DNA of 64,000 nucleotides from an uncultured Candidatus Saccharibacteria bacterium (GTDB taxonomy: Bacteria > Patescibacteriota > Minisyncoccia > Phycocordibacterales > CAIZLB01): positions 318,197 through 382,196 of the forward strand of contig CAZKAF010000001.1 of the NCBI GenBank assembly GCA_964550955.1. Reading direction: 5' to 3'. Positions within the stretch are counted from its first letter, which is position 1, and every line of letters starts with the position of its first letter. Position numbers and translations under genes: made by a program. The notes beneath the pieces were generated by a model. That model was not told the origin of the DNA and searched no databases. It saw only the letters and a list, made by a program, of their open reading frames with translations. This document shows, piece after piece, positions 1 through 64,000 of the stretch.

Positions 1-1
1 C

Positions 2-496
2 GTAAGAGACCGTTTTAAAACATCTCTTCAAGATAGAGATGCTGATAGAAAGAAACTCTCTAAACAGCTGACAAACCTAGAGGACCTTAAGAGGTCTCTT
101 ATCGATAAAAATCATAGAGGGGTTGTAAACGATGAAATTTTAAAAGAAGAGCTCGACAGAATCACGCTCGAAAAGTCTGATATTTCAGCAAAAATATACG
201 ATCATGAGGAAACATTACCCAAAATAGACGAGGTCCTAGCATATGCAGAAAAGTTTCTTAGATCACCTGGTACTTTCTGGGATGAAGCAGGAATCAGGAC
301 AAAGCTAGCATTACAGTGGTTCCAATTCCCTTCTGGAGTTGTATATTCTGGAGAAAAGTTTGGAACCACCGAAGTAGCTAGTCTTTTCAACACAAAAGAG
401 GCTTTTCAGCCTCTTCAGTCTTCTTTGGTGGACCCTACAGGACTCGAACCTGCCACCTCCTCAGTGCAAATGAGGCGCTCTAGCCAGATGAGCTAA
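2..496 (+). CDS. partial CDS with its N-terminus beyond the window edge; the C-terminal region resembles the tail of a large serine recombinase/integrase; AT-rich
   Basis: Frame 2 is open from the window edge to TAA at 494-496. It is absent from the ORF track because it has no internal Met start. A coiled-coil-like stretch (KEELDRITLEKSDISAKIYDHEE) is followed by FWDEAGIRTKLALQWFQFPSGVVYSGEKF, which resembles recombinase C-termini in pattern. The region is far more AT-rich than its neighbours. The last ~23 codons are antisense to tRNA-Ala, so the true stop is uncertain. Confidence 0.35.
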   Translation, partial: VRDRFKTSLQDRDADRKKLSKQLTNLEDLKRSLIDKNHRGVVNDEILKEELDRITLEKSDISAKIYDHEETLPKIDEVLAYAEKFLRSPGTFWDEAGIRTKLALQWFQFPSGVVYSGEKFGTTEVASLFNTKEAFQPLQSSLVDPTGLEPATSSVQMRRSSQMS

Positions 497-502
497 GGGC
501 CC
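426..502 (-). tRNA. tRNA-Ala(TGC), CCA encoded
   Basis: The reverse complement gives GGGCCCTTAGCTCA...CCTCATTTGCACTGAGG...GGTTCGAGTCC...GGGTCCACCA. It has a 7-bp acceptor stem with the G3:U70 Ala identity pair, anticodon loop TTTGCAC, a TTCGAGT T-loop and a 3' CCA. Confidence 0.85.
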
Positions 503-615
503 GTCTTGAAATTGCCCGCCGCCGGGCCGCATTCCCTTGTTCGCCTGACCTTGCCCGCAAGGGGCTTGAACCGGCTGATTCGGCGCCTGGCCGGCACCGA
601 ATGAGAACTATATTA

Positions 616-1782
616 CTATTTTCCTCGCTTTAGAGCAAGTCGTATCAGATGCTCGATGAATTCATGGTGCGGGATGCCCGCGGCATCGAGGGACTTGTAA
701 ATCGGAGCGTGCTCGTGGATATGCGGCAAGGCATTCACCTCGAGGATATACACCCCGCGCTTCGGATGAACGATGAAGTCGGCCGTGGCGAAATGCGACA
801 GGCCGAGCTCCTTCCGAACTGTTTTCATTGCATTTTCGACGGCCTGCTTTTCGGCCGGAGTAAGCGTCGAGGGACTGTGATGGTCATACGCCCCGGTGAA
901 CTTCTTGGACCAGTCGAACATGTTATGGTGCCCGTGATGCTTCTTGTGCCCGTGCCTCGATCCGCCGACGGCATATTCCCCCGCTTCCGCCAGCGTCTTT
1001 TCCCGGATTTCCTCTGCCAGCATCTGCTCTTCCGGCGAGAGGTCGCTCATCGTCACCTCGGCGCTTTTCGCATCCTCGACCGGGTCGCTCAAGTGAATCG
1101 GCTTCTTCTCCGGCTTAACTTCCACCGGAAACATGTGATACAGATCTTGCCCCCTGAAGTCATCTATGAACCCGGAGATGATTTCCTTGCCGGTTATGTG
1201 CTCCTCGACCAGAACCTCGTTTGAAAATCCGCGAGCGTGGTCAAGGGCCTCTATCAGTTCCTGAAAATTTGAAGCAAAGGAAACGCCGAGCGACGAGCCC
1301 ATGCCCTTCGGCTTTACCACCACGGGCATCGGAAATGACTTGAACAGGCCGTGCGCGATCGGCTCAAGGTCCTCTCCGTGAGGCAAGTTCAGCTCCTTGT
1401 GATACGGGGTCTTGATGCCATGCGCCTTGAAATGATCCTTGGTCAGGCCCTTGTTGAGCGTCAGGGCGGTGGCATACGCATCGGAGCCGACATACGGCAT
1501 CCTGAAAAGATTGAGAATGTTCTGGAGCTGGCCGCCCTCGTCCATTCCGCCCTTGAGGGCGTTAAAGACGATGTCCACCCGCCTGAGAGCAAGCTCGGGC
1601 GTCATGGGAAGTCCGTCTATGTGCCAGATGCCTTCCTTGTCGATGAAAATGTCCACCCCCTTGTACCGCTTCGAAAGCGGCTCCCTGTTTAGGATATTCA
1701 GGATATGCTGGCCCGTCTTCAAGGAAACCTCATATTCATGAGAGGGACCGCCCCGAAGCACGCCTACGCGAATGAGTGACAT
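616..1782 (-). CDS. ddl: D-alanine--D-alanine ligase (ATP-grasp) with a His-rich internal insertion
   Basis: The 388-aa ORF starts IRVGVLRGGPSHEYEVSLKTG and ends YILEVNALP, which are typical Ddl N- and C-terminal motifs. An insertion of about 85 aa (HGHKKHHGHH...) lies in the central domain. Confidence 0.85.
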   Translation of the reverse strand: MSLIRVGVLRGGPSHEYEVSLKTGQHILNILNREPLSKRYKGVDIFIDKEGIWHIDGLPMTPELALRRVDIVFNALKGGMDEGGQLQNILNLFRMPYVGSDAYATALTLNKGLTKDHFKAHGIKTPYHKELNLPHGEDLEPIAHGLFKSFPMPVVVKPKGMGSSLGVSFASNFQELIEALDHARGFSNEVLVEEHITGKEIISGFIDDFRGQDLYHMFPVEVKPEKKPIHLSDPVEDAKSAEVTMSDLSPEEQMLAEEIREKTLAEAGEYAVGGSRHGHKKHHGHHNMFDWSKKFTGAYDHHSPSTLTPAEKQAVENAMKTVRKELGLSHFATADFIVHPKRGVYILEVNALPHIHEHAPIYKSLDAAGIPHHEFIEHLIRLALKRGK

Positions 1783-1883
1783 ATGTAGATGATTATAGTC
1801 TATATCCCCCGTTGTCGAAACCGGATACGGCCCGCGGTCTGTGGACGGCTGGAATGCCAGGCCGAATTCAGGAAAGCACCGAA

Positions 1884-2408
1884 CTACTTGACGATGCTAA
1901 AATGCAGCACGTCAATCCTCTTTCCGGCCTTTGCCCTTGCGCCCTTAAACAAGCCGTCCTGTACGAATCCGGCTTTTTCGAAAACCTTCTGCATGGGAAC
2001 ATTCCCCTCTTCAACCTCCGCACCGATGTACTCGATGCCAAAACCCTGAAAGCTGCGCTCGACGAGCGACCTGATAACGTCGGTAGCCATTCCTTTCCCC
2101 TGATAGTTTTTGTCGCCAATCACGATGCCTAGCCCCGCGACCTTATGATGCGGATTGATATCGAACAGCGAAACCGTGCCGATGGCGGTGCCGTCTTTGG
2201 TTTCGATTGACCAATAATATCCTTCCTTGTCATCTTCGCATTCTTGCATGTAGTCATACTGTTCGCCGATATCTTGCGGCTCATTTTTAGGCTCGGGCAT
2301 ATGCGCTTGAATTTCAGGGTCAATGTCCCATGCCTGCCAAAGCAAGGCGTCTTCCTTCCTGAAAGGACGGAGAGTGCATTGTTCTGTCTGGATTATTGGG
2401 GAAATCAT
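1884..2408 (-). CDS. GNAT-family N-acetyltransferase (RimJ/RimL-like)
   Basis: 174 aa; CTLRPFRKEDA...VSLFDINPHHKVAGLGIVIGDKNYQGKGMATDV matches the acetyl-CoA binding pattern of RimL-type GNATs. Confidence 0.8.
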   Translation of the reverse strand: MISPIIQTEQCTLRPFRKEDALLWQAWDIDPEIQAHMPEPKNEPQDIGEQYDYMQECEDDKEGYYWSIETKDGTAIGTVSLFDINPHHKVAGLGIVIGDKNYQGKGMATDVIRSLVERSFQGFGIEYIGAEVEEGNVPMQKVFEKAGFVQDGLFKGARAKAGKRIDVLHFSIVK

Positions 2409-2469
2409 AACTTAGTACACATTAATTTTACCAAATTTTATCACGGATGCGACCCAACATCCCGAAAAT

Positions 2470-4041
2470 CTACGCAAACATGTTCTTCGATCTCAGCGCC
2501 TTATGGCTCTTGAGCGCGAACCTGTGGCATTCGGCGTTTATCTTTACCGCCTCATCGTTGCTGATGATGCTTTGCCTTCCATGTGGACGCGAACCAAAGC
2601 TCATGCCGCCTTTCGATTTATCTGTCCCTGTCCCAAAACTGCTGCCGCCCAACCTTGATCCGTTGCCAGAACCATTGCCAGCTCCGGGACGACGAGAAAG
2701 CGAAGACGACCTGAGCACCTCCCTTGCCTTATGCGACGAGTCCTTGACGATGGAAACTATCTCGATGAAATCGAGCTCTTTCGCCCTGTCCTGCCTGGCG
2801 AAGATTTCCTGCATGACTTTCTTGGCATGGAGCATATGCGTTTTTCCTCCATCAATGACTATGGCTTGCGGCAGATTACATTCGACATGAGAAAAGCGGC
2901 GCGTCAGGATTTCTTCAAGCGAAGACAGGTCATCGCCGCCCTTCGCCGTCTTTATATTAAATTTTCTATATTCATTCTTGTTAAATTCTCCCTCTTCGAG
3001 CACCACCATCGCTCCGACGGCGCTCGTGCCGGATATGTGCGCGACATCGTATGCCTCGATGCGCGCGATTCCCGCATCAAGATTTGAACCGAGATTTGAA
3101 ACTTTTTCCTTTCCGGACGCGACATCAGCGACTGACCCGAACTCAGCTTCCTTCTTGATCATTGAAATGTCGCGAATGTGAGAAAGCGAATAGAGGATGC
3201 GCTTCACCTCCTGCGCCTGCTCGAACTCCATCTTTTTTGCATGCTGATGCATGCGCTTTTCAAGATCCGCGACGACCTTCTCTTTCTTGCCTTGGAAGAA
3301 GAGCCTGAGGTCTTCGATTCTCTTGGCATACTGCGCCTTGCTCATTTCCCCGGTGCAGACGCCGGGACAAAGACCAATGCTCCGATTGAAGCACGGCTTG
3401 GCCAGCTGCTCTTTTTCCTTCACGACTCTTGCGCCAGACTCGTCGAGCTCGGCTTTCTTTCGCGCTACCGGCGGCCCGCTATACGGGATGCATTTGTCGC
3501 GGTACGGAAAAATTCTCCGGATGATTTTGAGGGCCTCCCTCAGCTCAGCGCCAAAGGGATACGGGCCGAATACGTCCGTGTATTCATACCCGAGCGCGGC
3601 CAGCTGCTCTTCCGAAGTCTTTCCGGCAAGCTTCAGGTTTCTTCCGCGCGCCACGAGCACTCTCGGAAAATCTTCCTTTGTAAAGACAACGTAGTTGAAG
3701 CTCTTGTTGTCTTTCTCTTTCGTATTGTACCGAGGCTGGTTTTCTTTTATGAGCTCGGTCTCGAGAATGAACGCTTCGAGAACCGAGTCCGTTTCCCGAT
3801 ACGTCACGGTATCCGCCTGCGCGATCATGTCCACCAGAAGCCGTCCCCGGGTCTTTATCAGATCATCGCTGAAATAGCTTCGCACGCGGTCCTTGAGCGA
3901 AGTCGCCTTGCCGATATATATGATTTCCTCGCCAACCCCCGCGCCCGGCTGCCGATCAATCTGCGCGGCAGCGGTTTTTTTGAAGAAATATACGCCCGGC
4001 GCGTCAGGAAAATCCAGTTTGTGAAAGTCAGTAAGCTGCAT
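2470..4041 (-). CDS. uvrC: excinuclease ABC subunit C, short form with a Gly/Ser-rich C-terminal tail
   Basis: GIY-YIG motif (GVYFFKK...IYIGKATSLKDRVRSYF), UvrBC-interaction region and an endonuclease domain. The start is assigned to ATG at 4041 (MQLTDF), because the longer track ORF to 4608 overlaps the upstream membrane-protein gene in another frame. The usual HhH tail is replaced by a GAGNGSGNGS low-complexity segment. Confidence 0.85.
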   Translation of the reverse strand: MQLTDFHKLDFPDAPGVYFFKKTAAAQIDRQPGAGVGEEIIYIGKATSLKDRVRSYFSDDLIKTRGRLLVDMIAQADTVTYRETDSVLEAFILETELIKENQPRYNTKEKDNKSFNYVVFTKEDFPRVLVARGRNLKLAGKTSEEQLAALGYEYTDVFGPYPFGAELREALKIIRRIFPYRDKCIPYSGPPVARKKAELDESGARVVKEKEQLAKPCFNRSIGLCPGVCTGEMSKAQYAKRIEDLRLFFQGKKEKVVADLEKRMHQHAKKMEFEQAQEVKRILYSLSHIRDISMIKKEAEFGSVADVASGKEKVSNLGSNLDAGIARIEAYDVAHISGTSAVGAMVVLEEGEFNKNEYRKFNIKTAKGGDDLSSLEEILTRRFSHVECNLPQAIVIDGGKTHMLHAKKVMQEIFARQDRAKELDFIEIVSIVKDSSHKAREVLRSSSLSRRPGAGNGSGNGSRLGGSSFGTGTDKSKGGMSFGSRPHGRQSIISNDEAVKINAECHRFALKSHKALRSKNMFA

Positions 4042-4046
4042 GTGCG

Positions 4047-4385
4047 TTAGTTGAGATAAGCGTATGACAGAAGCGCCACGATGACGGCCAAGCCGATGAC
4101 CGCCGCCACGCCTCCGAGAAAGATTCTGCCGAATGTCTTGACTGCCCATCGGACAAGAATGAAAGCCCAGATGATGCCTGCAACCAATGCTGTCATGCCG
4201 ACATGAATATTCCATTTTGCCTGACACGGGATAGAGTCGCCAGCACCCTGAACGCAAGGCGCGAGCAGGTTGAAGAAATCGCCGACCAGATGGCTGTACC
4301 CGGAATGCAAGGCAAGCCAGTATACGAGCGCGGAGACGATGATGCCGATGGAAGCGGTCACGGGATTGAGCAGGAATGAAATCAT
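4047..4385 (-). CDS. small hydrophobic membrane protein (start uncertain; alternatives up to 4517)
   Basis: Three predicted TM helices (MISFLLNPVTASIGIIVSALVYWLAL...). The stop lies 5 nt before the uvrC start. Confidence 0.4.
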   Translation of the reverse strand: MISFLLNPVTASIGIIVSALVYWLALHSGYSHLVGDFFNLLAPCVQGAGDSIPCQAKWNIHVGMTALVAGIIWAFILVRWAVKTFGRIFLGGVAAVIGLAVIVALLSYAYLN

Positions 4386-4513
4386 GACTAAAGTATATCC
4401 ATAACGGCAAAGAAGTAAAATCTGATTCCGAAATATCATGCGTTGAAAATAAAAGCCCTGCACGCCGAAGCATGCAGGGTTTTGGCAGTCTTTGCCATGC
4501 AGCCGATGCCATT

Positions 4514-5437
4514 TCACGGCAAGGGCCAGGAATTGCGGACGGCGAGCACCCGCAGTTCCAGGCTGACCGCGCGCCAGTCAGGCTCGAAAGAAGAAGCATC
4601 GGAAACATGCCCGGCGACTTGATCCAAGGAGGCGCATTCCGTCCTTCGGCAGATCATTTCCGCCAACATGTCGAGCTCCGCCTTGTCGAGCGGAAGGCGG
4701 TCAATCAGGGAATGGTCGATGCGGGCCAAATCCGTGAATGCCTCCCACTTCTTGATCCGCGCCAGGCTTTTGGCGCGGTCCGAATCGTCATCATGCCCTG
4801 CCTTCAGGGCATCGCTTGCCCATATCGCGGAGAAGAGGTTGCCGATGAATTTCCTCATCACGTCCGTCGCGCCTTCGCCCGCCATGGACAGAGGATGTCC
4901 CTGCGGCGCCAGATATTCGAACGGATTGCTCAGGTTCTGAACAGTTCTCGCCGCAACCGGATCCGGCTTGAAGAATGTCACGATGTCATCGTAAAATCCC
5001 CGTATCAGGACGTATTCTTCAAGCTGGACAGAAGCTGCGAGCCGCGCGGAGGCAGCCCTGTTCATGCGGTCAAAAAACCGCAGCAGGACAAGCATCGCCT
5101 CCTTCTGAACGGACAGAAGGAGATCAGACTTTTTTCTGACGGAATGCGGCTCTCCTTTCATGGAATGCGCCGCGTCGGACAGGCCGTCGGCCCAATCAAG
5201 AATGACGTTCCTGAGAACGAGCGTCCATTCCTGAGGAGACAGGGTCTCCGGAATCCCGCGCAGCATTCCCAAGCGCTCCTCATGGCTGGTTCTGGCATCC
5301 TTGAATCTTCTCATCCACCTGGTCAGATTGAAATCCCCGACATTCCTGTATCTCTCGCGAAGCCGAGTTTTCGCTCTGACCCAAGGCACCACTTTCCGGG
5401 TGACGCCGTCCGATCCAACCTCTTTCGATATAGTCAT
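4514..5437 (-). CDS. hypothetical protein with no recognisable domain
   Basis: 307-aa ORF with balanced amino-acid composition, co-oriented with its neighbours. The antisense 338-aa ORF is Arg/Pro/Gly-rich, typical of a GC-rich antisense artefact. Confidence 0.5.
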   Translation of the reverse strand: MTISKEVGSDGVTRKVVPWVRAKTRLRERYRNVGDFNLTRWMRRFKDARTSHEERLGMLRGIPETLSPQEWTLVLRNVILDWADGLSDAAHSMKGEPHSVRKKSDLLLSVQKEAMLVLLRFFDRMNRAASARLAASVQLEEYVLIRGFYDDIVTFFKPDPVAARTVQNLSNPFEYLAPQGHPLSMAGEGATDVMRKFIGNLFSAIWASDALKAGHDDDSDRAKSLARIKKWEAFTDLARIDHSLIDRLPLDKAELDMLAEMICRRTECASLDQVAGHVSDASSFEPDWRAVSLELRVLAVRNSWPLP

Positions 5438-5658
5438 GGCAACTGCCCTCGCTTTCTATGTTTGACGTTAGTTAAGCACAATGGCTGATTTATATGGCAC
5501 GCGGGCGCGGCACGAGGCCGAACTCGCAGCATTATGACAAAGTTCTATGGGAACTTGCCCCTTATTCAAAAGTAATGATACACGCGCTTTCCTAGAATGC
5601 AACGCCGTCTTTGAGCTTTGCCGCGAGATCTGCTTGCCCGCCCATCTTTTGCAACATC

Positions 5659-8520
5659 CTACCGCTTCTTCAGCACCCTTCTCAAATATTCGCCGGTATG
5701 GCTCTTCGGATTATTGGCAACTTCTTCGGGAGTTCCCTTCGCCACTATCTTTCCGCCGCCGATGCCGCCGAGAGGGCCGATGTCGATAACGTAGTCCGAT
5801 GACTTGATGATATCCATGCTGTGCTCGATGACCACGACGGTGTTACCTTTCTGCACGAGCTTTTGCATGATTTCTATGAGCTTTCGCACGTCTTCGTAGT
5901 GAAGGCCGATGGTCGGCTCGTCGAGCAGATACATGGTTTTCTGGACATGAGGCCGATACAGTTCCGCTGACACCTTCACTCGCTGCGCCTCTCCGCCGGA
6001 AAGCGTAGTCGCGGACTGGCCGAGCTCGAGATATCCAAGACCTACTTCGTTCAAGGTATTCAAACGATCAGAAATTGAAGGGACATCTTCGAAGAACGCG
6101 AGAGCCTCTTCAACCGTCATCTTGAGCACTTCATAGATGTTCTTCTTCTTGTATCGCACTTCGAGCGTTTCCTTCATGAACCTCTTTCCGTTGCAGACAT
6201 CGCAGGTCACGTATACCGTCGGGAGGAAATGCATTTCCACTTCGATCATTCCGTTACCCTGGCAGTTCTCGCATCGCCCGCCTTTGACGTTGAAGGAGAA
6301 CCTGCTCGCCTTCCAGCCTCTGGCGCGCGCCTCGACGGTCTCGGCAAACATGTCCCGGATATGCGTCCAGGCGCCCGTATATGTCGCGGGGTTCGATCTT
6401 GGCGTCCGGCCGATAGGACTCTGATCGATGAGAATGGTTCGTCCCAAATACTCGGTGCCGGAGAAGCTTGCGCAGTTATAAATATTCGCGGACCGATGAT
6501 CCCGGTCGAGCCTTGCCAGCAAGTTCTTGTGAAGAATTTCGTATACAAATGAAGACTTGCCCGAGCCCGAAACGCCCGTAACCGTCGTCAGCCTTCCAAG
6601 AGGAACCTCGATGTTCATATTGTCGATATTGTTCACCTTGCCTCCGACGACCTTGATCCACCCCTTGTCCGCATCCCTTCTCTTTTCGGGAATTTCAATG
6701 ACCCTGTCTCCCCGAAGATAATCGAGCGTCACCGATTCGGTCGGATTAGTCTTGGCAGTCAGGAGCTCGCTGAGCCAGCCCGAAGCGATGACGTGCCCGC
6801 CATGAACTCCGGCGCCCGGCCCGATGTCTATGATGTAGTCAGCCGCGAAGATGGTGTCCTCGTCATGCTCCACGACGACGAGCGTATTCCCGAGGTCCCG
6901 AAGCTGAAGCAAGGTCTTGATGAGCCGGTCGTTGTCGCGCTGATGAAGGCCGATGGTCGGCTCGTCGAGCACGTAGAGCGCGCCCACCAGTCCGGAACCG
7001 AGCTGCGATGCCAGCCGGATGCGCTGGGCTTCGCCTCCCGAGAGCGTGTTCGCCTTTCGGTTAAGGGAAAGATATTCGATGCCGACGTCGTTCATGAACA
7101 CCAGTCGGGCCACGATTTCCTTGATGACGACTTTGGCAATTTCCGCGTCAACTTCGTTCAGCGGCAGATTGTTGAAGAAATGCAGGGAGCTTTCGATCGA
7201 AAGCGCGGTGAGGTCCACGATATTGATTCTCTTTTCAACTGTCTTTCCCTTGGCGTCAGTCTCGATTCCCATCAAGAAAACATGAAGGGCTTCGGGTCGA
7301 AGCCTGTCTCCCTTGCAGACAGGGCACGGATCGTTTATGAAAAAATGCCTTGTTCCGAGACCGTTGCATTCAGGGCAGGCGCCGTGCGGCGAGTTGAACG
7401 AGAAAAGCCTCGGCTCGACCTCGGGGAAGGAAAACCCGTCATGCGGACACATGAACTTCGAAGAGACCAGCTGATCGGTAGTCGTTGCCGGATTCTGCGT
7501 ATCGCCGTCATCCACGACGATGCGGATAAGGCCGTCAGCCTCATGGAGCGCGCGCTCGACCGACTCGTTGAGCCGCTCCCGGAAGCTCGCCGAGTTGTCG
7601 CTGATTTCCGAAATGTAAAACTGGTCGACGAGAATGTCGATGTCATGCTTCTTGGTCTTCGAGAGCACGATCTGTTCCCGCAGCTTCTTCACCGCCCCGT
7701 CCACTCGAGCCTCGTCATATCCCTTGCCGAGCATGTCATAGAGAAGCTGATAGTATTCGCCCTTCCTGCCGACGACGACCGGCGCGTAAATCTTGAACAT
7801 CCGCGTATCGAGCTCGACGCCCATCACCTTCTTTACCTTTGCGGCGGCTTTCTTTGAAGCGGAGGCGGCTGTAGCCGCACCCAAGGTAGCTGCTGCAGAA
7901 GCATCGCCTGATTTTGCCGAAGAATCCGAAGGACCTGAAGAAGCGCTGCTTTCCACGATATTGAAAATGGTCTGAAGAATTTCCTCTTTCGAGAGCTTCT
8001 TTATTTCCCTTCCGCACTCCAAGCAATGCGGCTTGCCGACTCGGGCGAAGAGAATTCGCAAGTAGTCGTAGATTTCGGTAATGGTCGCGACCGTTGATCG
8101 AGGATTGTTTGACCTGGACTTCTGGTCAATCGAGATGGCGGGAGAAAGGCCGACGATTTCGTCGACATCAGGCTTCTGCATCTGCCTTAGGAATTGCCGC
8201 GCATACGAAGAGAGCGATTCGACGTATCGCCTTTGGCCTTCGGCAAAAATAGTATCGAATGCAAGCGATGATTTTCCTGAACCGGAAAGCCCCGTGATGA
8301 CGACCATCTTGTTTCGCGGCATCTCAACCGAGATGTTTTTCAAGTTATGAGTCCTGGCGCCGCGCACGATGATGCTGTCTCCGACGGACATGTCAGTTCG
8401 GACTTTCTGCGCGACCAAGGGCTTTGAAGGCTTCTTTGCAGGCTCAAACCTTTGCCCGGATTTTGATGCAGCGCCAGGTTCAGATTGAGGATTTTTTGAG
8501 CTTTTTTTCATAATATCCAT
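5659..8520 (-). CDS. uvrA: excinuclease ABC subunit A
   Basis: 953 aa with two ABC ATPase modules ([14 protein letters not shown]...[12 protein letters not shown]; [11 protein letters not shown]...[12 protein letters not shown]) and zinc-finger CxxC pairs. Confidence 0.95.
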
Positions 8521-8622
8521 ACAGTATACATAAAATCAGGATAAAATGAACCGCGGTTCATCATCTTTAATGACCTGATTGATTCCGGCTTTATGCAGAG
8601 TCTGCTGGCTGTCGCCCCATGG

Positions 8623-10307
8623 CTATTTCAGCCCGTTCATTGCGCCCCGAGATATGGGGCCGAAGTATCCGACAGCAGGACTGATGCCGCTTGCTGCCTG
8701 AAAGCGGGCCAGCGCATTGCGAGTAAGCGCTCCGAATGTTGTCGTCTCGCTGCCCGGAGAACCGGGACCGCTTGGCGCAATCGCAAAACCGAGGGCATTC
8801 AGCCTGATTTGCAGGAGCCTGACTTCCGGATCATGGGATCCGATCTGCAAGTCCTTGGAGAACATGATTCCGACGGCATCGGAAGACGGGCTTGAGGAAC
8901 CGCCGCAACGGATTCCCGTCAAGACATTGAACAGGTCACCAGGACCGCAAACAGAAACGGGGCTTGTAGATGCGGGTGAATTAAAATAATTTCCAAATAT
9001 TTTGAATATTTCAGACGGAGAAAGGGCCGAGGAAGAGACAGCCGTGCGGCCTGAGACTACCGGAGGGGCGGCATCATTTCCACTCCCTGATTCCGGATCC
9101 GGCTCATCGCTTTCTTCAATCAGCCTGACCAAATAATTCACAGGATTACCATCAAATGACGCGAACTGTCCGGCGGCATAGATTCTTCCAAGCGAGTCAA
9201 CGCTCACATCATCAACGATTGCGCCGAACCCCGCATTGCCGATATCGAAACTTTCATCTCGCGATCCGTCCAGATTCAAACGGACCATGCGAGGCGCGAA
9301 TTCGCCGTTATACGCGGTGAAATTGCCGCCGCAAGTATCTTATTATTTGAATCGAGATCAAGCGCGCCATAGTACGGAGCAAAGATGTTAAGCCCTGATC
9401 CTGGAGGAAAGGAAACGTCTCTCGTTCCGTCCTCGTTAAGCAGAATCATGGTGGAAGACGCGGTCGTTGAGGACACCCCGTCATATGAAGTGTAGGTGCT
9501 GGCGATAAGTATCTTGTTATTCGGGAGCTGCAACATTGAATGCGTGAGAGCTGAGCCTGCCGCAGCAGTTGTTCCCAGATAAAAACTTTCATCGAGAGTG
9601 CCATCTTCGTTGAGTCTGACAATCCTTGAGGGAGTGGCAGTTCCGTTGAACGTTCCGAACGTGCCGCCTATCACGATCTTGCCGTCCGCCTGCTGCAGGA
9701 CGGCGCCGGGATATGTCGGGAAACCTGTGCCAGTATTCGCAGCGAACGCCTGATCCAATGTTCCGTCAGCATTGATTCTTGCCACCCGGGCTGACGAGCT
9801 TCCGTTATACGAACCAAAATTTCCTACGAAGACAATGCGGCCCGAACTATCGGCCTTGGCATGGTACGTCGTATTATTGAATCCCGTGCCCGCATTAAAG
9901 GTATTATCCCTCGTGCCGTCCGGATTGAGCCGAAGAATCCTGCCTGCAGCAACGCCTCCGAATGTCGTAAAATTACCAAATGCAACTATTTTGTCATCAG
10001 GGAGCAAGACAAACCCCCGGACCTGATTGTTGAAAATTAGGCTGTCTGGGTTAAAGCTGAGGTCATGCGTACCGTCGGCGTTCAAGCGCGCAATGCGGCT
10101 GGCGCTTGTTGTCGCCCCGTTAATCGCCGTGAAATTTCCAGCGACTATTATCTTTCCGTTCGACTGAACTTCGACTTGATACGGCGTAGCATTAAATGTC
10201 GGAGGAGTAAAACTCGAATCCAGAACAACGGATTGCGCGCTTGTAATTATTGGTAATGCCGCAAAAAAAGCTATGGCAAAAAACAAGAGTGGAATTTTAT
10301 TTCTCAT
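8623..10307 (-). pseudogene. secreted delta-60-repeat protein with a C-terminal peptidoglycan-binding domain, interrupted by a single-base frameshift near 9338
   Basis: A signal peptide (MRNKIPLLFFAIAFFAALPIITSAQS) is followed by more than 8 repeats of xRLNxDGTLDxSF. Track ORFs 9276..10391 and 8623..9288 overlap. The repeat pattern continues seamlessly (..NNKILAGGNFTAYNGEFAPRMVRLNLDGS..) if one base is restored in CTTGC-GGCGGC. The C-terminus carries a PG_binding_1-like motif (LQIRLNALGF...TFGALTRNALARFQAASGI). Confidence 0.6.
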
Positions 10308-10405
10308 GTTTTCATGATAGCATATTCGAAAAATTCCAAGTACCCGCGTATTCATAAACGAGGGCGCGCTGCGCACTTTTGCATCAGGCATACTGTTATT
10401 CCGCC

Positions 10406-11161
10406 TTACCCCTTTCTTGTCTCGGCTTCATGGATATGGAACAAGTCCTCAAGTATCCGGGAATGAACTTCCCCTTCGCCGTGATGCCCGTGAAAATCAT
10501 GAATTTCTGCTGATTTTTCCTTCAGGAGATTTTCAAGCATGTGCATTCTTTCGAAATAAATGGCAAGCCGCTGCTGAATGGCCTCGTCGGTATCGTCCGG
10601 CCGAACCGGTCCGCCGGAACGCCGCGCGCTTTCGGCCCTGTCCAGGCACCTCTTCTTCGAGGCCTCCGGAGTAAGATTGATCCGGATGACTCCGACCTTC
10701 GGGTCCCGCCCGTGATATGCCCGCCCGAGCTCGAACAGATGATGCACCTGCTTGTCGCTTCTCGGAAATCCGTCGAAAATCAGGACGTGCTTCGTGCCGC
10801 CCGCCTCCCGCTGGACGGCAAAATGATTCATGAGCGCATTGAATGTCACGTCATCGTTGAGCATTCGGCCGGCCAGCATGTCCGTCTTGGCCTGCCGAAG
10901 CTCCTCATTCAGGTTGTCCGAGGTAAGGAGAATCGACCTTAGAATATCGCCGACAGCCGCAAAATCGGCATCCGTCTTCTTGAGAATCTTCTTAAGCTGG
11001 GTAGTCTTCCCCGACCCCTGCGGACCGACCAGGGCAATCACGTCGTATTTGCTCTTATGCGTATGGGACGCCTGTGTCGGCGCCTTCGAATCTGCGCGAG
11101 CGAGCGCATGCGAGGCCGAGTTTTTAGAACTTGTATTTTCTGAATTATTTTTATTTGGCAT
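10406..11161 (-). CDS. adenylate kinase family protein (short-LID type)
   Basis: P-loop VIALVGPQGSGKTTQ, NMP-binding GDILR and LIFDGFPR motifs. Start taken at MPNKNN; a low-complexity N-terminal extension is possible up to 11230. Confidence 0.7.
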   Translation of the reverse strand: MPNKNNSENTSSKNSASHALARADSKAPTQASHTHKSKYDVIALVGPQGSGKTTQLKKILKKTDADFAAVGDILRSILLTSDNLNEELRQAKTDMLAGRMLNDDVTFNALMNHFAVQREAGGTKHVLIFDGFPRSDKQVHHLFELGRAYHGRDPKVGVIRINLTPEASKKRCLDRAESARRSGGPVRPDDTDEAIQQRLAIYFERMHMLENLLKEKSAEIHDFHGHHGEGEVHSRILEDLFHIHEAETRKG

Positions 11162-11291
11162 TGATTCACTATAGCACAGCGGTTTGGCAGGGGGTGTGAA
11201 CAACGGACATCGCAGCTGCGATGTCATCAAATAAAAAAGCCGCGCGACTCACCGGATTTTACCAGTGAGCGCGCGACTCCGAACCGTCGGC

Positions 11292-11915
11292 TTACTCGGC
11301 GATGACGGGACATTCGATGCCGTAAATGCAGCAAAGCCCGTTCGCATAGCGAAGACCGTTGGCCATCATTTCTTCCCCATCCAGCGTGACAAGATCAACG
11401 CGGCCGGAATGCTCGGACAGCATCTTCCCCATGGCAGGAATCGTCTCCTTGCCGAAATCCCCGAGGCGGCGATAGAACTCCTCGAGCTCGTCATCCGACC
11501 GGTTTTCGCGGACCGGACGCTTCGCGCACTCATCGTCAGTCGTATCGACGTGGATGATGACGATGCTGTGGAATCCGTGCTCCTCGGCCAGGCTGATGAT
11601 GCGCGGCACCTGGTCGGGCTTCCTCAGCAGGCCGTCGGCGACGACGATCTGCTGATCCTTGTGATTTTCAAATTGCTGGCCGAAAGCGAGGAAAAGCTCG
11701 GTCGAAGGCCACAGAGTGCTTTGATGCTTCTCCATGTACCTTTGAGCCGCCCGAGCGATCTCGCTGTTATTCTGAATTTCGGCGCGGCAAACTTCCCCGA
11801 CGCCGATAATCGGAATCTGGGGAGCTATCTGCCCGAGAAACTTCAGAAGAGTCCCCTTTCCCGATTTCGGCTTGCCGAGCGGAATGAACAGCCTTTTCAA
11901 ACATTTCTTACTCAC
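11292..11915 (-). CDS. second nucleoside-monophosphate kinase family paralog (ADK-like, specificity unknown)
   Basis: IPLGKPKSGKGTLLKF P-loop, VADGLLRKPDQ (equivalent to LDGFPR) and an R..R..DD.E.....RL tail. Lies in tandem with the preceding ADK-like gene. Confidence 0.55.
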   Translation of the reverse strand: MSKKCLKRLFIPLGKPKSGKGTLLKFLGQIAPQIPIIGVGEVCRAEIQNNSEIARAAQRYMEKHQSTLWPSTELFLAFGQQFENHKDQQIVVADGLLRKPDQVPRIISLAEEHGFHSIVIIHVDTTDDECAKRPVRENRSDDELEEFYRRLGDFGKETIPAMGKMLSEHSGRVDLVTLDGEEMMANGLRYANGLCCIYGIECPVIAE

Positions 11916-12181
11916 TAGTTTTATCCTCCTGAATGGTTGTTGGTTGCCTTGCCTCGGATAAACGACTAAAAGCGACTAGGCTTAAGAATCACCTTAAGTC
12001 CCTTGCCTTGAGCCGGATACGCGAAGCTTCAATGTACGAATGTCCCCATCCCCAGATATTGGGGCGAGACCCGAGCAATATACACGAACAGGCCTTTATT
12101 TTCAACCCGTTTTGCCGTAAACTAAAGACTCTTATAAGCGGCCTGAGAGACGGCCTCAATCAAAATTCAGCAGATATTCAT

Positions 12182-13729
12182 ATGACAAATAACATCGATC
12201 CTAAAAAGCAGTCAGTCCTCATCGTCCTGGACGGATGGGGCTACCGGGAAGACAGCAAGGATAATGCCGTGCTTCAGGCCAAGACTCCGAACTTTGATGC
12301 ATATTGGGCGAAATATCCGCATGCGCTCCTCGAAGCCAGCGGTCTTGCCGTCGGGCTGCCGGAAGGCCAGATGGGAAACAGCGAAATCGGGCACATGACT
12401 ATCGGCGCCGGAAAAGCCATGGACACCGACCTGGTACGAATCAAGAAAGCCATACAATCCGGAGAATACGATAAAAATCACGCGTTCGTTGCCCTATTCG
12501 AGCATGTCAAAAAGCATGATTCCGTTCTTCACGTTCAGGGCCTTCTCGGCGAGGGAGGAGTGCACAGCCATTCGGATCACCTCTTCGCGTTCATCAAGGC
12601 TGCCAAAAAAGCCGGAGTTAAAAAAGTTGCCATTCACATATTCACGGATGGGCGAGACACCGCGCCGCAAAGCGCAGCGCAATACATCTCCGAACTGGAA
12701 GATCTTTTGCATGAAATCAATGACGAGACGCACATGTCATTCATAGCGACGGTATCAGGACGATTCTTCGCCATGGACCGGGACAACAACTGGGACAGGC
12801 TCTCCAAAGTTGAAAAAGTGTTGTTCGAATGCGAGGGAGGAGTGTGCGAAGTCAAGCCTTCGGATTTCATCAAGACCCTGTACAAGGATGGAAAATTGGA
12901 CGAGCACCTTGAGCCGCATGTCGTCGCGGGCCCTCACGGCAACGGCGTCAGGATATCCGAAAATGACGGCATATTCTTTTTCAACTTCAGGGCGGACCGG
13001 GCGCGAATGCTTTCCCGTAAAATCATGGAGCGGGCAAAATCTCAAAACGTATGCTTCGTGACGCTTACGTCATACGGATCCGAATATTCCCTTGAAGCCG
13101 GATATCTCGTCGCATTTGAACCTGCATCTATCGAGACGACGCTGGCCAAAGAAATCTCGGCGGCCGGCCTGACGCAGGCGCATATTGCCGAGACGGAAAA
13201 ATTTCCTCACGCGACGTATTTCCTAAACGGCGGAATTGAAAAACTCTATGATGGCGAAAAGCATATCCTGCTCGACAGCCGGAAGGACGTGCAGACGCAT
13301 GACCAGGCGCCTGAAATGCGAGCTGAAGCCATTGCGGACAAGGCCATTGAGGAAATTAACAATGGCACGAACTTTATTTTCATAAACTTTGCGAACCCTG
13401 ACATGGTCGGACATACGGCAAATGTCCCGGCGATCATCGCAGCCGTCGAAAAAGTTGACCTTGAGCTCGGACGAGTCATAAGCGCCCTTGAGGCGCGAGG
13501 CGGAACTGCGTTCATCACTGCTGACCATGGAAATGCGGAGCTGAACATTGACCCTGTCACGGGCGAGAAGCATACGGCCCACACTATCAATCCGGTTCCG
13601 GCCATTGTCACCGACGCTTCGGTCTCCCTCAAGCCGACAGGAACGCTCGCTGACATCGCGCCGACAATGCTCGCCGTTCACGGCATCGCTTCGCCTGACA
13701 AGATGACCGGAGCAAGCCTTATCTCATAA
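12182..13729 (+). CDS. gpmI: 2,3-bisphosphoglycerate-independent phosphoglycerate mutase
   Basis: VLIVLDGWGYREDSKDNAV, GNSEIGHMTIGAG, FTDGRDT and ITADHGNAE are diagnostic iPGM motifs. Start taken at MTNNIDPKK (ATG 12182). Confidence 0.9.
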   Translation: MTNNIDPKKQSVLIVLDGWGYREDSKDNAVLQAKTPNFDAYWAKYPHALLEASGLAVGLPEGQMGNSEIGHMTIGAGKAMDTDLVRIKKAIQSGEYDKNHAFVALFEHVKKHDSVLHVQGLLGEGGVHSHSDHLFAFIKAAKKAGVKKVAIHIFTDGRDTAPQSAAQYISELEDLLHEINDETHMSFIATVSGRFFAMDRDNNWDRLSKVEKVLFECEGGVCEVKPSDFIKTLYKDGKLDEHLEPHVVAGPHGNGVRISENDGIFFFNFRADRARMLSRKIMERAKSQNVCFVTLTSYGSEYSLEAGYLVAFEPASIETTLAKEISAAGLTQAHIAETEKFPHATYFLNGGIEKLYDGEKHILLDSRKDVQTHDQAPEMRAEAIADKAIEEINNGTNFIFINFANPDMVGHTANVPAIIAAVEKVDLELGRVISALEARGGTAFITADHGNAELNIDPVTGEKHTAHTINPVPAIVTDASVSLKPTGTLADIAPTMLAVHGIASPDKMTGASLIS

Positions 13730-13790
13730 GCGAACCTGCCCGGCGGCCTCAGCTCACACGGACATGGGGCCGTTCGAAGATCTCAGACAA

Positions 13791-13846
13791 ATAAAAAGAG
13801 CCTCACCCGTTCGCTTGCGCAAATAAGTGAGGCTTTTGTTTTTTGA
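13791..13846. terminator. bidirectional rho-independent terminator between gpmI and the 13866-14210 gene
   Basis: GCCTCAC (13801-13807) pairs with GTGAGGC (13828-13834). It is followed by TTTTGTTTTTT and preceded by AATAAAAAGA. Confidence 0.6.
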
Positions 13847-13865
13847 AATGGGTACAGGTCTGATT

Positions 13866-14210
13866 TCAGTCCACGTCCCAGAGCCAGATGCCGCCGACCA
13901 AAGTGCCGGCCCGACCTTGATGGGCGCAACCACCACTGCTCACGCCGTGATCTTTGATAAGTCGGGCACCACCATCGCTTTGGATGCGACCGGTGGCGTC
14001 CATGACAAATCCCGCAGTTTTGTGAATCGCGATCAGAGTCCAAGCGTCATCCGCTTCGAGTTCAGCCTGATCTTTTCGGTCTGGAGCACCCTCAAAGCGG
14101 CCGATGACAATGATCCAGTCCTCAGATGCCTGCACGCTGCTTTTCAACATTGCCCATGCACCTTTTTGGCTTTCATCTGCAAGCAAGGCTTGCGCTTCCG
14201 ATTTTTTCAT
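13866..14210 (-). CDS. hypothetical small protein
   Basis: 114-aa ORF ending at the terminator. No recognisable motif. Confidence 0.4.
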   Translation of the reverse strand: MKKSEAQALLADESQKGAWAMLKSSVQASEDWIIVIGRFEGAPDRKDQAELEADDAWTLIAIHKTAGFVMDATGRIQSDGGARLIKDHGVSSGGCAHQGRAGTLVGGIWLWDVD

Positions 14211-14356
14211 AATCTTATTGAGTTGATTTGAATTTAGTGAGAAAAGTCACGATTTACCAAGCAGGATGCCGGCAGATTATCAGGACCCTTCATTCTAAAT
14301 TCAAATAACGAAAAAGATTGTCTGGATATATAATATCATTATATACGTATTATGTC

Positions 14357-14392
14357 AATATAAAAGCCCCTGCCGATTTCTCGGCAGGGGCG
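14357..14392 (-). terminator. rho-independent terminator downstream of the purM-like gene
   Basis: A perfect 11-bp stem GCCCCTGCCGA/TCGGCAGGGGC is followed on the minus strand by TTTTATATT. Confidence 0.6.
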
Positions 14393-14433
14393 ATTTGAGT
14401 TTTGGGCTCACAAGCAAGAGAACGCAGGTCTCG

Positions 14434-15567
14434 TTACTGCCGGATAGACATGTCCTTTTCTTCAAAGGCGACATCGACCGGCTCAATGATCACGCGTTTT
14501 GGACCAGCTTCGACTTCTCCGATTTCCAATGCCCTGTATCCGGTATCTGCGGCGACGGCATAGATTGATCCGACGGCTTGCGGCCGGACGATCAACGCGA
14601 AGCCTGTCCCCATGTTGTAATTGCCCCACATTTCCTCTTTTTCGACATTCCCCAGCGACTGGATGTCGCCGAAGATTTCGTGCTCAGGCTGAAGGCGCGT
14701 GATGCGGTACGTGAACGAAGGCTTTGCCCTCATGATCTTCCTCCAGCCATGGCCCGTCACATGAATGACGTAGCTGGGCCGAATGCCCCTGCGAATCAGC
14801 TCATTGACGAGCTTCACGTAATTCACGGTCGGCACCAAGGCTTTCCAATAGATATCCAGGGCGCGATCTTCAGGCAAAGACGATGCGATCTTGCGAACCA
14901 GGCTGATGCCGTTGGCATGCACGCCCGAACTTTCAAAGCCGATGATCTTGTCGCCAGCTTCAATCTCCTCCCTGAAGGGAACGTGCGGGTTCGGAAGATA
15001 GCCGGCCGCCGAACCTGCCAAGACGGCAGTTCCGGGATCGACGATATCCTTGAGTGCCGGAGTTTCGCCGCCGGTCCAGGCGGCCCCGCTTTGAATGCAG
15101 GCATCCCTCCATCCATGCATGAGCGCTTCGACTCGCGGAACGTCCCTGAGCCAATTGCCGCTCCCGACTGCCAGATGCATCTGGAGGGAGACAGGCGGAA
15201 TGCCCAAGGTAATCATGTCGTTCACGATCATGGCGACCGTGTCCTGGGCCGCGCAAGCGTAGCCGGAAGCATCGCCCGTCAAGTCATAGAGGAGGTCGGC
15301 CATGAGAACCTTCGTCCCCAAACCTTCCTCGACATGCGAGATGAATCCTCCGGGAATCATGAGTATCGGCGCGCTTTCGCCCCGATACCCTTCGAGTTGC
15401 ATCACCCCGAGCCAGTTCGGGCCCTTGCCAGTCTGCTCTCCGAGGCGCTGCCCAAGAACCTTTGCCGGGTCCAAGTCACCATAGTCAACGCCCGATGAGG
15501 CGTATGTAAGCGGTTTAATATCAGTCACGACTAATTCCTCCTTGTATGTTTCTTTGCGGTTTTCCAA
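14434..15567 (-). CDS. purM: AIR-synthase-related protein, PurM-like (phosphoribosylformylglycinamidine cyclo-ligase family)
   Basis: GGETPALKDIV...AGSAAG and GFESSGVHANGISLVRKI match PurM GGETAEMPG and SSGLHSNGYSLVRK. Confidence 0.6.
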   Translation of the reverse strand: MENRKETYKEELVVTDIKPLTYASSGVDYGDLDPAKVLGQRLGEQTGKGPNWLGVMQLEGYRGESAPILMIPGGFISHVEEGLGTKVLMADLLYDLTGDASGYACAAQDTVAMIVNDMITLGIPPVSLQMHLAVGSGNWLRDVPRVEALMHGWRDACIQSGAAWTGGETPALKDIVDPGTAVLAGSAAGYLPNPHVPFREEIEAGDKIIGFESSGVHANGISLVRKIASSLPEDRALDIYWKALVPTVNYVKLVNELIRRGIRPSYVIHVTGHGWRKIMRAKPSFTYRITRLQPEHEIFGDIQSLGNVEKEEMWGNYNMGTGFALIVRPQAVGSIYAVAADTGYRALEIGEVEAGPKRVIIEPVDVAFEEKDMSIRQ

Positions 15568-15660
15568 ATAAGCTTTGGGATGCTAGAGACCTTAACTTGA
15601 AATGAGCTCTGCCCCAAAGCATACTTTTTCCAGCGGCCTTGTAAAGCCGATGCAAGGAAA

Positions 15661-15696
15661 GCCCGTCAGCAGTTCGCATGCTGACGGGCTTTTATT
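15661..15696. terminator. terminator-like hairpin with ambiguous orientation
   Basis: An 11-bp stem GCCCGTCAGCA/TGCTGACGGGC is followed by TTTTATTAATT on the plus strand, yet both flanking genes are on the minus strand. Confidence 0.35.
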
Positions 15697-15713
15697 AATT
15701 CCGGAAGGAGTGC

Positions 15714-16139
15714 CTAAGATTCGATATTGTCCGCAAGCTTCTCAACCAGGGCGTCTATCTGATTCCGCACGCTCCTCGTAAACTCCAGGTCTTTGCCTTT
15801 CGGATCAAGAACATGCCATCTTGAAACCTTCGGATTGTCGAGCAGATAGTCAGGCACAGGATCCTCATCATCGACGACAAGAATCACCTTGTCGGCGTCG
15901 CTTGCCATTTCTTCCGTGATTTGCCTGCGAGGACTGCCAGACACGTCGATGCCGACTTCCTTCATCGCTTCGATGACTTCGTTAATCGCCGGAGCAAGCT
16001 CGCCGATTGGCTGTTCGGGACCGCTCAGCTTCGTCCCAGCCGAAGAGACTTTAATCGAACCGCCGGCTTTCGCCCTGAGCAGCGCCTCGGCCATCTGGCT
16101 CCTTCCGACATTTCCCCTGCAAACGAACAGTATTTTCAT
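15714..16139 (-). CDS. low-molecular-weight protein-tyrosine phosphatase / ArsC-type arsenate reductase family
   Basis: N-terminal CX5R P-loop VCRGNVGRSQMAE; 141 aa. Confidence 0.75.
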   Translation of the reverse strand: MKILFVCRGNVGRSQMAEALLRAKAGGSIKVSSAGTKLSGPEQPIGELAPAINEVIEAMKEVGIDVSGSPRRQITEEMASDADKVILVVDDEDPVPDYLLDNPKVSRWHVLDPKGKDLEFTRSVRNQIDALVEKLADNIES

Positions 16140-16246
16140 ATGCCTATTCTATATCGAAAGCTCAATTGATTAAAGTGGGCGCAGATGCATGATTCCAGAA
16201 TCCGGCTCATCGGCGAGAACTTGGGTCAAAAGATGGATTACGAATT

Positions 16247-17068
16247 CTATTTATAGTCTTCCCCGCTTTCAGCCTCAAATTCTTTTCGATACTGCTTCCA
16301 GCCTACGAAGTTGCCGGCTCTCTCCCTTGTCCGCATCGCTTGAGCGACATGCTCAAAGGGGCTCCAGTGTCCCGATGACGACAGCTTTTCACACAATTTC
16401 AAATCACTTGCAATGTCGGAGGCTGTCCCGTCGAACAGCGAGTAGCTGACGCGAGCACAACGTGCGGCACTTACCTTCTTCTTGATTTCCAAATCAATAT
16501 CTCGTTCACCATCAAGGACAAACGGCATGTGCCAGTCTCCAGCGCTGAGTCTTTTCGGCACCTGTTCCTTCATGAGAAAATCAATCTGTTCTGCCACATA
16601 TCGAATTTCCGGCTGGGCATCCCCATTTGCCCTAAGGGATAAAAAGTTGGACCATTCCGTTGCAGTAACCACGATGTCCACCATGAGCCACGGCTCAATA
16701 ATCCTGTTAACCACCTCCTTATGAATTCCTACAGCTTCCCCAAGATAGTGAAAAAATACAGGAATATATCTAGACCAAAGCCATATTTTCTGCGCCAACC
16801 AAAGGCTTGTGCCCCTGAGCGGTTTTCCCGACTGCATGCCGGGTTTATTTTTACCGAAGTATACAGGGACAAAGGGATCAGCAAGGACGCTCTTCCTGAT
16901 TCGCTTCGCTGGGATAGCCCTACTGGAAGCTGAGTTTCTAGACAGCACCCTATGGCTAATGACGTGCCCCCAAATGAACTTTGGAATCTTCAGGGAAAAA
17001 GTAGCCAATCGCTTGCCTGTTTCAGATGATTCAGAATACGAAATAAGTTTTACTTCTATCTTATTCAT
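16247..17068 (-). CDS. thyX: flavin-dependent thymidylate synthase
   Basis: ThyX signature region ATFSLKIPKFIWGHVISHRVLSRNSASSRAI aligns with [30 protein letters not shown], and the C-terminal NFLSLRANGDAQPEI aligns with NFLNLRADSHAQWEI. Start taken at MNKIEV (ATG 17068), 4 nt after the upstream gene's stop. Confidence 0.75.
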   Translation of the reverse strand: MNKIEVKLISYSESSETGKRLATFSLKIPKFIWGHVISHRVLSRNSASSRAIPAKRIRKSVLADPFVPVYFGKNKPGMQSGKPLRGTSLWLAQKIWLWSRYIPVFFHYLGEAVGIHKEVVNRIIEPWLMVDIVVTATEWSNFLSLRANGDAQPEIRYVAEQIDFLMKEQVPKRLSAGDWHMPFVLDGERDIDLEIKKKVSAARCARVSYSLFDGTASDIASDLKLCEKLSSSGHWSPFEHVAQAMRTRERAGNFVGWKQYRKEFEAESGEDYK

Positions 17069-18185
17069 GTTTTTCCAATATATCCGTAACCAAGACTGGC
17101 ACCTCAACAAAGCCAGTCGGCACGACATTCCTTGTAACGGCCTCAAGCGTCGATCCGTAGAGCAGGCCGATTGTTCTCTCAATTTCTTCAGGGGTAGATT
17201 CGTACCGGTTTCCCTTGAACGTAATAGGAAATCCGTTATTGATAAGGACAAGGTCGTTCCATGCGACATCGCCATGAACATCAGGCGAAAGGATTCCCTT
17301 CTTTCTGATGCAGACCGCGGGAAATTCCCGGTCAGCAGAGGACATGCTTATAAAATACAGCTTGCGACTGAAAGCATTTTCTAGCGCTTGAAGCTGTCGC
17401 TCATTCAAAATATTACTTCCAGTAGCCCCGACAACCATATTGATGTCGTTGTTTCTGATCAAGTCTATGAGTTCTGCTTGACCGTGATGAGCAATGTCAT
17501 ATCCAAGTGTAAAATAACCCTGACTTTCAAGTATCGCAAGAGTATTGCTGCCCATCGGACCCAGGCCGACTACAAGTATTCTAGGTTCGGCGATGGAGTA
17601 TTTGTTGATTACGTCACCAATCCTCCTGCACCCCAGATCAGCGATGAGAGGGCTCTCTTTGATTAATTTAACGGCTGAACGGGCGACATTGAATACAGGG
17701 AAATGAAGCTGGGTATTTTCGAGCTTTCTGAATCCAGAGGAAGTCTGCTCGACGCCGACAACAGAGACACCTTGCGGCATTGATTTAAAATTGTCATTCA
17801 CCGCCTTTAAAAGTTCTCCGCCGTCATCCAGAATGACTATTTTTGACGGAGACTCGATTGAGGACAGGAATGCGCGGAGTTCATTTATGCAATTCTTATT
17901 ATGTTCAACATCAAAGGATACTTCCGGGTTGAATACCGGCTTTGACACTTTAAAATCTTCTCGTATCAGTTCGCTCAAAACCTCATCGCTTGTCGAGTAG
18001 ATTTTTCCAAAAATATGGATGTTTTCCTTCGGAACACCGAAATCAGATATTAAATTGAACATCTTTGCCTGAGGCTCAAGGATATGCTGGCATGCCAAAA
18101 TATAGACATTGGCAAATGATCCTTGTTCCATTTTGTATGCTTGAGTAATTTCTCGAAGCAAAGAATATGCGTATTTTGAAGACAT
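17061..18185 (-). CDS. divergent adenosylhomocysteinase-fold NAD-binding protein (function unknown)
   Basis: VEQTSSGFRKL...FPVFNVARSAVK...LGCRR...ILVVGLGPMGSNTLA follows the S-adenosylhomocysteine hydrolase pattern (TTTGV.RL...PAINVNDSVTK...YGCRESL...VVAGYGDVGKGCA). It is too divergent to be a canonical enzyme. AT-rich. Confidence 0.4.
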   Translation of the reverse strand: MSSKYAYSLLREITQAYKMEQGSFANVYILACQHILEPQAKMFNLISDFGVPKENIHIFGKIYSTSDEVLSELIREDFKVSKPVFNPEVSFDVEHNKNCINELRAFLSSIESPSKIVILDDGGELLKAVNDNFKSMPQGVSVVGVEQTSSGFRKLENTQLHFPVFNVARSAVKLIKESPLIADLGCRRIGDVINKYSIAEPRILVVGLGPMGSNTLAILESQGYFTLGYDIAHHGQAELIDLIRNNDINMVVGATGSNILNERQLQALENAFSRKLYFISMSSADREFPAVCIRKKGILSPDVHGDVAWNDLVLINNGFPITFKGNRYESTPEEIERTIGLLYGSTLEAVTRNVVPTGFVEVPVLVTDILEKHE

Positions 18186-18434
18186 ATAACTTATCTATTT
18201 TACACCCGTTGTTCATTAGCCCTACCTCGTTATAGTCGATCCAACACCCATGGAATTTCCGGCGCCACAGGACATCTACGGACTGGCAGAGATTGAACTT
18301 TTGTGGACATATCTTACATTTAGTTGTATTATCAGTATACTATTCGTCGAATTCCGAATACATATTATAAAAATAGCTCATCGCAGGAACATATGACTGT
18401 GAATCAGCCCGTATTTCAACATTAAACTACCAAT

Positions 18435-19214
18435 ATGAACAAAGAGCTCGAACAAAGCCTGTCTTTGCTTGGCCTAAAACCTCAGGCACAAAAAGTCCTT
18501 ATCTCCCTCATTGAATTAGGCAACTCCCCCGCCGCGCCCATTGCCACAAAACTGAGTCTGCCGAAATCAACAGTATATGACGCCCTTGAAGAGCTCGTCT
18601 CAAATAGCTTGGTAGTTGAATTTAGCGGCGAACAGGGCAAAGTTTTTAGCATTGCGGACGCCGCGCGTCTTGCAGAACTGCATCAACAGCGCATGAAAGA
18701 ATTGCAGGACGCCCAAACAACGTTCCTGCATTTTATGGAGAATCATGCCTCGGAAACCGGCACATTCAAGCCGAAAATAAAATTTTACTCTGGCATCAGC
18801 GGCATGCGTCAAGCCTTCCGGGACATGTCGTGGCAGAAGGACATCAAGACTGCATACCTGATGTGGCCCATGCAGGACATGATCGACGTCTTAGGCGAAC
18901 CGTTTCTAGAGCACCACGGCAGCCAACGTCACAAGTTCGGCGTGCACCTTAAATCAATTCGCAAAGAAAGCGACAAAAGGCTTAACACCGCGGAACATCA
19001 GTGGCTTATCAGGCATGACCCGAAAGAACAAGCCCGGACAGTTCGTTACGCCCCGCCCTCGGTTGATTGGAGCATGAGTTATTGGATTTACGGTGACAAG
19101 TGCCTGTTCGCCGGCGGAGACAAGGAGCGCTTCGCATTCACGGTGCACAGCCGAGAATTCGCATCGCTCATGCGGTTGTTGTGGGAGCAAATGTGGAATA
19201 TTTCCAAGGAATAA
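18435..19214 (+). CDS. TrmB-family HTH transcriptional regulator
   Basis: N-terminal winged helix LSLLGLKPQAQKVLISLIELGNSPAAPIATKLSLPKSTVYDALEELVSNSLV is typical of TrmB. Transcribed divergently from the thyX/adenosylhomocysteinase-like pair across a 249-bp AT-rich intergenic region. Confidence 0.6.
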   Translation: MNKELEQSLSLLGLKPQAQKVLISLIELGNSPAAPIATKLSLPKSTVYDALEELVSNSLVVEFSGEQGKVFSIADAARLAELHQQRMKELQDAQTTFLHFMENHASETGTFKPKIKFYSGISGMRQAFRDMSWQKDIKTAYLMWPMQDMIDVLGEPFLEHHGSQRHKFGVHLKSIRKESDKRLNTAEHQWLIRHDPKEQARTVRYAPPSVDWSMSYWIYGDKCLFAGGDKERFAFTVHSREFASLMRLLWEQMWNISKE

Positions 19215-19231
19215 CAGCAGGAGGTCGCCCC

Positions 19232-21604
19232 TTACATAAAACTCTGCCTCTTTGCCCGAATGCCTTTCGTCTCGTCTTTTTTTGCCTTCGCGGCTCGCTT
19301 GGCCGTCTGCTCCATCCGCTTTTCAAGCTCAAGCACCTCGTCGCGCAAGATAGCGGCCGTCTCAAAGTCCAGAATCTTGACCGCCTCGGCCATCTGCTCT
19401 TTCTTTTCTTTTATAAATTTCTTGGGATCCTTGTTAAAATCTGACGCGTCGAGCACGAGCATGTTCTTCACGGTCTTTTGATGCTCGCTTAATATCTGCT
19501 CGGTAATGTCATGTATCTTCTTGGCAATGGTCTTCGGAGTGATGCCGTGCTTCTCATTGTAGGCAAGCTGAATCTCCCGTCTTCGGTTCGTCTCCTGGAT
19601 TGCCCGCTCAAGCGAGCCGGTCATCTGATCCGCGTATAAAATGACCCGGCCGTCCACGTTTCGCGCGGCTCGCCCTATAGTCTGGATGAGCGACGTTTCA
19701 GAACGCAGGAATCCTTCCTTGTCCGCGTCGAGAATGCCGATGAGCGAAACCTCCGGCAAGTCGAGCCCTTCTCGAAGGAGATTCACGCCGACAAGCACGT
19801 CGAATGTTCCTTTTCGAAAATCCGTCAGGATCTTGATGCGATCCAATGTCTCGACGTCGCTGTGCACGTAGTTCGTCTTGATGCCCTTTTCTTTCAGGTA
19901 CTCGGTCAGGTCTTCCGCCATCTTCTTCGTAAGCGTCGTCGCGATTGCCCGCTGGTCGTTCTTGATGACTTTTTCAGCTTCTGCGATGAAGTCGAAGATC
20001 TGTCCCATGTATCCAGGGTCCGCCTGCTCAATTTTCCGCGAAGCGGTCAGCGCCTCCTTGTCCAGGCTTTTTTGCGACCTTTTTCGAGGAGCCTTGCCGC
20101 CCGCCCGTATCTTCTCTTCAGCCTGCCGCGTGAGCTCGGCTTCAAGCTCCGCCCTCTTTTTTGAAACCTCAGTCGATGCCCTCAAGGAAGTTACTGGCTT
20201 GACGATGAGCACGGGATCGATAAGGCCCGTCGGCCGGATGATCTGCTCGGCCACGTTCTTGCTGTGTTCCGCTTCGAATTTGCCGGGAGTCGCGGACGTG
20301 AATACGACCTGCCCTACCCGCTCCTCGAATTCGTTAAACTTGAGCGGCCGATTGTCGGCAGCTGACGGAAGCCTGAAGCCGTAGTCAATGAGATTCTTTT
20401 TTCGCGACGCGTCGCCCGCGAACATGCCTCCGATTTGCGGAATGCTCACATGCGACTCGTCGATGACAGTCAGGAAGTCAGGAACTTTTTTCGTTTCCTC
20501 CTTGCCCGTCTTCGGATTCTTGACTGTCACGGTTTTGTGCGGGAAGTATGAAAGCAGCGTGTCAGGAGCCTCTCCCGGACCCTTTCCGGAGAAATGCCTG
20601 GAATAGTTCTCAATGCCGTTGCAGTAGCCTATTTCGCGAATAAGCGCGAGGTCGTAATTCGTTCTTCGCTTGATCCGTTCCGCTTCGATGACCTTGCCTT
20701 CCTGCTTGAACTTTTCAAGCTGCGCGTCGAGCTCGGCCTTAATGTCAATGATGGCCCGCTGCCGCTCGTCTTCGGGAGTCATGAAGTGCTTTGCCGGAAA
20801 AATGTACAGGGCTTCCATCTCTCCTTCGATAACTCGGGTTATCTCGTTGATCACGTATGCCGTGTCGATGATGCCATGCGGGCCCGATCCGGCAAAGACA
20901 AGCCTGTAAATGACGCGCTCGTTGATCGGCATTATCTCAAGCGAGTTTCCGATAGCCCTGAAAGATCCGGGCGTAAGGTCGGCGCTTGTCCGGGTGAACT
21001 GCATGGTTATGAGCTTGCGCATCAGGTCGGAACGATCGGCTTTCTGGCCCTTGAGCAGCTTGAGATTCACCTTTTCATATTCTTCCGGCGAGCCCAAGCC
21101 GTAGATGCACGAAACCGAAGCGACGATTATCACGTCCTTTCGCGTCAGGAGCGCCTGCGTCGAAGCATGTCGGAGCCGGTCGATTTCTTCGTTGATCTGG
21201 GCTTCTTTTTCTATGAACGTATCCGAATGCGCGATGTACGCTTCGGGCTGATAATAGTCATAGTACGAGACGAAATAATGCACCGCGTTTTCAGGGAAAA
21301 ATTCCCGATATTCCTGCGCAAGCTGCGCCGCGAGCGTCTTGTTGTGCGCGATGACGAGCGTAGGCTTGCCAACCTGGTTGATGATATTTGCGGCCGTATA
21401 CGTCTTTCCGGAGCCGGTCACGCCAAGCAATGTCTGATACTTGTGACCTTCCCTGATGCCGTCCACAAGGCTCCTGATGGCAGCGGGCTGGTCTCCGGCA
21501 GGCGTGTATTCCGTGCTCATCTTGAAAACGCCCGCTCCGGCGCTCTTGCCGGACGCAGACTTGGATTTGCCATTCTCTTCAGTTTTAGGAGAGTTCCTTG
21601 GCAT
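19232..21604 (-). CDS. uvrB: excinuclease ABC subunit B
   Basis: FK..EYTPAGDQPAAIRSLVDGI, helicase motifs (GVTGSGKTYT, DESH) and a C-terminal UvrC-interaction coil. N-terminal low-complexity extension; an alternative start MSTEY lies at 21520. Confidence 0.95.
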   Translation of the reverse strand: MPRNSPKTEENGKSKSASGKSAGAGVFKMSTEYTPAGDQPAAIRSLVDGIREGHKYQTLLGVTGSGKTYTAANIINQVGKPTLVIAHNKTLAAQLAQEYREFFPENAVHYFVSYYDYYQPEAYIAHSDTFIEKEAQINEEIDRLRHASTQALLTRKDVIIVASVSCIYGLGSPEEYEKVNLKLLKGQKADRSDLMRKLITMQFTRTSADLTPGSFRAIGNSLEIMPINERVIYRLVFAGSGPHGIIDTAYVINEITRVIEGEMEALYIFPAKHFMTPEDERQRAIIDIKAELDAQLEKFKQEGKVIEAERIKRRTNYDLALIREIGYCNGIENYSRHFSGKGPGEAPDTLLSYFPHKTVTVKNPKTGKEETKKVPDFLTVIDESHVSIPQIGGMFAGDASRKKNLIDYGFRLPSAADNRPLKFNEFEERVGQVVFTSATPGKFEAEHSKNVAEQIIRPTGLIDPVLIVKPVTSLRASTEVSKKRAELEAELTRQAEEKIRAGGKAPRKRSQKSLDKEALTASRKIEQADPGYMGQIFDFIAEAEKVIKNDQRAIATTLTKKMAEDLTEYLKEKGIKTNYVHSDVETLDRIKILTDFRKGTFDVLVGVNLLREGLDLPEVSLIGILDADKEGFLRSETSLIQTIGRAARNVDGRVILYADQMTGSLERAIQETNRRREIQLAYNEKHGITPKTIAKKIHDITEQILSEHQKTVKNMLVLDASDFNKDPKKFIKEKKEQMAEAVKILDFETAAILRDEVLELEKRMEQTAKRAAKAKKDETKGIRAKRQSFM

Positions 21605-21784
21605 GTGTGCTTATCATACTGTACTTAGAGAAAACTTCAAATGCGCACGTTCGCCCGCCTTGGGGGGCTTAAATAAGCATTCACGCTGGTCATATATACT
21701 GTGCACTTCCTCAGCCTTTCTTTATCGAAAATTCATGTGCATGAGCTAAGCTGGGTCCCATACGAGCTGATAACATCAAGGCGA

Positions 21785-22210
21785 ATGAACAAATTATCTA
21801 TGAGAAAATACAATGGCGCAGACAAGGACGAACCCGTCACGAAAAGGACATTTTTTGATTTACTCAAGGAGGCGCTTGCTGACTATCCAACGAAACCTGA
21901 CATGCTCGAAGCTTTATCGGACAAGGCAACGAGGGGTTTCGTACTAGAGACCATTGCGAACTATCCCACTCCTGAAATTATCGACGGGCGATATGTATCC
22001 AAGGACTACCTGCTGGAAGACTACACGAAAGTTATAAGCGAAGTTATGGATATGAAAATCGAAAAGCGCATCATCCAAGCCGAAGAGAGATGGGAAAAGC
22101 GGACCAAAGAAAATCAAGAATTTTTAGCAGAGCTCAAAGAAATGAACAAAGATTCAAAAATCAGAATCTCTTTGCTCGAAAAGCATGTTTTCGAGCGCGC
22201 CTCTGCATGA
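21785..22210 (+). CDS. hypothetical protein (start uncertain)
   Basis: ORF 21701..22210; first plausible start is MNKLSMRKYNG. C-terminal coiled coil; no motif recognised. Confidence 0.4.
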   Translation: MNKLSMRKYNGADKDEPVTKRTFFDLLKEALADYPTKPDMLEALSDKATRGFVLETIANYPTPEIIDGRYVSKDYLLEDYTKVISEVMDMKIEKRIIQAEERWEKRTKENQEFLAELKEMNKDSKIRISLLEKHVFERASA

Positions 22211-22264
22211 AAAATCTACATGAGAAAACAGCCATAGGGACAACCGGGCACGCGAACAAAAAAC

Positions 22265-23602
22265 CTATCTTTCCTTCAAATACAGACCAAGAAACTTATT
22301 CTTAAAATCCACAAACCTGTCCTCAAGAATCGCCCTTCGCATTTCCTTCACCAGATTGATTAGAAAATAAAGATTATGGACAGACGCAAGCGTGCCGGCG
22401 AGCATTTCCTTCGCATGGAACAGGTGCGCAACATACGCCCGGCTGTAATTCGCGCACGCATAGCAGCCGCAGCCTTCGTCAATCGGACCGAGATCGTCCC
22501 GATACTTCGCATTGCCGATATTCACCTTCCCGTATTTGGTGAACACGGTACCTGTCCTGCCGTTTCGAGTCGGAATCACGCAGTCGAAAAGGTCGCAGCC
22601 TTGCTCCACCGCCATGAACAGGTCCTCCGGCTCGCCGATGCCCAGCAGATGCCGCGGCTTGTCCTCCGGAAGCACGGAGTTGACCCATGCGACCGCGCTC
22701 GACATGTCTTCCTTGGCAAATGAACCTCCTATGCCGAATCCGTCAAATCCTTGCTCGATGCCATTTCTGTCAGTCACTTTCATGGCCGAGAGGACCTGAG
22801 CGCTCTCTTTTCTCAATTCTTCATGTCGTCCGCCCTGAAGAACGCCAAAAAGCGCTTGTCGCTCAGCGTTATCTTTACTGTGGTGATATTGCAGGCATTG
22901 TTTTGCCCATCTATGCGTCCGGTCGAGTGACTGCCTCTGGTATGCAAAAGTTTCAGTCGGCGACGTGCATTCGTCGAATGCAAAGATCATGTCGGCGCCG
23001 ATGTCATGCTGAATCTCGATGGATTTTTCCGGAGAAAAATAATGGGCGCTTCCATCTATGACGGACCGGAACATCACTCCGTTCTCGTCTATCTGCGCCG
23101 GCTTTAGGGCCGAGCCGTCCTCGGCAATTGAAGAATCTCTGCCGCCGTTAGTCTTTTTGGCGGCAAGAGCGGTGTCAGTGACTTCAGAAAGCTGTATCTC
23201 GTCAACGCGTCCTTTTCCTTTAACTAATTTTCCCAGATCTTTGCCGAACGCCGCGCCAAGAGAAAACGCTTGAAAACCGCCGGAGTCAGTCATGGTCGGA
23301 CCGGGCCAGTTGGAGAATTTTCCCAAGCCCCCCGCCTTGCGCATCAGTTCGTGGCCAGGCTGAAGATACAGGTGGTACGTATTCGCAAGCATGACCTCCG
23401 CGCCAGTGCTCGCCAGCATCTCAGGGGTGATGCCCTTAACCGTGGCCTTTGTTCCCACGGTCACGAAAGCAGGAGTTTCTATGTCTCCGTGCGCAGTTGA
23501 AATAACCCCGGCCCGGGCAAGGGATTCGGGAGCCTTTTCGCTCATCTTTTTCACGATATCGAACTTGATGGCACTCATTCGTAATGCATTTATATCACAC
23601 AT
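22265..23602 (-). CDS. tgt: queuine tRNA-ribosyltransferase (tRNA-guanine transglycosylase) with an internal insertion
   Basis: GDIETPAFVTVGTKATVKG, ANTYHLYLQPG and the C-terminal zinc site CGCYAC...H. An alternative start lies at 23578. Confidence 0.85.
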   Translation of the reverse strand: MCDINALRMSAIKFDIVKKMSEKAPESLARAGVISTAHGDIETPAFVTVGTKATVKGITPEMLASTGAEVMLANTYHLYLQPGHELMRKAGGLGKFSNWPGPTMTDSGGFQAFSLGAAFGKDLGKLVKGKGRVDEIQLSEVTDTALAAKKTNGGRDSSIAEDGSALKPAQIDENGVMFRSVIDGSAHYFSPEKSIEIQHDIGADMIFAFDECTSPTETFAYQRQSLDRTHRWAKQCLQYHHSKDNAERQALFGVLQGGRHEELRKESAQVLSAMKVTDRNGIEQGFDGFGIGGSFAKEDMSSAVAWVNSVLPEDKPRHLLGIGEPEDLFMAVEQGCDLFDCVIPTRNGRTGTVFTKYGKVNIGNAKYRDDLGPIDEGCGCYACANYSRAYVAHLFHAKEMLAGTLASVHNLYFLINLVKEMRRAILEDRFVDFKNKFLGLYLKER

Positions 23603-23683
23603 TTCGGACTTGAACTATATGCCTGCTTAGTATAAACTCATGCGCGGAACAGTAACAACGAACTGATTGAAAGGACCTGATAC

Positions 23684-24367
23684 ATGGAAAGAATAATCGA
23701 AGAGCTGACAGTCACTGCCGACAAAATCAGAAAGCTGACCAGGGACATCGGCTGCCTCAAAGGTTTTGCCGATGAAAAGAAAGCAGAGCTTGATGGCGAG
23801 CTGGCGAGGCTCAAATCATTCCCTCTCGCGATCATGCAGGAGGTAACCTTCCAGGCAGAAGGCAGGCCGATTAAATGCTTCTCGATAAAGCTGCTCAGGG
23901 AGACAACCCCTGTCGAAGCCATCGAAAGCGTCCTGAAGGTTCGGCTCCAAAAACCGAAGTTTCAGAAAGGGGAATGTTCCTATGTGCTCGAGGCCGGCAG
24001 TCCCAGCTTTGAGGAACAGAATATGTCCACCCTGGCACAAGGAAGGCTTACGCTGCCTGCAAAGAAGGCGGTGGCAATCCTGTCCCATCTCGTGAAAGGA
24101 TTCGACGAAGATCCGCTCCGCGGAAGCGAAAGAGCGGCAATCCTCATTGCGACTCACGATTTCAAGGTCGAAGTGTACCGCGGAGGCCCCGTTACAAGAC
24201 GCGTGCCGACGGTCTGTCTGCCGATCCATTCGGTCGACGGCAAGCCATGCCAAGGACGAATGCTCGATATCTACGGCCGAGGAACCGTCATTATCCTCAA
24301 TAGGCCACGAGAGCATCCGAAGGCCAGGCCGCCGACCGGGAAATGGAAGAAGGCCCTGAAAGAATGA
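23684..24367 (+). CDS. hypothetical protein
   Basis: 227-aa ORF followed by a rho-independent terminator. No motif recognised. Confidence 0.5.
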   Translation: MERIIEELTVTADKIRKLTRDIGCLKGFADEKKAELDGELARLKSFPLAIMQEVTFQAEGRPIKCFSIKLLRETTPVEAIESVLKVRLQKPKFQKGECSYVLEAGSPSFEEQNMSTLAQGRLTLPAKKAVAILSHLVKGFDEDPLRGSERAAILIATHDFKVEVYRGGPVTRRVPTVCLPIHSVDGKPCQGRMLDIYGRGTVIILNRPREHPKARPPTGKWKKALKE

Positions 24368-24389
24368 ATGGGGCGAAGACAGGGACTCG

Positions 24390-24423
24390 GCGCCGCCAAG
24401 CGAAAGCATGGCGGCGCTTTTTT
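24390..24423 (+). terminator. rho-independent terminator
   Basis: GCGCCGCC (24390-24397) pairs with GGCGGCGC (24410-24417), followed by TTTTTT. Confidence 0.6.
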
Positions 24424-24544
24424 AGTTTTCAATCAGATAAAATAAAAAGCCGCCTCGTGAGAGGCAGCTTCGGGTTTTGAAAAATTGTTGATTAAGACAA
24501 TCTTTCGCATTTGATATTGAGACTGGGATCAAGACTGAGATTGG

Positions 24545-24754
24545 CTAGCGGGCCCAATCAGGAAGCGGAGCGGAGGCAGGAATGTAATTGACTCCGGCAG
24601 ATCCCATTTGCGTGACGCTTTGCGGCGTGTACGCGAAGACTTCGTTTACCAATGAAAAGAACTTGATGAGCGTATGTTCGAATGCGTGGAACACATCCGG
24701 CATGAGCACTCGTATGGCAATGAGACCGATCACAAAACCTATTGCTTTGAACAT
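24545..24754 (-). CDS. possible small membrane protein
   Basis: 69-aa ORF with a hydrophobic N-terminus (MFKAIGFVIGLIAIRVLM). Weak evidence. Confidence 0.25.
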   Translation of the reverse strand: MFKAIGFVIGLIAIRVLMPDVFHAFEHTLIKFFSLVNEVFAYTPQSVTQMGSAGVNYIPASAPLPDWAR

Positions 24755-25100
24755 AGGATTTTGGCGGAAGGGTTTATTAATCGCTTAGCAGACTATGCTA
24801 AGTGTCGGCTCATTGCCAACTCCCCTCCCAAGAAAAAGTCATGTGCGGCTTGGCAGGCGTCAGGAACCTGCGCGATGCATGAAAGGCCCGGCCGCCGGGC
24901 GGAAATTGGCCCGCTCGGCAGAAGCAATAGAAATAGGCCATTCACATGACTCCTTTTCTGGAGGGACGTTGGCTTCCGGCTGAAGTTCGTCGATTCATGT
25001 CAATGACCTTGACATAGCAATAATAGCATGACGGTTTAAGTCATGCAAGCCTTTCGTCTTTCGCCGCCCATCAATCGGGGACGGCAGCCTGCCGTGCGGC

Positions 25101-26189
25101 TTAGTTTATCGGAGGCTCGTATACGGCGTTCTTCTTCAGGAAGTCCATGATCTTTACGGCATCCCCTTCCCGGTCGTCGCTTCTCAATATGACTATCACT
25201 ACGGGCCTCTTGCCGCCCTTGGCCATCGTGACGTCAAAGAGCGACACGGTCGTCTTCTTGGCCTCGTCGATGAATCCGTTCTTGCCGCCCATGAAAGTGT
25301 CGTAGTTCAAGAACCTGTTCGCGTTCACCCACGTATGCTTGAGGATGGAGTATTGCCGAACCCGGGTCATGTCGTAGATAGTCGGCGCCTTTTCATGGAT
25401 ATATCGCCCGAGCTTCATCAGGTCCCGAATGGAAGAGACGTTCTTCGGGTTAAGGCCGCTCGGATCCTCGAAGTAGGTGTCAGTCATGCCGATTTCCCGA
25501 GCCCTCTTGTTCATCTCGGCCATGAATGCGGCATTTCCCTCCGGATATGCGTCCGCGATGACTTCGGCGGCATCATTGCTCGATTCCATGAGAAGCGGAT
25601 ACATCAGGTCGTAGATGCGGATTTTCTCCCCGACATTGAGCTTTCCTTGCGCCCCGTATGTATTGTAGGAATCGCGGGAGACGATGGCCATTCGCTGCAT
25701 GTCGAGCTTTTCAACGGCTACCAGCGCGGTCATGAGCTTGGACACGGAGGCGATCGGCGCGACCAGCTGCTCGTTCCTTTCCAGGATAATTTCTCCCGTC
25801 GCGAGGTCGGCCGCAAGATATGCCTGCCCTGAAAGCCTCGCCATGACCGTCTGATTCGTTATCGTATAGTCATGCCTCGGGCCGCTCGAGGAATTGCCTC
25901 GGGCGGAATCGTCCGACCCCCTCGGCTCCTGCTCGAATCGCATGGCCTGGTCGCCCTGCGCATTCACCTGATTGACAGCCGGTCGGTCGGACGATTCCTG
26001 TATTCCGGCCACCCTGTTATCCGACCCGCCGAAAGCCATGTCTTTCAAAGTCAGGACTCCCTGCGTGACGAGCGACATCGCGGAGATGCCGAAAAACATC
26101 AGGACCAGTCCCCATTTTGCATACGTGCCGGTCGTCGGCTCGCCGTGCGTGTCAGTCTTTATCAGCCTGAAGTTCAAAAATCTTTTCAT
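25101..26189 (-). CDS. dacA: D-alanyl-D-alanine carboxypeptidase (peptidase S11, PBP5/6-like) with an N-terminal membrane anchor
   Basis: SxxK active-site motif IASVSKLMTALV, SGN-like and KTG-like motifs downstream, and an N-terminal TM segment. An alternative start lies at 26216. Confidence 0.8.
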   Translation of the reverse strand: MKRFLNFRLIKTDTHGEPTTGTYAKWGLVLMFFGISAMSLVTQGVLTLKDMAFGGSDNRVAGIQESSDRPAVNQVNAQGDQAMRFEQEPRGSDDSARGNSSSGPRHDYTITNQTVMARLSGQAYLAADLATGEIILERNEQLVAPIASVSKLMTALVAVEKLDMQRMAIVSRDSYNTYGAQGKLNVGEKIRIYDLMYPLLMESSNDAAEVIADAYPEGNAAFMAEMNKRAREIGMTDTYFEDPSGLNPKNVSSIRDLMKLGRYIHEKAPTIYDMTRVRQYSILKHTWVNANRFLNYDTFMGGKNGFIDEAKKTTVSLFDVTMAKGGKRPVVIVILRSDDREGDAVKIMDFLKKNAVYEPPIN

Positions 26190-26270
26190 AGGTCCGCTTG
26201 GTTCCATTCCTTCCATTGTATCAAGGAATGTTATTTTTTCAATTATAATGTCATGAAGAGGCGCTCGATC

Positions 26271-27200
26271 CTACCTGAGCTTGTAAAATACCTTGTTTCC
26301 GAATCGAGTGTCTATGTATTCAAAAGGCGCAGGTCTCGGCGCGAAGACGTCCGACTTCAGCGCCGTGACCAGGTTTTCATATGACTGCCCGAGAGGCCGC
26401 CTCTGATTGAAGATGATTCTGCCGTTGCCAAGAACCTTGTAGACAATCTCGTCCTCGCTGCGGAATTCAATCTCGCGCACCTTCAAGCCGTACCCGTCGA
26501 GACCGGTCGCGATTTCGCGCACCTTTTTCAGCAATTCGACGGGCATCAGCGTCTTTCCGACCGGCTTGGTTCCGACCACCTCATCAAGGCCCGTTATCCT
26601 CAGAAGAGCGCTCGACCCGGGCTTTCGAATTTTCTCGACTGCCCGAACCTCGGCTTTGGCATCGGCATCGCCGGCAACCTCTTCCGTTGAAGTGGCGACG
26701 GAGTCGCCTGAAGCCGTCGAAGTGGAAGTGGAGGCAGCTTCCAAGGCTTCCGTCCGCTTTGCCTCGCCTTGCTCAGTATCGCTTTCGACCATGCTGAAAA
26801 TGTATCCGCTCTCGTCGACGAAATAGCAGTGTATGGCATTGCACCATTCCACCGCGGGAGCGCGTTCCCGTATCCTGACGTTCAGATAGCCGAAGGATTC
26901 GGTCTCGATATCAAGGGATTCTATTTTCGGAAACGTGCTTATGAGAGTCTTTGAAATCTGGTCTTTCGGAAAGATGAGGCTGTTTCGCTTCGGAAAAACG
27001 CCCATATAGGAGGCATCGAGTATCACATTCGACACTTTCTCGATTTCCTCGCCCGACACCGTCTCGTTTCCGACCACCACCACCTTCTTGATTTGGACGG
27101 TTTCCATGCGGGACGCATACGCAAGGCCCGTTACGAGCAGGATTCCGGCAAAGGAGATGAGATAAAGCTTAAGAAGTCTTTTTTTTCTTCTTTTTTTCAT
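26271..27200 (-). CDS. ftsQ: FtsQ/DivIB-like cell-division protein with a POTRA domain
   Basis: KKRRKKRLLKLYLISFAGILLV TM anchor, then a POTRA-like segment VQIKKVVVVGNETVSGEEIE...FPKIESLDIE. Acidic low-complexity linker. The start may instead be 27254. Confidence 0.6.
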   Translation of the reverse strand: MKKRRKKRLLKLYLISFAGILLVTGLAYASRMETVQIKKVVVVGNETVSGEEIEKVSNVILDASYMGVFPKRNSLIFPKDQISKTLISTFPKIESLDIETESFGYLNVRIRERAPAVEWCNAIHCYFVDESGYIFSMVESDTEQGEAKRTEALEAASTSTSTASGDSVATSTEEVAGDADAKAEVRAVEKIRKPGSSALLRITGLDEVVGTKPVGKTLMPVELLKKVREIATGLDGYGLKVREIEFRSEDEIVYKVLGNGRIIFNQRRPLGQSYENLVTALKSDVFAPRPAPFEYIDTRFGNKVFYKLR

Positions 27201-27253
27201 CACGGACTGTGATTTCAATAAATCCCTTGTTGTAAGCCTTGATGTTGATTTCA

Positions 27254-28522
27254 TTATTTACCGATGTATTCTTTATTGCCCATGTATGGCTGGAGAATTT
27301 CTGGTAGCCTGATTGTGCCGTCTTCCTGCTGATAATTTTCTATAAGCGAAACGAGAATTCGCGGAGTCGGAATGGCCGTGCAGTTCAGCGAGTGGACGAA
27401 TCTTGATTTCTGTTCCTGATCCCGATACTTGATGTTGAGCCTTCGAGACTGGAAGTCATGGAAGTATGAAGCAGAACTGATTTCCCTGTATTTCTCTTCT
27501 CCGGGAACCCAAAGCTCGATGTCATACTTCTTGACCTGACCAAGTCCCAGGTCGCCGCCGCAGTTCACCACCGTATGGTACGCGATGCCGAGCGACTCTA
27601 TGAATTCTTCGGTATTCCTGTTGATTTCCTCATGCAGCTTCACGCTTTCTTCATGGCTCGCTTCGCAGAGCACGACCTGTTCCATCTTGAAGAATTCATG
27701 CACCCGAATAAGACCTTTTACGTCCTTGCCGTGCGAACCGGCTTCCCGCCGGAAACACGGAGAAAAGGCGAGAATCTTCTTGGGCAATTCACTGGCCGGA
27801 ATTTCCGTGTCGGCAAAATAGGCCATGGTGGCAACCTCGCCTGTACCCGCCAAAAAGTCTCCGTCCTGCGTCTTATAGAGGTCGTCCTCGCCTTGCGGCA
27901 GATATCCGGTCCCGAAAAGAGTCTCTCTCCGCACCAACGAAGGAACGATCATGAATGAGAAGCCCTTCTTCGTCCAAAAGTCCCGCGCATACATCCAGAT
28001 GGCAAGCGAAAGTTCGGCAGCGCCGTTCTTGAGGAAATAACCCCGAAAGCCTGAAACTTCGGTCCCTTTCTTGAAATCGGCGAGATCGAGCTCTTCCATG
28101 ATGTCGATATGGCTCTTTGCCGCGAACGGGAACGTCTTCGCCTCGCCCCAGACCTTGACCTCGACATTGTCCGCATCGCTTTCGCCTTCGGGAACCGACA
28201 TGTCGGGAATATTCGGAACGGAAACCATCAGAAGCTGCCATTCTTTCATCACTTCGGCCAATCGCTCCTCATCCGCCTTGATTGATTCCTTGAGAACTCG
28301 CATCTCCTCGATGAGCGCGCTTCTCTTTTCAGGATCAGCTTCCGCCTGAATCTGCTGGCTTACTTTATTCTGATCGGCCTTTCGTCCTTCCACCGAAGTG
28401 ACGAGCTCCTTTCGGATAGTATCGACGGACAGCAATTTCTCCACATCGAATTCCATTCGCTTTTTCTGCGCGCCTGCCTGAACGAGGTCCTTGTTTTCCC
28501 TGATGAATTTAATGTCGAGCAT
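27254..28522 (-). CDS. serS: seryl-tRNA synthetase
   Basis: N-terminal coiled coil MLDIKFIRENKDLV and class II motifs (FRREAGS, GLGQVKKYDIELW..EISSAS). Confidence 0.9.
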   Translation of the reverse strand: MLDIKFIRENKDLVQAGAQKKRMEFDVEKLLSVDTIRKELVTSVEGRKADQNKVSQQIQAEADPEKRSALIEEMRVLKESIKADEERLAEVMKEWQLLMVSVPNIPDMSVPEGESDADNVEVKVWGEAKTFPFAAKSHIDIMEELDLADFKKGTEVSGFRGYFLKNGAAELSLAIWMYARDFWTKKGFSFMIVPSLVRRETLFGTGYLPQGEDDLYKTQDGDFLAGTGEVATMAYFADTEIPASELPKKILAFSPCFRREAGSHGKDVKGLIRVHEFFKMEQVVLCEASHEESVKLHEEINRNTEEFIESLGIAYHTVVNCGGDLGLGQVKKYDIELWVPGEEKYREISSASYFHDFQSRRLNIKYRDQEQKSRFVHSLNCTAIPTPRILVSLIENYQQEDGTIRLPEILQPYMGNKEYIGK

Positions 28523-28576
28523 GATTTTAACTTTATTTTATGGCTTCATCATATCAAATCGTTAGTATTTTAGCCA

Positions 28577-29593
28577 ATGAATACAACGCAACCGAACAAT
28601 TCTTCAAAAAAGGCGATTCCCGAAGCATGCGCCGAGGAATCCATTCAAAACGCCGGCATAACCGGGCACGATTCCTCGGTTTCATATCTGCTCGACCAAA
28701 TACCCGACAAGCCCAAGAAAATATACATTTCCGGCAACCCCTCGATCCTTAACGATCCGGGCATGAAGTTCTTGTGCGTAATAGGCTCAAGAAAGCACAC
28801 CTCCTACGGACAAGATGCATGCGAGCACCTGATGCGGGCGCTGAAAGGGCACAAGGTTGCCATCGTCTCGGGGCTGGCGCTCGGCATCGACGGGCTCGCC
28901 CATGCATTGGCCATGGAAAACGGCCTGCCCTGCATTGCGGTTCCGGGATCGGGCATCGACATGGCTTCCCTTTATCCGAGAAGCCATGTCCACTTGGCCG
29001 AACAGATACTTTCGACGAAAGACGGCATCCTGCTGTCGGAATTCGAGCCGGGCACGAGGGCCAGCCCGTGGAGCTTTCCCATGCGAAACAGGATCATGGC
29101 AGGCTTGAGCCATGCCGTGCTCATCATAGAGGGCGAGGAAGATTCCGGAACGCTCATAACCGCAAAGCTTGCCCTCGAATACAACAGAGACGTGTTCGCC
29201 ATTCCCGGAAGCATCTTCTCTCAGACATCAAGAGGGCCCCTGAATCTGATCAAGAACGGCGCGGTGCCGATCTGCTCGCAGGAAGACCTGCTGAGCGCGC
29301 TTGGCATTCAGAAATCTGATTCGCGGGCAGGGTCGCTGTTCGAGGATCATGCCGGCGAGCGCGAAGCGTATGTCCGGCTTACCGACGAGGAACGGTCCGT
29401 GATCGAGACCCTGGACGAGCCGCGCGACAAGGACAGCATGCAGCAGAAATCCGGATTGCCGATATCCAAAATGCAGATTGTCCTGTCCATGCTTGAAGTC
29501 AAGGATGTCGCGAATGAATTATACGGGAAGATTCATCTTACGGAGCGCGGCAAAAATATTTTCAAAAACTTGAATGCCGGCCGGAAAACATGA
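28577..29593 (+). CDS. dprA: DNA-processing protein DprA (Smf)
   Basis: VSGLALGIDGLAHALA, CIAVPGSGID and VLIIEGEEDSGTLITAKLALEYNRDVFAIPG are the DprA Rossmann-like core. Confidence 0.85.
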   Translation: MNTTQPNNSSKKAIPEACAEESIQNAGITGHDSSVSYLLDQIPDKPKKIYISGNPSILNDPGMKFLCVIGSRKHTSYGQDACEHLMRALKGHKVAIVSGLALGIDGLAHALAMENGLPCIAVPGSGIDMASLYPRSHVHLAEQILSTKDGILLSEFEPGTRASPWSFPMRNRIMAGLSHAVLIIEGEEDSGTLITAKLALEYNRDVFAIPGSIFSQTSRGPLNLIKNGAVPICSQEDLLSALGIQKSDSRAGSLFEDHAGEREAYVRLTDEERSVIETLDEPRDKDSMQQKSGLPISKMQIVLSMLEVKDVANELYGKIHLTERGKNIFKNLNAGRKT

Positions 29594-29691
29594 GGCGGAA
29601 GGAAAACGCCCCTTGCATGAATCTTGGAACGGGCAAACGGGCAGAATTTGCCCAATGCATAATATATGTGTAATACTAACCAAACAAGCAT

Positions 29692-32133
29692 ATGAAAAAA
29701 CAGAAACTCCTCATTGTCGAGTCCCCTGCGAAGGCGAAGACCATCAACAAGTACCTCGGCGACGAATACAAAGTCGTCGCGTCCGTCGGGCACGTGCGAG
29801 ACCTTCCGAAGAGCAACAAGACGGCCATAGACATCAAGGCAGGCTTCATCCCTCGCTACGTCGTCTCGCCCGGAAAGGAGAAGGTCATTTCGGAAATCGA
29901 GCATCTGGCGTCGAGAGCGAGCGAGGTCATTCTCGCGACCGACCCCGACCGAGAAGGAGAAGCTATCGCATGGCACATTCAGCAAGCCACGAACTTGAAG
30001 AGCCCGAAACGAGTCGTTTTTCATGAAATCACGGAATCAGCCATCAAGGAAGCGCTGCTCCATCCGCGCGTCATCGATCAGAACCTCAGGAAAGCGCAGG
30101 AGGCGCGGCGCGTGCTCGACAGGCTTGTCGGATACGACCTGTCCGGCCTCATTTGGAAGAAAGTGCGATACGGGCTTTCCGCGGGACGCGTGCAGTCGCC
30201 CGCCCTTCGGATCATCATGGAACGCGAACGGGAAATCCGTTCTTTCGTTCCCGTCCAGTATTTCGTAATCGAAGCGGACCTTGAAGGCGCGAAAAATAAA
30301 GGCAGGATGACTTTTACCTGCACGAAGGAGCCTGCGGAACAGGCGGAAGCTGACCGAATCGTTAAGGTCGCGAAGGAAAATTCCTGGGTCATTGCCGACA
30401 TAGAGCAGACGAAAGCCAAGCGCTCGCCGAAGCCGCCGTTCATCACGTCGACGCTTCAGCAGACTGCCAGCTCGCGGCTCGGCTTCTCTCCGTCGAGAAC
30501 AATGGGCATAGCCCAGAAGCTGTACGAAGCCGGACACATCACATACATGAGAACTGACAGCATCATGCTGAGCAAGACGGCAATCGCGGATTCCATAAGG
30601 ACAATCGACTCGGAATTCGGCGCGGGCTATTCGGAAGCGCGAGGATACGCTTCGAAAAGCAAGAATGCGCAGGAGGCGCACGAGGCCATCAGGCCGTCAA
30701 AAGTTTCGGTCGTCTCGGCCGGCGCAAATGAAGACGAGAAGAAACTGTACAGGCTCATCAGGGCAAGAACGCTCGCTTCGCAGATGAAAGATGCCGAGCT
30801 GCTTCGGACCCGAATCACGGCGAACGTAAGCGGCGCCGATTCGAAAGATGCCATACCGGATTTCACGGTTACGGGAAGCCAGGTCAAGTTCGAAGGATGG
30901 CTGAAGGCTGACCCTGACGCGCGAGGCGAAGACGTCGAGCTTCCTGCGGTTGAGAAAGGCGAAGCTGCAAAACTTTTGGATATTCGAAATACGGAGAAAT
31001 GGACCGAGCCGCCCGGACGCTACACGGAAGCAGGACTCATCAAGGAATTGGAGAAGCGAGGCATCGGCCGGCCGTCGACATATGCAAGCACCATTCGGAC
31101 CCTTGAAGACCGCGAATACGTCACGAAGGTGAACAAGTCGCTCATCCCCACTGACACCGGCGATGTCGTCAGCTCATTCTTGGAACTGTATTTCCCAAGC
31201 TACATCAGCGATGACTTCACGGCGCTGATGGAAGACAAGCTCGACGACGTGGCGCTCGGCAATGCGGAATACGAAAAGACGCTGGAAGATTTTTACACTC
31301 CGTTCCACAAAGACGTCGAGTCGAAGGAAGACATCGAGAAAGCGACGAACCTCGGCGAAGCTGACGCCAAGTACAAATGCCCTAAATGCGGCAGCTCGAT
31401 GATCATAAAGCTGGGGCGAGGCGGAAAGTTCCTCAGCTGCTCGACATACCCCGAGTGCGTCGGCGCGCTCACGCTCGACGGGCAGGAAATCAAGGGCGAT
31501 GAGCCTATCGGCCATGATCCGAAAACAGGTCTCCCTATTTTCGTCAAAGTTGGAAAGTACGGTCCGTACGTTCAGCTCGGCGACAAGGAGACGCTTGAAA
31601 AAGCGATTGCGGAAGGCATCGATGTCGGCATCGCAAAACCTGAGCCGGAACCGGCGACAGAAACAGCGGCGGAGGCGGCGCCTGAGAAAACTGAAGAGGC
31701 GGAAGCGGGCACGGACGGCGCGACAGGTTCGGCCAAGACAGGCAGCGCCGACAGCAGCGCAAAGACAAAGAAAGCGGCGAAGGTAAAAAAACCGCGGGCT
31801 AAAAAGCCCAAGAAAGTTGTTCTCAAGCCCCGCATGGCAAGCATCCCCAAAGGCAAGGACATCACGACGGTAAGCGTCGAGGAAGCGCTCGTGTATCTCA
31901 GCCTTCCGAAGCAGCTCGGCAGGCATCCTGAAACAGGAAAAGTCATCACGGCGAACATCGGAAGATTCGGTCCGTACATTGTCCATGACGGGGATTTCCG
32001 ATCGCTCAAAGGCGATGACAGCCCGTACACCATTACATACGAAAGAGCTGTGGAGATACTCAAGGAGCCGAAGAAAGTCAGCACTCGCGGACGATGGGCC
32101 AAGAAGAAGTCGGAACCCGAAGCCAAGGCTTAG
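29692..32133 (+). CDS. topA: DNA topoisomerase I
   Basis: Toprim N-terminus KLLIVESPAKAKTINKYLG and C-terminal zinc-ribbon CPKCGS..CS..C; 813 aa. Confidence 0.95.
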   Translation: MKKQKLLIVESPAKAKTINKYLGDEYKVVASVGHVRDLPKSNKTAIDIKAGFIPRYVVSPGKEKVISEIEHLASRASEVILATDPDREGEAIAWHIQQATNLKSPKRVVFHEITESAIKEALLHPRVIDQNLRKAQEARRVLDRLVGYDLSGLIWKKVRYGLSAGRVQSPALRIIMEREREIRSFVPVQYFVIEADLEGAKNKGRMTFTCTKEPAEQAEADRIVKVAKENSWVIADIEQTKAKRSPKPPFITSTLQQTASSRLGFSPSRTMGIAQKLYEAGHITYMRTDSIMLSKTAIADSIRTIDSEFGAGYSEARGYASKSKNAQEAHEAIRPSKVSVVSAGANEDEKKLYRLIRARTLASQMKDAELLRTRITANVSGADSKDAIPDFTVTGSQVKFEGWLKADPDARGEDVELPAVEKGEAAKLLDIRNTEKWTEPPGRYTEAGLIKELEKRGIGRPSTYASTIRTLEDREYVTKVNKSLIPTDTGDVVSSFLELYFPSYISDDFTALMEDKLDDVALGNAEYEKTLEDFYTPFHKDVESKEDIEKATNLGEADAKYKCPKCGSSMIIKLGRGGKFLSCSTYPECVGALTLDGQEIKGDEPIGHDPKTGLPIFVKVGKYGPYVQLGDKETLEKAIAEGIDVGIAKPEPEPATETAAEAAPEKTEEAEAGTDGATGSAKTGSADSSAKTKKAAKVKKPRAKKPKKVVLKPRMASIPKGKDITTVSVEEALVYLSLPKQLGRHPETGKVITANIGRFGPYIVHDGDFRSLKGDDSPYTITYERAVEILKEPKKVSTRGRWAKKKSEPEAKA

Positions 32134-32243
32134 CGCAGTTCCGCCAGGGCGGCATCATCCGGCAAGCGGGCGGACCTTATCAACTTATCAATATGGCACG
32201 CAAAGGCATGTCGGGCGCGCCTATTTTCGGCATGCCGGGAAAA

Positions 32244-32272
32244 TTGACATGGGCAGCTAACGCGGGTATGGT
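32244..32272 (+). promoter_or_regulatory. sigma70-like promoter
   Basis: TTGACA (32244-32249), a 17-nt spacer and TATGGT (32267-32272). Confidence 0.4.
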
Positions 32273-32425
32273 ATTTCCGACTTGTTCATTCAGGACATGA
32301 GGCTTTTCGAGCTTGTCAGGCGGAACGGACGACTTGTTTTAGGAAAATGGCGCTCAATTCGAAATTCGAATTTGATCAGTCCGTCAGGATTGAGCCCCGC
32401 TTCCCTACAAACAAGGGATCCGAAC

Positions 32426-32866
32426 ATGAAATCATCAACAACAGCAGAGGAAAAGCAATTGTTACCGGAACCGCCTTCAATCACCTATCTCGATGCCAGC
32501 ATCCGCCGGCATCTGGACAAGGGATGGACGATTACCCGGTCGGAAGGCCAGCCGAGCGACGTCCACTTTTCGACGGGATGCATCGTCGGGGCAGAACTCG
32601 TCCATGAGGCCGAAGGAAGCCAGGAAGAAGGAGAGGGAGAGTTCCTCGGAGGCGAAATCAGAGGAACGCTTAACATCTACGAAGAGCTGTCGCTTCCTGA
32701 AATGGGAGAAGGTCTCGTGGAGATGCCGATCAGATACGACAATGAGGCAAACGCCTTCGTCGAATTCGGCAGCGGAACCAGAATAACGGCAATGCCGCGC
32801 GTCATCGAGCTTTATCCGAGCGGAAGGATGACCGCGCACTTCGCCCCGTCGAAGAATGTCGAGTAA
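32426..32866 (+). CDS. hypothetical acidic protein
   Basis: ATG at 32426 (MKSSTTAEEK). The track ORF starts at a TTG at 32282, which is rejected. Followed by a strong terminator. Confidence 0.45.
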   Translation: MKSSTTAEEKQLLPEPPSITYLDASIRRHLDKGWTITRSEGQPSDVHFSTGCIVGAELVHEAEGSQEEGEGEFLGGEIRGTLNIYEELSLPEMGEGLVEMPIRYDNEANAFVEFGSGTRITAMPRVIELYPSGRMTAHFAPSKNVE

Positions 32867-32936
32867 GCATCCGCGCGCGGGCGCTCAAGAACCTGGCTTA
32901 ACGGCTCAAAGGCTCAAGGCGGCTCCAGACATTCAA

Positions 32937-32979
32937 ATCCCCAGCCATCTTGCGAAAGATAAGGCTGGGGATTTTTTTA
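32937..32979 (+). terminator. rho-independent terminator
   Basis: CCCCAGCC (32939-32946) pairs with GGCTGGGG (32963-32970), followed by ATTTTTTTAT. Confidence 0.65.
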
Positions 32980-33027
32980 TATTCAAAAAGCCGGATGAGG
33001 ACGTACGGGGATTTTAGAAATCAGCGT

Positions 33028-33181
33028 ACCGATATAGCAATTTTGCTATATCGGTGGCGACAGAATGTTGGCTTAACCCTTAAGCCTTACTTAATTAAGC
33101 CAGCCAGACTGGTCCGAATGACGCCTTGCTTGATGGCGCACCAGATGACACCAACAGGAATGTTTACTTAAGCCAACATTC
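33028..33181. repeat. region of nested dyad symmetries (possible structured RNA or miniature-element remnant)
   Basis: A perfect 12-bp inverted repeat ACCGATATAGCA..TGCTATATCGGT (33028-33055). A 14-bp inverted repeat GAATGTTGGCTTAA (33063-33076) / TTAAGCCAACATTC (33168-33181) with a ~91-nt spacer. A local hairpin GGAATGTT-tacttaagcc-AACATTCC. Confidence 0.4.
33158..33174 (+). repeat. copy 1 of intergenic motif GAAkGTTTACTTAAGCC
   Basis: GAATGTTTACTTAAGCC; identical 17-mer in reverse orientation at 39157-39173. Confidence 0.5.
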
Positions 33182-33191
33182 CGGAGACGCC

Positions 33192-33353
33192 GCACTATCT
33201 CCCGGTTCCGTCATCCGTAAACGGGGCGATGATGACCTTGACTATCGAATTGGACTGAATCGGCCGGCCGTCTTGGTACAGGGCCAGCATCATGAAAAAC
33301 CTGAAAGTCAGAAGCCCCAAGACCGCCAGCACGATAAGTGAAAATAGTCGGAT
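33192..33353 (-). CDS. possible 53-aa single-TM peptide (below the ORF-track cutoff)
   Basis: MIRLFSLIVLAVLGLLTFRFFMMLALYQDGRPIQ... read on the minus strand between the motif/dyad region and the parB stop. Confidence 0.25.
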
Positions 33354-33371
33354 CATGCTCTCTGCGATGTA

Positions 33372-34583
33372 TTACAGGCTAAAATTCTTGATCGAATAAA
33401 GGCTCTCGTCTTCAGCCTGGTCGGAAGGAGTCGAATCGTCGACAGGAACGGATTCGGCATTGGCGGAAGCCGCGCTCGCGGATTCAGGAACGCTCACGGC
33501 CGGCTCAATCTCGGACAATGTCATTTCAGCTGGCGTCAGGTACGCCGATTGCGCCGCCTCGACCGTCTCGGCCGGCGCCTCTGAGGCAAGCATTACCGGC
33601 GCCGCGGCAGCTGCAAAGCTTGCAGGGGCAGACGAGGCCGAAGCGCTGGCAGGCTGCGGCGAGTACGCTTCAGTCATCGACGCCGCGAAAATTTTCGCGA
33701 TATCGTTGCCGGAACCTTTTTCCCTATTCTCAAGCACGTCGAGCAAGTGCCGAAGGTCGTCATTGTTGAAGTAATCTATGACCACCTTGCCTCCCCTTTC
33801 CCGCTTCTCGATCATCACGCGAGTGCCGAGCGCCTGATTCAGCTTCTTCTCGAATTCTACGAGCTCGGGGTCGCTCGCGAACGAGTCTTTCTTCCTTGTC
33901 CGCTCGACGGCGACGCGCCTCGCTATCTGTTCCGCCTCCCGCACCGTTATTTTCTTGTAAATGATTTCCTTGAACAAGGTCTCCTGCTCTTCGGGCTTGC
34001 CGACAAGCATCAGCAGCGGCCGCGAATGGCCTTCCGTGATCTTTTTCTCGGAAAGCGCCTGAAGCATGTGCTCAGGGAGCGCAAGAAGGCGAATGCTGTT
34101 CGTCACGTATTCCCGGCTCTTCCCCATCTTCTCCGCAATCTGAACGTGCTTGAGGCCGAACTCGTCTGCCAGCCTCTGGAACGAGCGCGCCCTGTCTACC
34201 GCATTCAGGTCTTCTCGCTGGAGATTCTCTATGATGGCAAGCTCGAGCTTGACCCGCGCGTCTTCCTCGCCGGCCCGAATGATGACAGGAGCCTGGGCAA
34301 GACCGGCAAGCTTGGAGGCCCTAAGGCGCCGCTCCCCCGAAATGAGCTCATACTGGACATTCAAGCCGCCGTCCTCCTTGATGACTTCCTTTCGGGTCAC
34401 GACAAGAGGCTGCAGCAGGCCGTACATGCGGATAGAGTCCGCCAAGTCCTTGAGCGCATGCTGATCGAATTCTCTTCTCGGCTGATACGGGTTCGGCACG
34501 ATCTTTTCCAGTTCGATCCAGAAGATGGAGTTGTTAAAGTAATTCGATTTAGATGTTGGTTCCATAGACTGACATTCTAGCAT
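33372..34583 (-). CDS. parB: ParB/Spo0J-family partition protein with a long low-complexity C-terminal extension
   Basis: ParB box GLLQPLVVTRK...YELISGERRLRASKLAGL and HTH region. Ala/Ser-rich tail. Confidence 0.85.
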   Translation of the reverse strand: MLECQSMEPTSKSNYFNNSIFWIELEKIVPNPYQPRREFDQHALKDLADSIRMYGLLQPLVVTRKEVIKEDGGLNVQYELISGERRLRASKLAGLAQAPVIIRAGEEDARVKLELAIIENLQREDLNAVDRARSFQRLADEFGLKHVQIAEKMGKSREYVTNSIRLLALPEHMLQALSEKKITEGHSRPLLMLVGKPEEQETLFKEIIYKKITVREAEQIARRVAVERTRKKDSFASDPELVEFEKKLNQALGTRVMIEKRERGGKVVIDYFNNDDLRHLLDVLENREKGSGNDIAKIFAASMTEAYSPQPASASASSAPASFAAAAAPVMLASEAPAETVEAAQSAYLTPAEMTLSEIEPAVSVPESASAASANAESVPVDDSTPSDQAEDESLYSIKNFSL

Positions 34584-34690
34584 GCAGGCGCTCGTTCCGG
34601 CAGTTCACATGTACATAAAAATGTTGAAAAAATGGGGATAAGAAAAGCCGGTCGCATGGTTGATGCGACCGGCCGATTGAGAAATGCGGA

Positions 34691-35014
34691 CTAGCCCGCC
34701 GCTGGCTTAATCTGGTAAGCCGCCGGCGTCTCGGGGTTTTCGATCTGGTCCTGTCGAGCCTTGCTGTTCTTGTCGAGACTCTCCGCGACAAGGCGAAAGC
34801 AGAGGCATATCATGACCAGCGCAAATGCCGCCCAGATGGCATGAATCGCGTACATGTCGGCAATCTCAAGCATCGTCTTGCCCTCCCAAGCCGGCTTCTT
34901 TGCCTGCTTGGCCAGCTTGCCTGTGGCAGACCCGGAACCGGGCTCGCCGTCGTCCAAAATGATTCTTGTGGTTTTGAGGCCATCCGGTTTCCGGTGAACT
35001 GTGTCATCTGACAT
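34691..35014 (-). CDS. small membrane protein with a C-terminal TM
   Basis: ATG at 35014 preceded by AGGAGG 8 nt upstream. TM helix IHAIWAAFALVMICLCF. Confidence 0.5.
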   Translation of the reverse strand: MSDDTVHRKPDGLKTTRIILDDGEPGSGSATGKLAKQAKKPAWEGKTMLEIADMYAIHAIWAAFALVMICLCFRLVAESLDKNSKARQDQIENPETPAAYQIKPAAG

Positions 35015-35185
35015 ATAAGTAATCCTCCTGCGAATTTGAATTTGTTGGCTGCGTGAATGAACATGGTGCCCATCCATCTGGTTTTAATAATACCATACTT
35101 TACTATATTTGTACATATCCGCTTGGCCGCGGCCGCCTCGCCCATGCCCGATTGCATGCAACGCAAAGAAACAAAATTCATGCTT

Positions 35186-35214
35186 TTGCAAGTATGGCAG
35201 TATTGCCGTATAAT
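35186..35214 (+). promoter_or_regulatory. near-consensus sigma70 promoter for tRNA-Leu(CAA), and probably miaA
   Basis: TTGCAA (35186-35191), a 17-nt spacer and TATAAT (35209-35214), about 15 nt upstream of the tRNA 5' end. Confidence 0.55.
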
Positions 35215-35228
35215 GCCCGTATTCAAAT

Positions 35229-35309
35229 GCCGGAGTGGCGAAATGGTATACGCACTCGACTCAAAATCGGGCGTCGCAAGACATGTGGGTTCAAGTCCCA
35301 CCTCCGGCA
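35229..35309 (+). tRNA. tRNA-Leu(CAA) with a long variable arm
   Basis: Acceptor GCCGGAG/CTCCGGC, anticodon stem CTCGA/TCGGG with loop CTCAAAA, a long variable arm and T-arm GTGGG-TTCAAGT-CCCAC. No encoded CCA. Confidence 0.8.
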
Positions 35310-35360
35310 CAATTCAAGGATCCGACTCGATGCCCTATCCGGGCATGGCAGATTAATTTC

Positions 35361-36338
35361 ATGAAAAACTCGCAACTTCCCAAGATGATAGTCGTTCTCG
35401 GACCAACAGCTACGGGCAAGAGCGACTTGGCCGTCAATATTGCCCGGGCAATTAGCGCTGGCAGTTCCAGTTCTGGCAAATCGCCCAAATCGCCGAAGAA
35501 GAGAGGCTTTGGAGCCGAGATAATCTCAGCGGACTCGAGGCAGATTTACGCAGGCCTGGACATCGGGTCAGGAAAGATTACCAAGAAAGAAATGAGGGGC
35601 GTTCCCCATCACGGACTGGACATTCTGTCGCCCAGGCGAAAGCAGATGTTCACCGCTTCAAAATTTCAAGATTACGCATATGCAAAAGCCAATGAAATCA
35701 TGGCTCGCGGAAATGTGCCGATTCTCTGCGGAGGAACGGGCTTTTATATCCAGGCCGTCGCTGACGGCATCGTGCTGCCCGACGTGCCAGTGAATCCCGA
35801 ACTGCGCGCAAAGCTTAGGAAGCTGAGCCTGGAAAAATTGCAGCAAAGGCTCCTGAAGCTGGATTCAAAAAGATATGAGGAAATAGACAAGCAGAACCCG
35901 GTTCGGCTTATACGCGCCATCGAGATAGCGACAGCGCTCGGCACGGTTCCAAAAGCAAAGCATGAGCCGAAGTTCGAGACCTTGCGCATCGGGCTGGACA
36001 CAAGCGACAGCGTCCTCAAGGACAAGATTTTAAGAAGAATTCACGCCCGCTTGAAGAAAGGCATGATCGCCGAAGCAAAGCGACTGCACGGCGAAGGCCT
36101 GTCGTGGAAGCGCATGCGCGAATTCGGACTGGAATACGGCCTGCTGGCCGACTTGCTGCAAGGCAGGCTTACGAAAGAGCAGTTCGTCGAGCGACTGTCG
36201 TTCGACATCCGGCATTATGTAAGAAGACAGAGGGCCTGGTTCAGGAAGGATGAGAGCATCATTTGGGTCGATGCGTCCAAAAAGCCTGAGCTGAAAAGAG
36301 CCGAGAAGTTGGCAAAAAAGTTTCTGCTGGAGCCTTAA
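35361..36338 (+). CDS. miaA: tRNA dimethylallyltransferase
   Basis: MIVVLGPTATGKSDLAV P-loop, AEIISADSRQIYAGLDIGSGKITKKE and ILCGGTGFYIQAV. Contains a Ser/Lys-rich insertion (SAGSSSSGKSPKSPKK). Start at MKNSQLPK (ATG 35361). Confidence 0.85.
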   Translation: MKNSQLPKMIVVLGPTATGKSDLAVNIARAISAGSSSSGKSPKSPKKRGFGAEIISADSRQIYAGLDIGSGKITKKEMRGVPHHGLDILSPRRKQMFTASKFQDYAYAKANEIMARGNVPILCGGTGFYIQAVADGIVLPDVPVNPELRAKLRKLSLEKLQQRLLKLDSKRYEEIDKQNPVRLIRAIEIATALGTVPKAKHEPKFETLRIGLDTSDSVLKDKILRRIHARLKKGMIAEAKRLHGEGLSWKRMREFGLEYGLLADLLQGRLTKEQFVERLSFDIRHYVRRQRAWFRKDESIIWVDASKKPELKRAEKLAKKFLLEP

Positions 36339-36549
36339 TTGGCTTTTTTCATTTTCGAAGTAATATCTTGCCTGGATCTTTTCAGGCTAGCGCGCCCGGG
36401 TTTAGTCTTAAGCCCACTTCCGGGACCCTGATGAGAAAGTTTGGAAAAAGGCCGCATAGCGGAACGCCGCCTTGATCCATGAGCCGCCCCACGAAACGTG
36501 AGGGCGGTTTTTCATATCCCCTCTTTTTTTCGGCCGAACTTTGGCAGTT

Positions 36550-37038
36550 TCAAATATTTCTTATTTCGACATATCCAGCAGGCTTTTCTCTATACAGCTT
36601 CAGCAGATACACATGCGAATCAAGCGTATCGACGGGCTCTTGTGCCAAACTGAACCATCCGGCTTCAATTATTTCTTTTGTATCAAGCGTAAGGATGGAT
36701 TCGGATGATACAGGTTCGGCAACCAAAGTTATTTCGATTCGAAAAGCAAATCCGCTTCGAATCCGAAGAACCCTTTCAATTTCTATGTCCAAGCCAAGCT
36801 CCTCTTTCGCTTCCCGTTTCGCGGCATCATATATATTTTCATTTTTATTTATATATCCGCCAACAAGCCGCCACGGCTTTTCTCCGCTGAATACATGCTT
36901 GGCAAGAAGCAGGCGACCATCTTTATCCGGAATAATTATGGAAATTCCAACATTGAACTTCGAGTGCGCGAGCCACATGAGGCGCCACTGCGTTTTTTTA
37001 CCGAGAATCTTCCATAATTTAGAGAGCGAAGAAATCAT
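36550..37038 (-). CDS. NUDIX hydrolase (paralog 1)
   Basis: Nudix box GGYINKNENIYDAAKREAKEELGL. Confidence 0.75.
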   Translation of the reverse strand: MISSLSKLWKILGKKTQWRLMWLAHSKFNVGISIIIPDKDGRLLLAKHVFSGEKPWRLVGGYINKNENIYDAAKREAKEELGLDIEIERVLRIRSGFAFRIEITLVAEPVSSESILTLDTKEIIEAGWFSLAQEPVDTLDSHVYLLKLYREKPAGYVEIRNI

Positions 37039-37054
37039 ATTTCAGAGGTTTAGG

Positions 37055-37624
37055 TTATCGTATAATTTTACTCTTAAGTCCAACCCGTATAGCATTTCCT
37101 GAAAAATGCTCCATGAATCGGTTGACGCCTATCTCTTTCTCCGGCCACTGACGGTCATCGCGCGAAGACGTATGATTCAATATTACCGACAAGACCTCTC
37201 CTGCATGCTCGACGTAGCCGATAACCAGGACCAAGTGCCCATTTTTCTTTCCGCCGGCAAGGCCGGTGCCGATTGAAACTATCAGGATATTTCCTTGATC
37301 GATAGATTCGCTGATCTGTCGAATCTCGCTTACCTGCATTCTTTGCGAATCGATGTTTCGATTATTTAATTCATCAACGATTCCTTGGTGCACGCATCCG
37401 ACACCGTCTTTATATACCCCCTTCCCTTCCATCTCCCGTATCAAGTCGGCGAACCTTTGACCTTTGTGATCTTCATGCATGTCCAAAATCATCTTCATGC
37501 ACGCGATGCCGCACGAGCGATTTTCCCAATATTTGGCATCTTCGGCATCCTTGAAACCCCGCTCTTTCCATTCATGGCGAGAAAGCTGAGAAAAAAATGG
37601 AATCTTGCGCAGAACCTTTTGCAT
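37055..37624 (-). CDS. putative papain-like / C39-like cysteine peptidase domain protein
   Basis: Catalytic-Cys context W.NRSCGIACMKMIL and a later HL.V..GY motif. Weak assignment. Confidence 0.4.
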   Translation of the reverse strand: MQKVLRKIPFFSQLSRHEWKERGFKDAEDAKYWENRSCGIACMKMILDMHEDHKGQRFADLIREMEGKGVYKDGVGCVHQGIVDELNNRNIDSQRMQVSEIRQISESIDQGNILIVSIGTGLAGGKKNGHLVLVIGYVEHAGEVLSVILNHTSSRDDRQWPEKEIGVNRFMEHFSGNAIRVGLKSKIIR

Positions 37625-37625
37625 C

Positions 37626-38066
37626 CTATTTAAAAGTGCTCAAGTAGATATTCTCCCGATTCCCGCACCATTGGATTATTCTTTCCAAGAATTGGGCCGG
37701 AAGGAACGCGAACTCGCCGAGCTTGTCGAGCCGCTCAATCTCAATCCACTCAAACTCGATATGCTCTTCCTTCGATACGACGGCTTGGCTGTCGAGAGTT
37801 GCCGTGAATATCAGATTGTACTCGTGATGCGGAGGGACTTTTCCCCACTGATTTTCAAACACGCCGACGAAGGCAAGATTGCTGATGGCGACTCCGGTTT
37901 CCTCGACGAACTCCCGCTTGAGGGCGCTTTCAGCGCTTTCGCCGAACTCGACATGCCCGCCGGGCAGATAATAATGAGGCGTATCCTTGACGGCCTTGCA
38001 CAAGAGAATCTTTTCATCCTTTATAATGAGCGCCCGGGAAATTATTTCTATCATGATAGAGCTCAT
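37626..38066 (-). CDS. NUDIX hydrolase (paralog 2)
   Basis: Nudix box GGHVEFGESAESALKREFVEETGV. Confidence 0.75.
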   Translation of the reverse strand: MSSIMIEIISRALIIKDEKILLCKAVKDTPHYYLPGGHVEFGESAESALKREFVEETGVAISNLAFVGVFENQWGKVPPHHEYNLIFTATLDSQAVVSKEEHIEFEWIEIERLDKLGEFAFLPAQFLERIIQWCGNRENIYLSTFK

Positions 38067-38089
38067 TATAATGCATGCTGCGATTATGG

Positions 38090-39064
38090 CTAGATGCCGT
38101 CCTCCGCCTTTTGGACGGCCTTCCTCCTGCCTCTTTTCAGATGCGACAGCACGATTGACACCAAGGCCCTTTTCTCATACATCCGAAGCCCCCTGTGCAT
38201 CCGAAGAGCTTCCGCCACGGCGGAATTGACCCAGCCCTCGACGAGATTGGTCGTGTTCGGGCAGCCTTCGTGATTCAAGAACGTGAAAATATTAGGAAGG
38301 GCGCGGCGCACGATGAGCCGGGCGCTCCTGAGCTTCGGATACCTGAAGTTTCCTGATTCATTCTTTTCGATGAGCTGCCTTGCGTATTTTTTCTCCCAAG
38401 CCTTATACAGGAACATCCACATTTCCTTGCCCGCGTTCGTCTTCGCATATTTCAATTTATATAAAATGCCTATGAGCTGGATGCTCGCCTCTTCTTTCGG
38501 CCTTCGTCCGGTGTACTGAAGGGCGAAGGCGACCACGTGGAATTGGCAACGCTGTATCGGCACGTTCGGCCACAAGCCCCTCGTCGCGGCGAACAGCCCC
38601 TTCTGGCCGTCCATGATGACGACTTCCGGCTCGGCGAACGAGGAAAGAAAATCCGACCAGACCAGAAGCGACTCATACGGCGCGAATCGCCAGTACAGGT
38701 TGTCATCCTCGTCAATCGCAACGAGCGCGCAGAGCGAATGGCCGTGAACGTAGGTGCCGTCCAGAATGAGCACGCGCGCCTTGGTCTGAGGCGGAATGAC
38801 CGGCTCGGGCATCTCCCTCATCAAGGGATGCAATCGCTTCCAGAGGGCTTGCCGGGTCTTATGATCCTTCAGCGCCATTTTGCTCAGGCTGTCCTTGCCT
38901 CCGAGCCAGCGGTCGAGCTTATAAAGGAGATGCTTCTTCTCGACGGCATCTTTCTTGCGCGTCGAGCTGACGCGGCAGGCCAGGCAATAAAAACGGGGCA
39001 ACCCTTTGGCGGTACGCCCCCAGTGCTCCAGCACCCCGTTGCATATCGGGCATTTTTTCTTCAT
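38090..39064 (-). CDS. DDE transposase, IS1595-family-like with an N-terminal zinc ribbon
   Basis: CPICNG...CLACR zinc ribbon, then acidic residues in ILDGTYV and VVIMDGQKG and a C-terminal N..E.....R motif (NTTNLVEGWVNSAVAEALRMHRG). No clear terminal inverted repeats found. Confidence 0.55.
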   Translation of the reverse strand: MKKKCPICNGVLEHWGRTAKGLPRFYCLACRVSSTRKKDAVEKKHLLYKLDRWLGGKDSLSKMALKDHKTRQALWKRLHPLMREMPEPVIPPQTKARVLILDGTYVHGHSLCALVAIDEDDNLYWRFAPYESLLVWSDFLSSFAEPEVVIMDGQKGLFAATRGLWPNVPIQRCQFHVVAFALQYTGRRPKEEASIQLIGILYKLKYAKTNAGKEMWMFLYKAWEKKYARQLIEKNESGNFRYPKLRSARLIVRRALPNIFTFLNHEGCPNTTNLVEGWVNSAVAEALRMHRGLRMYEKRALVSIVLSHLKRGRRKAVQKAEDGI

Positions 39065-39156
39065 ATCCTTCTGAAGCTAGCAAATATCCCTCATTTGTCA
39101 AAAAAGTGTCGGATGCTGTCAAAAAACATGCAGGAGACATCCTGAAAGTTCATATC

Positions 39157-39173
39157 GGCTTAAGTAAACATTC
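39157..39173 (-). repeat. copy 2 of motif (reverse orientation)
   Basis: GGCTTAAGTAAACATTC is the reverse complement of GAATGTTTACTTAAGCC, 93 nt upstream of the transposase start. Confidence 0.5.
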
Positions 39174-39389
39174 ATGTTGGTCTTTTTTCTGCTATTTCGC
39201 GAAAAGAAAATCGACATGAGTATTTAACGCCTTAAAATATGAGCCGCATGGCGCATTTTAAATATATAAAGCAAGACCGATCGAACCAAAGCATAAATAG
39301 GCTATGGATAACTAGAATCAGTTCAAGACAGGCAAAAGAACTTTATTACTAAACGTAATTGAGTGCTTTTGTCTATTTTGACCTACACA

Positions 39390-39405
39390 GAAGTTTACTT
39401 AAGCC
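39390..39405 (+). repeat. copy 3 of motif
   Basis: GAAGTTTACTTAAGCC, followed at 39414-39440 by a perfect 11-bp hairpin AGACTGTTTTC-atcac-GAAAACAGTCT. Confidence 0.5.
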
Positions 39406-39551
39406 CGAGAGCAGAGACTGTTTTCATCACGAAAACAGTCTGAAACCCAGAGACAAAGTCGGCGCGATTTTGAGGCAATTTTAGGACGGTTTTTGCTTGG
39501 AGTGTTATCCGTCTATTTCCAGCTTCCCAGCTGTTTGAAACTACTTGTAAA

Positions 39552-40175
39552 CTATTTTCCGTGCTTGATTCCATTCCACTTTTCGCGCGGACACTTGTTC
39601 GGCCAATTTCTCCACTCACCGGCATTTCGGTATTTTGGAAACTCCTCCTTTTCAACCCAGTGAAGCTTGTCGTCATCTTTGATATGCATGGTAAATTCTT
39701 TTCCGTTCAGATGATCAATTTCATGCTGAAATATGCGAGCTGTATAACCGGAATATTCTTCCTCGACGACTGCGCCGTCTTCCGCATGCGCGCGCATTTT
39801 TATCTTGTCAGGACGAGAAACGATTCCGCATACTCTGCTTGTTGAAAAGCAGCCTTCGTACCATTCGCCTTCCTCGTCCGATGACCAGATAATTTCAGGA
39901 TTTATATACAATCGCAAATCGCCGACTGTTCCTTTGCCATCCGCGATGACATCGACGAGAATGATTCTCTTTGAAATGCCTATCTGAGGAGCAGCCAAGC
40001 CGACAAGAAGAGGCTTGCCCGCATCTTGCTGCTCGCCCAAAGCAACATCGAACATTTTGCGTATTGAATCCTGAGTTTCCGGCGACGACATGTCTTCGAC
40101 CGGCACCGCATCCGCTACATGGATAAGCACCGGATCGCTCGGCGGAACAAATTTGTCTAGTTTGAGGGCGGCCAT
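39552..40175 (-). CDS. def: peptide deformylase
   Basis: GLAAPQIGISKRI, EGCFS and QHEIDHLNG metal-binding motifs. C-terminal ~35-aa Trp-rich extension. Confidence 0.9.
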   Translation of the reverse strand: MAALKLDKFVPPSDPVLIHVADAVPVEDMSSPETQDSIRKMFDVALGEQQDAGKPLLVGLAAPQIGISKRIILVDVIADGKGTVGDLRLYINPEIIWSSDEEGEWYEGCFSTSRVCGIVSRPDKIKMRAHAEDGAVVEEEYSGYTARIFQHEIDHLNGKEFTMHIKDDDKLHWVEKEEFPKYRNAGEWRNWPNKCPREKWNGIKHGK

Positions 40176-40246
40176 GATTATACAGATTATAGCATTTAAA
40201 TATTGATTTTTAGCAAAAGCATTCTGCGCTATATTTATAATTTTAA

Positions 40247-41428
40247 CTAAATCCCCTTATACACCCTCATGATTCGCAGATGAAGCGCGGTCAATATGAC
40301 GCCTGAAATGATGCCTATGTAAAGGAAGCCCATTTCGTAAGAGAATGCCTGTATCAGCCAGCCGAGCAAGAAGCCGGCGCCGGCAGTCAAGACGCTTTCG
40401 ATCTGGGAACCCAAGGACAGCAGTGTTGCCTTGAATTTGCTTTTGCCCATGATTTTCATTTGATACCCTTCGTCTATTTTGCTCAGACCCCAGTGAATTC
40501 CGCTATTCAATATGAACAATGTCAGAATCACATACGTATTGCCGGCAAGGCCGATGCCGATGATAAGCAGGATGTGCAGCAGGTACTGAAACCGATAGAA
40601 TGAACTGAGCGTGAAATATTTTTCAAATTTGTAGCTGTAAAAAAGAATGAATGACGCCAATGCCCTCCCTATTCCGATAAAGACGCCGAACCACATCACG
40701 GCAACTCCCAATTCGACTTGAAAAGGCGCCCTGAACGCAGACACGCCGAGCAGCGTCGCGCTCATGAGTCCCGAAAAGATCGCGACGGTAAAATAATTTA
40801 TATTCCACGCTTCTTTTACGATCGTCTTAAAATTGGACGCCTGGACTTCCTCTATCTGCACTTGCGTAACTGGGGGCTTTTCAAGAGACAAAACCGCAAT
40901 CAAGCCGACGATGTCGACAATGGCCATGAGCAAAAATGGCACCTTGTAAGAGATTCCGACCAAGAAAGGCACCAGTACCGTAAGGGCTATCGGCACAGCG
41001 AACCCGACTGAGCTTATCTTGCCCATCACGGACGAATATTCGCCGTCACGATTCAGTCCTTTCAAGGTCTCGTGCATGAAAGCGCTTCCGGTTCCGCTGT
41101 TAAACGCCGATCCTATGCTCAATGCCACGGCAGCCATGATGAGCAGGAAAATATTATTCGAAAGCAAGAAGCAGACCGAAGATGCGAGCAGCATGATCCG
41201 GGACACGACCAGCGCCTGCTTGTGGCCTATCTTGTCCGAAACGTAGCCGCTCGGAATCTCGAACAAGAAACTGGCGAAGCTGCCGAATAAAGTTATGGTA
41301 CCGATGACCTGCGGAGTCACTCCGTCGATCGTCAGGTAGTAGGCGCCCAGTATCGCGACAAAGATTCGCTTGTTCGCAACCGACGCGATCGTGAATTTCC
41401 AGATATTGTTTTTTAGGGTGTTGCTCAT
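40247..41428 (-). CDS. MFS transporter
   Basis: 393 aa with about 12 predicted TM helices and a G.....D..GHK-type motif after TM2 (SGYVSDKIGHKQ). Confidence 0.8.
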   Translation of the reverse strand: MSNTLKNNIWKFTIASVANKRIFVAILGAYYLTIDGVTPQVIGTITLFGSFASFLFEIPSGYVSDKIGHKQALVVSRIMLLASSVCFLLSNNIFLLIMAAVALSIGSAFNSGTGSAFMHETLKGLNRDGEYSSVMGKISSVGFAVPIALTVLVPFLVGISYKVPFLLMAIVDIVGLIAVLSLEKPPVTQVQIEEVQASNFKTIVKEAWNINYFTVAIFSGLMSATLLGVSAFRAPFQVELGVAVMWFGVFIGIGRALASFILFYSYKFEKYFTLSSFYRFQYLLHILLIIGIGLAGNTYVILTLFILNSGIHWGLSKIDEGYQMKIMGKSKFKATLLSLGSQIESVLTAGAGFLLGWLIQAFSYEMGFLYIGIISGVILTALHLRIMRVYKGI

Positions 41429-41458
41429 ATTATGGGTTTGCTTGATAATGCCGGCTGT

Positions 41459-42052
41459 CTAAACTTTCTTATAAATAGAAACATGGAATATGCCTGAATA
41501 TTTGCGATATGATTGGACCTTCGCAAGGCTATTCATATTTTGAAATATTTCGTCATACGAACCCGCCAGATGGCAGCCATAGCTCCTTTTGTAAAGACTG
41601 TCCAGCACTTTTTGAATTCGGGCGATTATCTTATATTTTGAAAATCCATGCTGAAAAGAAATTATCGAGCCGTCATGGCGGAGCAGCGCGACTGACTTTT
41701 CCACAATTTCCGATGGATTATCGAAAACGCACAGGCATAAAGGCAAGACAACGGAGTCGTACTCTTCCGCATTTTTCGCGCTCAAAAAGCTTGTCACCTC
41801 GTCTTCGACAAAAATAAATTTTTCAAGCAGGCCCGGCTTGACTATTTGCTTGGAAAAATCCAATCTGGCACCGTTTTTGTCAACGACAGTAACCGAATCT
41901 ATGCTTTCATATTTATAGTAATCAAAGTTGACGCCCAAGCCGGAACAAAACTCCAAGACTGAACCGTGCGCATGCGGAATGCAGCTCTTTCTTAGATTTT
42001 CCAAGTGCGCGGCTCTTTTCTGGTTCTTATACTTTTTTAATAACTTGTTCAT
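41459..42052 (-). CDS. class I SAM-dependent methyltransferase
   Basis: Motif I VLEFCSGLGVN and a downstream acidic motif II. Confidence 0.7.
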   Translation of the reverse strand: MNKLLKKYKNQKRAAHLENLRKSCIPHAHGSVLEFCSGLGVNFDYYKYESIDSVTVVDKNGARLDFSKQIVKPGLLEKFIFVEDEVTSFLSAKNAEEYDSVVLPLCLCVFDNPSEIVEKSVALLRHDGSIISFQHGFSKYKIIARIQKVLDSLYKRSYGCHLAGSYDEIFQNMNSLAKVQSYRKYSGIFHVSIYKKV

Positions 42053-42062
42053 CCTTTTATAA

Positions 42063-42830
42063 TTAATGTCCAGAACGGAGACCGACGCCTCTTCTTAAAT
42101 ACTCCTCCATAAGGGCAATGTCTTCAAAATCTTTTGGCCTGCCGTAATCTTTCTTGAACTTGATAAGCTGATGCAGGCTTAAAAACGGCACGCCGTTGAC
42201 GATCTCGCCTTCTTTCATCAAATCCTTCGCCGTCATCGCCTCGTCTTCGAATCCCAATTCAAGCAGCAATTCGACCCCTTCCTTTTTAAGCCAGCTCTTT
42301 CCGACCTTGCCCGTCCGCGTCCATGGCCGCAATTCCCATCCATTTTCCAGACATTCGTCAAAAAGCTCTTGGGTCACGACGATATCGAGATCGTAAGCCG
42401 GGCGTATGCCTTTTGCCGACATGATTCCGCTTCCGGCAACTACATACTCGCCGATTGGAAAGTTAAGCTTTTCCAATTCCTTAAAGATATCGATCGGGGT
42501 CATTTCTTCCTTAACCCACCTCACGTCAGTCGCATATCCCCCTTTCTCCCCCGGCTTCGCAACCTGAGTCAGATCCTTCTTCTTGCCTCCGAACAGCAGG
42601 AACTCGCCCTCCTCGCCGAGTTTCTCAAGATTTCTCTCGTCCGCATGAAAGCCCGTCCGTTCCAGCAGCTCCCTGGCTGCCGCCTTCGCGGGAAGCTCAT
42701 TTTCTTCTATTTTTCCGGCCGGCAAATCATACTTGCCCGCGCGCAGATAATGATGCATGAGCACCTTGCCATCCTCATCGCTGATTTTTATTTTGACGAA
42801 TTTCCGCATCGCTTTCATTATTTTAATCAA
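42063..42830 (-). CDS. NUDIX domain (paralog 3) fused to a nucleotidyltransferase-like C-terminal domain
   Basis: Nudix box AGKIEENELPAKAAARELLERTGF in the N-terminus. The C-terminal half carries G.G...S..GIR...DLDIVV, resembling a minimal nucleotidyltransferase fold. Confidence 0.5.
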   Translation of the reverse strand: MIKIMKAMRKFVKIKISDEDGKVLMHHYLRAGKYDLPAGKIEENELPAKAAARELLERTGFHADERNLEKLGEEGEFLLFGGKKKDLTQVAKPGEKGGYATDVRWVKEEMTPIDIFKELEKLNFPIGEYVVAGSGIMSAKGIRPAYDLDIVVTQELFDECLENGWELRPWTRTGKVGKSWLKKEGVELLLELGFEDEAMTAKDLMKEGEIVNGVPFLSLHQLIKFKKDYGRPKDFEDIALMEEYLRRGVGLRSGH

Positions 42831-43225
42831 ACGTTTTCATCAAATACTCCGTCAGACTCAGCAGCCACCTCATCCATAAGTTTCATAATTTGGTCACCCT
42901 CTTCTTCAAGTCTTTCAATCAATGCGTATAATTGATCTATTTTATTACCTTCTTGCTCCCATGCAGTCCATTCTTCATCAGAACTCGGCATTTGAGTATA
43001 TTTTACTTTTAGGGCTTCGGCCAACATTTTAGCCTTTTCATAAAGTCCATTAACTATAACCTGTATTTCATTTAAATTCTTTAGACCTTCTTCTTGATCT
43101 GAAATCAGCTTCTCAGTCTTTTCAATCAGAGAACTTAAATGAGCTATTTTCTCTTCTGCCGCGACTATTTGTTTTTCTAAATTGGAATTTTGGTTTTCGT
43201 GATTCATTTGAGCACATTTTAGCAT
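42827..43225 (-). CDS. coiled-coil hypothetical protein
   Basis: 132 aa, Glu/Lys-rich heptad pattern throughout. Confidence 0.45.
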   Translation of the reverse strand: MLKCAQMNHENQNSNLEKQIVAAEEKIAHLSSLIEKTEKLISDQEEGLKNLNEIQVIVNGLYEKAKMLAEALKVKYTQMPSSDEEWTAWEQEGNKIDQLYALIERLEEEGDQIMKLMDEVAAESDGVFDENV

Positions 43226-43281
43226 ACCCTGGACCAGGTGTATCTAAGCTATTCCTGGTCGGACTTGTTCATATTAATACT

Positions 43282-44334
43282 TCAGATCACTCCCGTTTTG
43301 CATACTATTATCTTCGTCTTGAGATATGCGTTGGCGGAAGTCATTGCCTCAATCTCAACCGTCTTTACTATTTGAAATGAGGAATCGCGCGCCACGCTCT
43401 CGAAAACCCCATACTCGCTCGTGTATACTGCAAGCCTGCCGCCAACGCTGAGTTTCCTTTCAGCATACTGCATGAAATTCCGATAAAGTTCTTCTAAATT
43501 TTCTCCTTTGGAAATAGACATGCCGAATGGCAGATCCGATGCGATGACGTCAACCGTGCCAAAATCTGGGTTGTCGCGAATATCAGCCTCTTTGACCTGG
43601 GCTTTTCGTATGAGACCTGCTTCCTTGATGTTCTGAATCGACAAAGAAAGATGCTTTTTGCTATTGTCGAAGCCGATGAGCCGTTCAAGATTCGGATACG
43701 CAAGGCCGGCTTCGATCAATAAAGTTGCACTACCTGAGAATGCATTAAGATATGACTTGGCTTTATCCAATTCGCAAAAAGAATTGAGCGCATGCGCGAC
43801 CGTCGGATCCATGGCGCCGCTCATGTTTTGAACCTTGTAACTTCGCATCGAGAGCGGCCGAGAGGTGATTTGCATGCCAACTTCCCAAACATCTTCAGGC
43901 TTAATGATGTGAATCTTCAGGTCTGCCTCGTCGCTTTCTTTCAGCTTGAAAGCTTCCGCTACGTATGTCGCGAGACTCCGCACCTCAGGCGAATGCGCTC
44001 CGGCGCAAGATATTTTGAAAGTTTTGAACTCTTCGTCGCCTTTATTACCCCCTACGTTTTCGGCCAAAACTACCTCTATTAGATTTCCAAGGATAGATTT
44101 ATTTTTTGAAACGTACGTCGGATTATATCTCGAGCTTTGAACGACAAGATATGCACGTGCAATACTTCTGAGTTTTTTAATGTCAGCCAGAAGATTCCGA
44201 TCAAAAGCTGCGTAAAGAGAATCCGCCTCATGTCTCAAGATGCGCATGCCCTCGATTTTTTTAATCTCATTTAAGACGGCCTCTTGAAGTCCGGTCGCGT
44301 AGGATAGTTTGAGTTCTGGCTGGGTTAGGGTCAT
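43282..44334 (-). CDS. THUMP-domain RNA methyltransferase (Trm14/RlmL-like)
   Basis: N-terminal THUMP-like region, SAM motif I (GSATLLIEAG) and catalytic DLPFG (DPPF-type). Confidence 0.7.
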   Translation of the reverse strand: MTLTQPELKLSYATGLQEAVLNEIKKIEGMRILRHEADSLYAAFDRNLLADIKKLRSIARAYLVVQSSRYNPTYVSKNKSILGNLIEVVLAENVGGNKGDEEFKTFKISCAGAHSPEVRSLATYVAEAFKLKESDEADLKIHIIKPEDVWEVGMQITSRPLSMRSYKVQNMSGAMDPTVAHALNSFCELDKAKSYLNAFSGSATLLIEAGLAYPNLERLIGFDNSKKHLSLSIQNIKEAGLIRKAQVKEADIRDNPDFGTVDVIASDLPFGMSISKGENLEELYRNFMQYAERKLSVGGRLAVYTSEYGVFESVARDSSFQIVKTVEIEAMTSANAYLKTKIIVCKTGVI

Positions 44335-44510
44335 TGGTTTATCTTGCGTTTTTTCAGGTCCTAGCTTTTCATTCTATAAACCTCAACAAAGTGGTTTTTC
44401 CTGCCAGCAGCTTCAAATTTTTGAGCGGCAAATTGTCTGGCTAATTCGATTTGGTTCATACTCTGGACATATTGCAATTCTATCGCATATTAATTGGATT
44501 CTATCATACT

Positions 44511-45008
44511 TTAGACGATACGCTTAAGAGCCTTTTTTATCATCGCATCGCTCCGCTCACCCCAATCAAAATACTGCTTATAATCCAATGGGTCGATGAG
44601 CTTGATTTCAGTAATTTCCCCATCTTCAGCGGCGTCTTTTGTAAAATCCCCGTAAGGTTCAACTATGGCAGCATAGCGAAGTATATACACAATTTCATCC
44701 GTTTCTTCGCTCGCGTATGTCTCATAACCTAGAGGAAACAGCTCAAGAACTTTCATATTTGATTCCTCTTTTATTTCCCTAGCAATACAGCCTTCGAATG
44801 TTTCCCCTTCTTCACGACCACCGCCGGGCATTTCCCAAACATCCCTGCCATGAGCATAACCTAATACTAATTTATCATTATAAAAACACAGCGCTCCCGC
44901 TGCACCTACAGGTAAAGACCGAATGGAGTCGAAAGTATCTAATTCTTCGTATCGTACGCTCCATTTTATACCTGTACGTTTTGATGTGTAAGTAGTGTTT
45001 GTAATCAT
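44511..45008 (-). CDS. NUDIX hydrolase (paralog 4)
   Basis: Nudix box GGGREEGETFEGCIAREIKEESNM. Confidence 0.75.
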   Translation of the reverse strand: MITNTTYTSKRTGIKWSVRYEELDTFDSIRSLPVGAAGALCFYNDKLVLGYAHGRDVWEMPGGGREEGETFEGCIAREIKEESNMKVLELFPLGYETYASEETDEIVYILRYAAIVEPYGDFTKDAAEDGEITEIKLIDPLDYKQYFDWGERSDAMIKKALKRIV

Positions 45009-45088
45009 AATCGTAAACTTGCCCCGCGCTTAATTGGACACGCCGTCTCGAGCCAGAATCATGGTCGACCAAACACCGTTTAGTCCGT

Positions 45089-45922
45089 TTAGGACATTCT
45101 AGCATGCATAAGTTTGATCGTGCTCTTGAAATGGTCGACAAAAAATACCGGTATTTTTAATTCTGAAAACCTCCCAACGCAATATGAATTAATGGCGTCC
45201 GTTGCAATTTGAGTCTGATCAAGGTTGTTCAATTCAATATGACCTACGATGATTCCTTTAGGCGTATTTTGATTAATGACGTACATGAACTGGCTCAATA
45301 TGTACCCGAGATCATCGAGAGTTTCGCCAAGCGCACCGCTGTGATATTCAATAAATACATATTTGTCCTGCAGATGAGTCTTAAGGCCGTTTTGGAGAAG
45401 GATGAATCCTGGAAGATATCCTCCAATGACGTTAACCTCAAAGACGTTGGGCACTTCAGTAGTTCCGGCTGCGTCCAAAACCTTAAGCCTTTCGCAGGTC
45501 GGTTTATTTTCCTTCAAGAAGTCTACAATAAATTGACGGCCTGCTCTTTCCGGCAAGAAATCTTTTACGTACGCTAATCCTTGGCCGTAATAGCATGTTA
45601 CCCCTTTTGTTACTGCAATTGCTGCAAAATGAGTGAAGTCACTAAGGCCATAAAAAATCTTATTCGAACCGACAACCTTGTCCCAATCTATTTTATTCAA
45701 TACTCGAAGACAATCTGAACCCCCTCTAATAAACCAGACGAGGTCAGCGTCGCTATTCAATGCATCATTAAACAAGGTCACCTTTCCATCAAGATTGTCA
45801 GCCCCTGTCGCAAAGTCAAGATAATCAATCTTCTCCTCCACAAGAAAATCAATCGAATCTTTATAAGAGCGATGTTTCTTAAAGTCTGACTCCTGACACA
45901 AATCCACTAGCGCGATTTTCAT
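45089..45922 (-). CDS. LD-carboxypeptidase-like (peptidase S66) protein; AT-rich
   Basis: IRGGSDCLRVL and the GLSDFTHF Ser motif, with a later EYHSG, in the order of S66 catalytic residues. Confidence 0.5.
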   Translation of the reverse strand: MKIALVDLCQESDFKKHRSYKDSIDFLVEEKIDYLDFATGADNLDGKVTLFNDALNSDADLVWFIRGGSDCLRVLNKIDWDKVVGSNKIFYGLSDFTHFAAIAVTKGVTCYYGQGLAYVKDFLPERAGRQFIVDFLKENKPTCERLKVLDAAGTTEVPNVFEVNVIGGYLPGFILLQNGLKTHLQDKYVFIEYHSGALGETLDDLGYILSQFMYVINQNTPKGIIVGHIELNNLDQTQIATDAINSYCVGRFSELKIPVFFVDHFKSTIKLMHARMS

Positions 45923-46000
45923 AAACTAATTGTATCATAAGAAATTCCTAGCCAGATTTACCTCATGCCACGTAGAATATTCGAGCCGGCTTTTCTTGGT

Positions 46001-46017
46001 GGGCCCACAAGGATTCG
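46001..46017. repeat. 17-nt direct repeat of the tRNA-Trp 3' end
   Basis: GGGCCCACAAGGATTCG is identical to 46216-46232 inside tRNA-Trp, 215 bp away. Confidence 0.7.
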
Positions 46018-46214
46018 GTCGTTACACGACCAGTATGCCTTTTAAACAGTCTGTTCGCCTCGTTTATGTACCCAAATAATATCACAACATCACCCCTCGG
46101 CTCGATACTGTGCTCAAAAGCCCTTCTCATCCTTGTCGAAAGCACCCCGTGCTTCCTTGGACCCTTCGATGGAGGTAAAATACCGCCCAATAAATTAGGC
46201 GGTATTTTACTCTG

Positions 46215-46286
46215 CGGGCCCACAAGGATTCGAACCTTGAACCTCGCGTTTGGAGTGCGATGTTTTACCATTGAAACTATGGACCC
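46215..46286 (-). tRNA. tRNA-Trp(CCA)
   Basis: Reverse complement GGGTCCA..TCGCA-CTCCAAA-CGCGA..CAAGG-TTCGAAT-CCTTG-TGGGCCC-G. Discriminator G73; no encoded CCA. Confidence 0.8.
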
Positions 46287-46594
46287 GTTTTAATTTGATT
46301 GTGCTGATACAGGCGTCGGCATTCATCCGAAAGGCTTGCCGGACAGAGAACGCAATTCCGTAACTTGCTGATATTCTCAACGCGCCGCCAACCCAGCAAC
46401 AACGCCAAAATCTATATCAGATACGCAACATACTAATCTAAATCGCCTGAAAACTCAACAAATGACAGGGTGCCAGATTGGAGAGATGACACCCAAATCT
46501 CCGGCGACAACTTGAGAAACCAAAGCAAAAAGCACCTCGTACGTGTGCTTTTTGCAGGAGTAAGGAGTTCTGCGAACAACCAGACAAATACGTC

Positions 46595-46750
46595 TTACTT
46601 TTTAGACTCTGAAAAGTCCACTCTCTTTCGGAGTTTTTTGCTGTATTTCTTTAGTTTGATTTTTCGTTCTACGCCTTTTTTGTTCTTTCGAGTGAAGATC
46701 ACTTCTCCAGTTGGCTTATGTACGATTTTGATGAGTCTATCTTGTGACAT
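46595..46750 (-). CDS. rpmG: 50S ribosomal protein L33 (51 aa; absent from ORF track)
   Basis: MSQDRLIKIVHKPTGEVIFTRKNKKGVERKIKLKKYSKKLRKRVDFSESKK aligns in pattern with L33 ([21 protein letters not shown]...[20 protein letters not shown]). Confidence 0.7.
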   Translation of the reverse strand: MSQDRLIKIVHKPTGEVIFTRKNKKGVERKIKLKKYSKKLRKRVDFSESKK

Positions 46751-46848
46751 GGTTGTATATTATGTTTACATAAAATGCTATTTCTAAGTTGTTCGTCTTT
46801 GACCTTATTTAAGCCTTTGATGAACGCTTCCTTACATTTTACTGGTGT

Positions 46849-46862
46849 GCAGAGCAGGATTC
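46849..46862. repeat. 14-nt direct repeat of the tRNA-Tyr 3' region
   Basis: GCAGAGCAGGATTC is identical to 47014-47027 inside tRNA-Tyr, ~150 bp away. Confidence 0.6.
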
Positions 46863-46985
46863 TCCGACTACGTCGGCAGGTGCTTTTCGATCTCATCTTC
46901 GCTTGATACCAAGCTCGATTCGATAACGAAAAGCCTTTCTCATCCTGCACGAAAGTCATAAATGACTTTCTTATGCTTACCTAAT

Positions 46986-47010
46986 AAAAAGGACATTTGT
47001 CCTTTTTTTG
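46986..47010. terminator. bidirectional rho-independent terminator abutting the tRNA-Tyr 3' end
   Basis: AAAAAGGACAtttGTCCTTTTTTT; the GGACA/TGTCC stem has U-runs on both strands. Confidence 0.5.
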
Positions 47011-47094
47011 TGCGCAGAGCAGGATTCGAACCTGCGAAGCCCAATGGGCGTTTGATTTACAGTCAAATGCGATTGACCACTCCGCCATCTGCGC
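47011..47094 (-). tRNA. tRNA-Tyr(GTA) with a long variable arm
   Basis: Reverse complement GCGCAGA..TTTGA-CTGTAAA-TCAAA..long variable arm..CAGG-TTCGAAT-CCTG-CTCTGCGC-A. Confidence 0.8.
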
Positions 47095-47355
47095 ATGCGT
47101 CTAGCCTGTCTTGCAGGAACCAGCACGTAGAAGTGAATATAACATATATTTCAGAAATTTCCACATTCAGGCGCTATTGACGGCCCTTTGAGCCGTGTAG
47201 TATGGTATTTGCCGGAAAACCAACTGAACCCAAACACGCCCACCCACCCTGCCAATAATCGGCGGGTCCTTGAATGAAAGCGAAGAGCTCCGGAGCGACT
47301 GCCGGGGCTCTTTTTATTTGCATGCCTTGCGAAATCGCCATCAACTGTCTTTATA

Positions 47356-50067
47356 TCATGCGCCGACCGCTACCAGGCTTTCCTTGGCGCCGATCGTCTT
47401 CTTCCCGCCTTTTTTCACGGTGAAGGTAAACTCGCTCGTTTTCGCATCCACCCCGACCGTAACCGTTCCTCCTCTCATGACGCCCTGATCTATGATAAGC
47501 GAGGCGACCTGATTCAGGATCTTGTTCTGGATGAGGCGCTTGAGCGGCCGAGCGCCGTACTGCGGGTTATACCCTTCTTTCGCCAAGTACTGCACCGCAG
47601 GCTCTGAGAATTCGAGCTTGATGTCCTTGTCGCTGAGCCTCGCCTTGACCTTCGTAAGCTCAATCTCCACGATGTTTCGGATAGCTTCCTGGCTGAGGAT
47701 GTCGAAAATGACAATCTCGTCGAGCCGGTTGATGAACTCCGGTCGGAAATGCTCCTTGAGGGATTCCATCACCTTCTCCTTGGTCTCCGCATAGTTTTCT
47801 TTGTCAGTTCCACTGGCCGAGAAGCCGATCTTCTGCATTCGGTCGATGTATTGTGCGCCAATATTCGAAGTCATGATGATGATAGTGTTCTTGAAATTGA
47901 TCGTCCTGCCTTTCGAGTCAGTCAGCCGTCCGTTGTCGAGAACCTGCAAAAGCACGTTGAAGATTTCAGGATGCGCCTTCTCAATCTCGTCGAACAGGAT
48001 GACGGAGTACGGCCGATGCTTCACCGTCTCGGTCAAGCTTCCCGAGTCTTCATGGCCGACATAGCCCGGAGGCGCGCCGATGATTTTCGAGACCGCATGC
48101 TTTTCCATGTACTCCGACATGTCCACTCGGATAAGGGCCTTCTCGTCGTCGAACATGAACTTGGCAAGCGCTTTCGTCAGTTCCGTTTTTCCTACGCCGG
48201 TCGGGCCAAGGAAAATGAACGAACCGATAGGCCGGGCAGGATCGTTGATTCCCGCTCTCGATCGCTTGATGGTGTCGGCGATTTTCTTAACCGCCTCGTC
48301 CTGGCCGACAACCTGCTCCTTGAGGCCGTCCTCCATTCGCGAGAGCTTCTGCGCTTCCTCCTCAAGCATTCTTGAAACCGGAATGCCAGTCCATCGAGCC
48401 ACCACTTGCGCGATTTCCTGCTCGTTGATTTCCTCCTTGAGGATGCGCCTGAATACCTGAAGCTTCTTGAGCTTCTTCGTCTTCGTATCTAAATCCTTCT
48501 CGAGCATCGGAATCTTTCCATAGCGAATCTCCGCGACTTTTGAAAGGTCCGCCTTTGATTCGGCCCGCTCGGATTCCTGCCGAGCCGTCTCGAGCTGCTT
48601 CTTGATATTCTTGATGTCGGAGAGAGTTTCCCGCTCATTGATCCATTTCGCTTCGATCTCGGAAGTGCCCGCCTTGAGGTTGGCTATTTCCTCTTCGATG
48701 ACCTTGAGCCGCGCCTTTGACTTTGCGACGAGGGGCGCGTCCGACCCGTTCTGGGCATCCTTGCTGAGCGCCTCTTTCTCTATTTCGAGCCGCATGATCT
48801 TCCGATGAGCGTCTTCGAGCTCGGCCGGCTTGTTTTCCAAAGAAATTTTAAGAGAAGAGGCCGCCTCATCAATGAGGTCAACCGCCTTGTCAGGAAGGAA
48901 CCTGTCGCTGATATACCTGCTTGAAAGATTCACCGCCGAAACGATGGCGTCATCCGTGATGCGCACGCCGTGATACAGCTCGTATTTTTCCTTGAGGCCG
49001 CGAAGGATGGCGACCGCATCCTCAATGGAAGGCTCGTTGACATACACGGGCTGGAAGCGTCGCTGAAGCGCGGGGTCCTTTTCGATATGCTTCTGATACT
49101 CCTTGAGCGTAGTGGCGCCGACTGCCCTTAGCTCGCCTCGCGCGAGCGCAGGCTTGAGCATGTTCGAAGCGTCAAGCGACCCTTCGGCAGCTCCTGCGCC
49201 CACTATGGTATGAATCTCGTCTATGAAAAGGATGATCTTGCCGTCCGACTTCTCTATCTCTTTAAGAATATTTTTAAGCCGCTCCTCAAACTCTCCCCTG
49301 TACTTCGTGCCGGCAATGAGAATGCCGAGGTCAAGCGAGACCAGCTCCTTTTCCCTCAAGGACTCGGGCACGTCGCCGAGCGCGATGCGATTCGCCAAGC
49401 CTTCGATGATGGCCGTCTTGCCGACGCCTGCCTCGCCGATTAGTATCGGATTGTTCTTCGTCCGCCTCGAAAGAATCTGAATCACGCGCATGATTTCAGT
49501 ATCCCTTCCGATGACCGGGTCGAGCTTGTGCTCTCGGGCGAGAGCCGTCAGGTTTCTCGTATACTTGACGATGGCCTTCATTTTTTTTGAGCCGCCCTCG
49601 CCGTTTCCTGATGTCTTGCTCTGCTTTATCTCCTGAAGCGCCTTATGAATGCTGTCTTTCTCGATCTTGAACCGGGCGAGCATGTCGCGCGCGGGGTTCG
49701 ACGTATCAAAAAGCGCGAGGAAAAGATGCTCCACGTTCACGAACTCGTCTTTCATGCCCGCCGCGACTTTTGCAGAATTTTCTATGATTTGCGCGAGTTC
49801 CGGCGTCAGGTACAGCTGATACGAAGGCGCGATCGTAGCCCCGCCGTCGCCGTTGTCGATGGCCTCAAGAACGTTGTCCGTGAGGAGGATGGTATCCACG
49901 TCCAGCCGCTCAAGCACGGAGAAGACGATGCTGTCTTCCTGAACAAGCAGCGCGGTGAGCAAATGAACGGGGCTGACATGGTTCTGAGCGCGCTCGATGG
50001 CCAATTCATGGGCTTTTTTAATGACTTCCTTGGCTTTTGTTGTGAAATTGTTGAATGGTGGCATCAT
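47356..50067 (-). CDS. clpB: ATP-dependent chaperone ClpB
   Basis: 903 aa with an N-terminal Clp repeat, two AAA+ modules ([10 protein letters not shown]; [10 protein letters not shown]) and a long middle coiled-coil domain characteristic of ClpB. Confidence 0.9.
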
Positions 50068-50079
50068 ATTTTTGGAGTA

Positions 50080-51444
50080 TTATAACATAGTGGTCAAGAC
50101 CTGGCTGATAATCATTTTCGCCCGTTCGACTTCGTCCTTCGTCGTATGTTTTCCGAGCGTGATCCTGAGCGAGCTTTTCGAGCAATTTTTCTTATTTTTC
50201 TGACCTTCGACCGAAGCGCTGAGCGCTTCTACTACATATGAAGACGAATCTTCCTTCTTTGACTTACAGCTCGTCACCGACGAGACAAAAACGCCTTTCG
50301 CGTCGAGCCGAATGACCGCGAATTCCGCATCCATATTTTCCAAGCACACATTTATGTTGTTCGGCAGGCGCTCCTTCATGCTTCCGTTTACCTTGAGAGA
50401 GGGAACTTGCTCAAGCAGATGCGAGAGCAGGCCGTCTCTCAATTCCCCGACCCTTGCCGACTCGGCTTCCCTGTCCTTCTGGCAAAGCTCGAGCGCTTCG
50501 GCGAAGCCGACGATGTTCGCCACCGGCTCAGTTCCCGGCCGGACGTATTCTTCCTGAGCGCCTCCGAAAAGCAGAGGCCTCAGCTTGATGCCTTTCTTGG
50601 CAAACAAGACGCCCGTTCCCCGCGGACCGTAAAACTTGGAGCTGTCGAGCGTCATCATGTCCACTCCGAGGCTCGGAACGCGAAGGCTGCAGTAGGCGGG
50701 AGCTTGGCATGCGTCCGTGTGAAATGCCGGCAAAGTTTTTTCGAAAATTTCTTCAGGAGACGATCCTTCGCCGCCGACCTCGCTCTTGTTCTTGCGATGG
50801 TGCCGTATGGCCTTGGCAATTTCGTGAATCGGCTGCAACGTTCCGATTTCATTGTTCGCGTATTGAATCGTGACCAAGGCCGTCTCGCGCCTAAGCGCCG
50901 ACTTGAGTTCCTTGAGATCGACGATGCCGTCTTCCGTCACCGGAACGTATGTAATGTCGCACATGCCCGAGCGGCCCATGTCTTTCAGGACTTCCAGCAC
51001 CGACGGGTGCTCTATCGTCGAAGTGACGATATGCGGCTTGAAATATACATTTGAAATGACGGCCGAGAAGAATCCCCTGATTGCCAGGTTATTCGATTCC
51101 GTCCCTCCGGACGTGAAATACAGCTCGTTCGCATGGACCTCCAGGCACCTTGCCGCGGCGCCCCGCGCCTCCTCGAGTTTTTTCGAGGATCTTACTCCGG
51201 CCGAGTACAGCGACGACGGATTGGCATAGAATTCCCTTGAAGCCTCGTGCATCTTGGCAAGGACGGCCGGATCGACGGGCGTAACCGAGGCATAGTCCAG
51301 GTAAATGTCTTTTTCGTCCTGAGTCGAGCCTCCGAAGCCACCCTCAACCGCCCCTTTCGCGGATTCTGCCTCCGCGCTTTTTGCGCCCTCAGCGGCCAAG
51401 CTCTTCGCCGGCCCGTCCTTAAAGATGGATTTGAAAAAGTTCAT
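50080..51444 (-). CDS. cysteine desulfurase (NifS/IscS family, class V aminotransferase)
   Basis: SGGTESNNLAIRG, the PLP-Lys region (KFYGPRGTGVLFAKK) and an Ala/Glu-rich N-terminal extension. Start taken at ATG 51444; a TTG start lies at 51468. Confidence 0.8.
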   Translation of the reverse strand: MNFFKSIFKDGPAKSLAAEGAKSAEAESAKGAVEGGFGGSTQDEKDIYLDYASVTPVDPAVLAKMHEASREFYANPSSLYSAGVRSSKKLEEARGAAARCLEVHANELYFTSGGTESNNLAIRGFFSAVISNVYFKPHIVTSTIEHPSVLEVLKDMGRSGMCDITYVPVTEDGIVDLKELKSALRRETALVTIQYANNEIGTLQPIHEIAKAIRHHRKNKSEVGGEGSSPEEIFEKTLPAFHTDACQAPAYCSLRVPSLGVDMMTLDSSKFYGPRGTGVLFAKKGIKLRPLLFGGAQEEYVRPGTEPVANIVGFAEALELCQKDREAESARVGELRDGLLSHLLEQVPSLKVNGSMKERLPNNINVCLENMDAEFAVIRLDAKGVFVSSVTSCKSKKEDSSSYVVEALSASVEGQKNKKNCSKSSLRITLGKHTTKDEVERAKMIISQVLTTML

Positions 51445-51514
51445 ATGTTTATATCCCCAACTATACAAAAAAGTCAGGCGTCTGTATACTTTTCAGGTAC
51501 ATACCAAAAACCAT

Positions 51515-52009
51515 ATGAACTCAATACAGAATCTCTCAATCGAACTCATCGGAATCATCGCCTTGGCAGTCTTCTGCCTCGTGCTCCTGTCGCTCTTCGT
51601 CTATCAGCAAAGGAGAATCTCAAGGCTCCTTCGGGGAAAAAATACGGTCAACATCGAGGATTCGATCATCGAGCTCGCGAAGGAGCTCGACTCGCTTTCG
51701 AATTTCAGGGAAGAATCTGAAAAATATTTCGCCATCGTCGAAAAAAGGCTTCGAAAATCGGTTCAGGCCATCGAGACGAAGCGATTCAATCCGTTCAAGG
51801 GAACGGGAGCCGGAGGAAATCAGAGCTTCGCGTCGGCATTCGTGAATGAAAACGGCGACGGCCTCATTCTTTCGAGCCTGTACTCAAGCGACCGGGTGAG
51901 CATGTTCGCGAAGCCTGTCGAAAAATTCAAGTCATCATACGAGCTGACGGAAGAGGAGCAGGAAGCGCTGACTGACGCGGAGACGCGAGCGACGCAGTAT
52001 CATCTTTAG
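51515..52009 (+). CDS. DUF4446-like protein with an N-terminal TM anchor
   Basis: TM helix IELIGIIALAVFCLVLLSLFVY followed by ..RFNPFKGTGAGGNQSFASAFVNENGDGLILSSLYSSDRV.., the conserved core pattern of DUF4446-type proteins. Confidence 0.5.
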   Translation: MNSIQNLSIELIGIIALAVFCLVLLSLFVYQQRRISRLLRGKNTVNIEDSIIELAKELDSLSNFREESEKYFAIVEKRLRKSVQAIETKRFNPFKGTGAGGNQSFASAFVNENGDGLILSSLYSSDRVSMFAKPVEKFKSSYELTEEEQEALTDAETRATQYHL

Positions 52010-52050
52010 GCTTAAGCTTCTAAATCTTGAAGTTTGTTTTTTGTAATGAA

Positions 52051-52091
52051 AATAAAAAAGGCCGAGCGATGTTTTTCAACATGGCTCGGCC
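52051..52091 (-). terminator. rho-independent terminator for the 52109-52726 gene
   Basis: Long hairpin GGCCGAGCGATGTT-tttc-AACATGGCTCGGCC, followed on the minus strand by TTTTTTATTTT. Confidence 0.55.
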
Positions 52092-52108
52092 TCATGCCTT
52101 GCAGCCGC

Positions 52109-52726
52109 CTAATTGACGGCCTTCGGGCTGTACGTGTACAAGGTCTTGACCCTGAAACGCTGACTTTCAAACCATTGCACCCAGGCACCGTACTCGCGAG
52201 GATTTGCCATCGTGAGCTTGCCGGTGCAATCCTTGATCAGGAGCACCCCGTCCGTACATTCGGGAATCGCTCTGGTGTCCCAGCGCATGTTCACCTGATT
52301 CGGAGGAGGGCAAGGAACGCTCAGGTCCCTTGACTGCCAGCGGCCGGGAACATGAACGATGGGTGCCTGGTACTGCCGCGATCCGCTTTGCGAAAAACGA
52401 GCGTAGCCTGGAGCAGGCGCCCGCGCGGCCGCGACTTGCTGCCGCGCCGGGGCTTTCGGAGCCGGAGGCCTCTCATAGACCGGCGAGACGGCGGGCCGAT
52501 AATTCTGCCCCTGGCTCGCATGATGATGGCCGGCTTGCTGCTGACCAGCGTGCTGGTAGCCATAACCGTAGCCGCCGTAATAACCATACGGTCCGTAAGG
52601 GCTGCAGCTGCTCATGACAAGCAGGCTTGCCGCGGACAACGACAGGCGGACGACTTTTCCCTGAAGGCCTGACAGGAGCAGGCCGACTGACGACTTGAAT
52701 GAACTAAGCGAAGCTGATTGCTTCAT
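52109..52726 (-). CDS. secreted protein or lipoprotein with a Tyr/Gly-rich low-complexity region
   Basis: Signal peptide with a possible lipobox (LLVMSSCS). YGPYGYYGGYGYGYQH repeat, Pro/Ala-rich linker and a Cys-containing C-terminal domain. Confidence 0.55.
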   Translation of the reverse strand: MKQSASLSSFKSSVGLLLSGLQGKVVRLSLSAASLLVMSSCSPYGPYGYYGGYGYGYQHAGQQQAGHHHASQGQNYRPAVSPVYERPPAPKAPARQQVAAARAPAPGYARFSQSGSRQYQAPIVHVPGRWQSRDLSVPCPPPNQVNMRWDTRAIPECTDGVLLIKDCTGKLTMANPREYGAWVQWFESQRFRVKTLYTYSPKAVN

Positions 52727-53107
52727 GACTGTTATTTCCCTTTCTGCCTATGGGTTTGCTGCACACGTCAGGGATCAACTGATCCTTGCGACCTCGCTCG
52801 CGCTGCCGGCAAGACTGCCAGCCGCCCTCGTTTGGTGGCAAATACCTCCGTGTTTGGAAAATAGGCATTTCCAGCACCGATTATCTATTATAAGCCTGGA
52901 ATGTCAATCTTTATTGCTAAATTAGGCAAAATGTTGTATCTTTTTAGCAAGCGTTTCTTTATCTCGCTTTTATTTTATTTTCATCTAGTCATTTATCAAC
53001 GCAGGTCGGAGCATGCAGGCAACCGGGAGGTCTTACCAAGATTTTCATGCAAGGCGCTCAGAGTACGGATATCTGGATATTATAGATGATGCCTAACCCA
53101 ACCACTC

Positions 53108-54673
53108 ATGAGCAAAAAAACTACACAATCGAATACGAGTAACATTCAAGCTCGGCCTCCGGTTGTCGTAGTCATGGGACATGTCGATCACGGCAAGTCC
53201 ACTCTCCTCGACTACATTCGAAGCTCGAAGGTGGTGGACAAGGAAGTCGGCGGCATCACGCAGAGGATGTCCGCGTACGAAGTCGTTCGCAAGATTGACG
53301 CCGACGGCAAAAAAGCAGACAAGACGATCACCTTCCTCGACACCCCGGGCCACGAGTCGTTCAATGCCATCCGGGCGCGCGGAGCCAATGCTGCTGACAT
53401 AGCAATTCTCGTCGTATCGGCGGAAGACGGCGTCAAGCCGCAGACACTGGACGCGTACAAGGCGATCAAGTCATCCGCCGTGCCGTTCATAGTCGGCATC
53501 AGCAAGATCGACAAGCCGAATGCGAACCTCGAGCGGGTAAAGCTTTCCCTTGCGGAAAATGAAATCTACGTCGAGGGATACGGAGGGACGATTCCCTTTG
53601 TTCCCTTCTCCGGAAAGACGGGCCAAGGAGTCGACGATTTGCTCGACATGATTCTTCTTACGGCCGAAGTCGAGAACTTTTCCGCTGACTACGGCGCCCA
53701 GGCGGAATGTCTTGTCGTAGAATCCAACCGCGACAAGGTCCGGGGAACGTCGGCGACGCTCATCGTCAAGAACGGGGTCCTCCGGACTGGTTCCGTGGCC
53801 GTTGCGGGCCTCGCCATGTCCCCTGTCCGAATCATGGAAAGCTGTGCCGGCAAGCCGCTCAAGGAAGCCACGCCGTCCATGCCCATAAGAATCGTCGGAT
53901 GGGATAGCGAGCCCGAAGTGGGAGGCATGTGCTTCACCTTCGCCACAAAGAAGGAAGCCGAGAAATACATCGAGGCCGAAAAGGAGAAAATTGCGGCAGC
54001 AGATGAGAAAAGCAAGAACAACGGCGCGCCGAACAATCCCATCGGCATGTACAATTCAACGGAAGAAAACAAGATCATTCCGCTGATCGTGCGGGCGGAC
54101 ACGTCGGGATCAATCGAAGCCGTCAAGTACGAGATATCCAAGATTCAGGTCGAGCGGGCCACGCTCAAGATAGTTCAGGCGGGCATCGGGGACATCAACG
54201 AGAACGACGTGAAGTCGGCCATCGGCGTGCCGGGAACGCTCATCGTCGGCTTCACGGTCAAGACCGACGCGTCGGCGAAGCGGTTCGCCGAGCAGCACGG
54301 AGTTGAGATCCAGGTATTTGACATAATCTACAAGCTTACAGAATGGCTCGAATCAGAAGCCAGGAACAGGGCCGGAAAGATACGGGTCGAGGAGCAGAAA
54401 GGGATCGCCAAGGTGCTGAAATTCTTCAGCGCCATCCGGGACAAGCAGGTCATCGGAGCTCGCGTCGAGGCCGGCACCCTCTCCATCAACGACGAGGTCC
54501 GCATCGTCAGGCGAGACCATGAAATCGCGCGAGGCAGAATCCGGGAGCTTCAGCACATGAAGAGCAAGGTCGGCTCGATCGAGGAAGGAAAGGAATTCGG
54601 AACGATGATCGAATCGAAGATAGAGCTTGCGCCCGGCGACAAGATAGAAGCGATTCACGTCGTCGTGAGATAG
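53108..54673 (+). CDS. infB: translation initiation factor IF-2, short form lacking the N-terminal domains
   Basis: G domain ([30 protein letters not shown]), then domain II and the C1/C2 domains; 521 aa. Confidence 0.9.
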
Positions 54674-54737
54674 GCATCGGGCAGCCCTTAGCTTTGCCCG
54701 ATGGAAAGCATCCGTCCGGCAAGAAAATACAAACCAA

Positions 54738-55064
54738 ATGAACACTCCCAGATCATACAGAAACCAAAGAGCCGAAGACGTTCTCAAGGAGCTCGCGATG
54801 AACTTCATCAAGCTCGAGTCGAACGGCACCTCTCTCGTGACGGTCACGAACATCTCAGTGCAGAACAGGGGCAAGAATGCCACCATCCTGTTCACCGTGC
54901 TTCCGGAAGACAAGGAAGAGGTAGTCCTGGACTTCCTCAAGCGAAAGAGGCCCGAGTTCAGGGGGTTCATCAAGGAAAACTCCAGAGTCGGCATTATCCC
55001 CTTTATCGACTTCGAAATCGACCTCGGCGAGAAAAATCGACAAAATGTGGACAGGTTGCTATAG
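54738..55064 (+). CDS. rbfA: ribosome-binding factor A
   Basis: 108-aa KH-like protein immediately downstream of infB (conserved order); R...V...I..L..I.... pattern. Confidence 0.7.
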   Translation: MNTPRSYRNQRAEDVLKELAMNFIKLESNGTSLVTVTNISVQNRGKNATILFTVLPEDKEEVVLDFLKRKRPEFRGFIKENSRVGIIPFIDFEIDLGEKNRQNVDRLL

Positions 55065-55180
55065 TATCTGAGTATTTTAGCTGTTCAAGCAGTCGAAATA
55101 CGCTCATTCCGGCGGCGGAGCCAGGATGTCAGGGACTTCCCTGCTCGAAAGCTCAGCATGCGGGATGAATGCAAATAAAT

Positions 55181-55257
55181 GGCGTAGTGGCGAAGTTGGT
55201 CAACGCGGCAGTCTGCAAAACTGCTATGCGCCGGTTCGATCCCGGCCTACGCCTCCA
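55181..55257 (+). tRNA. tRNA-Cys(GCA), CCA encoded
   Basis: Acceptor GGCGTAG/CTACGCC, anticodon stem GCAGT/ACTGC with loop CTGCAAA, discriminator U73 and 3' CCA. Confidence 0.8.
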
Positions 55258-55275
55258 GGACAGGAAAGCAAGATT

Positions 55276-55359
55276 GCCCGGGTGGCGAAATGGTAAACGC
55301 GTGACACTTAAAATGTCATGACTTAAACAGTCTTGTGGGTTCGAGTCCCACCCCGGGCA
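55276..55359 (+). tRNA. tRNA-Leu(TAA) with a long variable arm
   Basis: Acceptor GCCCGGG/CCCGGGC, anticodon stem TGACA/TGTCA with loop CTTAAAA, and T-arm GTGGG-TTCGAGT-CCCAC. Confidence 0.8.
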
Positions 55360-55527
55360 CAGAATGCGGCGCAAGCACGGTGTCATGGCGGTCCTGAGAA
55401 ACCCCCGGACGGCACTTTTTCTTTTCTTTCTTTTATGCTATAAAGTACTTACTTTTATAGTGCAGGGAAACGAAGACGGAAGTCGCGGGACGGAGGAATT
55501 CGAGAAACGCATGATAAAATCACATAT

Positions 55528-55603
55528 CCGCCCGTAGCTCAGTTGGTAGAGCAACTCCCTCTTAAGGAGATGGTCGTAGGTTCGAATCCTACCGGGCGGA
55601 CCA
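55528..55603 (+). tRNA. tRNA-Lys(CTT), CCA encoded
   Basis: Acceptor CCGCCCG/CGGGCGG (C1-G72), D-stem GCTC/GAGC, anticodon loop CTCTTAA, and T-arm GTAGG-TTCGAAT-CCTAC. A27/A43 mismatch. Confidence 0.7.
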
Positions 55604-55777
55604 TAAACAAAAGAATACTTTTCAAGTGTTGCTTTTGTTTATTTGAAGCCCGAGTGCATAATTTATTATGCACGTGCAGGATTCGAAAGGGTTCTCCTGT
55701 ATTTTTGAGAAACGAGCAAAGTTCATGGCTGAGCGAGTTTTGAAAAAATAGGAAACCCGTACTGGTCCTGTAAGGAC

Positions 55778-55796
55778 CGAATCCTACCGGGCGGAC
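55778..55796. repeat. 19-nt direct repeat of the tRNA-Lys 3' end
   Basis: CGAATCCTACCGGGCGGAC is identical to 55583-55601 inside tRNA-Lys, ~195 bp downstream. Confidence 0.7.
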
Positions 55797-55869
55797 ACGT
55801 CGCAAGTCATGAAACCGCCGTTCGCGAGAATGCGGCAAAATGATTGTACGTAAAAAGTTGGGCGAGTGG

Positions 55870-55955
55870 TGAAACGGTAGACACGTCAGTCTTAGGAACT
55901 GATTCCCGCAAGGGAGTGGAGGTTCAAGTCCTCTCTCGCCCACCAGCAAAAAGCA
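55870..55955 (+). tRNA. tRNA-Leu(TAG) with a long variable arm, CCA encoded
   Basis: Acceptor GGGCGAG/CTCGCCC, anticodon stem TCAGT/ACTGA with loop CTTAGGA, and T-arm GGAGG-TTCAAGT-CCTCT. Confidence 0.8.
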
Positions 55956-56158
55956 GCCAAGCCGAAGCCTGACTGCTTTTTACGTTCTGCCCCGCTTGAC
56001 TGCTGAAGCTCCGGAGGTATATTTAGATTAGATTTGACCGTTTTCTCCATTGCTTCAAACAGGACGAATGGCCACGACAAGCAAATGGCGCCTTTTTCCT
56101 GCTTGATGCAATGGAGCCCTTCCAGTGCACATTAACCTAACATGCGGAGTACAGCTTT

Positions 56159-56395
56159 ATGGCAATGCATATTATCAGACCAGGAAAAGTTAATTTAGAG
56201 ACAGCTTATGTTGCAAACTGCAATCATTGCAAATGTCGCTTCACCTTCACGCTCAGTGACGTGAAAGAAATCCCCGATTTCCGCGATGGCAACTATCATG
56301 AGGCGAGATGCCCGGAGACCTCCTGCAAGCAGACCGTCAGGATTTTCAAGCTGACAATTCACAGAAGGCCCGAGCCGAAAAAGAACAAGCGATGA
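56159..56395 (+). CDS. small Cys-rich protein (possible zinc ribbon)
   Basis: 78 aa with CNHCKC ... CPETSCKQ cysteine pairs and a basic C-terminus. Confidence 0.4.
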   Translation: MAMHIIRPGKVNLETAYVANCNHCKCRFTFTLSDVKEIPDFRDGNYHEARCPETSCKQTVRIFKLTIHRRPEPKKNKR

Positions 56396-56431
56396 GTCCT
56401 GAACGGAAGCTCGACCGCAAGACCAGACACG

Positions 56432-56447
56432 GAAGTTTACTTAAGCC
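56432..56447 (+). repeat. copy 4 of motif
   Basis: GAAGTTTACTTAAGCC, followed by the short hairpin AAGCC-agacac-GGCTT. Confidence 0.5.
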
Positions 56448-56595
56448 AGACACGGCTTGAGCGAGACAGAATGCGCCCTATCCTTTACCGGACGGGCGCT
56501 TTAATATTCAGAATACGGGCTAGGACGGAAATCAATGGAGGCATTTTCTCGAATTTTCCGGGCAGGGCCGGACAAAAATCAGCGGCGCATGATGC

Positions 56596-56625
56596 TTGAC
56601 AAATAGCTATATTATGTTATATAAT
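56596..56625 (+). promoter_or_regulatory. sigma70-like promoter with a ~140-nt leader
   Basis: TTGACA (56596-56601), an 18-nt spacer and TATAAT (56620-56625). The leader contains the hairpin GCTTGGC-ccaaa-GCCAAGC. Confidence 0.45.
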
Positions 56626-56769
56626 ATACACAGTTAACTCCTCCCCTCCTGACGCAGCTTGGCCCAAAGCCAAGCTCGTCCGGAAAACACTCAAGACAAC
56701 AAAAAACCCGGAGATCCGCCTTCTGGGAGGAAGGAAGGTCTTTGAAAACCAAATAGAAGAACTGAAAAA

Positions 56770-58182
56770 ATGATCTACATCATTACCATCGGAGTGCTTG
56801 CACTCATCATCATGGCCTGCTTTGCCTACCGGGCAAAGTCACGGGAACTGGAAAACTTCGATGCTCGGCCTGAGGATAACACCTCCAGCCAAGCATCAGG
56901 CAACCCCGCTCCTCGACCAACTGACGCGCGGAACATTCCGGGCGCTCAAAGCCACCGGGTGCCCGCTCAAGGAACTGTCGGTCCGGAAGCAGAAGATCCC
57001 AGGCCTTCAAAATCGCCGAGCAAGGAAGAAAAGAAATTCGCGAAATTCAAAGAGGCTGAAAAATTGCCGAAGGACGAAACAGAAGATGAAGGCGACCTGC
57101 CTACCATCTCTCCGCTGACTCTCTCGGCGTTCGGGCTCATCGCGATGACCTTTTTATGGCTAATCGGCATCAAGCTGACCACAACTCAGTTTGATGCGAA
57201 ATTAGTTACGCTTGCCGGAGGAATCCTCGTAGTAACGTTGTGGTTCTTGTGCTGGAAATCTGAACCTGAAAAGAAAGATGATAAAAAAGGCGACAAGGAT
57301 AAGAAAGATGACAAGCCTGCCTCGGAAGTGCCGGATGGGCACGTAGCCATCCTCGAAATACTCGGGATACCAATCAAATGGTTTACCTTGTCCGAAGGAA
57401 GGCTCTGGCTGATTCCCTTCGTCATGGACGTAAAAATCAGGGACATTCGCGAGGAAAACATCAAGATACCCCTGACGCCGGAAGAGGCGGGATTCACCAT
57501 CAGCTCGTCTGATGGCATAGCATTGCGGGTGCACGTCAGTGCAACCGTGAAGGTTGATGGCAACAAGCTCTACCGGGCAATCTTCGGCATCAAGGCAGGA
57601 AGCGCAATTCAGTCCTTCAAGGACGAGTACGTGACCGCGATTCGAGAGCTCGCGCTCTTGTTCCCGGTTGCCGACCTCATCAATGCAGGTCATGAATCAA
57701 GAAAGATGCTGCTTGACGGGTTTTTCATGATAGAAAACGGAAAAGAGATTCCCTACCACGGAATTATCTACCGCTTATATGTGAGAGCCCGAGCGATGGC
57801 GCTTACGGTCATCGACAACTCCATATCGATCGTGAAGATTGATTTCGAAAGCCAGGCAATGCGGGACTACATGTCTCAAAATGCTCAGCGGAAGATGGAG
57901 GCAAGCGCAAATGAAACTCGCGCAGCCGCGGTTAACGCCAGGGCTCAGGAAATCAGGAATCTCAGCGAAGGCAACATGTCCTATGGGGACGCGCTCAGCG
58001 CAGCTCAGCAGGAATTCAACATCGTTACCAAGAGGGTCATCGCCTTCGAGGGCAAGCCTCCGTCAGGAGTCCTGATTAACATCGACGACAAGCCAGACCA
58101 GGGACAAAATCCCAAGCAGGACAACCAACCAGAAAAAGAGAAGAAGAAAGACGGAAAAGACAAGAAAAAAGATCAGAAGTAA
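56770..58182 (+). CDS. SPFH/band-7 (stomatin/HflKC-like) domain membrane protein with Lys/Asp-rich tails
   Basis: N-terminal TM, low-complexity Pro/Lys region, a second TM pair, then a band-7-like core (VAILEILGIPIKWFTLSEGRLWLIPFVMDVKIRDIREE...). KKDDKKGDKDKKDDKP and KEKKKDGKDKKKDQK repeats. Confidence 0.5.
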   Translation: MIYIITIGVLALIIMACFAYRAKSRELENFDARPEDNTSSQASGNPAPRPTDARNIPGAQSHRVPAQGTVGPEAEDPRPSKSPSKEEKKFAKFKEAEKLPKDETEDEGDLPTISPLTLSAFGLIAMTFLWLIGIKLTTTQFDAKLVTLAGGILVVTLWFLCWKSEPEKKDDKKGDKDKKDDKPASEVPDGHVAILEILGIPIKWFTLSEGRLWLIPFVMDVKIRDIREENIKIPLTPEEAGFTISSSDGIALRVHVSATVKVDGNKLYRAIFGIKAGSAIQSFKDEYVTAIRELALLFPVADLINAGHESRKMLLDGFFMIENGKEIPYHGIIYRLYVRARAMALTVIDNSISIVKIDFESQAMRDYMSQNAQRKMEASANETRAAAVNARAQEIRNLSEGNMSYGDALSAAQQEFNIVTKRVIAFEGKPPSGVLINIDDKPDQGQNPKQDNQPEKEKKKDGKDKKKDQK

Positions 58183-58209
58183 AACCGAAAGTCTAAACCG
58201 AACACCTGT

Positions 58210-58779
58210 ATGAAGAAAGCAAAAACAGCATTAGGATACGTGGCCGCGACATTGATAATCGGAGGAGTGCTCTACTTTGCATTTCCTCCCTTATTTCACT
58301 GGCTCTTCGACAAAGAAGTCAGCGTCGCTGCCGAGGAAATAGCTGACAAGGTCGACGACCTGGCCCGCAAGGCGCCAGGCGTCGCCAAGAAGGTTCTCCC
58401 TCCGGTCGAGACGGAAGTTTCGCTGAAAAAGGGCGAAAAATCCGACTGGTATGTCTCCGGATACACCTGCACTTTGCGGGTACCGGACTACGGCATCGTC
58501 AGGGTCAAGCACCTCGACGGGACCGTGACCGAATACCGGGACTACCTGGTCGTGAGCGAAAGCCGGTCCGCCTTCCAAAAGAAGGTGGACGACGAATGGA
58601 CCGAACATGAGTACGGTCCGGGCTGCTATGGCGACAACATGCTTGCCATGCAGTTCGAAGCTGCAGGCATCGGCACATCGACCTTCAAAGTGACCTACCC
58701 GGAAGGGACAGTCATCCAGAAGGAAGAGCCGGCAAGTCCGTCAGTGCCAGCCGCCGCCACGGCCAGTTCTTCAAAATAG
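58210..58779 (+). CDS. hypothetical membrane-anchored protein
   Basis: N-terminal TM (ALGYVAATLIIGGVLYFAF) and an extracytoplasmic domain with Cys residues. Followed by a terminator. Confidence 0.5.
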   Translation: MKKAKTALGYVAATLIIGGVLYFAFPPLFHWLFDKEVSVAAEEIADKVDDLARKAPGVAKKVLPPVETEVSLKKGEKSDWYVSGYTCTLRVPDYGIVRVKHLDGTVTEYRDYLVVSESRSAFQKKVDDEWTEHEYGPGCYGDNMLAMQFEAAGIGTSTFKVTYPEGTVIQKEEPASPSVPAAATASSSK

Positions 58780-58798
58780 ACTCTAAAAAGCGGAGTCT

Positions 58799-58815
58799 GT
58801 AGGTTCTAATCCTAC
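58799..58815. repeat. orphan tRNA T-arm-like fragment
   Basis: GTAGGTTCTAATCCTAC differs by one base from the tRNA-Lys T-arm GTAGGTTCGAATCCTAC. It is preceded by a 6-bp hairpin AGACTC..GAGTCT. There is no complete tRNA. Confidence 0.45.
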
Positions 58816-58821
58816 AACACG

Positions 58822-58868
58822 GGCATTGAGGCCTCGGTTAACCCCGATCTCAATGCCTGTTTTTTATT
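58822..58868 (+). terminator. rho-independent terminator
   Basis: GGCATTGAG...CTCAATGCC stem followed by TGTTTTTTATT. Confidence 0.6.
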
Positions 58869-59024
58869 GCAAGAATATCCGCAGGAAAATATTCGAACCC
58901 GGCGCCGGCGGCGCACGACTGTTCCATCTTTCTTCATGCTCACGAAACGCGAAAACAGCCCCTTTCGAGGCTGTTCTGCTTAGAATCAATCTTGCCGATT
59001 GGCCGTTTCCCCTTCAGGCCGATC

Positions 59025-59309
59025 CTACCGGCTGATGATTTCATTCACTCCGTTTTCCTGAGGATTCGCTCCGATGGTATTCATTATGACGTTCATGATG
59101 CCGAAGACGGAAATCATGATGAAGAGTCCTACCACGCCCGCTATCATGTGCCGGCTTCCCGTGGAGCGAGCGTCGTCGCTCCCGGATCCTTTCACATACT
59201 CGAACACTCCGTACACGAAAACAAGCACCGCGATGCCGAACAAAAGACTGATGATCGGGTTGATGATGACTTGATTTACCTTATGAATGAATTCGATGGC
59301 TGAGGACAT
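59025..59309 (-). CDS. two-helix small membrane protein, member 6 of the VirB2/TrbC-pilin-like array (no signal peptide)
   Basis: Two hydrophobic helices separated by the GSGSDDARSTGS loop; same topology as upstream paralogs. Confidence 0.55.
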   Translation of the reverse strand: MSSAIEFIHKVNQVIINPIISLLFGIAVLVFVYGVFEYVKGSGSDDARSTGSRHMIAGVVGLFIMISVFGIMNVIMNTIGANPQENGVNEIISR

Positions 59310-59338
59310 GGCAATGCGGAATCAGATTCTTTTTAGGA

Positions 59339-59713
59339 TTACTGCGAGATGAAATATCCTGCTGAAGTCGGAAGACCGGGCGCAGGCGGAGCCGTGTTGT
59401 CGAGGTTGACGCTTCTGACGAGGATGTTCACCAGGCCCCATACGGATACCATCACGAAGAGGGCCACGATGCCCCAGATGATGTATCCCTGCGCCTCCTT
59501 TCGAGCTTCCCCGTCTCCTCCGGCGATGACGAACTTGAAGATACCCCAAAGGAAGATCAATACCGTCAATGCGATGATGAACGGGATCAATCGGTTGATA
59601 AGATCGCTTGCCTGAGCCAAAAGCCCGAGAACCCCACCGATACTCTGGGCACCCGCAATTGCAGGAACGGCTGCAAGCGAGAGAACACCGAGTTTGAGCA
59701 ATGTCTTTTTCAT
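59339..59713 (-). CDS. signal peptide + two-helix small membrane protein, VirB2/TrbC-pilin-like (member 5)
   Basis: Signal peptide MKKTLLKLGVLSLAAVPAIAGAQS, helix 1 LIPFIIALTVLIFLWGIF, loop AGGDGEARKEA, helix 2 IIWGIVALFVMVSVWGLVNIL. Confidence 0.6.
   Translation of the reverse strand: MKKTLLKLGVLSLAAVPAIAGAQSIGGVLGLLAQASDLINRLIPFIIALTVLIFLWGIFKFVIAGGDGEARKEAQGYIIWGIVALFVMVSVWGLVNILVRSVNLDNTAPPAPGLPTSAGYFISQ
59426..59461. repeat. 36-nt identical segment shared by three pilin-like paralogs (copy 1)
   Basis: GTTCACCAGGCCCCATACGGATACCATCACGAAGAG also occurs at 59897-59932 and 60194-60229. It encodes the conserved FVMVSVWGLVN helix. Confidence 0.8.
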
Positions 59714-59806
59714 CTTTTAATTTAAGAATTATTATGTATTAAGCGACCCTTAACTGCTTAAAAGCCGATGATGAAATTATATCACACTTTGCATCGCGCC
59801 CATGCC

Positions 59807-60136
59807 CTATGAGATGCGGGCTGTGGATGTGACGGAAGCCTTTATGTCAGGAATGGCCGGAAGAGGAGGCATGGTGTTATCGAGCCTGAATGATGCCACG
59901 AGCAGGTTCACCAGGCCCCATACGGATACCATCACGAAGAGCGAGACGATGCCCCATGTCATGTACCCCCTGGCTTCCTTCCGCCCATCAGAATCCCCTG
60001 CCGCCGTCACGTACTTGAAGATGCCCCAGATGAAGACGAGCACGGTGAGCGAGATCACGAGCGGCGCCAATCGATTGATCAGATCGAATGCGAGCGCGAT
60101 TACCTTGAAAAGTCCGGTTCCTGATTGATTTAGCAT
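59807..60136 (-). CDS. two-helix small membrane protein, VirB2/TrbC-pilin-like (member 4; no signal peptide in this ORF)
   Basis: DLINRLAPLVISLTVLVFIWGIF..AAGDSDGRKEA..MTWGIVSLFVMVSVWGLVNLL. Start is 4 nt after the stop of member 3. Confidence 0.55.
   Translation of the reverse strand: MLNQSGTGLFKVIALAFDLINRLAPLVISLTVLVFIWGIFKYVTAAGDSDGRKEARGYMTWGIVSLFVMVSVWGLVNLLVASFRLDNTMPPLPAIPDIKASVTSTARIS
59897..59944. repeat. 36/48-nt paralog repeat (copy 2)
   Basis: 48 nt identical to 60194-60241. Confidence 0.8.
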
Positions 60137-60140
60137 GCTT

Positions 60141-60488
60141 TTATTTTAATTGAGGGATAATGAGGGCTCCGCCGAAGAACGTCGAGGTCAGGATGTTCAC
60201 CAGGCCCCATACGGATACCATCACGAAGAGCGAGACGATGCCATATGTGATGACAGAGATGGCCTCCTTTCGGGCATCCTCGCTGCCGCTTCGGACGAGC
60301 TGGAAGATTCCCCACATGAAGACAAGAAGCGTGAGCGCGACCACCAGCGGAATCAGCATCCGAATGAAGCTGAGTATCAGCTTGATGACGTCGCCGAAGT
60401 TCTGCACGTTCTGCGCAAAAGCCAGGGCCGGCAGAAGGACGGCAGCGAGCGCCAGGACGTGGGATGCGAATGAGATTGTTTTTTTCAT
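60141..60488 (-). CDS. signal peptide + two-helix small membrane protein, VirB2/TrbC-pilin-like (member 3)
   Basis: Signal peptide MKKTISFASHVLALAAVLLPALAFAQN, then LIPLVVALTLLVFMWGIF..SGSEDARKEA..ITYGIVSLFVMVSVWGLVNIL. Confidence 0.6.
   Translation of the reverse strand: MKKTISFASHVLALAAVLLPALAFAQNVQNFGDVIKLILSFIRMLIPLVVALTLLVFMWGIFQLVRSGSEDARKEAISVITYGIVSLFVMVSVWGLVNILTSTFFGGALIIPQLK
60194..60241. repeat. 36/48-nt paralog repeat (copy 3)
   Basis: See copies 1 and 2. Confidence 0.8.
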
Positions 60489-60508
60489 ATGTTTAAATTA
60501 TGACTCTG

Positions 60509-61024
60509 CTATGACCCAAGCTGGGTAATGGTTCCCTGTATGACTCGGGCAATGACCTGCGCGCCGAGGATGACAGCGGCCCCCACGGCTGTCCAGGTAA
60601 ACGTCTGAGTCGCTGCGGATATCTTCGCGCTGTCGCCGCGGGCCGTGACGTAGTTGAAACCGGCAAGGATGAAGAAGAATACGACGACGATGGAACCGAG
60701 TATGGTCACGATCCTGAGAAGGTCATTCAGGAGAGCGGCAAGGCTTGTCGCCTTTATCGGATTCGCGAACCGCAGATTCTGAGACGACGGCCTGTTCGCA
60801 CTCCCCAGGCCAGTCTGGCCTCCGGTACCAGGACTGCCCAAGTCCGTCTGGCCTCCCGTATTCTGACTTCCAAGCCCGGTCTGTTCAGCGAACGTTTGGC
60901 TCGGGCCGATGCTCAAGGACCCAAGAGACATCACGGCGACCAAAGCCAGCGTCAGACAGATATGTCCCAAGACCGTTTTTGAATGCTGATATGCGGACTG
61001 CGCTGTTTTTTTCATGATGTTCAA
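60509..61024 (-). CDS. signal peptide + Gly/Thr-rich repeat + two-helix membrane protein, same family (member 2)
   Basis: GGQTDLGSPGTGGQTGLGS repeats, then RIVTILGSIVVVFFFILAGFNYV..TARGDSAKISAA..TFTWTAVGAAVILGAQVI. Confidence 0.55.
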   Translation of the reverse strand: MNIMKKTAQSAYQHSKTVLGHICLTLALVAVMSLGSLSIGPSQTFAEQTGLGSQNTGGQTDLGSPGTGGQTGLGSANRPSSQNLRFANPIKATSLAALLNDLLRIVTILGSIVVVFFFILAGFNYVTARGDSAKISAATQTFTWTAVGAAVILGAQVIARVIQGTITQLGS

Positions 61025-61050
61025 TTTATAAATTAAGTATACCTTAAATC

Positions 61051-61467
61051 CTATTCTAATAAACTATAGCCGCTCAAAGCCGGGTTCAGCAGCAGCTTCA
61101 GCACTTCGCTGACAATCAGCCATGCGCCGAGCATGAAAAAGAGGCCGATGGCGACTTTCGTGAAGATGCCATGCGCCTTGGAAATCTGGCTGCTATTGCC
61201 CTGAGAAGTTATGTACAGCCAGCCGGCATACGTTATGGAAACGACCACGGCTATCGAAGCCAGGTAAAGCGCTATATGCAAAAAATTTTGACCGAGAAAG
61301 ACTATTTCATTCCATCCGCATCCGCCGGGATTCGTGAAGCACGCATTCGGAATAAGCGGCTGGCCGGGGCTCCAAGCCAGCGAGACGCTCGGAACGACTG
61401 AAAACAGCAGGAGCAGGGCTGGAACAAAACGGAGGGAGGGCCGAAGAAACTTCTGTAGATTTGACAT
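61051..61467 (-). CDS. signal peptide + two-helix membrane protein, same family (member 1; contains a CxxxxxxGGC motif)
   Basis: Signal peptide, IPNACFTNPGGCGW, then HIALYLASIAVVVSITYAGWLYI..SQGNSSQISKA..IFTKVAIGLFFMLGAWLIV. Confidence 0.5.
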   Translation of the reverse strand: MSNLQKFLRPSLRFVPALLLLFSVVPSVSLAWSPGQPLIPNACFTNPGGCGWNEIVFLGQNFLHIALYLASIAVVVSITYAGWLYITSQGNSSQISKAHGIFTKVAIGLFFMLGAWLIVSEVLKLLLNPALSGYSLLE

Positions 61468-61569
61468 GATTAGTGTTAAGTATATCAGTCTTTACGGCAG
61501 TTTCATCGAATTTTCATCAATACTTATCCACATAAATGCGCGCCGGAAATGAAGCCTTGATGCTCTCGC

Positions 61570-62862
61570 TTACCTGAGAAGACGCTCAAGCCTTTGCCGC
61601 GCCTCAGAAATGGAGTCGGTAATCTTCTTCCTGCCGGATGTCACCGATTCGATCATCTCGGCAAAGATCCTGTCCGTTTCGGCGCTGTTCGGATCGAACC
61701 AGGTCTGGCTCTGGATTGCTGCCCGGTTGAATACGGACATGTATGCGTTCGTCGCCGGCTGAGAGAGGATGTCAGTTCGAACTGCCGGAAGGCTCGTGAG
61801 GTCGCTCCACATCTGAATTGAATTCCTGTCGGTCAGCCTTGAGATGACGGCGATCGCGCCGGCCTGATTTCGGCTTTGCCTTACAATCGAAAACGCCGTC
61901 ATCTTGCCGTACGTGACGGGGATGCCTTCGGCGAACTGCGGCATGAGAGCCACGTCGAAGTTCAGGTTCGGATTCTTGTCCTGCAGGCGATTCAATTCGC
62001 TTGCGTATCCGAAGTACATGGCGAGATTTCCGGCCAAAAACGCATCTTCGGATGTCGGCAAGGACCTGTTCCATGTGTAGAGGGCCTTCGAAGGATTGGC
62101 GAATGACGTATAGTAATCCACGACCGATTCGGGAGACGAGACGGCGCGGGTTCCGTTTCCGTCAAGCGTCGAGAAAATGGCTCCGTTGTCCGCATTTCTT
62201 GAAGTGATGGGGTTTCCTGACTGGAAGAAGAGCGTGGCAAGGACGCCTTTCGCATTCGTGATGTTGGTATATTCTCCCATCGGGACCATGGCCCGAGTAA
62301 TGCTTGAGGCGTCGGTCCTGACAATGAGCGAAGGGCCGACAGTCGCAAGGTCCGCCCATGTCCTCGGAACCTGCGCCACGCCCGCGCCGGCAAAGATGTT
62401 CTTGTTCCAATACATGACGAGCGGATTCACGGAAAGCGGAACGCCGAGGATGCCGTCAGGCGCGACGAAGTGCCGGGCGCCATCTATGAACGTGCTCCTG
62501 AACGTCCTTTCGTCGAACATCGTGAACGGAATGGGCTGCAGCTTGTTCCTCTGCGCATACAGCATGTCGTCGGTGAGAAGCACGGCGTCCGGTCCGCGGC
62601 CTTCCGCCAGCGCGTTCACGAACTCATTTTCAAACGTTTCCGGAGCTTTCTGGACGTAATCGACTTCGATCACGTTGTCCGCGATGTTTATGTTTCGCAC
62701 CAGCTCGCTGATGACCTGCCCGGGCACGGTGCCCCAAATGGTAGCTTTCGGAATCGCGCCCCTGCTTGCCCCTCCGAAGCTCGCGAAGATGGCTATGCCG
62801 ACAACCGCCAGGAACATGAACCCCGCAAGCACCACTATTTGAAATACGCTGATATTTTTCAT
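61570..62862 (-). CDS. extracellular solute-binding-protein-like (SBP family 1 fold) secreted protein, co-oriented with the pilin-like array
   Basis: N-terminal signal anchor IVVLAGFMFLAVVGIAIFA. 430 aa with maltose/oligosaccharide-SBP-like composition (..WNKNIF..DLATVGP..). No permease or ATPase genes adjacent. Confidence 0.6.
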   Translation of the reverse strand: MKNISVFQIVVLAGFMFLAVVGIAIFASFGGASRGAIPKATIWGTVPGQVISELVRNINIADNVIEVDYVQKAPETFENEFVNALAEGRGPDAVLLTDDMLYAQRNKLQPIPFTMFDERTFRSTFIDGARHFVAPDGILGVPLSVNPLVMYWNKNIFAGAGVAQVPRTWADLATVGPSLIVRTDASSITRAMVPMGEYTNITNAKGVLATLFFQSGNPITSRNADNGAIFSTLDGNGTRAVSSPESVVDYYTSFANPSKALYTWNRSLPTSEDAFLAGNLAMYFGYASELNRLQDKNPNLNFDVALMPQFAEGIPVTYGKMTAFSIVRQSRNQAGAIAVISRLTDRNSIQMWSDLTSLPAVRTDILSQPATNAYMSVFNRAAIQSQTWFDPNSAETDRIFAEMIESVTSGRKKITDSISEARQRLERLLR

Positions 62863-62867
62863 GAATG

Positions 62868-63422
62868 TTAATTATCTGCTAAAGACGCCAGGTCCTGCAC
62901 GTACATCAGCCCGTAATGATGCGTCCCCGCATCGAGATATGATTCGAGCTTGAACCCGTTCGATTCGAACAGGCCTTTCGTCTCGTCGAGAGTCAGGACA
63001 TGGTCAGGATGAGGCCCTATCTGGGAAAACGAGTCGGCCCAATCGACAACGGCGACCTTGCCGTCATGCTTGAGGACCCTTTTCGCTTCCTTGATGATGA
63101 GTTCGGGCTTCTCGGACTGAAACAGCACGTTGCTTATGATGATCCGGTCCGCGGATGCGGACACCAGTCCCGAGCCCTTCTGAGCTTCGAGGTCGCCCTG
63201 GATGACCTCGACCTGCTCGTATCCTGCGCGAACGGCTTCGTTTTTAATTTTCCTGAGATAATCCGGATGCGCGTCGATCGCGAAGACCCTTCCGTACGGC
63301 CCGACTTTTTTCGCCAGCCTGAGCGCATAGAATCCTACTCCCGCACCGAAGTCGGCGACAGTCATGCCCTCGGCCACGAACATCTGACCGATAACTTTTT
63401 CAGGATCTGAGAACATGAGCAT
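62868..63422 (-). CDS. class I SAM-dependent methyltransferase
   Basis: Motif I VADFGAGVGFYALRLA and motif II RVFAIDAHPDY; 184 aa. Confidence 0.7.
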   Translation of the reverse strand: MLMFSDPEKVIGQMFVAEGMTVADFGAGVGFYALRLAKKVGPYGRVFAIDAHPDYLRKIKNEAVRAGYEQVEVIQGDLEAQKGSGLVSASADRIIISNVLFQSEKPELIIKEAKRVLKHDGKVAVVDWADSFSQIGPHPDHVLTLDETKGLFESNGFKLESYLDAGTHHYGLMYVQDLASLADN

Positions 63423-63475
63423 ATTCTAGCAATAAACCCCCTCAGCCGCTAGCAGAAAATTTTGCAAAACTTTTC

Positions 63476-64000
63476 TTACAGGCAGATAACGCTTGCCAAG
63501 CTGTCGCCTTCCCTCAGTTTCATCACGCGCACCCCTTGGGTGTCTCGTCCGAGAGTCGGGATTTCATCGAGACCGCATCTGATGACTTGCGACTTCTTGG
63601 AGATAGCAACGGCCTCTTCGAGCTCGCTCGTGACGATCTTTGCGGTAATAAGGTCTCCGGTCTTGTCCGTAACTTTCACCGTCTTGATGCCCGAACCGCC
63701 TCGTCCCTGTACCTTGTACTCCTTGAGCGGAGTCTTCTTTCCGTATCCGTTTGCGGAAACGACAAGTATGGCGCCCTCGTTTGAGCCCTTCTTCACCGTA
63801 TCAGCGCCGACGACGCTCACGCCCTTGTCGAGCTTCATCACGCGCACGCCTCCTGCGGCGCGGCCCATTTCCCTGACTTCATCCTGGTCAAACCTGATAG
63901 ACTGACCGTCCGAAGCGACAATCATGACGTTGTCGCCCTTCTCGACGAACGACGCGGAAACAAGCTCGTCGCCCGCATCCAGCCGGATGGCAATGATTCC
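63476..64000 (-). CDS. gyrA: DNA gyrase subunit A (or ParC), C-terminal beta-pinwheel domain; N-terminus beyond the window edge
   Basis: Repeated blades with RxxxGxxGVRVMKL..GD.LxSV (GRAAGGVRVMKLDKGVSVVGA; GRDTQGVRVMKLREGDSLASV). The reading frame stays open to the window end. Confidence 0.7.
   Translation of the reverse strand, partial: GIIAIRLDAGDELVSASFVEKGDNVMIVASDGQSIRFDQDEVREMGRAAGGVRVMKLDKGVSVVGADTVKKGSNEGAILVVSANGYGKKTPLKEYKVQGRGGSGIKTVKVTDKTGDLITAKIVTSELEEAVAISKKSQVIRCGLDEIPTLGRDTQGVRVMKLREGDSLASVICL

Follow-up and report, generated by a model that had tools for sequence, protein, structure and literature searches.

An intergenic motif in a Saccharibacteria genome is the terminal inverted repeat of an IS1249-group element with both ends upstream of the transposase gene

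The repeat copies in the window

The window analysed here is a 64-kb stretch of a 696-kb genome of an uncultured Candidatus Saccharibacteria bacterium, and the copy counts given below cover this stretch. It contains a gene for a 324-aa transposase and, upstream of that gene, one intact small element, non-coding and 249 bp long, that is bounded by terminal inverted repeats (TIRs) of the resident transposase with 26-nt arms. Three further TIR copies stand alone elsewhere. The features are as follows, with PWM scores in bits.

21666..21691, + strand: solo TIR, fifth copy, IRR-type, diverged, GGCTTAAATAAGCATTCACGCTGGTC; 26.3 bits
33149..33174, - strand: solo TIR, copy 1, IRR-type; 36.2 bits
38090..39064, - strand: transposase, 324 aa, outside the TIR pair; Pfam Transposase_mut, NCBIfam IS1249
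39157..39405, - strand: MITE-like element of 249 bp with IRL and IRR as its ends and no transposase inside; inverted pair I16
39157..39182, + strand: IRR (copy 2); 40.5 bits
39209..39222, - strand: internal half-site CTCATGTCGA; alignment A3, columns 202-215 against 231-240
39327..39373, - strand: conserved leader hairpin GACAAAAG...CTTTTGCCTGTC, just inside the IRL; RNAalifold
39380..39405, - strand: IRL (copy 3); 37.2 bits
56422..56447, - strand: solo TIR, copy 4, IRL-type; 28.8 bits

Copies 1 to 4 had been described in an earlier note as a 16-17 nt motif, and all four were recovered at their positions and on their strands; the diverged fifth copy at 21666-21691 had been missed, and all copies are intergenic. 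The recurrence is real, as GAAKGTTTACTTAAGCC has four matches in the window when up to two mismatches are allowed (0.01 expected) and the 13-mer GTTTACTTAAGCC has four exact matches against 0.09 expected. The repeat unit is however longer than had been thought, at 26-30 nt, and reads from one end GGCTTAAGTAAAC(A)TTCnTGTnGGTC, the motif as first described being the outer two-thirds of a 26-30-bp TIR with GGCTTAAG as its outer tip. A 26-nt PWM has exactly five matches in the window (26-40 bits, at 21666, 33149, 39157, 39380 and 56422), compared with a mean of about 8 bits and a maximum of 15.3 in shuffled sequence, and a motif scan of genome contigs returned chance singletons only. The palindrome ACTTAAGT that the core was said to contain is absent, the actual letters being ACTTAAGC, which are palindromic in CTTAAG only. 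The exact inverted pair 6 kb apart does exist: it is formed by the copies at 33149-33174 (-) and 39157 (+), with copy 1 and the arm at 39152-39181 being 90% complementary over 30 nt (I2).

Copy 1 lies 20 nt 3' of a 53-aa ORF that comes after parB, about 200 bp from the parB stop codon as had been noted, and is embedded in a hairpin (GGAATGTT-TACTTAAGCC-AACATTCC); no partner TIR or transposase fragment was found near it, and the related locus L115 lacks it at the syntenic site. Copy 4 follows a 78-aa zinc-ribbon ORF, 26 nt past its stop codon, and is trailed by a partial tandem repeat, CCAGACACGGCTTGAG, that reaches 56461; a single inserted G is its sole difference from the IRL of L129. About 60 nt separate the fifth copy from the start codon of uvrB downstream of it, and in L115, the locus of which extends as far as the beginning of uvrB, there is nothing TIR-like. 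All three solo copies are exactly TIR-sized with no IS sequence adjoining them, which simple decay of an insertion sequence does not predict.

The transposase and the 249-bp element

The transposase had been labelled IS1595-like, a label that proved wrong. It belongs to the IS1249 group of the Mutator/IS256 superfamily of DDE enzymes, carries an N-terminal zinc ribbon and has D102, D152 and E276 invariant. Its best NCBIfam match is IS1249 (E 1.4e-56, residues 3-302), and as the score of 192 bits falls short of the curated cut-off of 300 bits for that model the protein is a distant member, being only 23-32% identical to named IS1249-family transposases. It also matches the NCBIfam model of the IS256 Zn-variant (116 bits), Pfam Transposase_mut and PDB 6xg8 (PDB name: Mutator family transposase; E 1.7e-8). 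On the IS1595 side only a generic N-terminal zinc-ribbon model hit it, at 23 bits (cut-off 28), and none of the IS1595 transposase models did.

Copies 2 and 3 are inverted relative to each other over 26 nt and enclose 197 nt (I16); on the way from IRL to IRR come the leader hairpin, an AT-rich interior and then the internal half-site. The IRL reads GGCTTAAGTAAACTTCTGTGTAGGTC from outer to inner on the - strand; by its position and its orientation it is the homologue of the IRLs in 11 aligned relatives and of the left end in canonical ISs. The IRR, read in the same direction on the + strand as GGCTTAAGTAAACATTCATGTTGGTC, points its outer end at the transposase gene, the ATG of which is 93 nt away, in agreement with the distance reported before. 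The leader hairpin is conserved, with columns 31-87 of alignment A3 predicted by RNAalifold to be paired with compensatory changes (for example columns 34/84 AU:7 GC:3; 39/79 AU:6 GC:4 CG:1; 47/71 GC:5 AU:4), it is followed by a -35-like TTGAAC, and canonical ISs have an equivalent hairpin. The internal half-site is similar in sequence to the TIR's inner half and varies from locus to locus in step with the IRR there, being CATG in the window and in L127, GCGTTG in L135 and L137 and CGTG in the others, and it is presumably functional. No target-site duplication was found around the 249-bp element (flanks TCATATC and CGAGAGC), and an Rfam search of the element gave no family matches.

Canonical insertion sequences and the clade of the window

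The same sequence stands at both ends of ISs of ~1.05-1.12 kb in about 50 related metagenomic loci, where the transposases are 30-47% identical to that of the window. The left end of these canonical ISs lies ~85-110 nt before the ATG, the right end begins at the stop codon, and the arms are perfect over 24-33 bp. Those that were checked are flanked by 8-bp target duplications (TCAATTTT in L145, GGGGTTTG in L155 and TTCTTCTA in L165). The TIR of the window, GGCTTAAGTAAAC..TGTTGGTC, corresponds to GGGTTAAGG(G/A)AACTTTCGTGTTGG in the canonical copies of the candidate phyla radiation (CPR), and IS1249 itself on pTP10 ends in GGGTTAAGGGTCAAAAAGTGTGTCC, of which the first 10 bases are those of CPR canonical elements such as L144 and L145 (GGGTTAAGGG).

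The ~50 loci outside the clade of the window's transposase have the ORF between the two TIRs, whereas the members of that clade, a single one in the tree and comprising at least 16 loci, have both TIRs on the 5' side of the gene. The order in the window and at least 15 other members is IRL, 180-198 nt, IRR, 3-93 nt and ATG; the IRR is 3-93 nt upstream of the ATG in every member, and the layout of the small element is collinear in 12 loci, again with 180-198 nt between the TIRs. No TIR was found at the 3' side of the gene in the clade, all PWM scores from -400 to +300 around the stop codon being below 0, and no target duplications were found around the unit from IRL to stop codon in 12 clade loci. 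Old insertions, here as in the window, could have lost theirs. The homology between L135 and L137 runs from the IRL to the stop codon and no further.

The motif is under constraint: its nucleotides are conserved in front of transposases the protein identity of which is only 52-66%. Furthermore it tracks the transposase, as the PWM found no TIR, and scored 6 bits at best, in about 50 kb from three syntenic relatives without that gene. The TIR pair does not enclose the transposase gene, so that the 249-bp element in this form cannot take the gene along with it; the gene is nevertheless found in genomic contexts that differ between genomes.

Interpretation, rival readings and known systems

The motif is the TIR of an IS of the IS1249 group, IS256 family, in a genome of the Patescibacteria (CPR). 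The earlier note had offered four readings, and the one that proved correct is a recombination site associated with the transposase; the operator and parS-like readings were not supported, and a REP-like small repeat fits as a description only. We consider this explanation as a whole very probable, in which copies 2 and 3 bound a non-autonomous element and copies 1, 4 and 5 are isolated, lineage-specific TIR copies that past activity would have left. The 324-aa protein is the cognate transposase, and the motif copies would be its binding and cleavage sites: it would bind TIRs, bring two together and cleave each at the tip, and it would probably mobilise the 249-bp element in trans, like a MITE, with its own gene staying outside the repeats. 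Members of the IS256 family have TIRs of ~31 bp, a subterminal TGTAAA motif and 8-bp duplications, and transpose by a copy-out/paste-in route via a circular intermediate (PMC7780238); the GTAAAC of the TIR here would be comparable to the conserved TGTAAA. Counting against this explanation, neither the 249-bp element nor the 12 IRL-to-stop units of the clade have a target duplication; the place of the gene outside the repeats and the bare, TIR-sized solo copies also speak against it.

A centromere-like role, in which the copies would be parS-like half-sites for the ParB encoded 200 bp from copy 1, draws on that proximity and on a TGTTTAC stretch loosely like the TGTTTCAC of parS. The motif however is not palindromic, unlike the 16-mer TGTTNCACGTGAAACA, the whole window has no canonical parS within 3 mismatches, ParB orthologues of 80-87% identity occur in loci without the motif, which is absent from three relatives syntenic over miaA-parB-topA, and the motif goes with a transposase in unrelated contexts; this reading is close to refuted. 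It is also highly improbable that the copies are transcription-factor operators of a small regulon of uvrB, the transposase and the parB operon. Such a regulon would suit the strong sequence conservation and the positions of the fifth copy upstream of uvrB and of copy 2 upstream of the transposase, but three of the five sites lie past the 3' ends of genes, in mixed orientation, there is no consistent position or orientation relative to promoters, relatives lack the sites at syntenic positions, and mobile ISs with 8-bp duplications carry the same sequence at either end. Any binder of these sites would be the transposase, and autoregulation at copy 2 is compatible with the TIR explanation.

We give equally little credence to an inverton, in which the repeats at 39157 and 39405 would flank an invertible promoter that switches expression of the transposase. 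Inverted repeats do surround a ~200-bp AT-rich segment directly upstream of the gene, short-read contigs break inside it, and in L123 a serine recombinase adjoins; yet the copies in 12 independent assemblies all share one order, the hairpin by the IRL and the half-site by the IRR, with no flipped variant, a recombinase is a neighbour in only 4 of ~16 loci and is a large serine recombinase, and the same repeats serve as the ends of mobile ISs. The REP-like reading stands in so far as these are short dispersed intergenic repeats, although their origin is an IS end. It would seem unlikely, if less so, that the solo copies are retained by the host in a REP-like manner, as parts of terminator hairpins or as transposase decoys, rather than being relics. 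Their sharp boundaries at TIR size, the better conservation of the outer 13-17 nt than of the inner parts and the placing of copies 1 and 4 in or beside hairpins at gene 3' ends would agree with retention, against which the 64 kb contain no more than five copies, the hairpin partner differs at each site so that there is no common structure, and relatives lack the copies and hence give no sign of long-term retention.

Among known elements, IS1249 (Corynebacterium striatum pTP10 / Tn5432) shares the Mutator-type DDE transposase, a TIR that begins GGGTTAAGGG and has an inner block GTGTG, a single ORF, and 8-bp duplications as seen in the sister clades of the window's element. It differs in its length of 1.385 kb, compared with 1.05-1.12 kb for the CPR elements, and in that the right TIR of the window clade is upstream of the ORF instead of after it. 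ISCth4, a structurally characterised copy-out/paste-in element of the IS256 family, has a transposase of the same superfamily (to which the 6xg8 match points), ~30-bp TIRs with a subterminal TGTAAA-like motif (here AGTAAA/GTAAAC), a -35-like TTTAC(T/A) 6-12 bp from the right tip, and 8-bp duplications (PMC7780238). The two proteins are however only distantly related, and the ISCth4 transposase lies between its TIRs.

The 249-bp element is like a MITE in being non-coding, in having the TIRs of the resident transposase as its ends, and in that L137 holds a second copy (109 nt assembled). It differs in its lack of a target duplication, in having one intact copy in the window and in being permanently linked 5' of the transposase gene throughout the clade, unlike ordinary MITEs.

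ISEcp1 belongs to the IS1380 family and is of the one-ended transposition type. Use of the IRL together with a surrogate right end would explain how a gene beyond the right TIR could move, but no duplications were found at any unit from an IRL to downstream, no weak sequence resembling a right end was detected, and the element of the window is of the IS256 family. RAYTs, which act on hairpins, are Y1 (HUH) enzymes of the IS200/IS605 type. Reminiscent of the REPIN-RAYT arrangement are a transposase gene that adjoins a doublet of its own inverted recognition repeats without being enclosed by it, and short repeat copies scattered through intergenic DNA, although the enzyme here is a Mutator-type DDE transposase with classical TIRs, not Y1/HUH, and the copy number is low.

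It is possible, though doubtful, that the clade is a DDE counterpart of the REPIN-RAYT arrangement, with the gene as a stationary helper that copies the ~250-bp element and TIR-sized fragments in small CPR genomes. The gene would then be long-lived and essentially single-copy, just outside the right end of the element, possibly domesticated or tolerated by the host rather than part of a conventional IS, and would itself move rarely and by other means. If true, this would be a natural case of an autonomous element turning into a helper-plus-MITE pair in very small genomes.

The motif itself is ordinary and is explained as an IS end, and should be masked or annotated as such and not followed up as an operator or centromere. 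The element is ordinary in kind and unusual in layout: the analysis documents an IS1249-group lineage in Patescibacteria, for which a literature search found no description of IS1249-group elements, and one branch of that lineage, a single clade, puts both transposon ends upstream of the transposase gene.

Finally, the small element may be multicopy. The second copy in L137 lies 2.3 kb off with no transposase adjoining, and is identical at 109/109 positions up to the end of the contig. Logan contigs break at 39185 and 39359, within the element, and in other assemblies contigs start or end inside it or at its edge at about nine loci. As a breakpoint of short-read assemblies, the element bears on the binning and finishing of these genomes.

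The repeat and the transposase it belongs to

The four intergenic motif copies described in the earlier note all lie where it had placed them, and alignment of their flanks shows that the similarity spans ~26 nt and ends there; read from one end, the repeat unit is GGCTTAAGTAAAC(A)TTCnTGTnGGTC. The 13-mer GTTTACTTAAGCC has four exact occurrences in the window against 0.09 expected, and the 17-mer with up to two mismatches has four matches against 0.01 expected. A position-weight matrix (PWM) of the 26-nt unit, derived from 23 instances, finds exactly five matches in the window at 26-40 bits (shuffled-sequence control: mean ~8 bits, maximum 15.3), the fifth being an additional copy that is more diverged than the other four.

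Copies of the motif in the window
21666-21691, copy 5
33149-33174, copy 1
39157-39182, copy 2, right terminal inverted repeat (IRR)
39380-39405, copy 3, left terminal inverted repeat (IRL)
56422-56447, copy 4

Look-alikes at 36393, 46803 and 52016 scored below 8 bits with the PWM and were treated as chance. When genome contigs were scanned with the 16-mer GGCTTAAGTAAACN{0,1}TTC at least 114 stretches matched, and the 80 loci listed each hold a single match, in unrelated taxa, which is chance-level noise. The palindrome ACTTAAGT that had been reported for the core is absent, the actual sequence being ACTTAAGC. A shared RNA or DNA structure around the copies was also rejected, as the flanks past ~26 nt are unrelated and the hairpins are unlike between sites, and a search of Rfam matched no family.

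The 324-aa protein encoded at 38090-39064, previously labelled IS1595-like, is instead a DDE transposase of the Mutator/IS256 superfamily: it matches Transposase_mut in Pfam, IS1249 in NCBIfam (E 1.4e-56, under the curated cut-off), the IS256 Zn-binding variant model (116 bits) and PDB 6xg8, whose PDB name is Mutator family transposase (E 1.7e-8). Its homologues form a small family whose few named members are all Patescibacteria (CPR), and viral contigs yielded a single weak relative, so the family is apparently not phage-borne. The motif is kept at the nucleotide level upstream of homologues with only 60-62% protein identity, and in one such metagenomic locus, L123, the inverted partner is also there.

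A metagenome scan with the transposase alignment gave 80 loci, and in ~50 loci, with transposases 30-47% identical to that of the window, an element of ~1.05-1.12 kb has the motif sequence at each terminus, ~85-110 nt ahead of the ATG on the left and starting at the stop codon on the right. The arms of these canonical elements, in which the transposase lies between the terminal inverted repeats (TIRs), show identity across 24-33 bp, and 8-bp direct repeats flank the elements (TCAATTTT in L145, GGGGTTTG in L155 and TTCTTCTA in L165). Many of them make up a contig of their own, of 1.1-1.4 kb, a hint that they are multicopy repeats. On pTP10 the end sequence of IS1249 is GGGTTAAGGGTCAAAAAGTGTGTCC, its first ten bases being those of the canonical CPR copies, for example L144 and L145. 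Because the motif forms both ends of the canonical elements and IS1249 ends alike, it is the TIR of this transposase, and it is in this form that the recombination site tied to the transposase, one of the candidates of the earlier note, is upheld.

As a sequence feature the motif is the end of an IS1249-group, IS256-family element. TIRs of the IS256 family are ~31 bp with a subterminal TGTAAA motif and have a -35-like TTTACA 6-11 bp from the right tip, and the family makes 8-bp duplications and transposes by a copy-out/paste-in route via a circle (PMC7780238, ISCth4 structure). At bp 7-13 the window TIR has AGTAAA/GTAAAC, and at bp 7-12 it has TTTACT, which would correspond to the TGTAAA and TTTACA of the family. 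The motif is ordinary; it is the layout that is of interest, if modestly.

A layout with both TIRs upstream of the gene

In the window the transposase gene has both IRL and IRR on its upstream side; the two enclose 197 nt, with the outer end of IRR towards the ATG and 93 nt from it. Loci with 52-66% identical transposases have the order IRL, 180-198 nt, IRR, 3-93 nt, ATG, the only exceptions being L131 and L133, and the IRL-IRR-ATG order is likewise found on the 960-kb contig JBBCGK010000001.1 (GCA_037200965.1). A right TIR hidden after the gene was considered and rejected, as local alignments 3' of the transposase stayed at chance level and every PWM score between -400 and +300 relative to the stop codon was below zero in the 16 loci scanned. 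There is no space for a downstream TIR in L125 and L134, where a convergent gene runs into the 3' end of the transposase gene. In the two exceptions, which fall within the clade, the sole TIR lies past the gene, its outer end towards the gene 3' end, and this looks like the same TIR-gene adjacency after a flip of the gene.

The upstream-TIR loci form one clade nested among canonical clades in a neighbour-joining tree rooted on IS1249, so the layout is derived and arose once. Compared with the IS256 family, the window's clade lacks the defining placement of the transposase between the TIRs, and target duplication, another defining feature, was not found in it. A MITE with a resident helper is the closest functional analogy for this clade and REPIN-RAYT a looser one.

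Two further kinds of gene were seen beside these transposases. A large serine recombinase of ~440 aa (Resolvase, Recombinase and Zn ribbon) lies near the transposase in four loci, in variable orientation, and its recurrence suggests a shared mobile island; a diversity-generating retroelement (reverse transcriptase PF00078 and bAvd PF22296) abuts the transposase unit in three related loci.

Recombinase and retroelement genes near related transposases
L123:4273-5595, large serine recombinase
L131:2645-3928, large serine recombinase
L132:2-991, large serine recombinase
L158:4134-4925, large serine recombinase
L129:10-303, retroelement, IRL side
L135:1-999, retroelement, IRL side
L134:4922-6308, retroelement, transposase 3' side

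The small element and the solo copies

The TIR pair bounds a small element of 249 bp (39157-39405) that holds no transposase gene. Directly inside IRL is a hairpin with compensatory pair changes that is common to the canonical elements, and this leader hairpin is followed by a -35-like TTGAA/TTGAC, then by a variable middle, which by eye often looks like a terminator hairpin with a T-run, and then by an ATATAT box; a half-site like the inner TIR co-varies with IRR. In the window the gap between IRR and the ATG holds a small terminator-like hairpin and TTGACA boxes.

L135 and L137 share 82% identity over a stretch that begins at the IRL tip and ends exactly at the stop codon, past which they have nothing in common, so the unit of small element and gene occurs in different contexts. 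In L137 the small element occurs again 2.3 kb downstream, inverted and identical at 109/109 positions up to the contig end, and none of the long reading frames adjacent to this second copy is transposase-like. At about nine loci (L118, L119, L120, L121, L122, L125, L126, L210 and L211) contigs of other assemblies have a terminus within the small element or at its edge. Logan contigs of the source organism (SRR16797981, SRR16797977) are 100% identical to the window and in both runs stop at 39185 and 39359, inside the small element, and L210, a Logan contig from another genome, ends at the equivalent point, 3 nt inside IRR. The Logan assembly presumably uses k = 31, and if so the branch point is the outer end of IRR plus one base, or else interior. 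Together the second L137 copy and the contig breaks favour more than one copy or state for the small element, and with it MITE-like mobilisation in trans as the probable mechanism. An ISEcp1-like unit running from IRL to downstream sequence was rejected, as target duplications were sought and no 8-bp duplication was found around the small element or any such unit.

Around copies 1, 4 and 5 a partner TIR, adjacent IS sequence and transposase or pseudogene fragments were sought and none found. A few diagnostic bases mark copies 1 and 5 as right-end-like (AAACATT) and copy 4 as left-end-like, its sole difference from the IRL of L129 being one inserted G. Copy 1, in a hairpin GGAATGTT-loop-AACATTCC, lies 20 nt past the 53-aa ORF that comes after parB; a 78-aa ORF ends 26 nt before copy 4, which is followed by a partial tandem copy, and copy 5 is ~60 nt ahead of uvrB. 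These TIR-sized solo ends are possibly deletion-trimmed relics of past insertions, or host-retained sites.

The intergenic region of copy 1 also has a perfect 28-nt palindrome ACCGATATAGCAATTTTGCTATATCGGT at 33029-33056, which may be a bidirectional terminator or operator. Beside it GAATGTTGGCTTAA at 33063-33076 is an exact inverted copy, 91 nt apart, of the copy-1 outer-end/flank junction TTAAGCCAACATTC (33167-33180), the two being the ends of a ~140-nt hairpin-like structure (DNA fold z-score -3.4). By eye, TTGAAG-N16-TATGAT before uvrB (21605-21660) ends ~8 nt before the ATG, so uvrB would be nearly leaderless, and a promoter-like TTGACA/TATAAT pair at 56597-56630 precedes the gene starting at 56770; from these boxes sigma-70-type promoters look canonical in this organism.

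Genomic context and other readings of the motif

The content of the window is bacterial, the genes near the copies being topA, an unknown gene, parB, tRNA-Leu, miaA, a C39-like peptidase, a NUDIX gene, the transposase and def. The best named relatives of ParB are in Candidatus Paceibacterota (Patescibacteria). L115, whose ParB is 80% identical, keeps the order miaA, parB, small ORF, topA and has no motif copy, with a plain terminator at the position of copy 1. The motif is also absent from the further ParB relatives L212 and L214 (top PWM score 6 bits), which are closer but differ too much in parB-topA gene content for an empty-site comparison at copy 1. The earlier note had considered a parS-like site and a transcription-factor operator; since these relatives lack the motif and the window contains no canonical parS, a parS role and a conserved operator are both excluded. 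A 6-kb transposon between copies 1 and 2 is likewise ruled out, as the parB, tRNA-Leu and miaA that it would enclose are syntenic with topA in the motif-less L115.

Between miaA and rpmG/tRNA-Trp there is a stretch of ~10 kb (36400-46400) with a GC of 0.41-0.49 against 0.52-0.56 in its flanks, containing the transposase, several NUDIX genes, the C39-like peptidase, def, an MFS transporter, methyltransferases and an S66 peptidase; it looks like a variable island because L115 has just two small genes between miaA and rpmG.

Elsewhere in the window, the 3' end of tRNA-Lys (55578-55601) has a 92% identical counterpart at 55773-55796, and 46003-46042 shows 80% complementarity to 55753-55792. Neither ARAGORN nor Rfam called a tRNA at 55773-55796 or at the latter two places, which all look like duplicated tRNA 3' halves and could be integration-site remnants or tRNA pseudogenes. 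Finally, 59086-60252 holds a 63-nt coding segment in four copies and a 218-nt pair with 72% identity, which are probably tandem paralogous small genes.

Follow-up and report, generated by a model that had tools for sequence, protein, structure and literature searches.

The segment of a tRNA gene from the T-loop to the 3' end is the textbook identity block of tyrosine integrases that target tRNAs. In the 64,000-nucleotide stretch of DNA analyzed here (the window), this segment of tRNA-Trp, tRNA-Tyr and tRNA-Lys recurs 165-215 nt downstream, which raises the question of what the repeats represent. An earlier note read the repeats at tRNA-Trp and tRNA-Tyr as the classic footprint of integration at a tRNA, left by decayed or excised elements or else by miniature integrative elements. 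The repeated block does span the T-loop to the 3' end, as such a footprint should. In this report, we show that the DNA enclosed by the repeats belongs to a previously undescribed family in bacteria of the Candidate Phyla Radiation (CPR), here called E, and we provide its predicted structure and hypotheses regarding its origin.

Repeats at tRNA genes of the window

The exact repeats are 17 nt long for tRNA-Trp (GGGCCCACAAGGATTCG), 14 nt for tRNA-Tyr (GCAGAGCAGGATTC) and 19 nt for tRNA-Lys (CGAATCCTACCGGGCGGAC); that of tRNA-Tyr extends to 18 nt if one mismatch is allowed (Table 1). ARAGORN and Rfam place tRNA-Trp and tRNA-Tyr on the minus strand, and their distal copies therefore lie downstream in the tRNA sense. 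For the eight tRNA genes in the window, the longest tail repeats are 6, 5, 17, 14, 7, 7, 19 and 6 nt, whereas 4,000 shuffles of the downstream sequence gave a mean of 6.0 nt and a maximum of 11 nt. The Trp and Tyr repeats thus stand where the earlier note had located them and are longer than random placement produced, as is the Lys repeat. Among window tRNAs, the repeat is limited to the three with T-loop TTCGAATCC.

Misassembly is excluded, because the Trp locus recurs on an independent Logan contig (L005) and the same architecture is found in more than 150 unrelated contigs. The latter result, together with the 19-nt repeat at tRNA-Lys, also bears out the earlier view that the pattern is systematic. 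Orthologous Trp loci were sought through the neighboring LD-carboxypeptidase gene; synteny is not kept and close relatives are absent, so that this locus affords no empty-site comparison.

Between the window repeats lie 150-200 bp of non-coding hairpins, with no integrase or cargo genes. Small perfect palindromes had been noticed here and taken as a sign of scars or of miniature integrative elements. The palindromes are real: GAAAGTCAT..ATGACTTTC forms P2 in E(Tyr), and AAAATACCGCC..GGCGGTATTTT forms the spacer hairpin in E(Trp). Both are conserved structural modules of E.

Table 1. Positions of the three window elements, their parts and their tRNA genes
Feature	Position	Strand	Basis and remarks
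tRNA-Trp (CCA), host/target gene	46214-46286	-	ARAGORN; Rfam tRNA, 57 bits
Proximal Trp repeat copy, tRNA-Trp 3' segment C56-N72	46216-46232	-	repeat location
Element E(Trp), whole, first base past tRNA to distal copy plus ACCA	45997-46213	-	covariance model (match 46005-46138, 56.7 bits, E=3e-12); RNA fold
E(Trp) spacer hairpin, AAAATACCGCC-N9-GGCGGTATTTT	46177-46208	-	palindrome in sequence
E(Trp) a5', GGGTCCA	46158-46164	-	equals own tRNA 5' acceptor strand, including G.U position; pairs with distal acceptor 3' copy (stem P1)
E(Trp) hairpin P2, GAAGCAC-GGG-GTGCTTTC	46138-46155	-	fold
E(Trp) P3 5' strand CAAGGATGA, T-stem 5' strand copy, then GGAU-GA	46127-46135	-	
E(Trp) long variable hairpin P4	46037-46123	-	fold; P4 base covaries family-wide
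E(Trp) junction AUACU and hairpin P5, GGUCG-UGUAA-CGACC	46017-46036	-	
E(Trp) distal copy of tRNA C56-N72	46001-46017	-	17 nt exact; 3' strands of P3 and P1; then A-CCA at 45997-46000
tRNA-Tyr (GTA), host/target gene	47010-47094	-	ARAGORN, Rfam; proximal repeat copy 47010-47027 (exact part 47014-47027)
Element E(Tyr), whole, diverged subtype	46843-47009	-	covariance-model match 46851-46951, 44.5 bits
E(Tyr) spacer hairpin	46986-47009	-	
E(Tyr) hairpin P2, GAAAGTCAT..ATGACTTTC	46951-46970	-	
E(Tyr) P3 5' strand	46940-46948	-	
E(Tyr) hairpin P4	46882-46936	-	
E(Tyr) junction ACCUG	46877-46881	-	
E(Tyr) hairpin P5, CCGAC-GUA-GUCGG	46864-46876	-	
E(Tyr) distal copy	46845-46862	-	14 nt exact (46849-46862), 17/18 overall; then CCA
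tRNA-Lys (CTT), host/target gene	55528-55603	+	ARAGORN, Rfam; proximal repeat copy 55583-55601
Element E(Lys), whole	55604-55796	+	covariance-model match 55673-55790, 75.3 bits
E(Lys) spacer hairpin	55605-55640	+	
E(Lys) partial a5', GCCCG	55648-55652	+	
E(Lys) hairpin P2	55654-55673	+	
E(Lys) P3 5' strand GCAGGATTC	55676-55684	+	
E(Lys) hairpin P4	55689-55758	+	
E(Lys) junction GTACT	55759-55763	+	
E(Lys) hairpin P5, GGTCC-TGTAA-GGACC	55764-55778	+	
E(Lys) distal copy	55778-55796	+	19 nt exact

Architecture and fold of the family

E is a non-coding, hairpin-rich stretch of about 130-220 bp located directly 3' of tRNA genes. Read in the tRNA sense, it comprises a spacer hairpin, a strand termed a5', hairpin P2, stem P3, hairpins P4 and P5 (loop UGUAA) and the copy of the tRNA 3' end. 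We call Q the tRNA segment from T-loop nucleotide C56 through the discriminator, often with 1-3 nt more. Between the spacer hairpin and the core, E contains an inverted copy of Q, called Q', which P2 divides in two: a5', corresponding to the 5' acceptor strand, and a second piece made up of the 5' T-stem strand and GGAUUCG. This split point is where the tRNA's own 5' strands are split. The core is a three-way arrangement of P4, junction GUACU and P5, and a second, direct Q closes the element. Toward its 5' end, E looks as though a tRNA body had collapsed, with a5' followed by A-R-G-C and P2, and the inner boxes GGAUUCG and CGAAUCC vary with the T-loop of the tRNA. The inverted arms copy the target tRNA, not the element, with a repeat length of 7-27 nt. 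Because identical spacer motifs are found behind many different tRNAs, the spacer is counted as part of E.

The three window elements share motifs outside the tRNA-derived part and have one common fold, with z-scores of -4.8 (RNA) and -5.5 (DNA) for E(Tyr) and of -5.6 (RNA) and -5.4 (DNA) for E(Lys). The E(Tyr) subtype also occurs behind a tRNA-Pro gene (L063). A covariance model (R1) detected 171 copies of E, 160 of them distinct. In the E fold, 91.5% of cells are paired, versus 67% in shuffles, and the covariation score is 0.561, versus 0.163 when shuffled (none of 500 shuffles reached 0.561, and slid controls gave at most 0.105). Double changes are seen at 18 of 22 pairs, wobble pairs outnumber A.C pairs (119 versus 56), and G.A pairs are also present. 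Covariation, the wobble excess and G.A pairs fit RNA and single-stranded DNA equally. The motif GCGNAGC occurs 46 times (5.7 expected), whereas its reverse complement occurs 5 times (4.9 expected), and the RNA-specific cUUCGg loop is not enriched in E copies. These biases and the fold with DNA parameters (z about -5.4) point to strand-specific hairpins of a DNA type. By GC skew, the folding strand is consistent with the lagging-strand template, an indication that is confounded with gene orientation.

Core helices are equally intact in copies that lack the distal acceptor copy and in fresh-looking copies, a comparison biased by the fact that copies were detected by the model itself; this intactness fits host-level selection on the core. 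The hairpins behind all three window tRNAs appear terminator-like by eye. However, a terminator scan calls none of them (the spacer hairpin of E(Trp) has a 9-nt loop), so E could still be transcribed together with its tRNA.

A small ORF beginning at the ATG of GGATGAGAA (MRRAF.../MRKAF...) was rejected as coding, because most members have GGATTCGAA, without the ATG. A hammerhead-like reading of GAUGAGAA...CGAA was also rejected, because the CUGA turn and junction lengths are unfit and Rfam gave no match.

Correspondence between an element and its tRNA

Among 148 copies with adequate context, 109 have a tRNA gene on the same strand at most 300 nt upstream, and both arms of E follow this neighboring tRNA across 32 anticodons. 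Variants of the T-loop and T-stem are mirrored exactly (GAATCC/GGATTC, GATTCT/AGAATC, GATTCC/GGAATC, GAGTCC/GGACTC, GAATCT/AGATTC and GAGCCC/GGGCTC). At variable positions the match is 2.96/4 for the element's own tRNA and 1.35/4 for non-cognate tRNAs, and 53/109 elements reproduce the 5' acceptor strand at 6/7 positions or more, as compared with 10% for non-cognate tRNAs.

The identity goes further than the helices, since T-loop nucleotide 59, which is non-helical, is also matched. In 13 of 34 exact copies, it continues for 3 nt past the discriminator, and at one locus (L019) at least 24 nucleotides are identical. The acceptor copy is missing in about 60% of copies, so that stem P1 is often unable to form. 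The window Trp and Tyr copies encode CCA, yet only 5 of the 34 exact copies do so family-wide, and encoded CCA was therefore dropped as a mark of a functional tRNA-like 3' end.

Distribution

All 27 matches in species genomes are to Patescibacteria, as is every organism-labeled match, and at least 120 metagenome loci carry E. Searches of viral contigs, phages and plasmids gave zero matches; the family is confined to CPR chromosomes. In comparisons with Rfam 15 (including hammerhead, twister, tmRNA, Yrl and T-box), only tRNA genes reached a gathering threshold and E matched no family, the sub-threshold remainder being at chance level. In the literature and databases searched, we found no account of such elements behind CPR tRNAs.

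Signs of repeated insertion

Eight arrays have the order tRNA-E-E. In six of them, the two elements belong to unrelated subfamilies (~50% identity), and the tRNA-proximal element is the better match to the tRNA in seven, with a tie in the eighth. In such tandems, the newest-looking element is the one closest to the tRNA. Another locus (L096) contains at least three E units with differing spacers, and in L017 two copies are 100% identical with sharp boundaries. Occupancy also varies. Three of the eight window tRNA genes carry E; in a Cys/Leu/Lys/Leu cluster, E stands behind different tRNAs in the window, in L086/L035 and in L144; and tRNA-Gly(GCC) has no E in L063 and has one in L016, L076 and L092. 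These differences are between diverged genomes, with no strictly matched pair of empty and occupied alleles and no excised circle seen. Taken together, tandem unrelated subfamilies, the best-matching proximal copy, polymorphic occupancy and identity past the tRNA end indicate repeated insertion of DNA. On these grounds, the suggestion of miniature integrative elements came close to the mark.

Further loci illustrate the surroundings of E. Copies are also found within tRNA operons, and the element in L016 ends 22 nt ahead of the next tRNA. Gene-containing arrays bounded by E are present in L017 and L028, and single-gene units are occasional. In L144, a tRNA-Cys fragment (anticodon arm through T-stem 5' strand) is fused straight to an E core, and L086 has partial tRNA duplications. 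Most copies are flanked by repeats of ~20 nt, and copies in L017, L009, L013 and L028 lie directly behind ...CCGC.

Search for a mobility enzyme

The earlier proposal to look for integrases gave a negative result: the window encodes none, the surroundings of E show no enrichment, and the phages and plasmids searched carry no E. A Pfam search of the 64-kb window for recombinases, transposases and reverse transcriptases found none, save an unrelated partial Mutator-family fragment. Clustering of the proteins from 769 ORFs neighboring copies showed no enriched enzyme and housekeeping synteny only; a CCA-adding enzyme and YraN-like proteins appear among the neighbors because a single tRNA-rich region is conserved. 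A regular expression for the Y1 HUH transposase motif matched no ORF in the window or in about 870 kb of loci. No recombinase lies beside E arrays, and Xer-like genes are present in only 4 loci, 3-5 kb away.

Two specific ideas were rejected. A phage or plasmid attP is one, as E is absent from the phages, plasmids and viral contigs searched. An arrangement of "scaffold plus 3' guide" similar to TnpB and omega RNA is contradicted by the intact tRNA beside the T-loop "TAM", which is also matched, and by the lack of a linked nuclease gene; with a guide matching the intact tRNA as well, such an element would target itself.

Proposed mechanism

The reading that we prefer, with a probability of roughly 50%, is that E is a non-autonomous, structure-dependent insertion element aimed at tRNA 3' ends and moved by a hypothetical enzyme acting in trans. 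E would arrive by site-specific recombination or insertion at the segment between the T-loop and the 3' end. Insertion would regenerate an intact tRNA, and the second Q, left at the far end, would be the repeat now seen. A host or helper enzyme would recognize the folded single strand, perhaps as happens with attC sites in integrons or with hairpin ends in IS200/IS605/REP elements. In a putative excised circle, Q and Q' would pair into a single stem, flanked at one end by the spacer hairpin and at the other by P2, P4 and P5. Complementarity of Q' and Q might be maintained by selection for the fold, by hairpin-templated correction or by both.

Some points sit less easily with insertion. One family would have to retarget to 32 tRNAs while both arms stay matched, and the 5' part resembling a collapsed tRNA would suit an RNA mimic too.

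A more elaborate proposal, which we consider unlikely, is that E is a protein-less element that targets itself. The folded strand would mimic the acceptor/T-arm minihelix of one tRNA, Q' (~20 nt) would be a guide that pairs with the 3' segment of the tRNA gene, and a conserved housekeeping enzyme (a recombinase, a nuclease or even a tRNA-processing enzyme) would be recruited for precise insertion, with retargeting by a change of arms.

Alternative explanations

The strongest competing reading, though clearly less probable, is that E is a host-functional, tRNA-like noncoding RNA, with a separate RNA for every tRNA that is made together with this tRNA or directly after it. P1 and P3 would then mimic the cognate acceptor/T-arm minihelix, the P4/P5 three-way core would be the functional part, and the repeat would exist because the RNA must resemble its tRNA. 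Such an RNA might be recognized by RNase P, RNase Z, the CCA-adding enzyme and possibly also by a modification enzyme or the cognate synthetase. This would account for a covarying conserved fold on the tRNA-sense strand, for G.A-type internal loops and a UC-to-GA double change that preserve T-loop-like or sheared-pair geometry, for the a5' strand that reproduces the tRNA's own 5' strand with its G.U pair, for P2 lying exactly at the position of the tRNA body, and for a core that is intact where the distal acceptor copy is missing. The presence of copies inside tRNA operons, the short distance in L016, where the element must be co-transcribed with the next tRNA, and the fruitless search for a mobility enzyme also speak for it. 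However, mimicry needs neither the match at nucleotide 59 nor that in the trailer, the loss of the acceptor copy often makes P1 impossible, and encoded CCA is rare. Moreover, two or three members of unrelated subfamilies can stand behind one tRNA with match quality falling from proximal to distal, occupancy varies among related genomes, the DNA-type GCGNAGC is enriched whereas hyperstable RNA tetraloops are not, and a crude script found terminator-like spacers between tRNA and E in 32/109 cases.

Distinctly less probable is a local origin without mobility, in which the tRNA underwent partial tandem duplication, its body collapsed to a hairpin, and gene conversion (concerted evolution) has kept P4/P5 and the matching arms. 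The order of parts in E is tRNA-like (a5', bases resembling N8-R9-G10-C11, a hairpin, the T-stem 5' strand, a split T-loop, the T-stem 3' strand and the acceptor 3' strand), the tRNA-Cys fragment in L144 joins the E core directly, the duplications in L086 show that such events happen at these loci, and a conserved 3' block of 26 nt could sustain conversion between copies. Against this, an identical collapse and T-loop insertion would have to occur independently at 32 tRNAs, or else conversion would have to act over homologous tracts of only 7-10 nt; the tandem occurrence of unrelated subfamilies behind one tRNA speaks against duplication in place, and the same spacer and core subfamilies turn up behind tRNAs that differ from genome to genome. 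Classical att scars, that is, integrase-bearing prophages or islands at tRNAs whose DNA between attL and attR later shrank by deletion to about 200 bp, are highly improbable. Although the direct repeat from T-loop to 3' end and the gene-containing arrays with flanking elements in L017 and L028 would suit them, independent deletions would not yield one covarying multi-hairpin structure in at least 160 copies, and integrase remnants in the window as well as matches to phages, plasmids or viral contigs were not found. A simple attL/attR duplication also would not produce the inverted copy, with its 5' acceptor and 5' T-stem strands. The repeats enclose an intact representative of a covarying multi-hairpin family conserved across the CPR, not the scar of a decayed or excised element, and this conserved structure essentially refutes the scar interpretation. 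Chance similarity or an assembly artifact has a negligible probability; its sole point is the short (14-nt) Tyr repeat, which the shuffled maximum of 11 nt, the same locus on an independent contig and the architecture on more than 150 independent contigs outweigh.

Implications

CPR/Patescibacteria genomes are tiny and streamlined, yet a sizeable share of their tRNA genes, as exemplified by the window, bear a structured passenger of 130-220 bp. If they are insertion elements, E would be the smallest tRNA-targeting integrative units known, and the matching of both arms to the target suggests recognition by nucleic-acid structure or pairing instead of an element-encoded integrase, which would point to a possibly programmable recombination activity. 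Should the protein-less, guided form of insertion be true, it would constitute a natural insertion system, programmable and guided by nucleic acid, that is endemic to CPR bacteria. If E are RNAs, they would be mimics of individual tRNAs and form a new class found across the CPR. In both cases, E accounts for many of the short repeats and "partial tRNA" fragments that CPR assemblies contain, offers a lineage marker by which CPR DNA can be recognized in metagenomes, and marks tRNA 3' ends as hotspots that gather small gene cassettes (L017, L028).

Comparison with known systems

In plant-mitochondrial t-elements, mascRNA, YrlA and viral TLS, as in E, a mimic of the acceptor stem and T-stem adjoins genes or is co-transcribed with them, and E would be a plausible substrate of RNase P, RNase Z and the CCA-adding enzyme. 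Unlike these RNAs, E has a three-way junction (P4/P5) in place of the T-loop, often lacks the acceptor part, is specific to the neighboring tRNA down to trailer nucleotides, and piles up in tandem. E also differs from a classical MITE in having no element-specific terminal inverted repeats and no target-site duplication of fixed length.

REP/BIME-RAYT and IS200/IS605 PATEs are likewise small, abundant, strand-specific hairpin elements 3' of genes, the known ones being mobilized in trans. As REP and IS200/IS605 elements do, E has a conserved tetranucleotide (GUAC) on the 5' side at the base of a hairpin that is itself conserved (P5); the strand that folds would be the lagging-strand template, and the L017 copy lies directly 3' of TCCGC, the element's own 3' end. 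In contrast to them, E has no Y1/HUH transposase in the window and loci searched, its arms of about 20 nt are tRNA-matched and tRNA-like, and its association with tRNAs is strict.

tRNA-targeting integrative elements and integrase-less derivatives of them are reportedly described by Williams in 2002 and in work on Streptococcus ICEs and CIMEs. CIMEs are cis-mobilizable, att-flanked elements, and tandem accretion takes place at tRNA 3' ends. E resembles these elements in its direct repeat from the tRNA T-loop to, or just past, the 3' end, in the intact tRNA, in accretion at one tRNA and in strain-variable occupancy, and resembles CIMEs in containing no recombinase. However, it is 10-100 times smaller, without cargo in most copies, and has a conserved, covarying multi-hairpin fold, within which the att core recurs in inverted form, laid out like the 5' strands of a tRNA. 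A single family covers at least 32 tRNA species; neither a cognate integrase nor a copy on the phage or plasmid DNA searched was found.

E departs from integrons in that its primary site is a tRNA gene instead of attI, no IntI gene turned up, units are mostly empty, the outer arms are specific to the tRNA, and the boxes are GGAUUCG/CGAAUCC, derived from the tRNA T-loop, versus RYYYAAC/GTTRRRY in attC. Yet attC sites are, like E, imperfect palindromes (about 60-140 nt) of conserved structure and variable sequence that act as a folded single strand and have conserved inner core boxes in inverted orientation. As in integron cassette arrays, the newest unit stands beside the primary site, cassettes without an ORF occur, and occasional units carry a single gene (L017, L028).

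Repeats downstream of three tRNA genes

The window holds eight tRNA genes, in agreement with Rfam. An earlier note had reported a 17-mer repeated behind tRNA-Trp and a 14-mer behind tRNA-Tyr, and both lie where it placed them. Each corresponds to the tRNA segment bounded by T-loop position 56/57 and the last base of the acceptor 3' strand, and the Tyr repeat reaches 18 nt if one mismatch is allowed. The recurrence claimed for tRNA-Lys also holds, with a 19-nt copy. Tail repeats are restricted to the three window tRNAs with T-loop TTCGAATCC; those of the remaining five are all 7 nt or shorter. In 4,000 rounds of shuffling of the downstream sequence, the longest tail repeat was 11 nt, and the Trp locus has an identical copy on an independent Logan contig. 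The Trp, Tyr and Lys repeats are thus confirmed as genuine. Misassembly is ruled out, and chance retains practically no probability.

Coordinates of features (window positions unless a contig handle, L followed by a number, is given)
Feature	Position	Strand	Remarks
tRNA-Trp	46214-46286	minus	Downstream is toward lower coordinates
tRNA-Tyr	47010-47094	minus	Downstream is toward lower coordinates
tRNA-Lys	55528-55603	plus	
Copy of tRNA-Lys 3' segment	55778-55796		
tRNA-Leu(TAA)/tRNA-Lys gap	55361-55527		167 nt; pyrimidine run CTTTTTCTTTTCTTTCTTTT and hairpin TATAAAGTACTTACTTTTATA
Neighboring ORFs	10406-11230; 11292-11915	minus	Both match PF00406 (adenylate kinase)
ParB	33372-34583		
324-aa ORF	38090-39064	minus	Partial match to Mutator-family (IS256-like) transposase, PF00872 (E=1.5e-7), profile positions 202-306 only
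Cumulative GC skew minimum	~50000-54000		Gene orientation changes from mostly minus to mostly plus
N run in tRNA gene	L007 ~6662-6684		
N run in tRNA gene	L014 ~7120-7130		
Leaders of 136-aa and 182-aa ORFs	L017 2894-2965; 3622-3718		Common patches GTATCGGA, CCGAGTACCTAAG and AAGTTATAAT, with a TATAAT box at their end, 7-8 nt ahead of the start codon
Split tRNA-Leu(TAG)	L086 1460-1800		32-nt 5' fragment and 3' fragment (variable arm to 3' end)
Tandem array, tRNA-Lys to tRNA-Leu-TAG interval	L144 ~1170-1490	minus	Four 49-nt units GAGGCGGGGTCGCGACTTTCGCGAAGCGAAAAGTTGTGACGACAAAGTCC
tRNA-Cys fragment fused to core	L144 ~2806-2950	minus	26 nt, anticodon arm to T-stem 5' strand

Anatomy of the element

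Outside the tRNA-derived bases, the three downstream segments are homologous and have similar folds; we call the proposed element E. In tRNA sense, it begins with a spacer hairpin, present in all three window elements, followed by a5', a copy of the tRNA 5' acceptor strand (found in Trp and partially in Lys). The Trp a5', GGGTCCA, is the same as the 5' strand of tRNA-Trp, including the G.U position. Then come P2, a variable hairpin; the P3 5' strand, consisting of a T-stem 5' strand copy and GGAU-UC or GGAU-GA; the long hairpin P4; and a short junction, GUACU, with the small hairpin P5 (GGUCC-UGUAA-GGACC, or CCGAC-GUA-GUCGG in the Tyr copy). Last comes the repeat, which closes E and supplies the 3' strands of P3 and the outer stem P1. 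The palindromes described in the earlier note correspond to the Tyr copy's P2 and the Trp copy's spacer hairpin.

Across the family, P2 is present just upstream of P3 in ~80% of copies (mean z -2.2). In a sub-family at L044, L061, L069, L077, L085 and L148, a further small hairpin (for example, GATAAGCGTACTCGCGGTC) separates the CGAU derived from the T-loop from the copy of the T-stem, so the 3' arm tolerates modular insertions.

Distribution

Copies were collected first with two P5-centered sequence motifs and next with a covariance model derived from the resulting copies; P5 conservation and integrity of the core (P4, junction and P5) are therefore partly imposed by the search. Motif GGTCNTGTAANGACCGAATCC matched 27 contigs in a species-representative genome collection, every one from Patescibacteria (Paceibacterota, Kaiserbacteria and Saccharibacteria), and a related motif matched at least 120 metagenome contigs. 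Zero matches to the motif were found among 2.9 million viral contigs, and E(Lys) matched none of the deposited phages and plasmids. Rfam 15 has no matching family, and a literature search found no description of E.

The model, trained on 25 copies, identified 171 copies (160 distinct) across the window and collected contigs; within the window, it matched the Trp, Tyr and Lys elements only. Diverged relatives escape it (for example, at L144 tRNA-Leu(TAA) and L063 tRNA-Pro), so the true family is larger than this count.

Matching of both arms to the neighboring tRNA

A same-strand tRNA lies at most 300 nt upstream in 109 of the 148 distinct copies with sufficient upstream context, with a median spacer of 67 nt and 32 anticodons represented. 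Several of the other copies sit behind truncated or N-masked tRNAs, and because stored genome records contain N runs within tRNA genes (L007 and L014), some seemingly tRNA-less elements are masking artefacts.

The E 3' strand corresponds to tRNA positions 57-65 and the 5' strand to their complement. Variants of the T-loop/T-stem are mirrored: GAATCC/GGATTC, GATTCT/AGAATC, GATTCC/GGAATC, GAGTCC/GGACTC, GAATCT/AGATTC and GAGCCC/GGGCTC. Over four variable positions, copies match their own tRNA at 2.96, compared with 1.35 for non-cognate tRNAs. The acceptor 3' copy is perfect (8/8) in 33 of the 109 and absent in most others, often by abrupt truncation. A 5' acceptor strand copy (at least 6/7) precedes P2 in 53 of the 109, versus 10% for non-cognate tRNAs. 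The inverted copy is split precisely at the split point of a tRNA's 5' strands.

Conserved fold

Among 119 distinct E sequences, standard pairs occupy 91.5% of cells (67% when shuffled), although fitting the alignment to the covariance model somewhat inflates pairing; a MAFFT-only alignment gives the same picture. The covariation score is 0.561 versus 0.163 for shuffled sequences, a value reached by 0 of 500 shuffles, and a control with slid partners scored at most 0.105. Both-sided changes occur in 18 of 22 pairs, including 8/8 at the P4 base and 4/5 in P5. Wobble pairs exceed A.C pairs (119 versus 56) and G.A pairs are frequent (82), which indicates that the tRNA-sense strand folds.

These helix statistics fit either RNA or single-stranded DNA. 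The heptamer GCGNAGC is a hyperstable DNA mini-hairpin; it occurs 46 times on the sense strand versus 5.7 expected (eight-fold), and its reverse complement occurs 5 times versus 4.9 expected. The RNA-specific cUUCGg loop shows no enrichment in E copies, and the fold is equally significant under DNA parameters (z ~ -5.4). The core is as well preserved in copies that lack the acceptor arm, a comparison that carries ascertainment bias. At L016, the element ends only 22 nt ahead of the next tRNA and so must be transcribed with it. A terminator scan of the window did not call the hairpins behind tRNAs. As judged from the GC-skew minimum, all three folding strands would lie on the lagging-strand template, a placement confounded with gene orientation. 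The region of this minimum may be a replication origin; dnaA was not seen in the window.

Evidence for the proposed DNA insertion

Three bases past the discriminator are also identical in 13 of 34 exact copies, and at L019 the tRNA end and E copy have at least 24 bases in common. In addition, the E copy follows the tRNA at T-loop base 59, which is unpaired. An RNA mimic needs neither, and we therefore regard both as signs of DNA insertion.

A tRNA-E-E arrangement occurs at eight loci. In six of these, the P4 subfamilies differ (~50% identity), so the paired elements arrived independently. The proximal copy matches the tRNA better at seven loci (for example, 19 vs 17, 18 vs 15, 17 vs 14 and 19 vs 13) and ties at the eighth. 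At L096 the units number three or more and differ in their spacers. At L017, a 136-aa gene is enclosed by two copies that are 100% identical, with identity from directly after ...TCCGC through the end of the distal copy, and a partial third copy lies behind a 182-aa gene; L028 resembles it. The leaders of these two L017 genes, both of which come after E copies, suggest that the cassette-like units carry related promoters of leaderless type.

A given spacer type recurs behind many tRNAs of different identity; the spacer thus moves as part of the element. Of the two types, one is an A-tract/hairpin/T-tract palindrome with arms reaching into a5' and the acceptor 3' strand of the tRNA, and the second is a mini-hairpin of GAGCGAAGCGA type. 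The comparison of occupied and empty sites proposed in the earlier note did reveal differing occupancy, in every case between diverged genomes. Behind tRNA-Gly(GCC), L063 has a clean empty site and L016, L076 and L092 have an element, and the window cluster Cys/Leu(TAA)/Lys/Leu(TAG) recurs in L086/L035 and L144 with different tRNAs carrying elements. The L144 tRNA-Cys fusion, in reversed order just upstream of an intact tRNA-Cys, hints that duplicated tRNA fragments can harbor cores within their T-loop.

Other structures also occur behind tRNA genes. The L144 array behind tRNA-Lys occupies the place of E and appears to be a second class of hairpin repeat located behind CPR tRNA genes; a similar module, GAGGCGGGGTCGCGA...TTGTGACC, lies within spacers of L006, L040, L081 and L093. 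In L086, the two fragments of the split tRNA-Leu(TAG), whose acceptor strands match each other (GGGCGAG / CTCGCCC), lie on either side of an insert. This insert contains another tRNA-Leu(TAG), which is complete and differs in its acceptor stem; the arrangement is that of a classic integration of the replacement type, placed at the anticodon stem. The window's tRNA-Leu(TAA)/tRNA-Lys gap gives no match to the E model.

Genomic surroundings

An integrase of the kind that the earlier note proposed to look for was not found: the window lacks integrases, IS200/IS605 transposases and reverse transcriptases, and no ORF of the window or collected loci has an HUH motif. Clustering of 769 ORFs neighboring E copies revealed housekeeping synteny only, with YraN-like protein, CCA-adding enzyme, IF-2, Xth, Def/Fmt and RNase Y recurrent. 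Xer-like recombinases occur at four loci, 3-5 kb from E. The window elements lie in ordinary chromosome, with the L33 gene separating the Tyr locus from the Trp locus and with ClpB, IF-2, UvrABC, SerRS, TopA, ParB, MiaA and TGT nearby; the host is a Patescibacterium related to Vogelbacteria/Paceibacteria. The 324-aa ORF probably represents an IS in decay. It lies ~7 kb from the Trp locus and has no obvious link to E. The PF00406 pair could reflect tandem duplication or else be a split or diverged pair.

Interpretation and comparison with known systems

With a probability of about 0.5, we propose that E is a nonautonomous, structure-dependent insertion element that targets the tRNA T-loop-to-3'-end segment and is moved by a putative trans-acting enzyme. 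Once excised as a circle, E would have its direct and inverted tRNA copies paired in one stem, with the spacer hairpin on one side and P2, P4 and P5 on the other. Integration at a tRNA would divide this stem into two alternative chromosomal pairings, namely the palindrome reaching the tRNA's end and P1/P3 surrounding the core.

The main rival, that E is a putative tRNA-specific, tRNA-like noncoding RNA, is possible but rather unlikely. The tRNA-like topology, the core kept without an acceptor arm and L016 co-transcription lean toward RNA, whereas the sense-only GCGNAGC excess, unenriched cUUCGg, DNA-parameter fold and identity past the tRNA end lean toward DNA. The attL/attR-type duplication suggested in the earlier note accounts for the direct copy but leaves the inverted copy, split like tRNA 5' strands, unexplained. 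A purely local origin by duplication and conversion appears improbable, and classical decayed islands are more improbable still.

The closest systems are tRNA-integrating elements and their integrase-less CIME derivatives, integron attC sites, REP/PATE elements and tRNA-like RNA modules. E differs from the first in integrase or cargo, from attC sites in having neither their core boxes nor IntI, apparently from REP/PATE elements in fixed target or TIR structure, and from tRNA-like RNA modules in lacking an intact T-loop. Because each candidate appears to fail on at least one tested defining feature, E is assigned to no named family. Of the decayed or excised elements and miniature integrative elements that the earlier note envisaged, the latter come closest: by analogy, the nearest working model for E would be a miniature integrative unit that is flanked by att sites and has a folded site resembling attC.

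Follow-up and report, generated by a model that had tools for sequence, protein, structure and literature searches.

Structured elements behind tRNA genes of Patescibacteria resemble RtT RNA in layout and are predicted to mimic the neighbouring tRNA

The DNA at 55604-55796, directly behind a tRNA-Lys gene, is probably, on a modest balance of the evidence, an RtT-type tRNA-linked non-coding module of roughly 190 bases, whose RNA would be made within a tRNA operon and processed like a tRNA, and which would also spread selfishly. The module is predicted to mimic the neighbouring tRNA in its acceptor/T-arm half, with a two-helix insertion in the T-loop. It is one of three related elements in the window (the whole stretch of DNA analysed, 64,000 nucleotides). 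The family is widespread in Patescibacteria, and this tRNA-mimic module is common in CPR bacteria.

The family provides a second and diverse set of sequences with the RtT layout: more than 70 copies at 19 anticodon classes, in sequences that carry the labels Paceibacterota, Kaiserbacteria and Saccharibacteria. The CPR set goes beyond the E. coli copies in three ways, giving (i) sufficient variation for the fold to be defined by covariation, (ii) a rule by which four arms follow the neighbouring tRNA, (iii) evidence for a core that changes its tRNA partner. Because this set provides variation, the arm rule and partner switching, two questions about RtT become testable, namely whether it is functional or selfish and how its arms are copied. 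Without a family model, annotators of CPR genomes will keep calling such repeats att sites or tRNA fragments.

The repeat at tRNA-Lys and its two sisters

The 19-nt sequence CGAATCCTACCGGGCGGAC occurs inside the tRNA-Lys(CTT) gene, from the T-loop to the first C past the discriminator, and again downstream of it (Table 1), as the initial annotation had described. The chance expectation for an exact 19-mer recurring within 200 nt is ∼1e-9, and identity at tRNA-Lys extends to 22/24 positions (AGGTTCGAATCC... versus AGGACCGAATCC...). The insert is 175 bp long and contains no ORF. Two features that had been pointed out in the intervening DNA are present: the piece resembling a T-arm in reverse orientation is GTGCAGGATTCGAAAGG at 55674-55690, the partner strand of the distal T-stem strand, and the perfect 9-bp palindrome is GTGCATAAT-TT-ATTATGCAC.

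The same annotation had counted tRNA-Lys as the third tRNA of the window with such a duplication, and this count is borne out. Distal copies lie at 45991-46017 for tRNA-Trp and at 46837-46863 for tRNA-Tyr, 215 nt and 165 nt downstream, respectively. The distal copy matches its tRNA at 19/19 nt in the Lys element and at 16/17 in the Trp and Tyr elements, where CCA follows; the five remaining tRNAs (of eight in the window) were checked and have no distal copy of their 3′ end. An alignment of the three inter-repeat segments, which the initial annotation had proposed, places them in a single family. When the window is scanned with the covariance model of the family, only these three matches are significant (83.9, 76.0 and 60.9 bits), the next one scoring 12 bits.

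Table 1. Parts of the three elements of the window and features of the adjoining tRNA genes
Feature	Coordinates	Strand	Basis or remark
tRNA-Lys(CTT), CCA encoded	55528..55603	+	ARAGORN; Rfam tRNA, 72 bits
Cys-Leu-Lys-element-Leu tRNA cluster, tRNA-Lys the third gene		+	ARAGORN
Promoter-like site upstream of tRNA-Cys	55037-55065		
Proximal 19-nt repeat copy	55583..55601	+	T-loop C56 to C74 of tRNA-Lys
Lys trailer hairpin, TAAACAAAAG ... CTTTTGTTTA	55604..55641	+	AT-rich, weakly terminator-like
Lys acceptor-5′-like strand, AAGCCCG	55646..55652	+	tRNA-Lys has CCGCCCG, 5/7 identical
Lys hairpin hp2, the palindrome	55654..55673	+	predicted to replace D and anticodon arms
Lys P1 5′ strand, GCAGGATTCG	55676..55685	+	T-stem 5′-like, then ATTCG
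Lys P2, long irregular stem	55689..55758	+	variable tip; pairs covary across the family
Lys junction GTACT and hairpin P3 (GGTCC TGTAA GGACC)	55759..55778	+	most conserved part of the family, in part by construction (see text)
Lys distal 19-nt copy	55778..55796	+	P1 3′ strand at 55778-55787
Acceptor 3′ strand of the Lys distal copy, CGGGCGG	55788-55794	+	discriminator A at 55795, then CAC, not CCA
Sister element behind tRNA-Trp	45991..46213	-	covariance model, alignment
Trp terminator hairpin	46175-46210	-	
Trp hp2	46138-46155	-	
Trp core	45995-46142	-	
Trp acceptor-5′ copy, GGGTCCA	46158-46164	-	identical to the 5′ end of tRNA-Trp
Trp distal copy end, ...TGGGCCC A CCA		-	
Sister element behind tRNA-Tyr	46837..47009	-	GGATGAGAA junction type
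Tyr P3, CCGAC GTA GTCGG		-	
Tyr distal copy end, ...TCTGCAC A CCA		-	
tRNA-Trp(CCA), CCA not encoded	46214..46286	-	ARAGORN, Rfam
tRNA-Tyr(GTA), CCA not encoded	47010..47094	-	ARAGORN, Rfam

Anatomy and fold

Copies of the family are uniform in size (about 130-215 bp) and share one order of parts. Read along the tRNA strand, these are (i) a hairpin that adjoins the tRNA and is often flanked by an A-tract on its 5′ side and a T-tract on its 3′ side, (ii) a 7-mer resembling the 5′ acceptor strand of that tRNA, as a rule with AG next to it, (iii) the hairpin hp2, of variable sequence, (iv) a strand like the 5′ strand of the T-stem, which runs into ATTCGAA or ATGAGAA, (v) the long and irregular stem P2, (vi) GTAC(T/A) and the short hairpin P3, typically GGTCC-TGTAA-GGACC, and (vii) (C)GAATCC, the T-stem 3′ strand, the acceptor 3′ strand and the discriminator, which together make up the repeated 3′ end.

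In the MFE fold of 55640-55800, an acceptor-like stem encloses hp2 and P1, and P1 in turn encloses P2 and P3. The Lys element reaches -58.6 kcal/mol, against -38.1 for shuffled sequences (z = -5.63), and the MFE fold of the Trp element has the same topology. At the level of single strands, the GCCCG of the acceptor-5′-like strand of the Lys element pairs with the distal CGGGC, and the P1 5′ strand pairs with CGAATCCTAC in the distal copy except at one C.A mismatch. Where copies of the GAGAA type have GGATGAGAA, the Lys copy has GGATTCGAA. An hp2 hairpin equivalent to the palindrome, with a different sequence, is found in other copies of the family. Because the Lys and Trp folds both show the acceptor-like stem, hp2 and the P1-P2-P3 arrangement, the module may be read as an acceptor/T-arm mimic.

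A canonical tRNA gene or pseudogene was considered and rejected. The elements are called neither by ARAGORN nor by the Rfam tRNA model; a single hairpin with a loop of 2-4 nt takes the place of both arms, and the T-loop holds ∼90 nt. For GGAUGAGAA and the GA-rich tip, a K-turn and ribozymes (the hammerhead and others) were also considered, and inspection by eye gave no support for them.

The predicted helices are maintained across the family. In a plain MAFFT alignment of 29 sequences, 93.4% of the cells are paired, compared with 75.2% after shuffling, and the covariation score is 0.443 compared with 0.118. For 67 distinct sequences the corresponding values are 94.1% against 73.6% and 0.494 against 0.127, in an alignment that was fitted to the model, which favours its result. 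Both sides change in 15 of the 20 pairs in this larger set, and slid controls give at most 56.5%. G.U and U.G pairs outnumber A.C and C.A pairs by 39 to 17 (binomial p = 0.005, the copies not being independent), and in 24/34 copies the better fold is that of the tRNA-sense strand, not that of its complement (p = 0.005). Strand bias and covariation suggest that the sense strand takes a single-stranded form, which may be RNA or folded DNA alike. Against reading this form specifically as RNA, the G.U bias is equally expected of folded single-stranded DNA.

Distribution in the Patescibacteria

A ClpB-like protein encoded nearby has its closest relatives in MAGs that carry the labels Candidatus Paceibacterota, Parcubacteria or Patescibacteria, which assigns the window to a CPR bacterium. 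Further members were collected with the pattern GGTCNTGTAANGACCGAATCC, which is 21 nt long with 19 fixed bases and for which ∼4 chance matches are estimated in 596 Gb. In the GTDB species set the pattern is found in 27 stretches, all of them labelled Paceibacterota, Kaiserbacteria, Saccharibacteria, Patescibacteria or unclassified MAGs, and in metagenomes it is found in 37 stretches. The two free positions of the pattern are Watson-Crick partners in 58 of the 59 distinct matches. The covariance model R1 found further copies that lack the exact pattern, for a total of 73 hits at E ≤ 1e-10. P3 is the most conserved part of the family, a conservation that is partly built in because an exact P3 pattern served to gather the family. 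Viral contigs gave 0 matches to this core pattern, which leaves a phage attP origin without support.

Related elements stand behind many other tRNAs. A same-strand tRNA lies just upstream of 56 of the 74 distinct copies, and these tRNAs belong to 19 anticodon classes: Ser-GCT, Ser-GGA, Ser-CGA, Ser-TGA, Ser-ACT, Tyr, Pro, Ile, Arg, Ala-TGC, Ala-GGC, Asp, Trp, Val, Met, Lys, Gly-GCC, Gly-TCC and Thr. In some tRNA clusters each gene is followed by its own matched copy (E), as in the order Met-E-Asp-E-Thr-E at L056 and Gly-E, Pro-E, Gly-E at L018. The family is absent from Rfam 15, and no description of CPR elements of this kind was found in the literature searched.

The arms follow the neighbouring tRNA

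Over the 17 positions between G57 and the discriminator, 25/55 distal copies agree with the tRNA upstream of them at 15 or more. In the remaining copies identity ends after the T-stem strand, and the end point of distal identity varies from 6 to 43 nt. The T-loop variants GATTC and GAGTC appear in both the inner and the distal strands. On the 5′ side, the cognate acceptor 7-mer is present in the spacer at 7/7 positions in 33% of copies, compared with 0.9% when non-cognate 7-mers are taken; if 6/7 suffices, the values are 53% and 9%. The distal acceptor strand is lost, with the core intact, in about half of the copies, so the acceptor-like stem is not universally maintained. It was also observed that truncated copies often terminate in a T-rich tract.

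Where the T-stem of the tRNA has a G.U pair, the inner strand of the element is for the most part exactly complementary to the 3′ strand (∼10/14 positions), which suggests that it may be templated from the tRNA 3′ end. The acceptor copy of the Trp element is a counter-example to such templating. CCA follows the distal copy in 6 of 25 full copies whose gene lacks CCA, a number that is not significant when compared with C/A-rich trailers, and it is suggestive of copying from a mature tRNA.

When cores are compared over junction 1, P2 and junction 2, some with an identity of at least 85% adjoin different tRNAs, in the combinations Ser-GCT/Ile/Tyr, Gly-TCC/Pro and Ser/Arg. When such near-identical cores are aligned, the scaffold is kept and the acceptor-5′ 7-mer and three variable T-stem bases are swapped to suit each tRNA. 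Since near-identical cores thus sit beside different tRNAs with different arms, the core appears to move and the arms to be re-matched. An intermediate is seen at L027, where the 5′ arms fit tRNA-Ile, the distal T-stem strand is Tyr-like and the core clusters with copies linked to tRNA-Tyr.

Comparison with RtT RNA

The 178-bp repeats behind tyrT-tyrV, with their 19-nt tRNA end, have reportedly been known since the E. coli tyrT locus was first sequenced, and the RtT RNA of E. coli is said to be cut from the tRNA transcript by tRNA-processing enzymes. To our knowledge RtT has never been explained, nor do we know of a function of its own. Its copies number 1-14 per E. coli genome, and the tyrT-tyrV region of E. 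coli K-12 carries four of them in tandem. RtT members also occur by Asn and Lys tRNA genes in Actinobacillus, where they were detected on Northern blots (PMC4986893). The RNA rttR is stress-induced, and its mode of action is not known (bioRxiv 10.1101/2024.07.17.603846).

At the gathering level, Rfam finds only tRNAs in the window. At E ≤ 10, the sole meaningful hit is a sub-threshold match to RtT (RF00391) on the Tyr element, with none on the Lys and Trp elements. This match is a full-length alignment with a score of 17.9 bits (threshold 45), and its anchors are GGAUGAGAA and AAUCC...CACCA. The same model gave no RtT hit in eight related loci. Weak hits to CRISPR-repeat, SraG, rimP and similar Rfam families were judged to be due to chance.

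Judged by sequence and order of parts, the CPR elements have the layout of RtT, which is the closest known thing, at a score below threshold. Both adjoin a tRNA on its 3′ side and share its strand. As in the window elements, the 3′ end of RtT repeats the last ∼19 nt of the tRNA, consisting of AAUCC, T-stem, acceptor and CCA; the E. coli copies end in the last 19 nt of tRNA-Tyr. In the closing helix of RtT the upstream GGGGAAGGAUGAGAA pairs with UAAUCCUUCCCC, and the CPR elements have an equivalent ...GGAU(GAGAA)/...AAUCC... helix. The GGAUGAGAA junction of RtT is identical in the Trp and Tyr elements of the window, and the small hairpin that precedes GAGUAAUCC in E. coli RtT has its counterpart just before (G)AAUCC in the CPR elements. 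At the tip of P2, the motif GAGC..GCGA(A/G) is present in 31/67 CPR copies, compared with 0.6 in shuffles, and E. coli RtT has GAGCGCCAGCGAGAG. The likeness also works in the other direction: model R1 ranks the four E. coli RtT copies first in their locus, at 18.7 to 14.2 bits, through P1 only.

In contrast with these similarities, the host phylum differs, and the CPR elements score far below the RF00391 threshold. Most CPR copies have an additional hairpin, hp2, between the acceptor-like and the T-stem-like strands, as well as a highly conserved P3. Many have a terminator before the core, unlike RtT.

Other tRNA-like and tRNA-directed systems

Acceptor/T-arm mimicry with a free 3′ N(CCA) and no anticodon is shared with the tRNA-like domain of tmRNA, with Y RNA (YrlA) and with the tRNA-like structures of plant viruses. 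These RNAs mimic one type of tRNA and occur as one copy per genome, whereas each copy of the CPR family mimics its own neighbour and its T-loop is replaced by a two-helix insertion. No similarity to tmRNA, YrlA or viral tRNA-like structures was found by sequence or with Rfam. The external guide sequences of RNase P and the 5′-half-tRNA guides of RNase Z also have 5′ arms resembling the 5′ half of a tRNA, and in the element such arms (an acceptor 5′ strand, a hairpin and a T-stem 5′ strand), once paired with a T-stem/acceptor 3′ strand, would make a substrate for the tRNA-processing enzymes. Such guides are artificial or act in trans, whereas the CPR element is predicted to carry both halves in one transcript.

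At the DNA level, the elements share with tRNA-targeting integrative elements (prophages, ICEs and genomic islands) a direct repeat that starts in the T-loop and covers the 3′ end of the tRNA, an intact tRNA and, sometimes, variable genes nearby. They differ from them in that the window element has no integrase, is ∼0.2 kb long and has a conserved, structured interior; unlike att duplications, it also holds the tRNA end in inverted copies, along with a duplicate 5′ acceptor strand. Integron attC sites and the folded CTX attP have imperfect inverted repeats, a strand-specific fold and a variable centre in common with the family, and an array of ORFs and sites of the integron kind is seen only at L019 here. 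However, the attC core sites GTTRRRY/RYYYAAC (R″/R′) are absent from the family consensus, the anchor is a tRNA gene, most copies are free of ORFs, and no link to IntI or Xer was found.

Proposed mechanism and alternative explanations

In the case of an RtT-type module, the acceptor-5′-like strand would pair with the repeated acceptor 3′ strand, with hp2 standing for the D and anticodon arms. P1 would be formed by the inner T-stem 5′-like strand and the repeated T-loop/T-stem 3′ strand, and the P2/P3 core would expand the T-loop. The Lys element would be read through from the tRNA operon, between tRNA-Lys and tRNA-Leu; it is probably co-transcribed because the Cys-Leu-Lys-Leu cluster around it is preceded by a promoter-like site and lacks a strong terminator ahead of tRNA-Leu. 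A minihelix consisting of acceptor stem and T-stem is accepted by RNase P, RNase Z and the CCA-adding enzyme. Since the acceptor-like stem and T-stem of the element resemble this substrate, it may be excised as a discrete RNA, with RNase P cutting on the 5′ side of this stem and RNase Z or exonucleases acting after the discriminator. As DNA, the element would persist and spread by duplication next to tRNA genes, probably as their selfish passenger, its arms being re-templated from the adjacent tRNA 3′ end. Read-through may be low in part of the family because a terminator (A-tract, hairpin, T-tract) precedes the core in 32/54 tRNA-linked copies, including the Trp and Tyr elements of the window. 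Two further points count against an RtT-type module: the distal acceptor strand is missing from about half of the copies, and no copy reaches the gathering score of RF00391.

The match of the inner strand to the 3′ strand at G.U positions is likewise awkward for it, in that Watson-Crick complementarity fits templating at the DNA level equally well. This complementarity, exact at most positions, is also what would be expected in the main rival, a miniature mobile DNA cassette. The folded P1-P2-P3 would here be a recombination site used by a recombinase acting in trans, as in attC or CTX attP, and insertion at the T-loop/3′ end of a tRNA would duplicate that end, with some copies bearing cargo. 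The cassette is consistent with several signs of movement: presence that differs among relatives, near-identical cores beside different tRNAs, tandem copies (L034, L058 and E. coli, with its 1-14 copies), the array of elements and ORFs at L019, the orphan by a CBASS block at L011, and the RtT copies that are inserted or replaced between Erwinia strains (PMC7542023). It accounts for arrays and cargo, without a recombinase to name: the examined flanks contain none, and no neighbour protein recurs. Viral contigs gave 0 matches, most copies lack cargo, the end of identity (6 to 43 nt) defines no fixed crossover, a copy of the 5′ acceptor strand is superfluous for such recombination, and no clean empty site was seen, L007 keeping a decayed left half. 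A DNA cassette is a rather doubtful possibility. More tentative still is a wider reading, by which RtT and the Patescibacteria family would form one widespread class of tRNA-parasitic elements, with a conserved mobile core that lacks a recombinase of its own and four arms (acceptor 5′, T-stem 5′, T-stem 3′ and acceptor 3′) that are re-templated from the resident tRNA at every new site. If so, every copy would turn into a mimic of the tRNA next to it and could seed small cassette arrays there.

Another explanation, improbable in our view, is that the element lacks a function of its own and is a by-product of template-switching in replication, which would extend a terminator palindrome behind a tRNA and yield inverted and direct copies of the tRNA end, or else that it is just an elaborate terminator or structure protecting a 3′ end of tRNA operons. 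One long quasi-palindrome does take in the 3′ end of the tRNA, the terminator hairpin and the 5′ arms, the inner strand is the complement of the 3′ strand, and truncated copies tend to stop in T-rich tracts. None of this explains the P2/P3 core, which is conserved with compensatory changes across Paceibacterota, Kaiserbacteria and Saccharibacteria genomes and recurs as discrete subtypes beside different tRNAs. The initial annotation had called the duplication att-like. The duplication of the tRNA 3′ end is real; its interpretation as att is contradicted by the interior. A tRNA 3′ end starting in the T-loop is the usual target site of tRNA-directed integrases, so the two copies could be the attL and attR of a prophage or genomic island that has lost its interior, and the DNA downstream of the elements is indeed variable. 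However, the inserts are 165-215 bp long and free of ORFs in the window, the family keeps to its narrow size range, and the examined flanks hold neither an integrase nor a remnant of one. Instead of decayed island DNA, the repeats enclose a conserved, covarying and strand-specific fold that recurs in more than 70 copies at 19 tRNA classes, and recombination at the 3′ end of a tRNA leaves the 5′ acceptor strand duplicated inside it unexplained. A plain att scar is very improbable and was rejected. An assembly artefact, through repeat collapse or a bubble in the assembly graph, is barely conceivable: the sequence is identical in an independent Logan assembly and the same architecture is present in more than 60 other assemblies, which refutes it.

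Site states, arrays and neighbouring genes

The orthologous tRNA-Tyr/rpmG site is found in three states. The window carries an element of the GAGAA type, L003 carries one of the TCGAA type, and L007 retains only a decayed left half, with no model hit at either tRNA-Tyr or tRNA-Trp. No clean empty allele was seen at the tRNA-Tyr and tRNA-Trp sites compared; the apparently empty L007 is not clean.

Most copies carry no cargo, and at L034 and L058 copies stand in tandem without any. The most elaborate arrangement is at L019, where the order is tRNA-Ser, element, ORF, element (97% identical, 181 nt), GrpB gene and partial element, with a promoter-like 46-mer repeated before each ORF. At L030 two copies lie 1.3 kb apart with small accessory genes between them, and at L011 an orphan copy follows a CBASS pair, at the far end of the CBASS block. 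The flanks of the copies in the window and at L011, L015, L019 and L030 contain no integrase or recombinase. Genes in the examined flanks encode Peptidase_S66, NUDIX, methyltransferase, GrpB, DUF695, CBASS and LexA-like proteins. All-against-all clustering of 560 neighbouring ORFs gave no recurrent partner protein; the best neighbour cluster is a small NYN-domain protein at 4 loci, which probably reflects conserved gene order.

Variation in the P2 tip and in the arms

The very stable mini-hairpin GCGAAGC is found at the tip of the long stem P2 in seven of the 67 distinct CPR copies aligned in the family model (for example in loci L030 and L033), and the E. coli RtT locus L035 carries the same heptamer. 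In complete E. coli genomes, a search with the RtT query (listed in the table below) gives between 1 and 14 copies per genome, with a median of 3; 18 of the matches are plasmid-borne.

The arms themselves can be of mixed identity. In L027 the 5' arms of the element match the adjacent tRNA-Ile, whereas the distal T-stem strand is Tyr-like. The element has the look of a halfway stage in arm replacement. A 16S rRNA gene on the same strand precedes this tRNA-Ile by ∼2.7 kb.

Positions of the elements, remnants and neighbouring genes
Locus	Position	Strand	Feature
L030	3696-3806		copy with GCGAAGC at the P2 tip
L035	767-898		RtT search query
L027	2383-2629	minus	element 3' of tRNA-Ile
L027	5323-5925	as tRNA-Ile	16S rRNA gene
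L019	2654-4360		tRNA-Ser and array
L011	~2046-2178	minus	orphan element
Window	43282-45922	minus	genes directly downstream of the Trp element
Window	55361-55413		sequence directly 3' of tRNA-Leu(TAA)
L007	7703-7800		remnant 3' of tRNA-Tyr
L003	9832-10125		small NYN-domain protein

Arrays and gene neighbourhoods

Elements also occur in series with genes. The L019 locus is a cassette-like array, in which tRNA-Ser is followed by an element, a 136-aa ORF, a second element that is 97% identical to the first over 181 nt, a GrpB gene and a partial third element; a 46-nt promoter-like repeat stands 5' of each ORF. In L011 the element is an orphan, with no tRNA within the 8-kb locus. In its own orientation, the 4 kb upstream of it hold a block with genes for a CBASS pair (patatin-like phospholipase and SMODS/AGS-C cyclase) and a LexA-like repressor, and the element lies at the block's far end.

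In the window, the Trp element is directly followed by genes for Peptidase_S66, NUDIX and a UPF0020 methyltransferase, which are absent from the corresponding position in the relatives L003 and L007. The only ORF family common to four element-bearing loci (L003, L024, L025 and L028) is a small, nuclease-like NYN-domain protein, and this sharing may simply reflect conserved gene order.

A decayed copy and a possible further one

In the window, GGTCCTGAGAAACCCCCGGACGGCAC and then a T-run stand directly 3' of tRNA-Leu(TAA), a stretch that looks like a reduced P3/GAGAA junction joined to the Leu acceptor 3' end. By this likeness the window may hold a fourth copy of the element in strongly decayed form; the family model search did not detect it. 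The model likewise gives no match in L007, where GCGAAGG-AG-hairpin-CGTGCAG, 3' of tRNA-Tyr, is what is left of an element: its left half, in decayed form, at the site orthologous to that of the window tRNA-Tyr.
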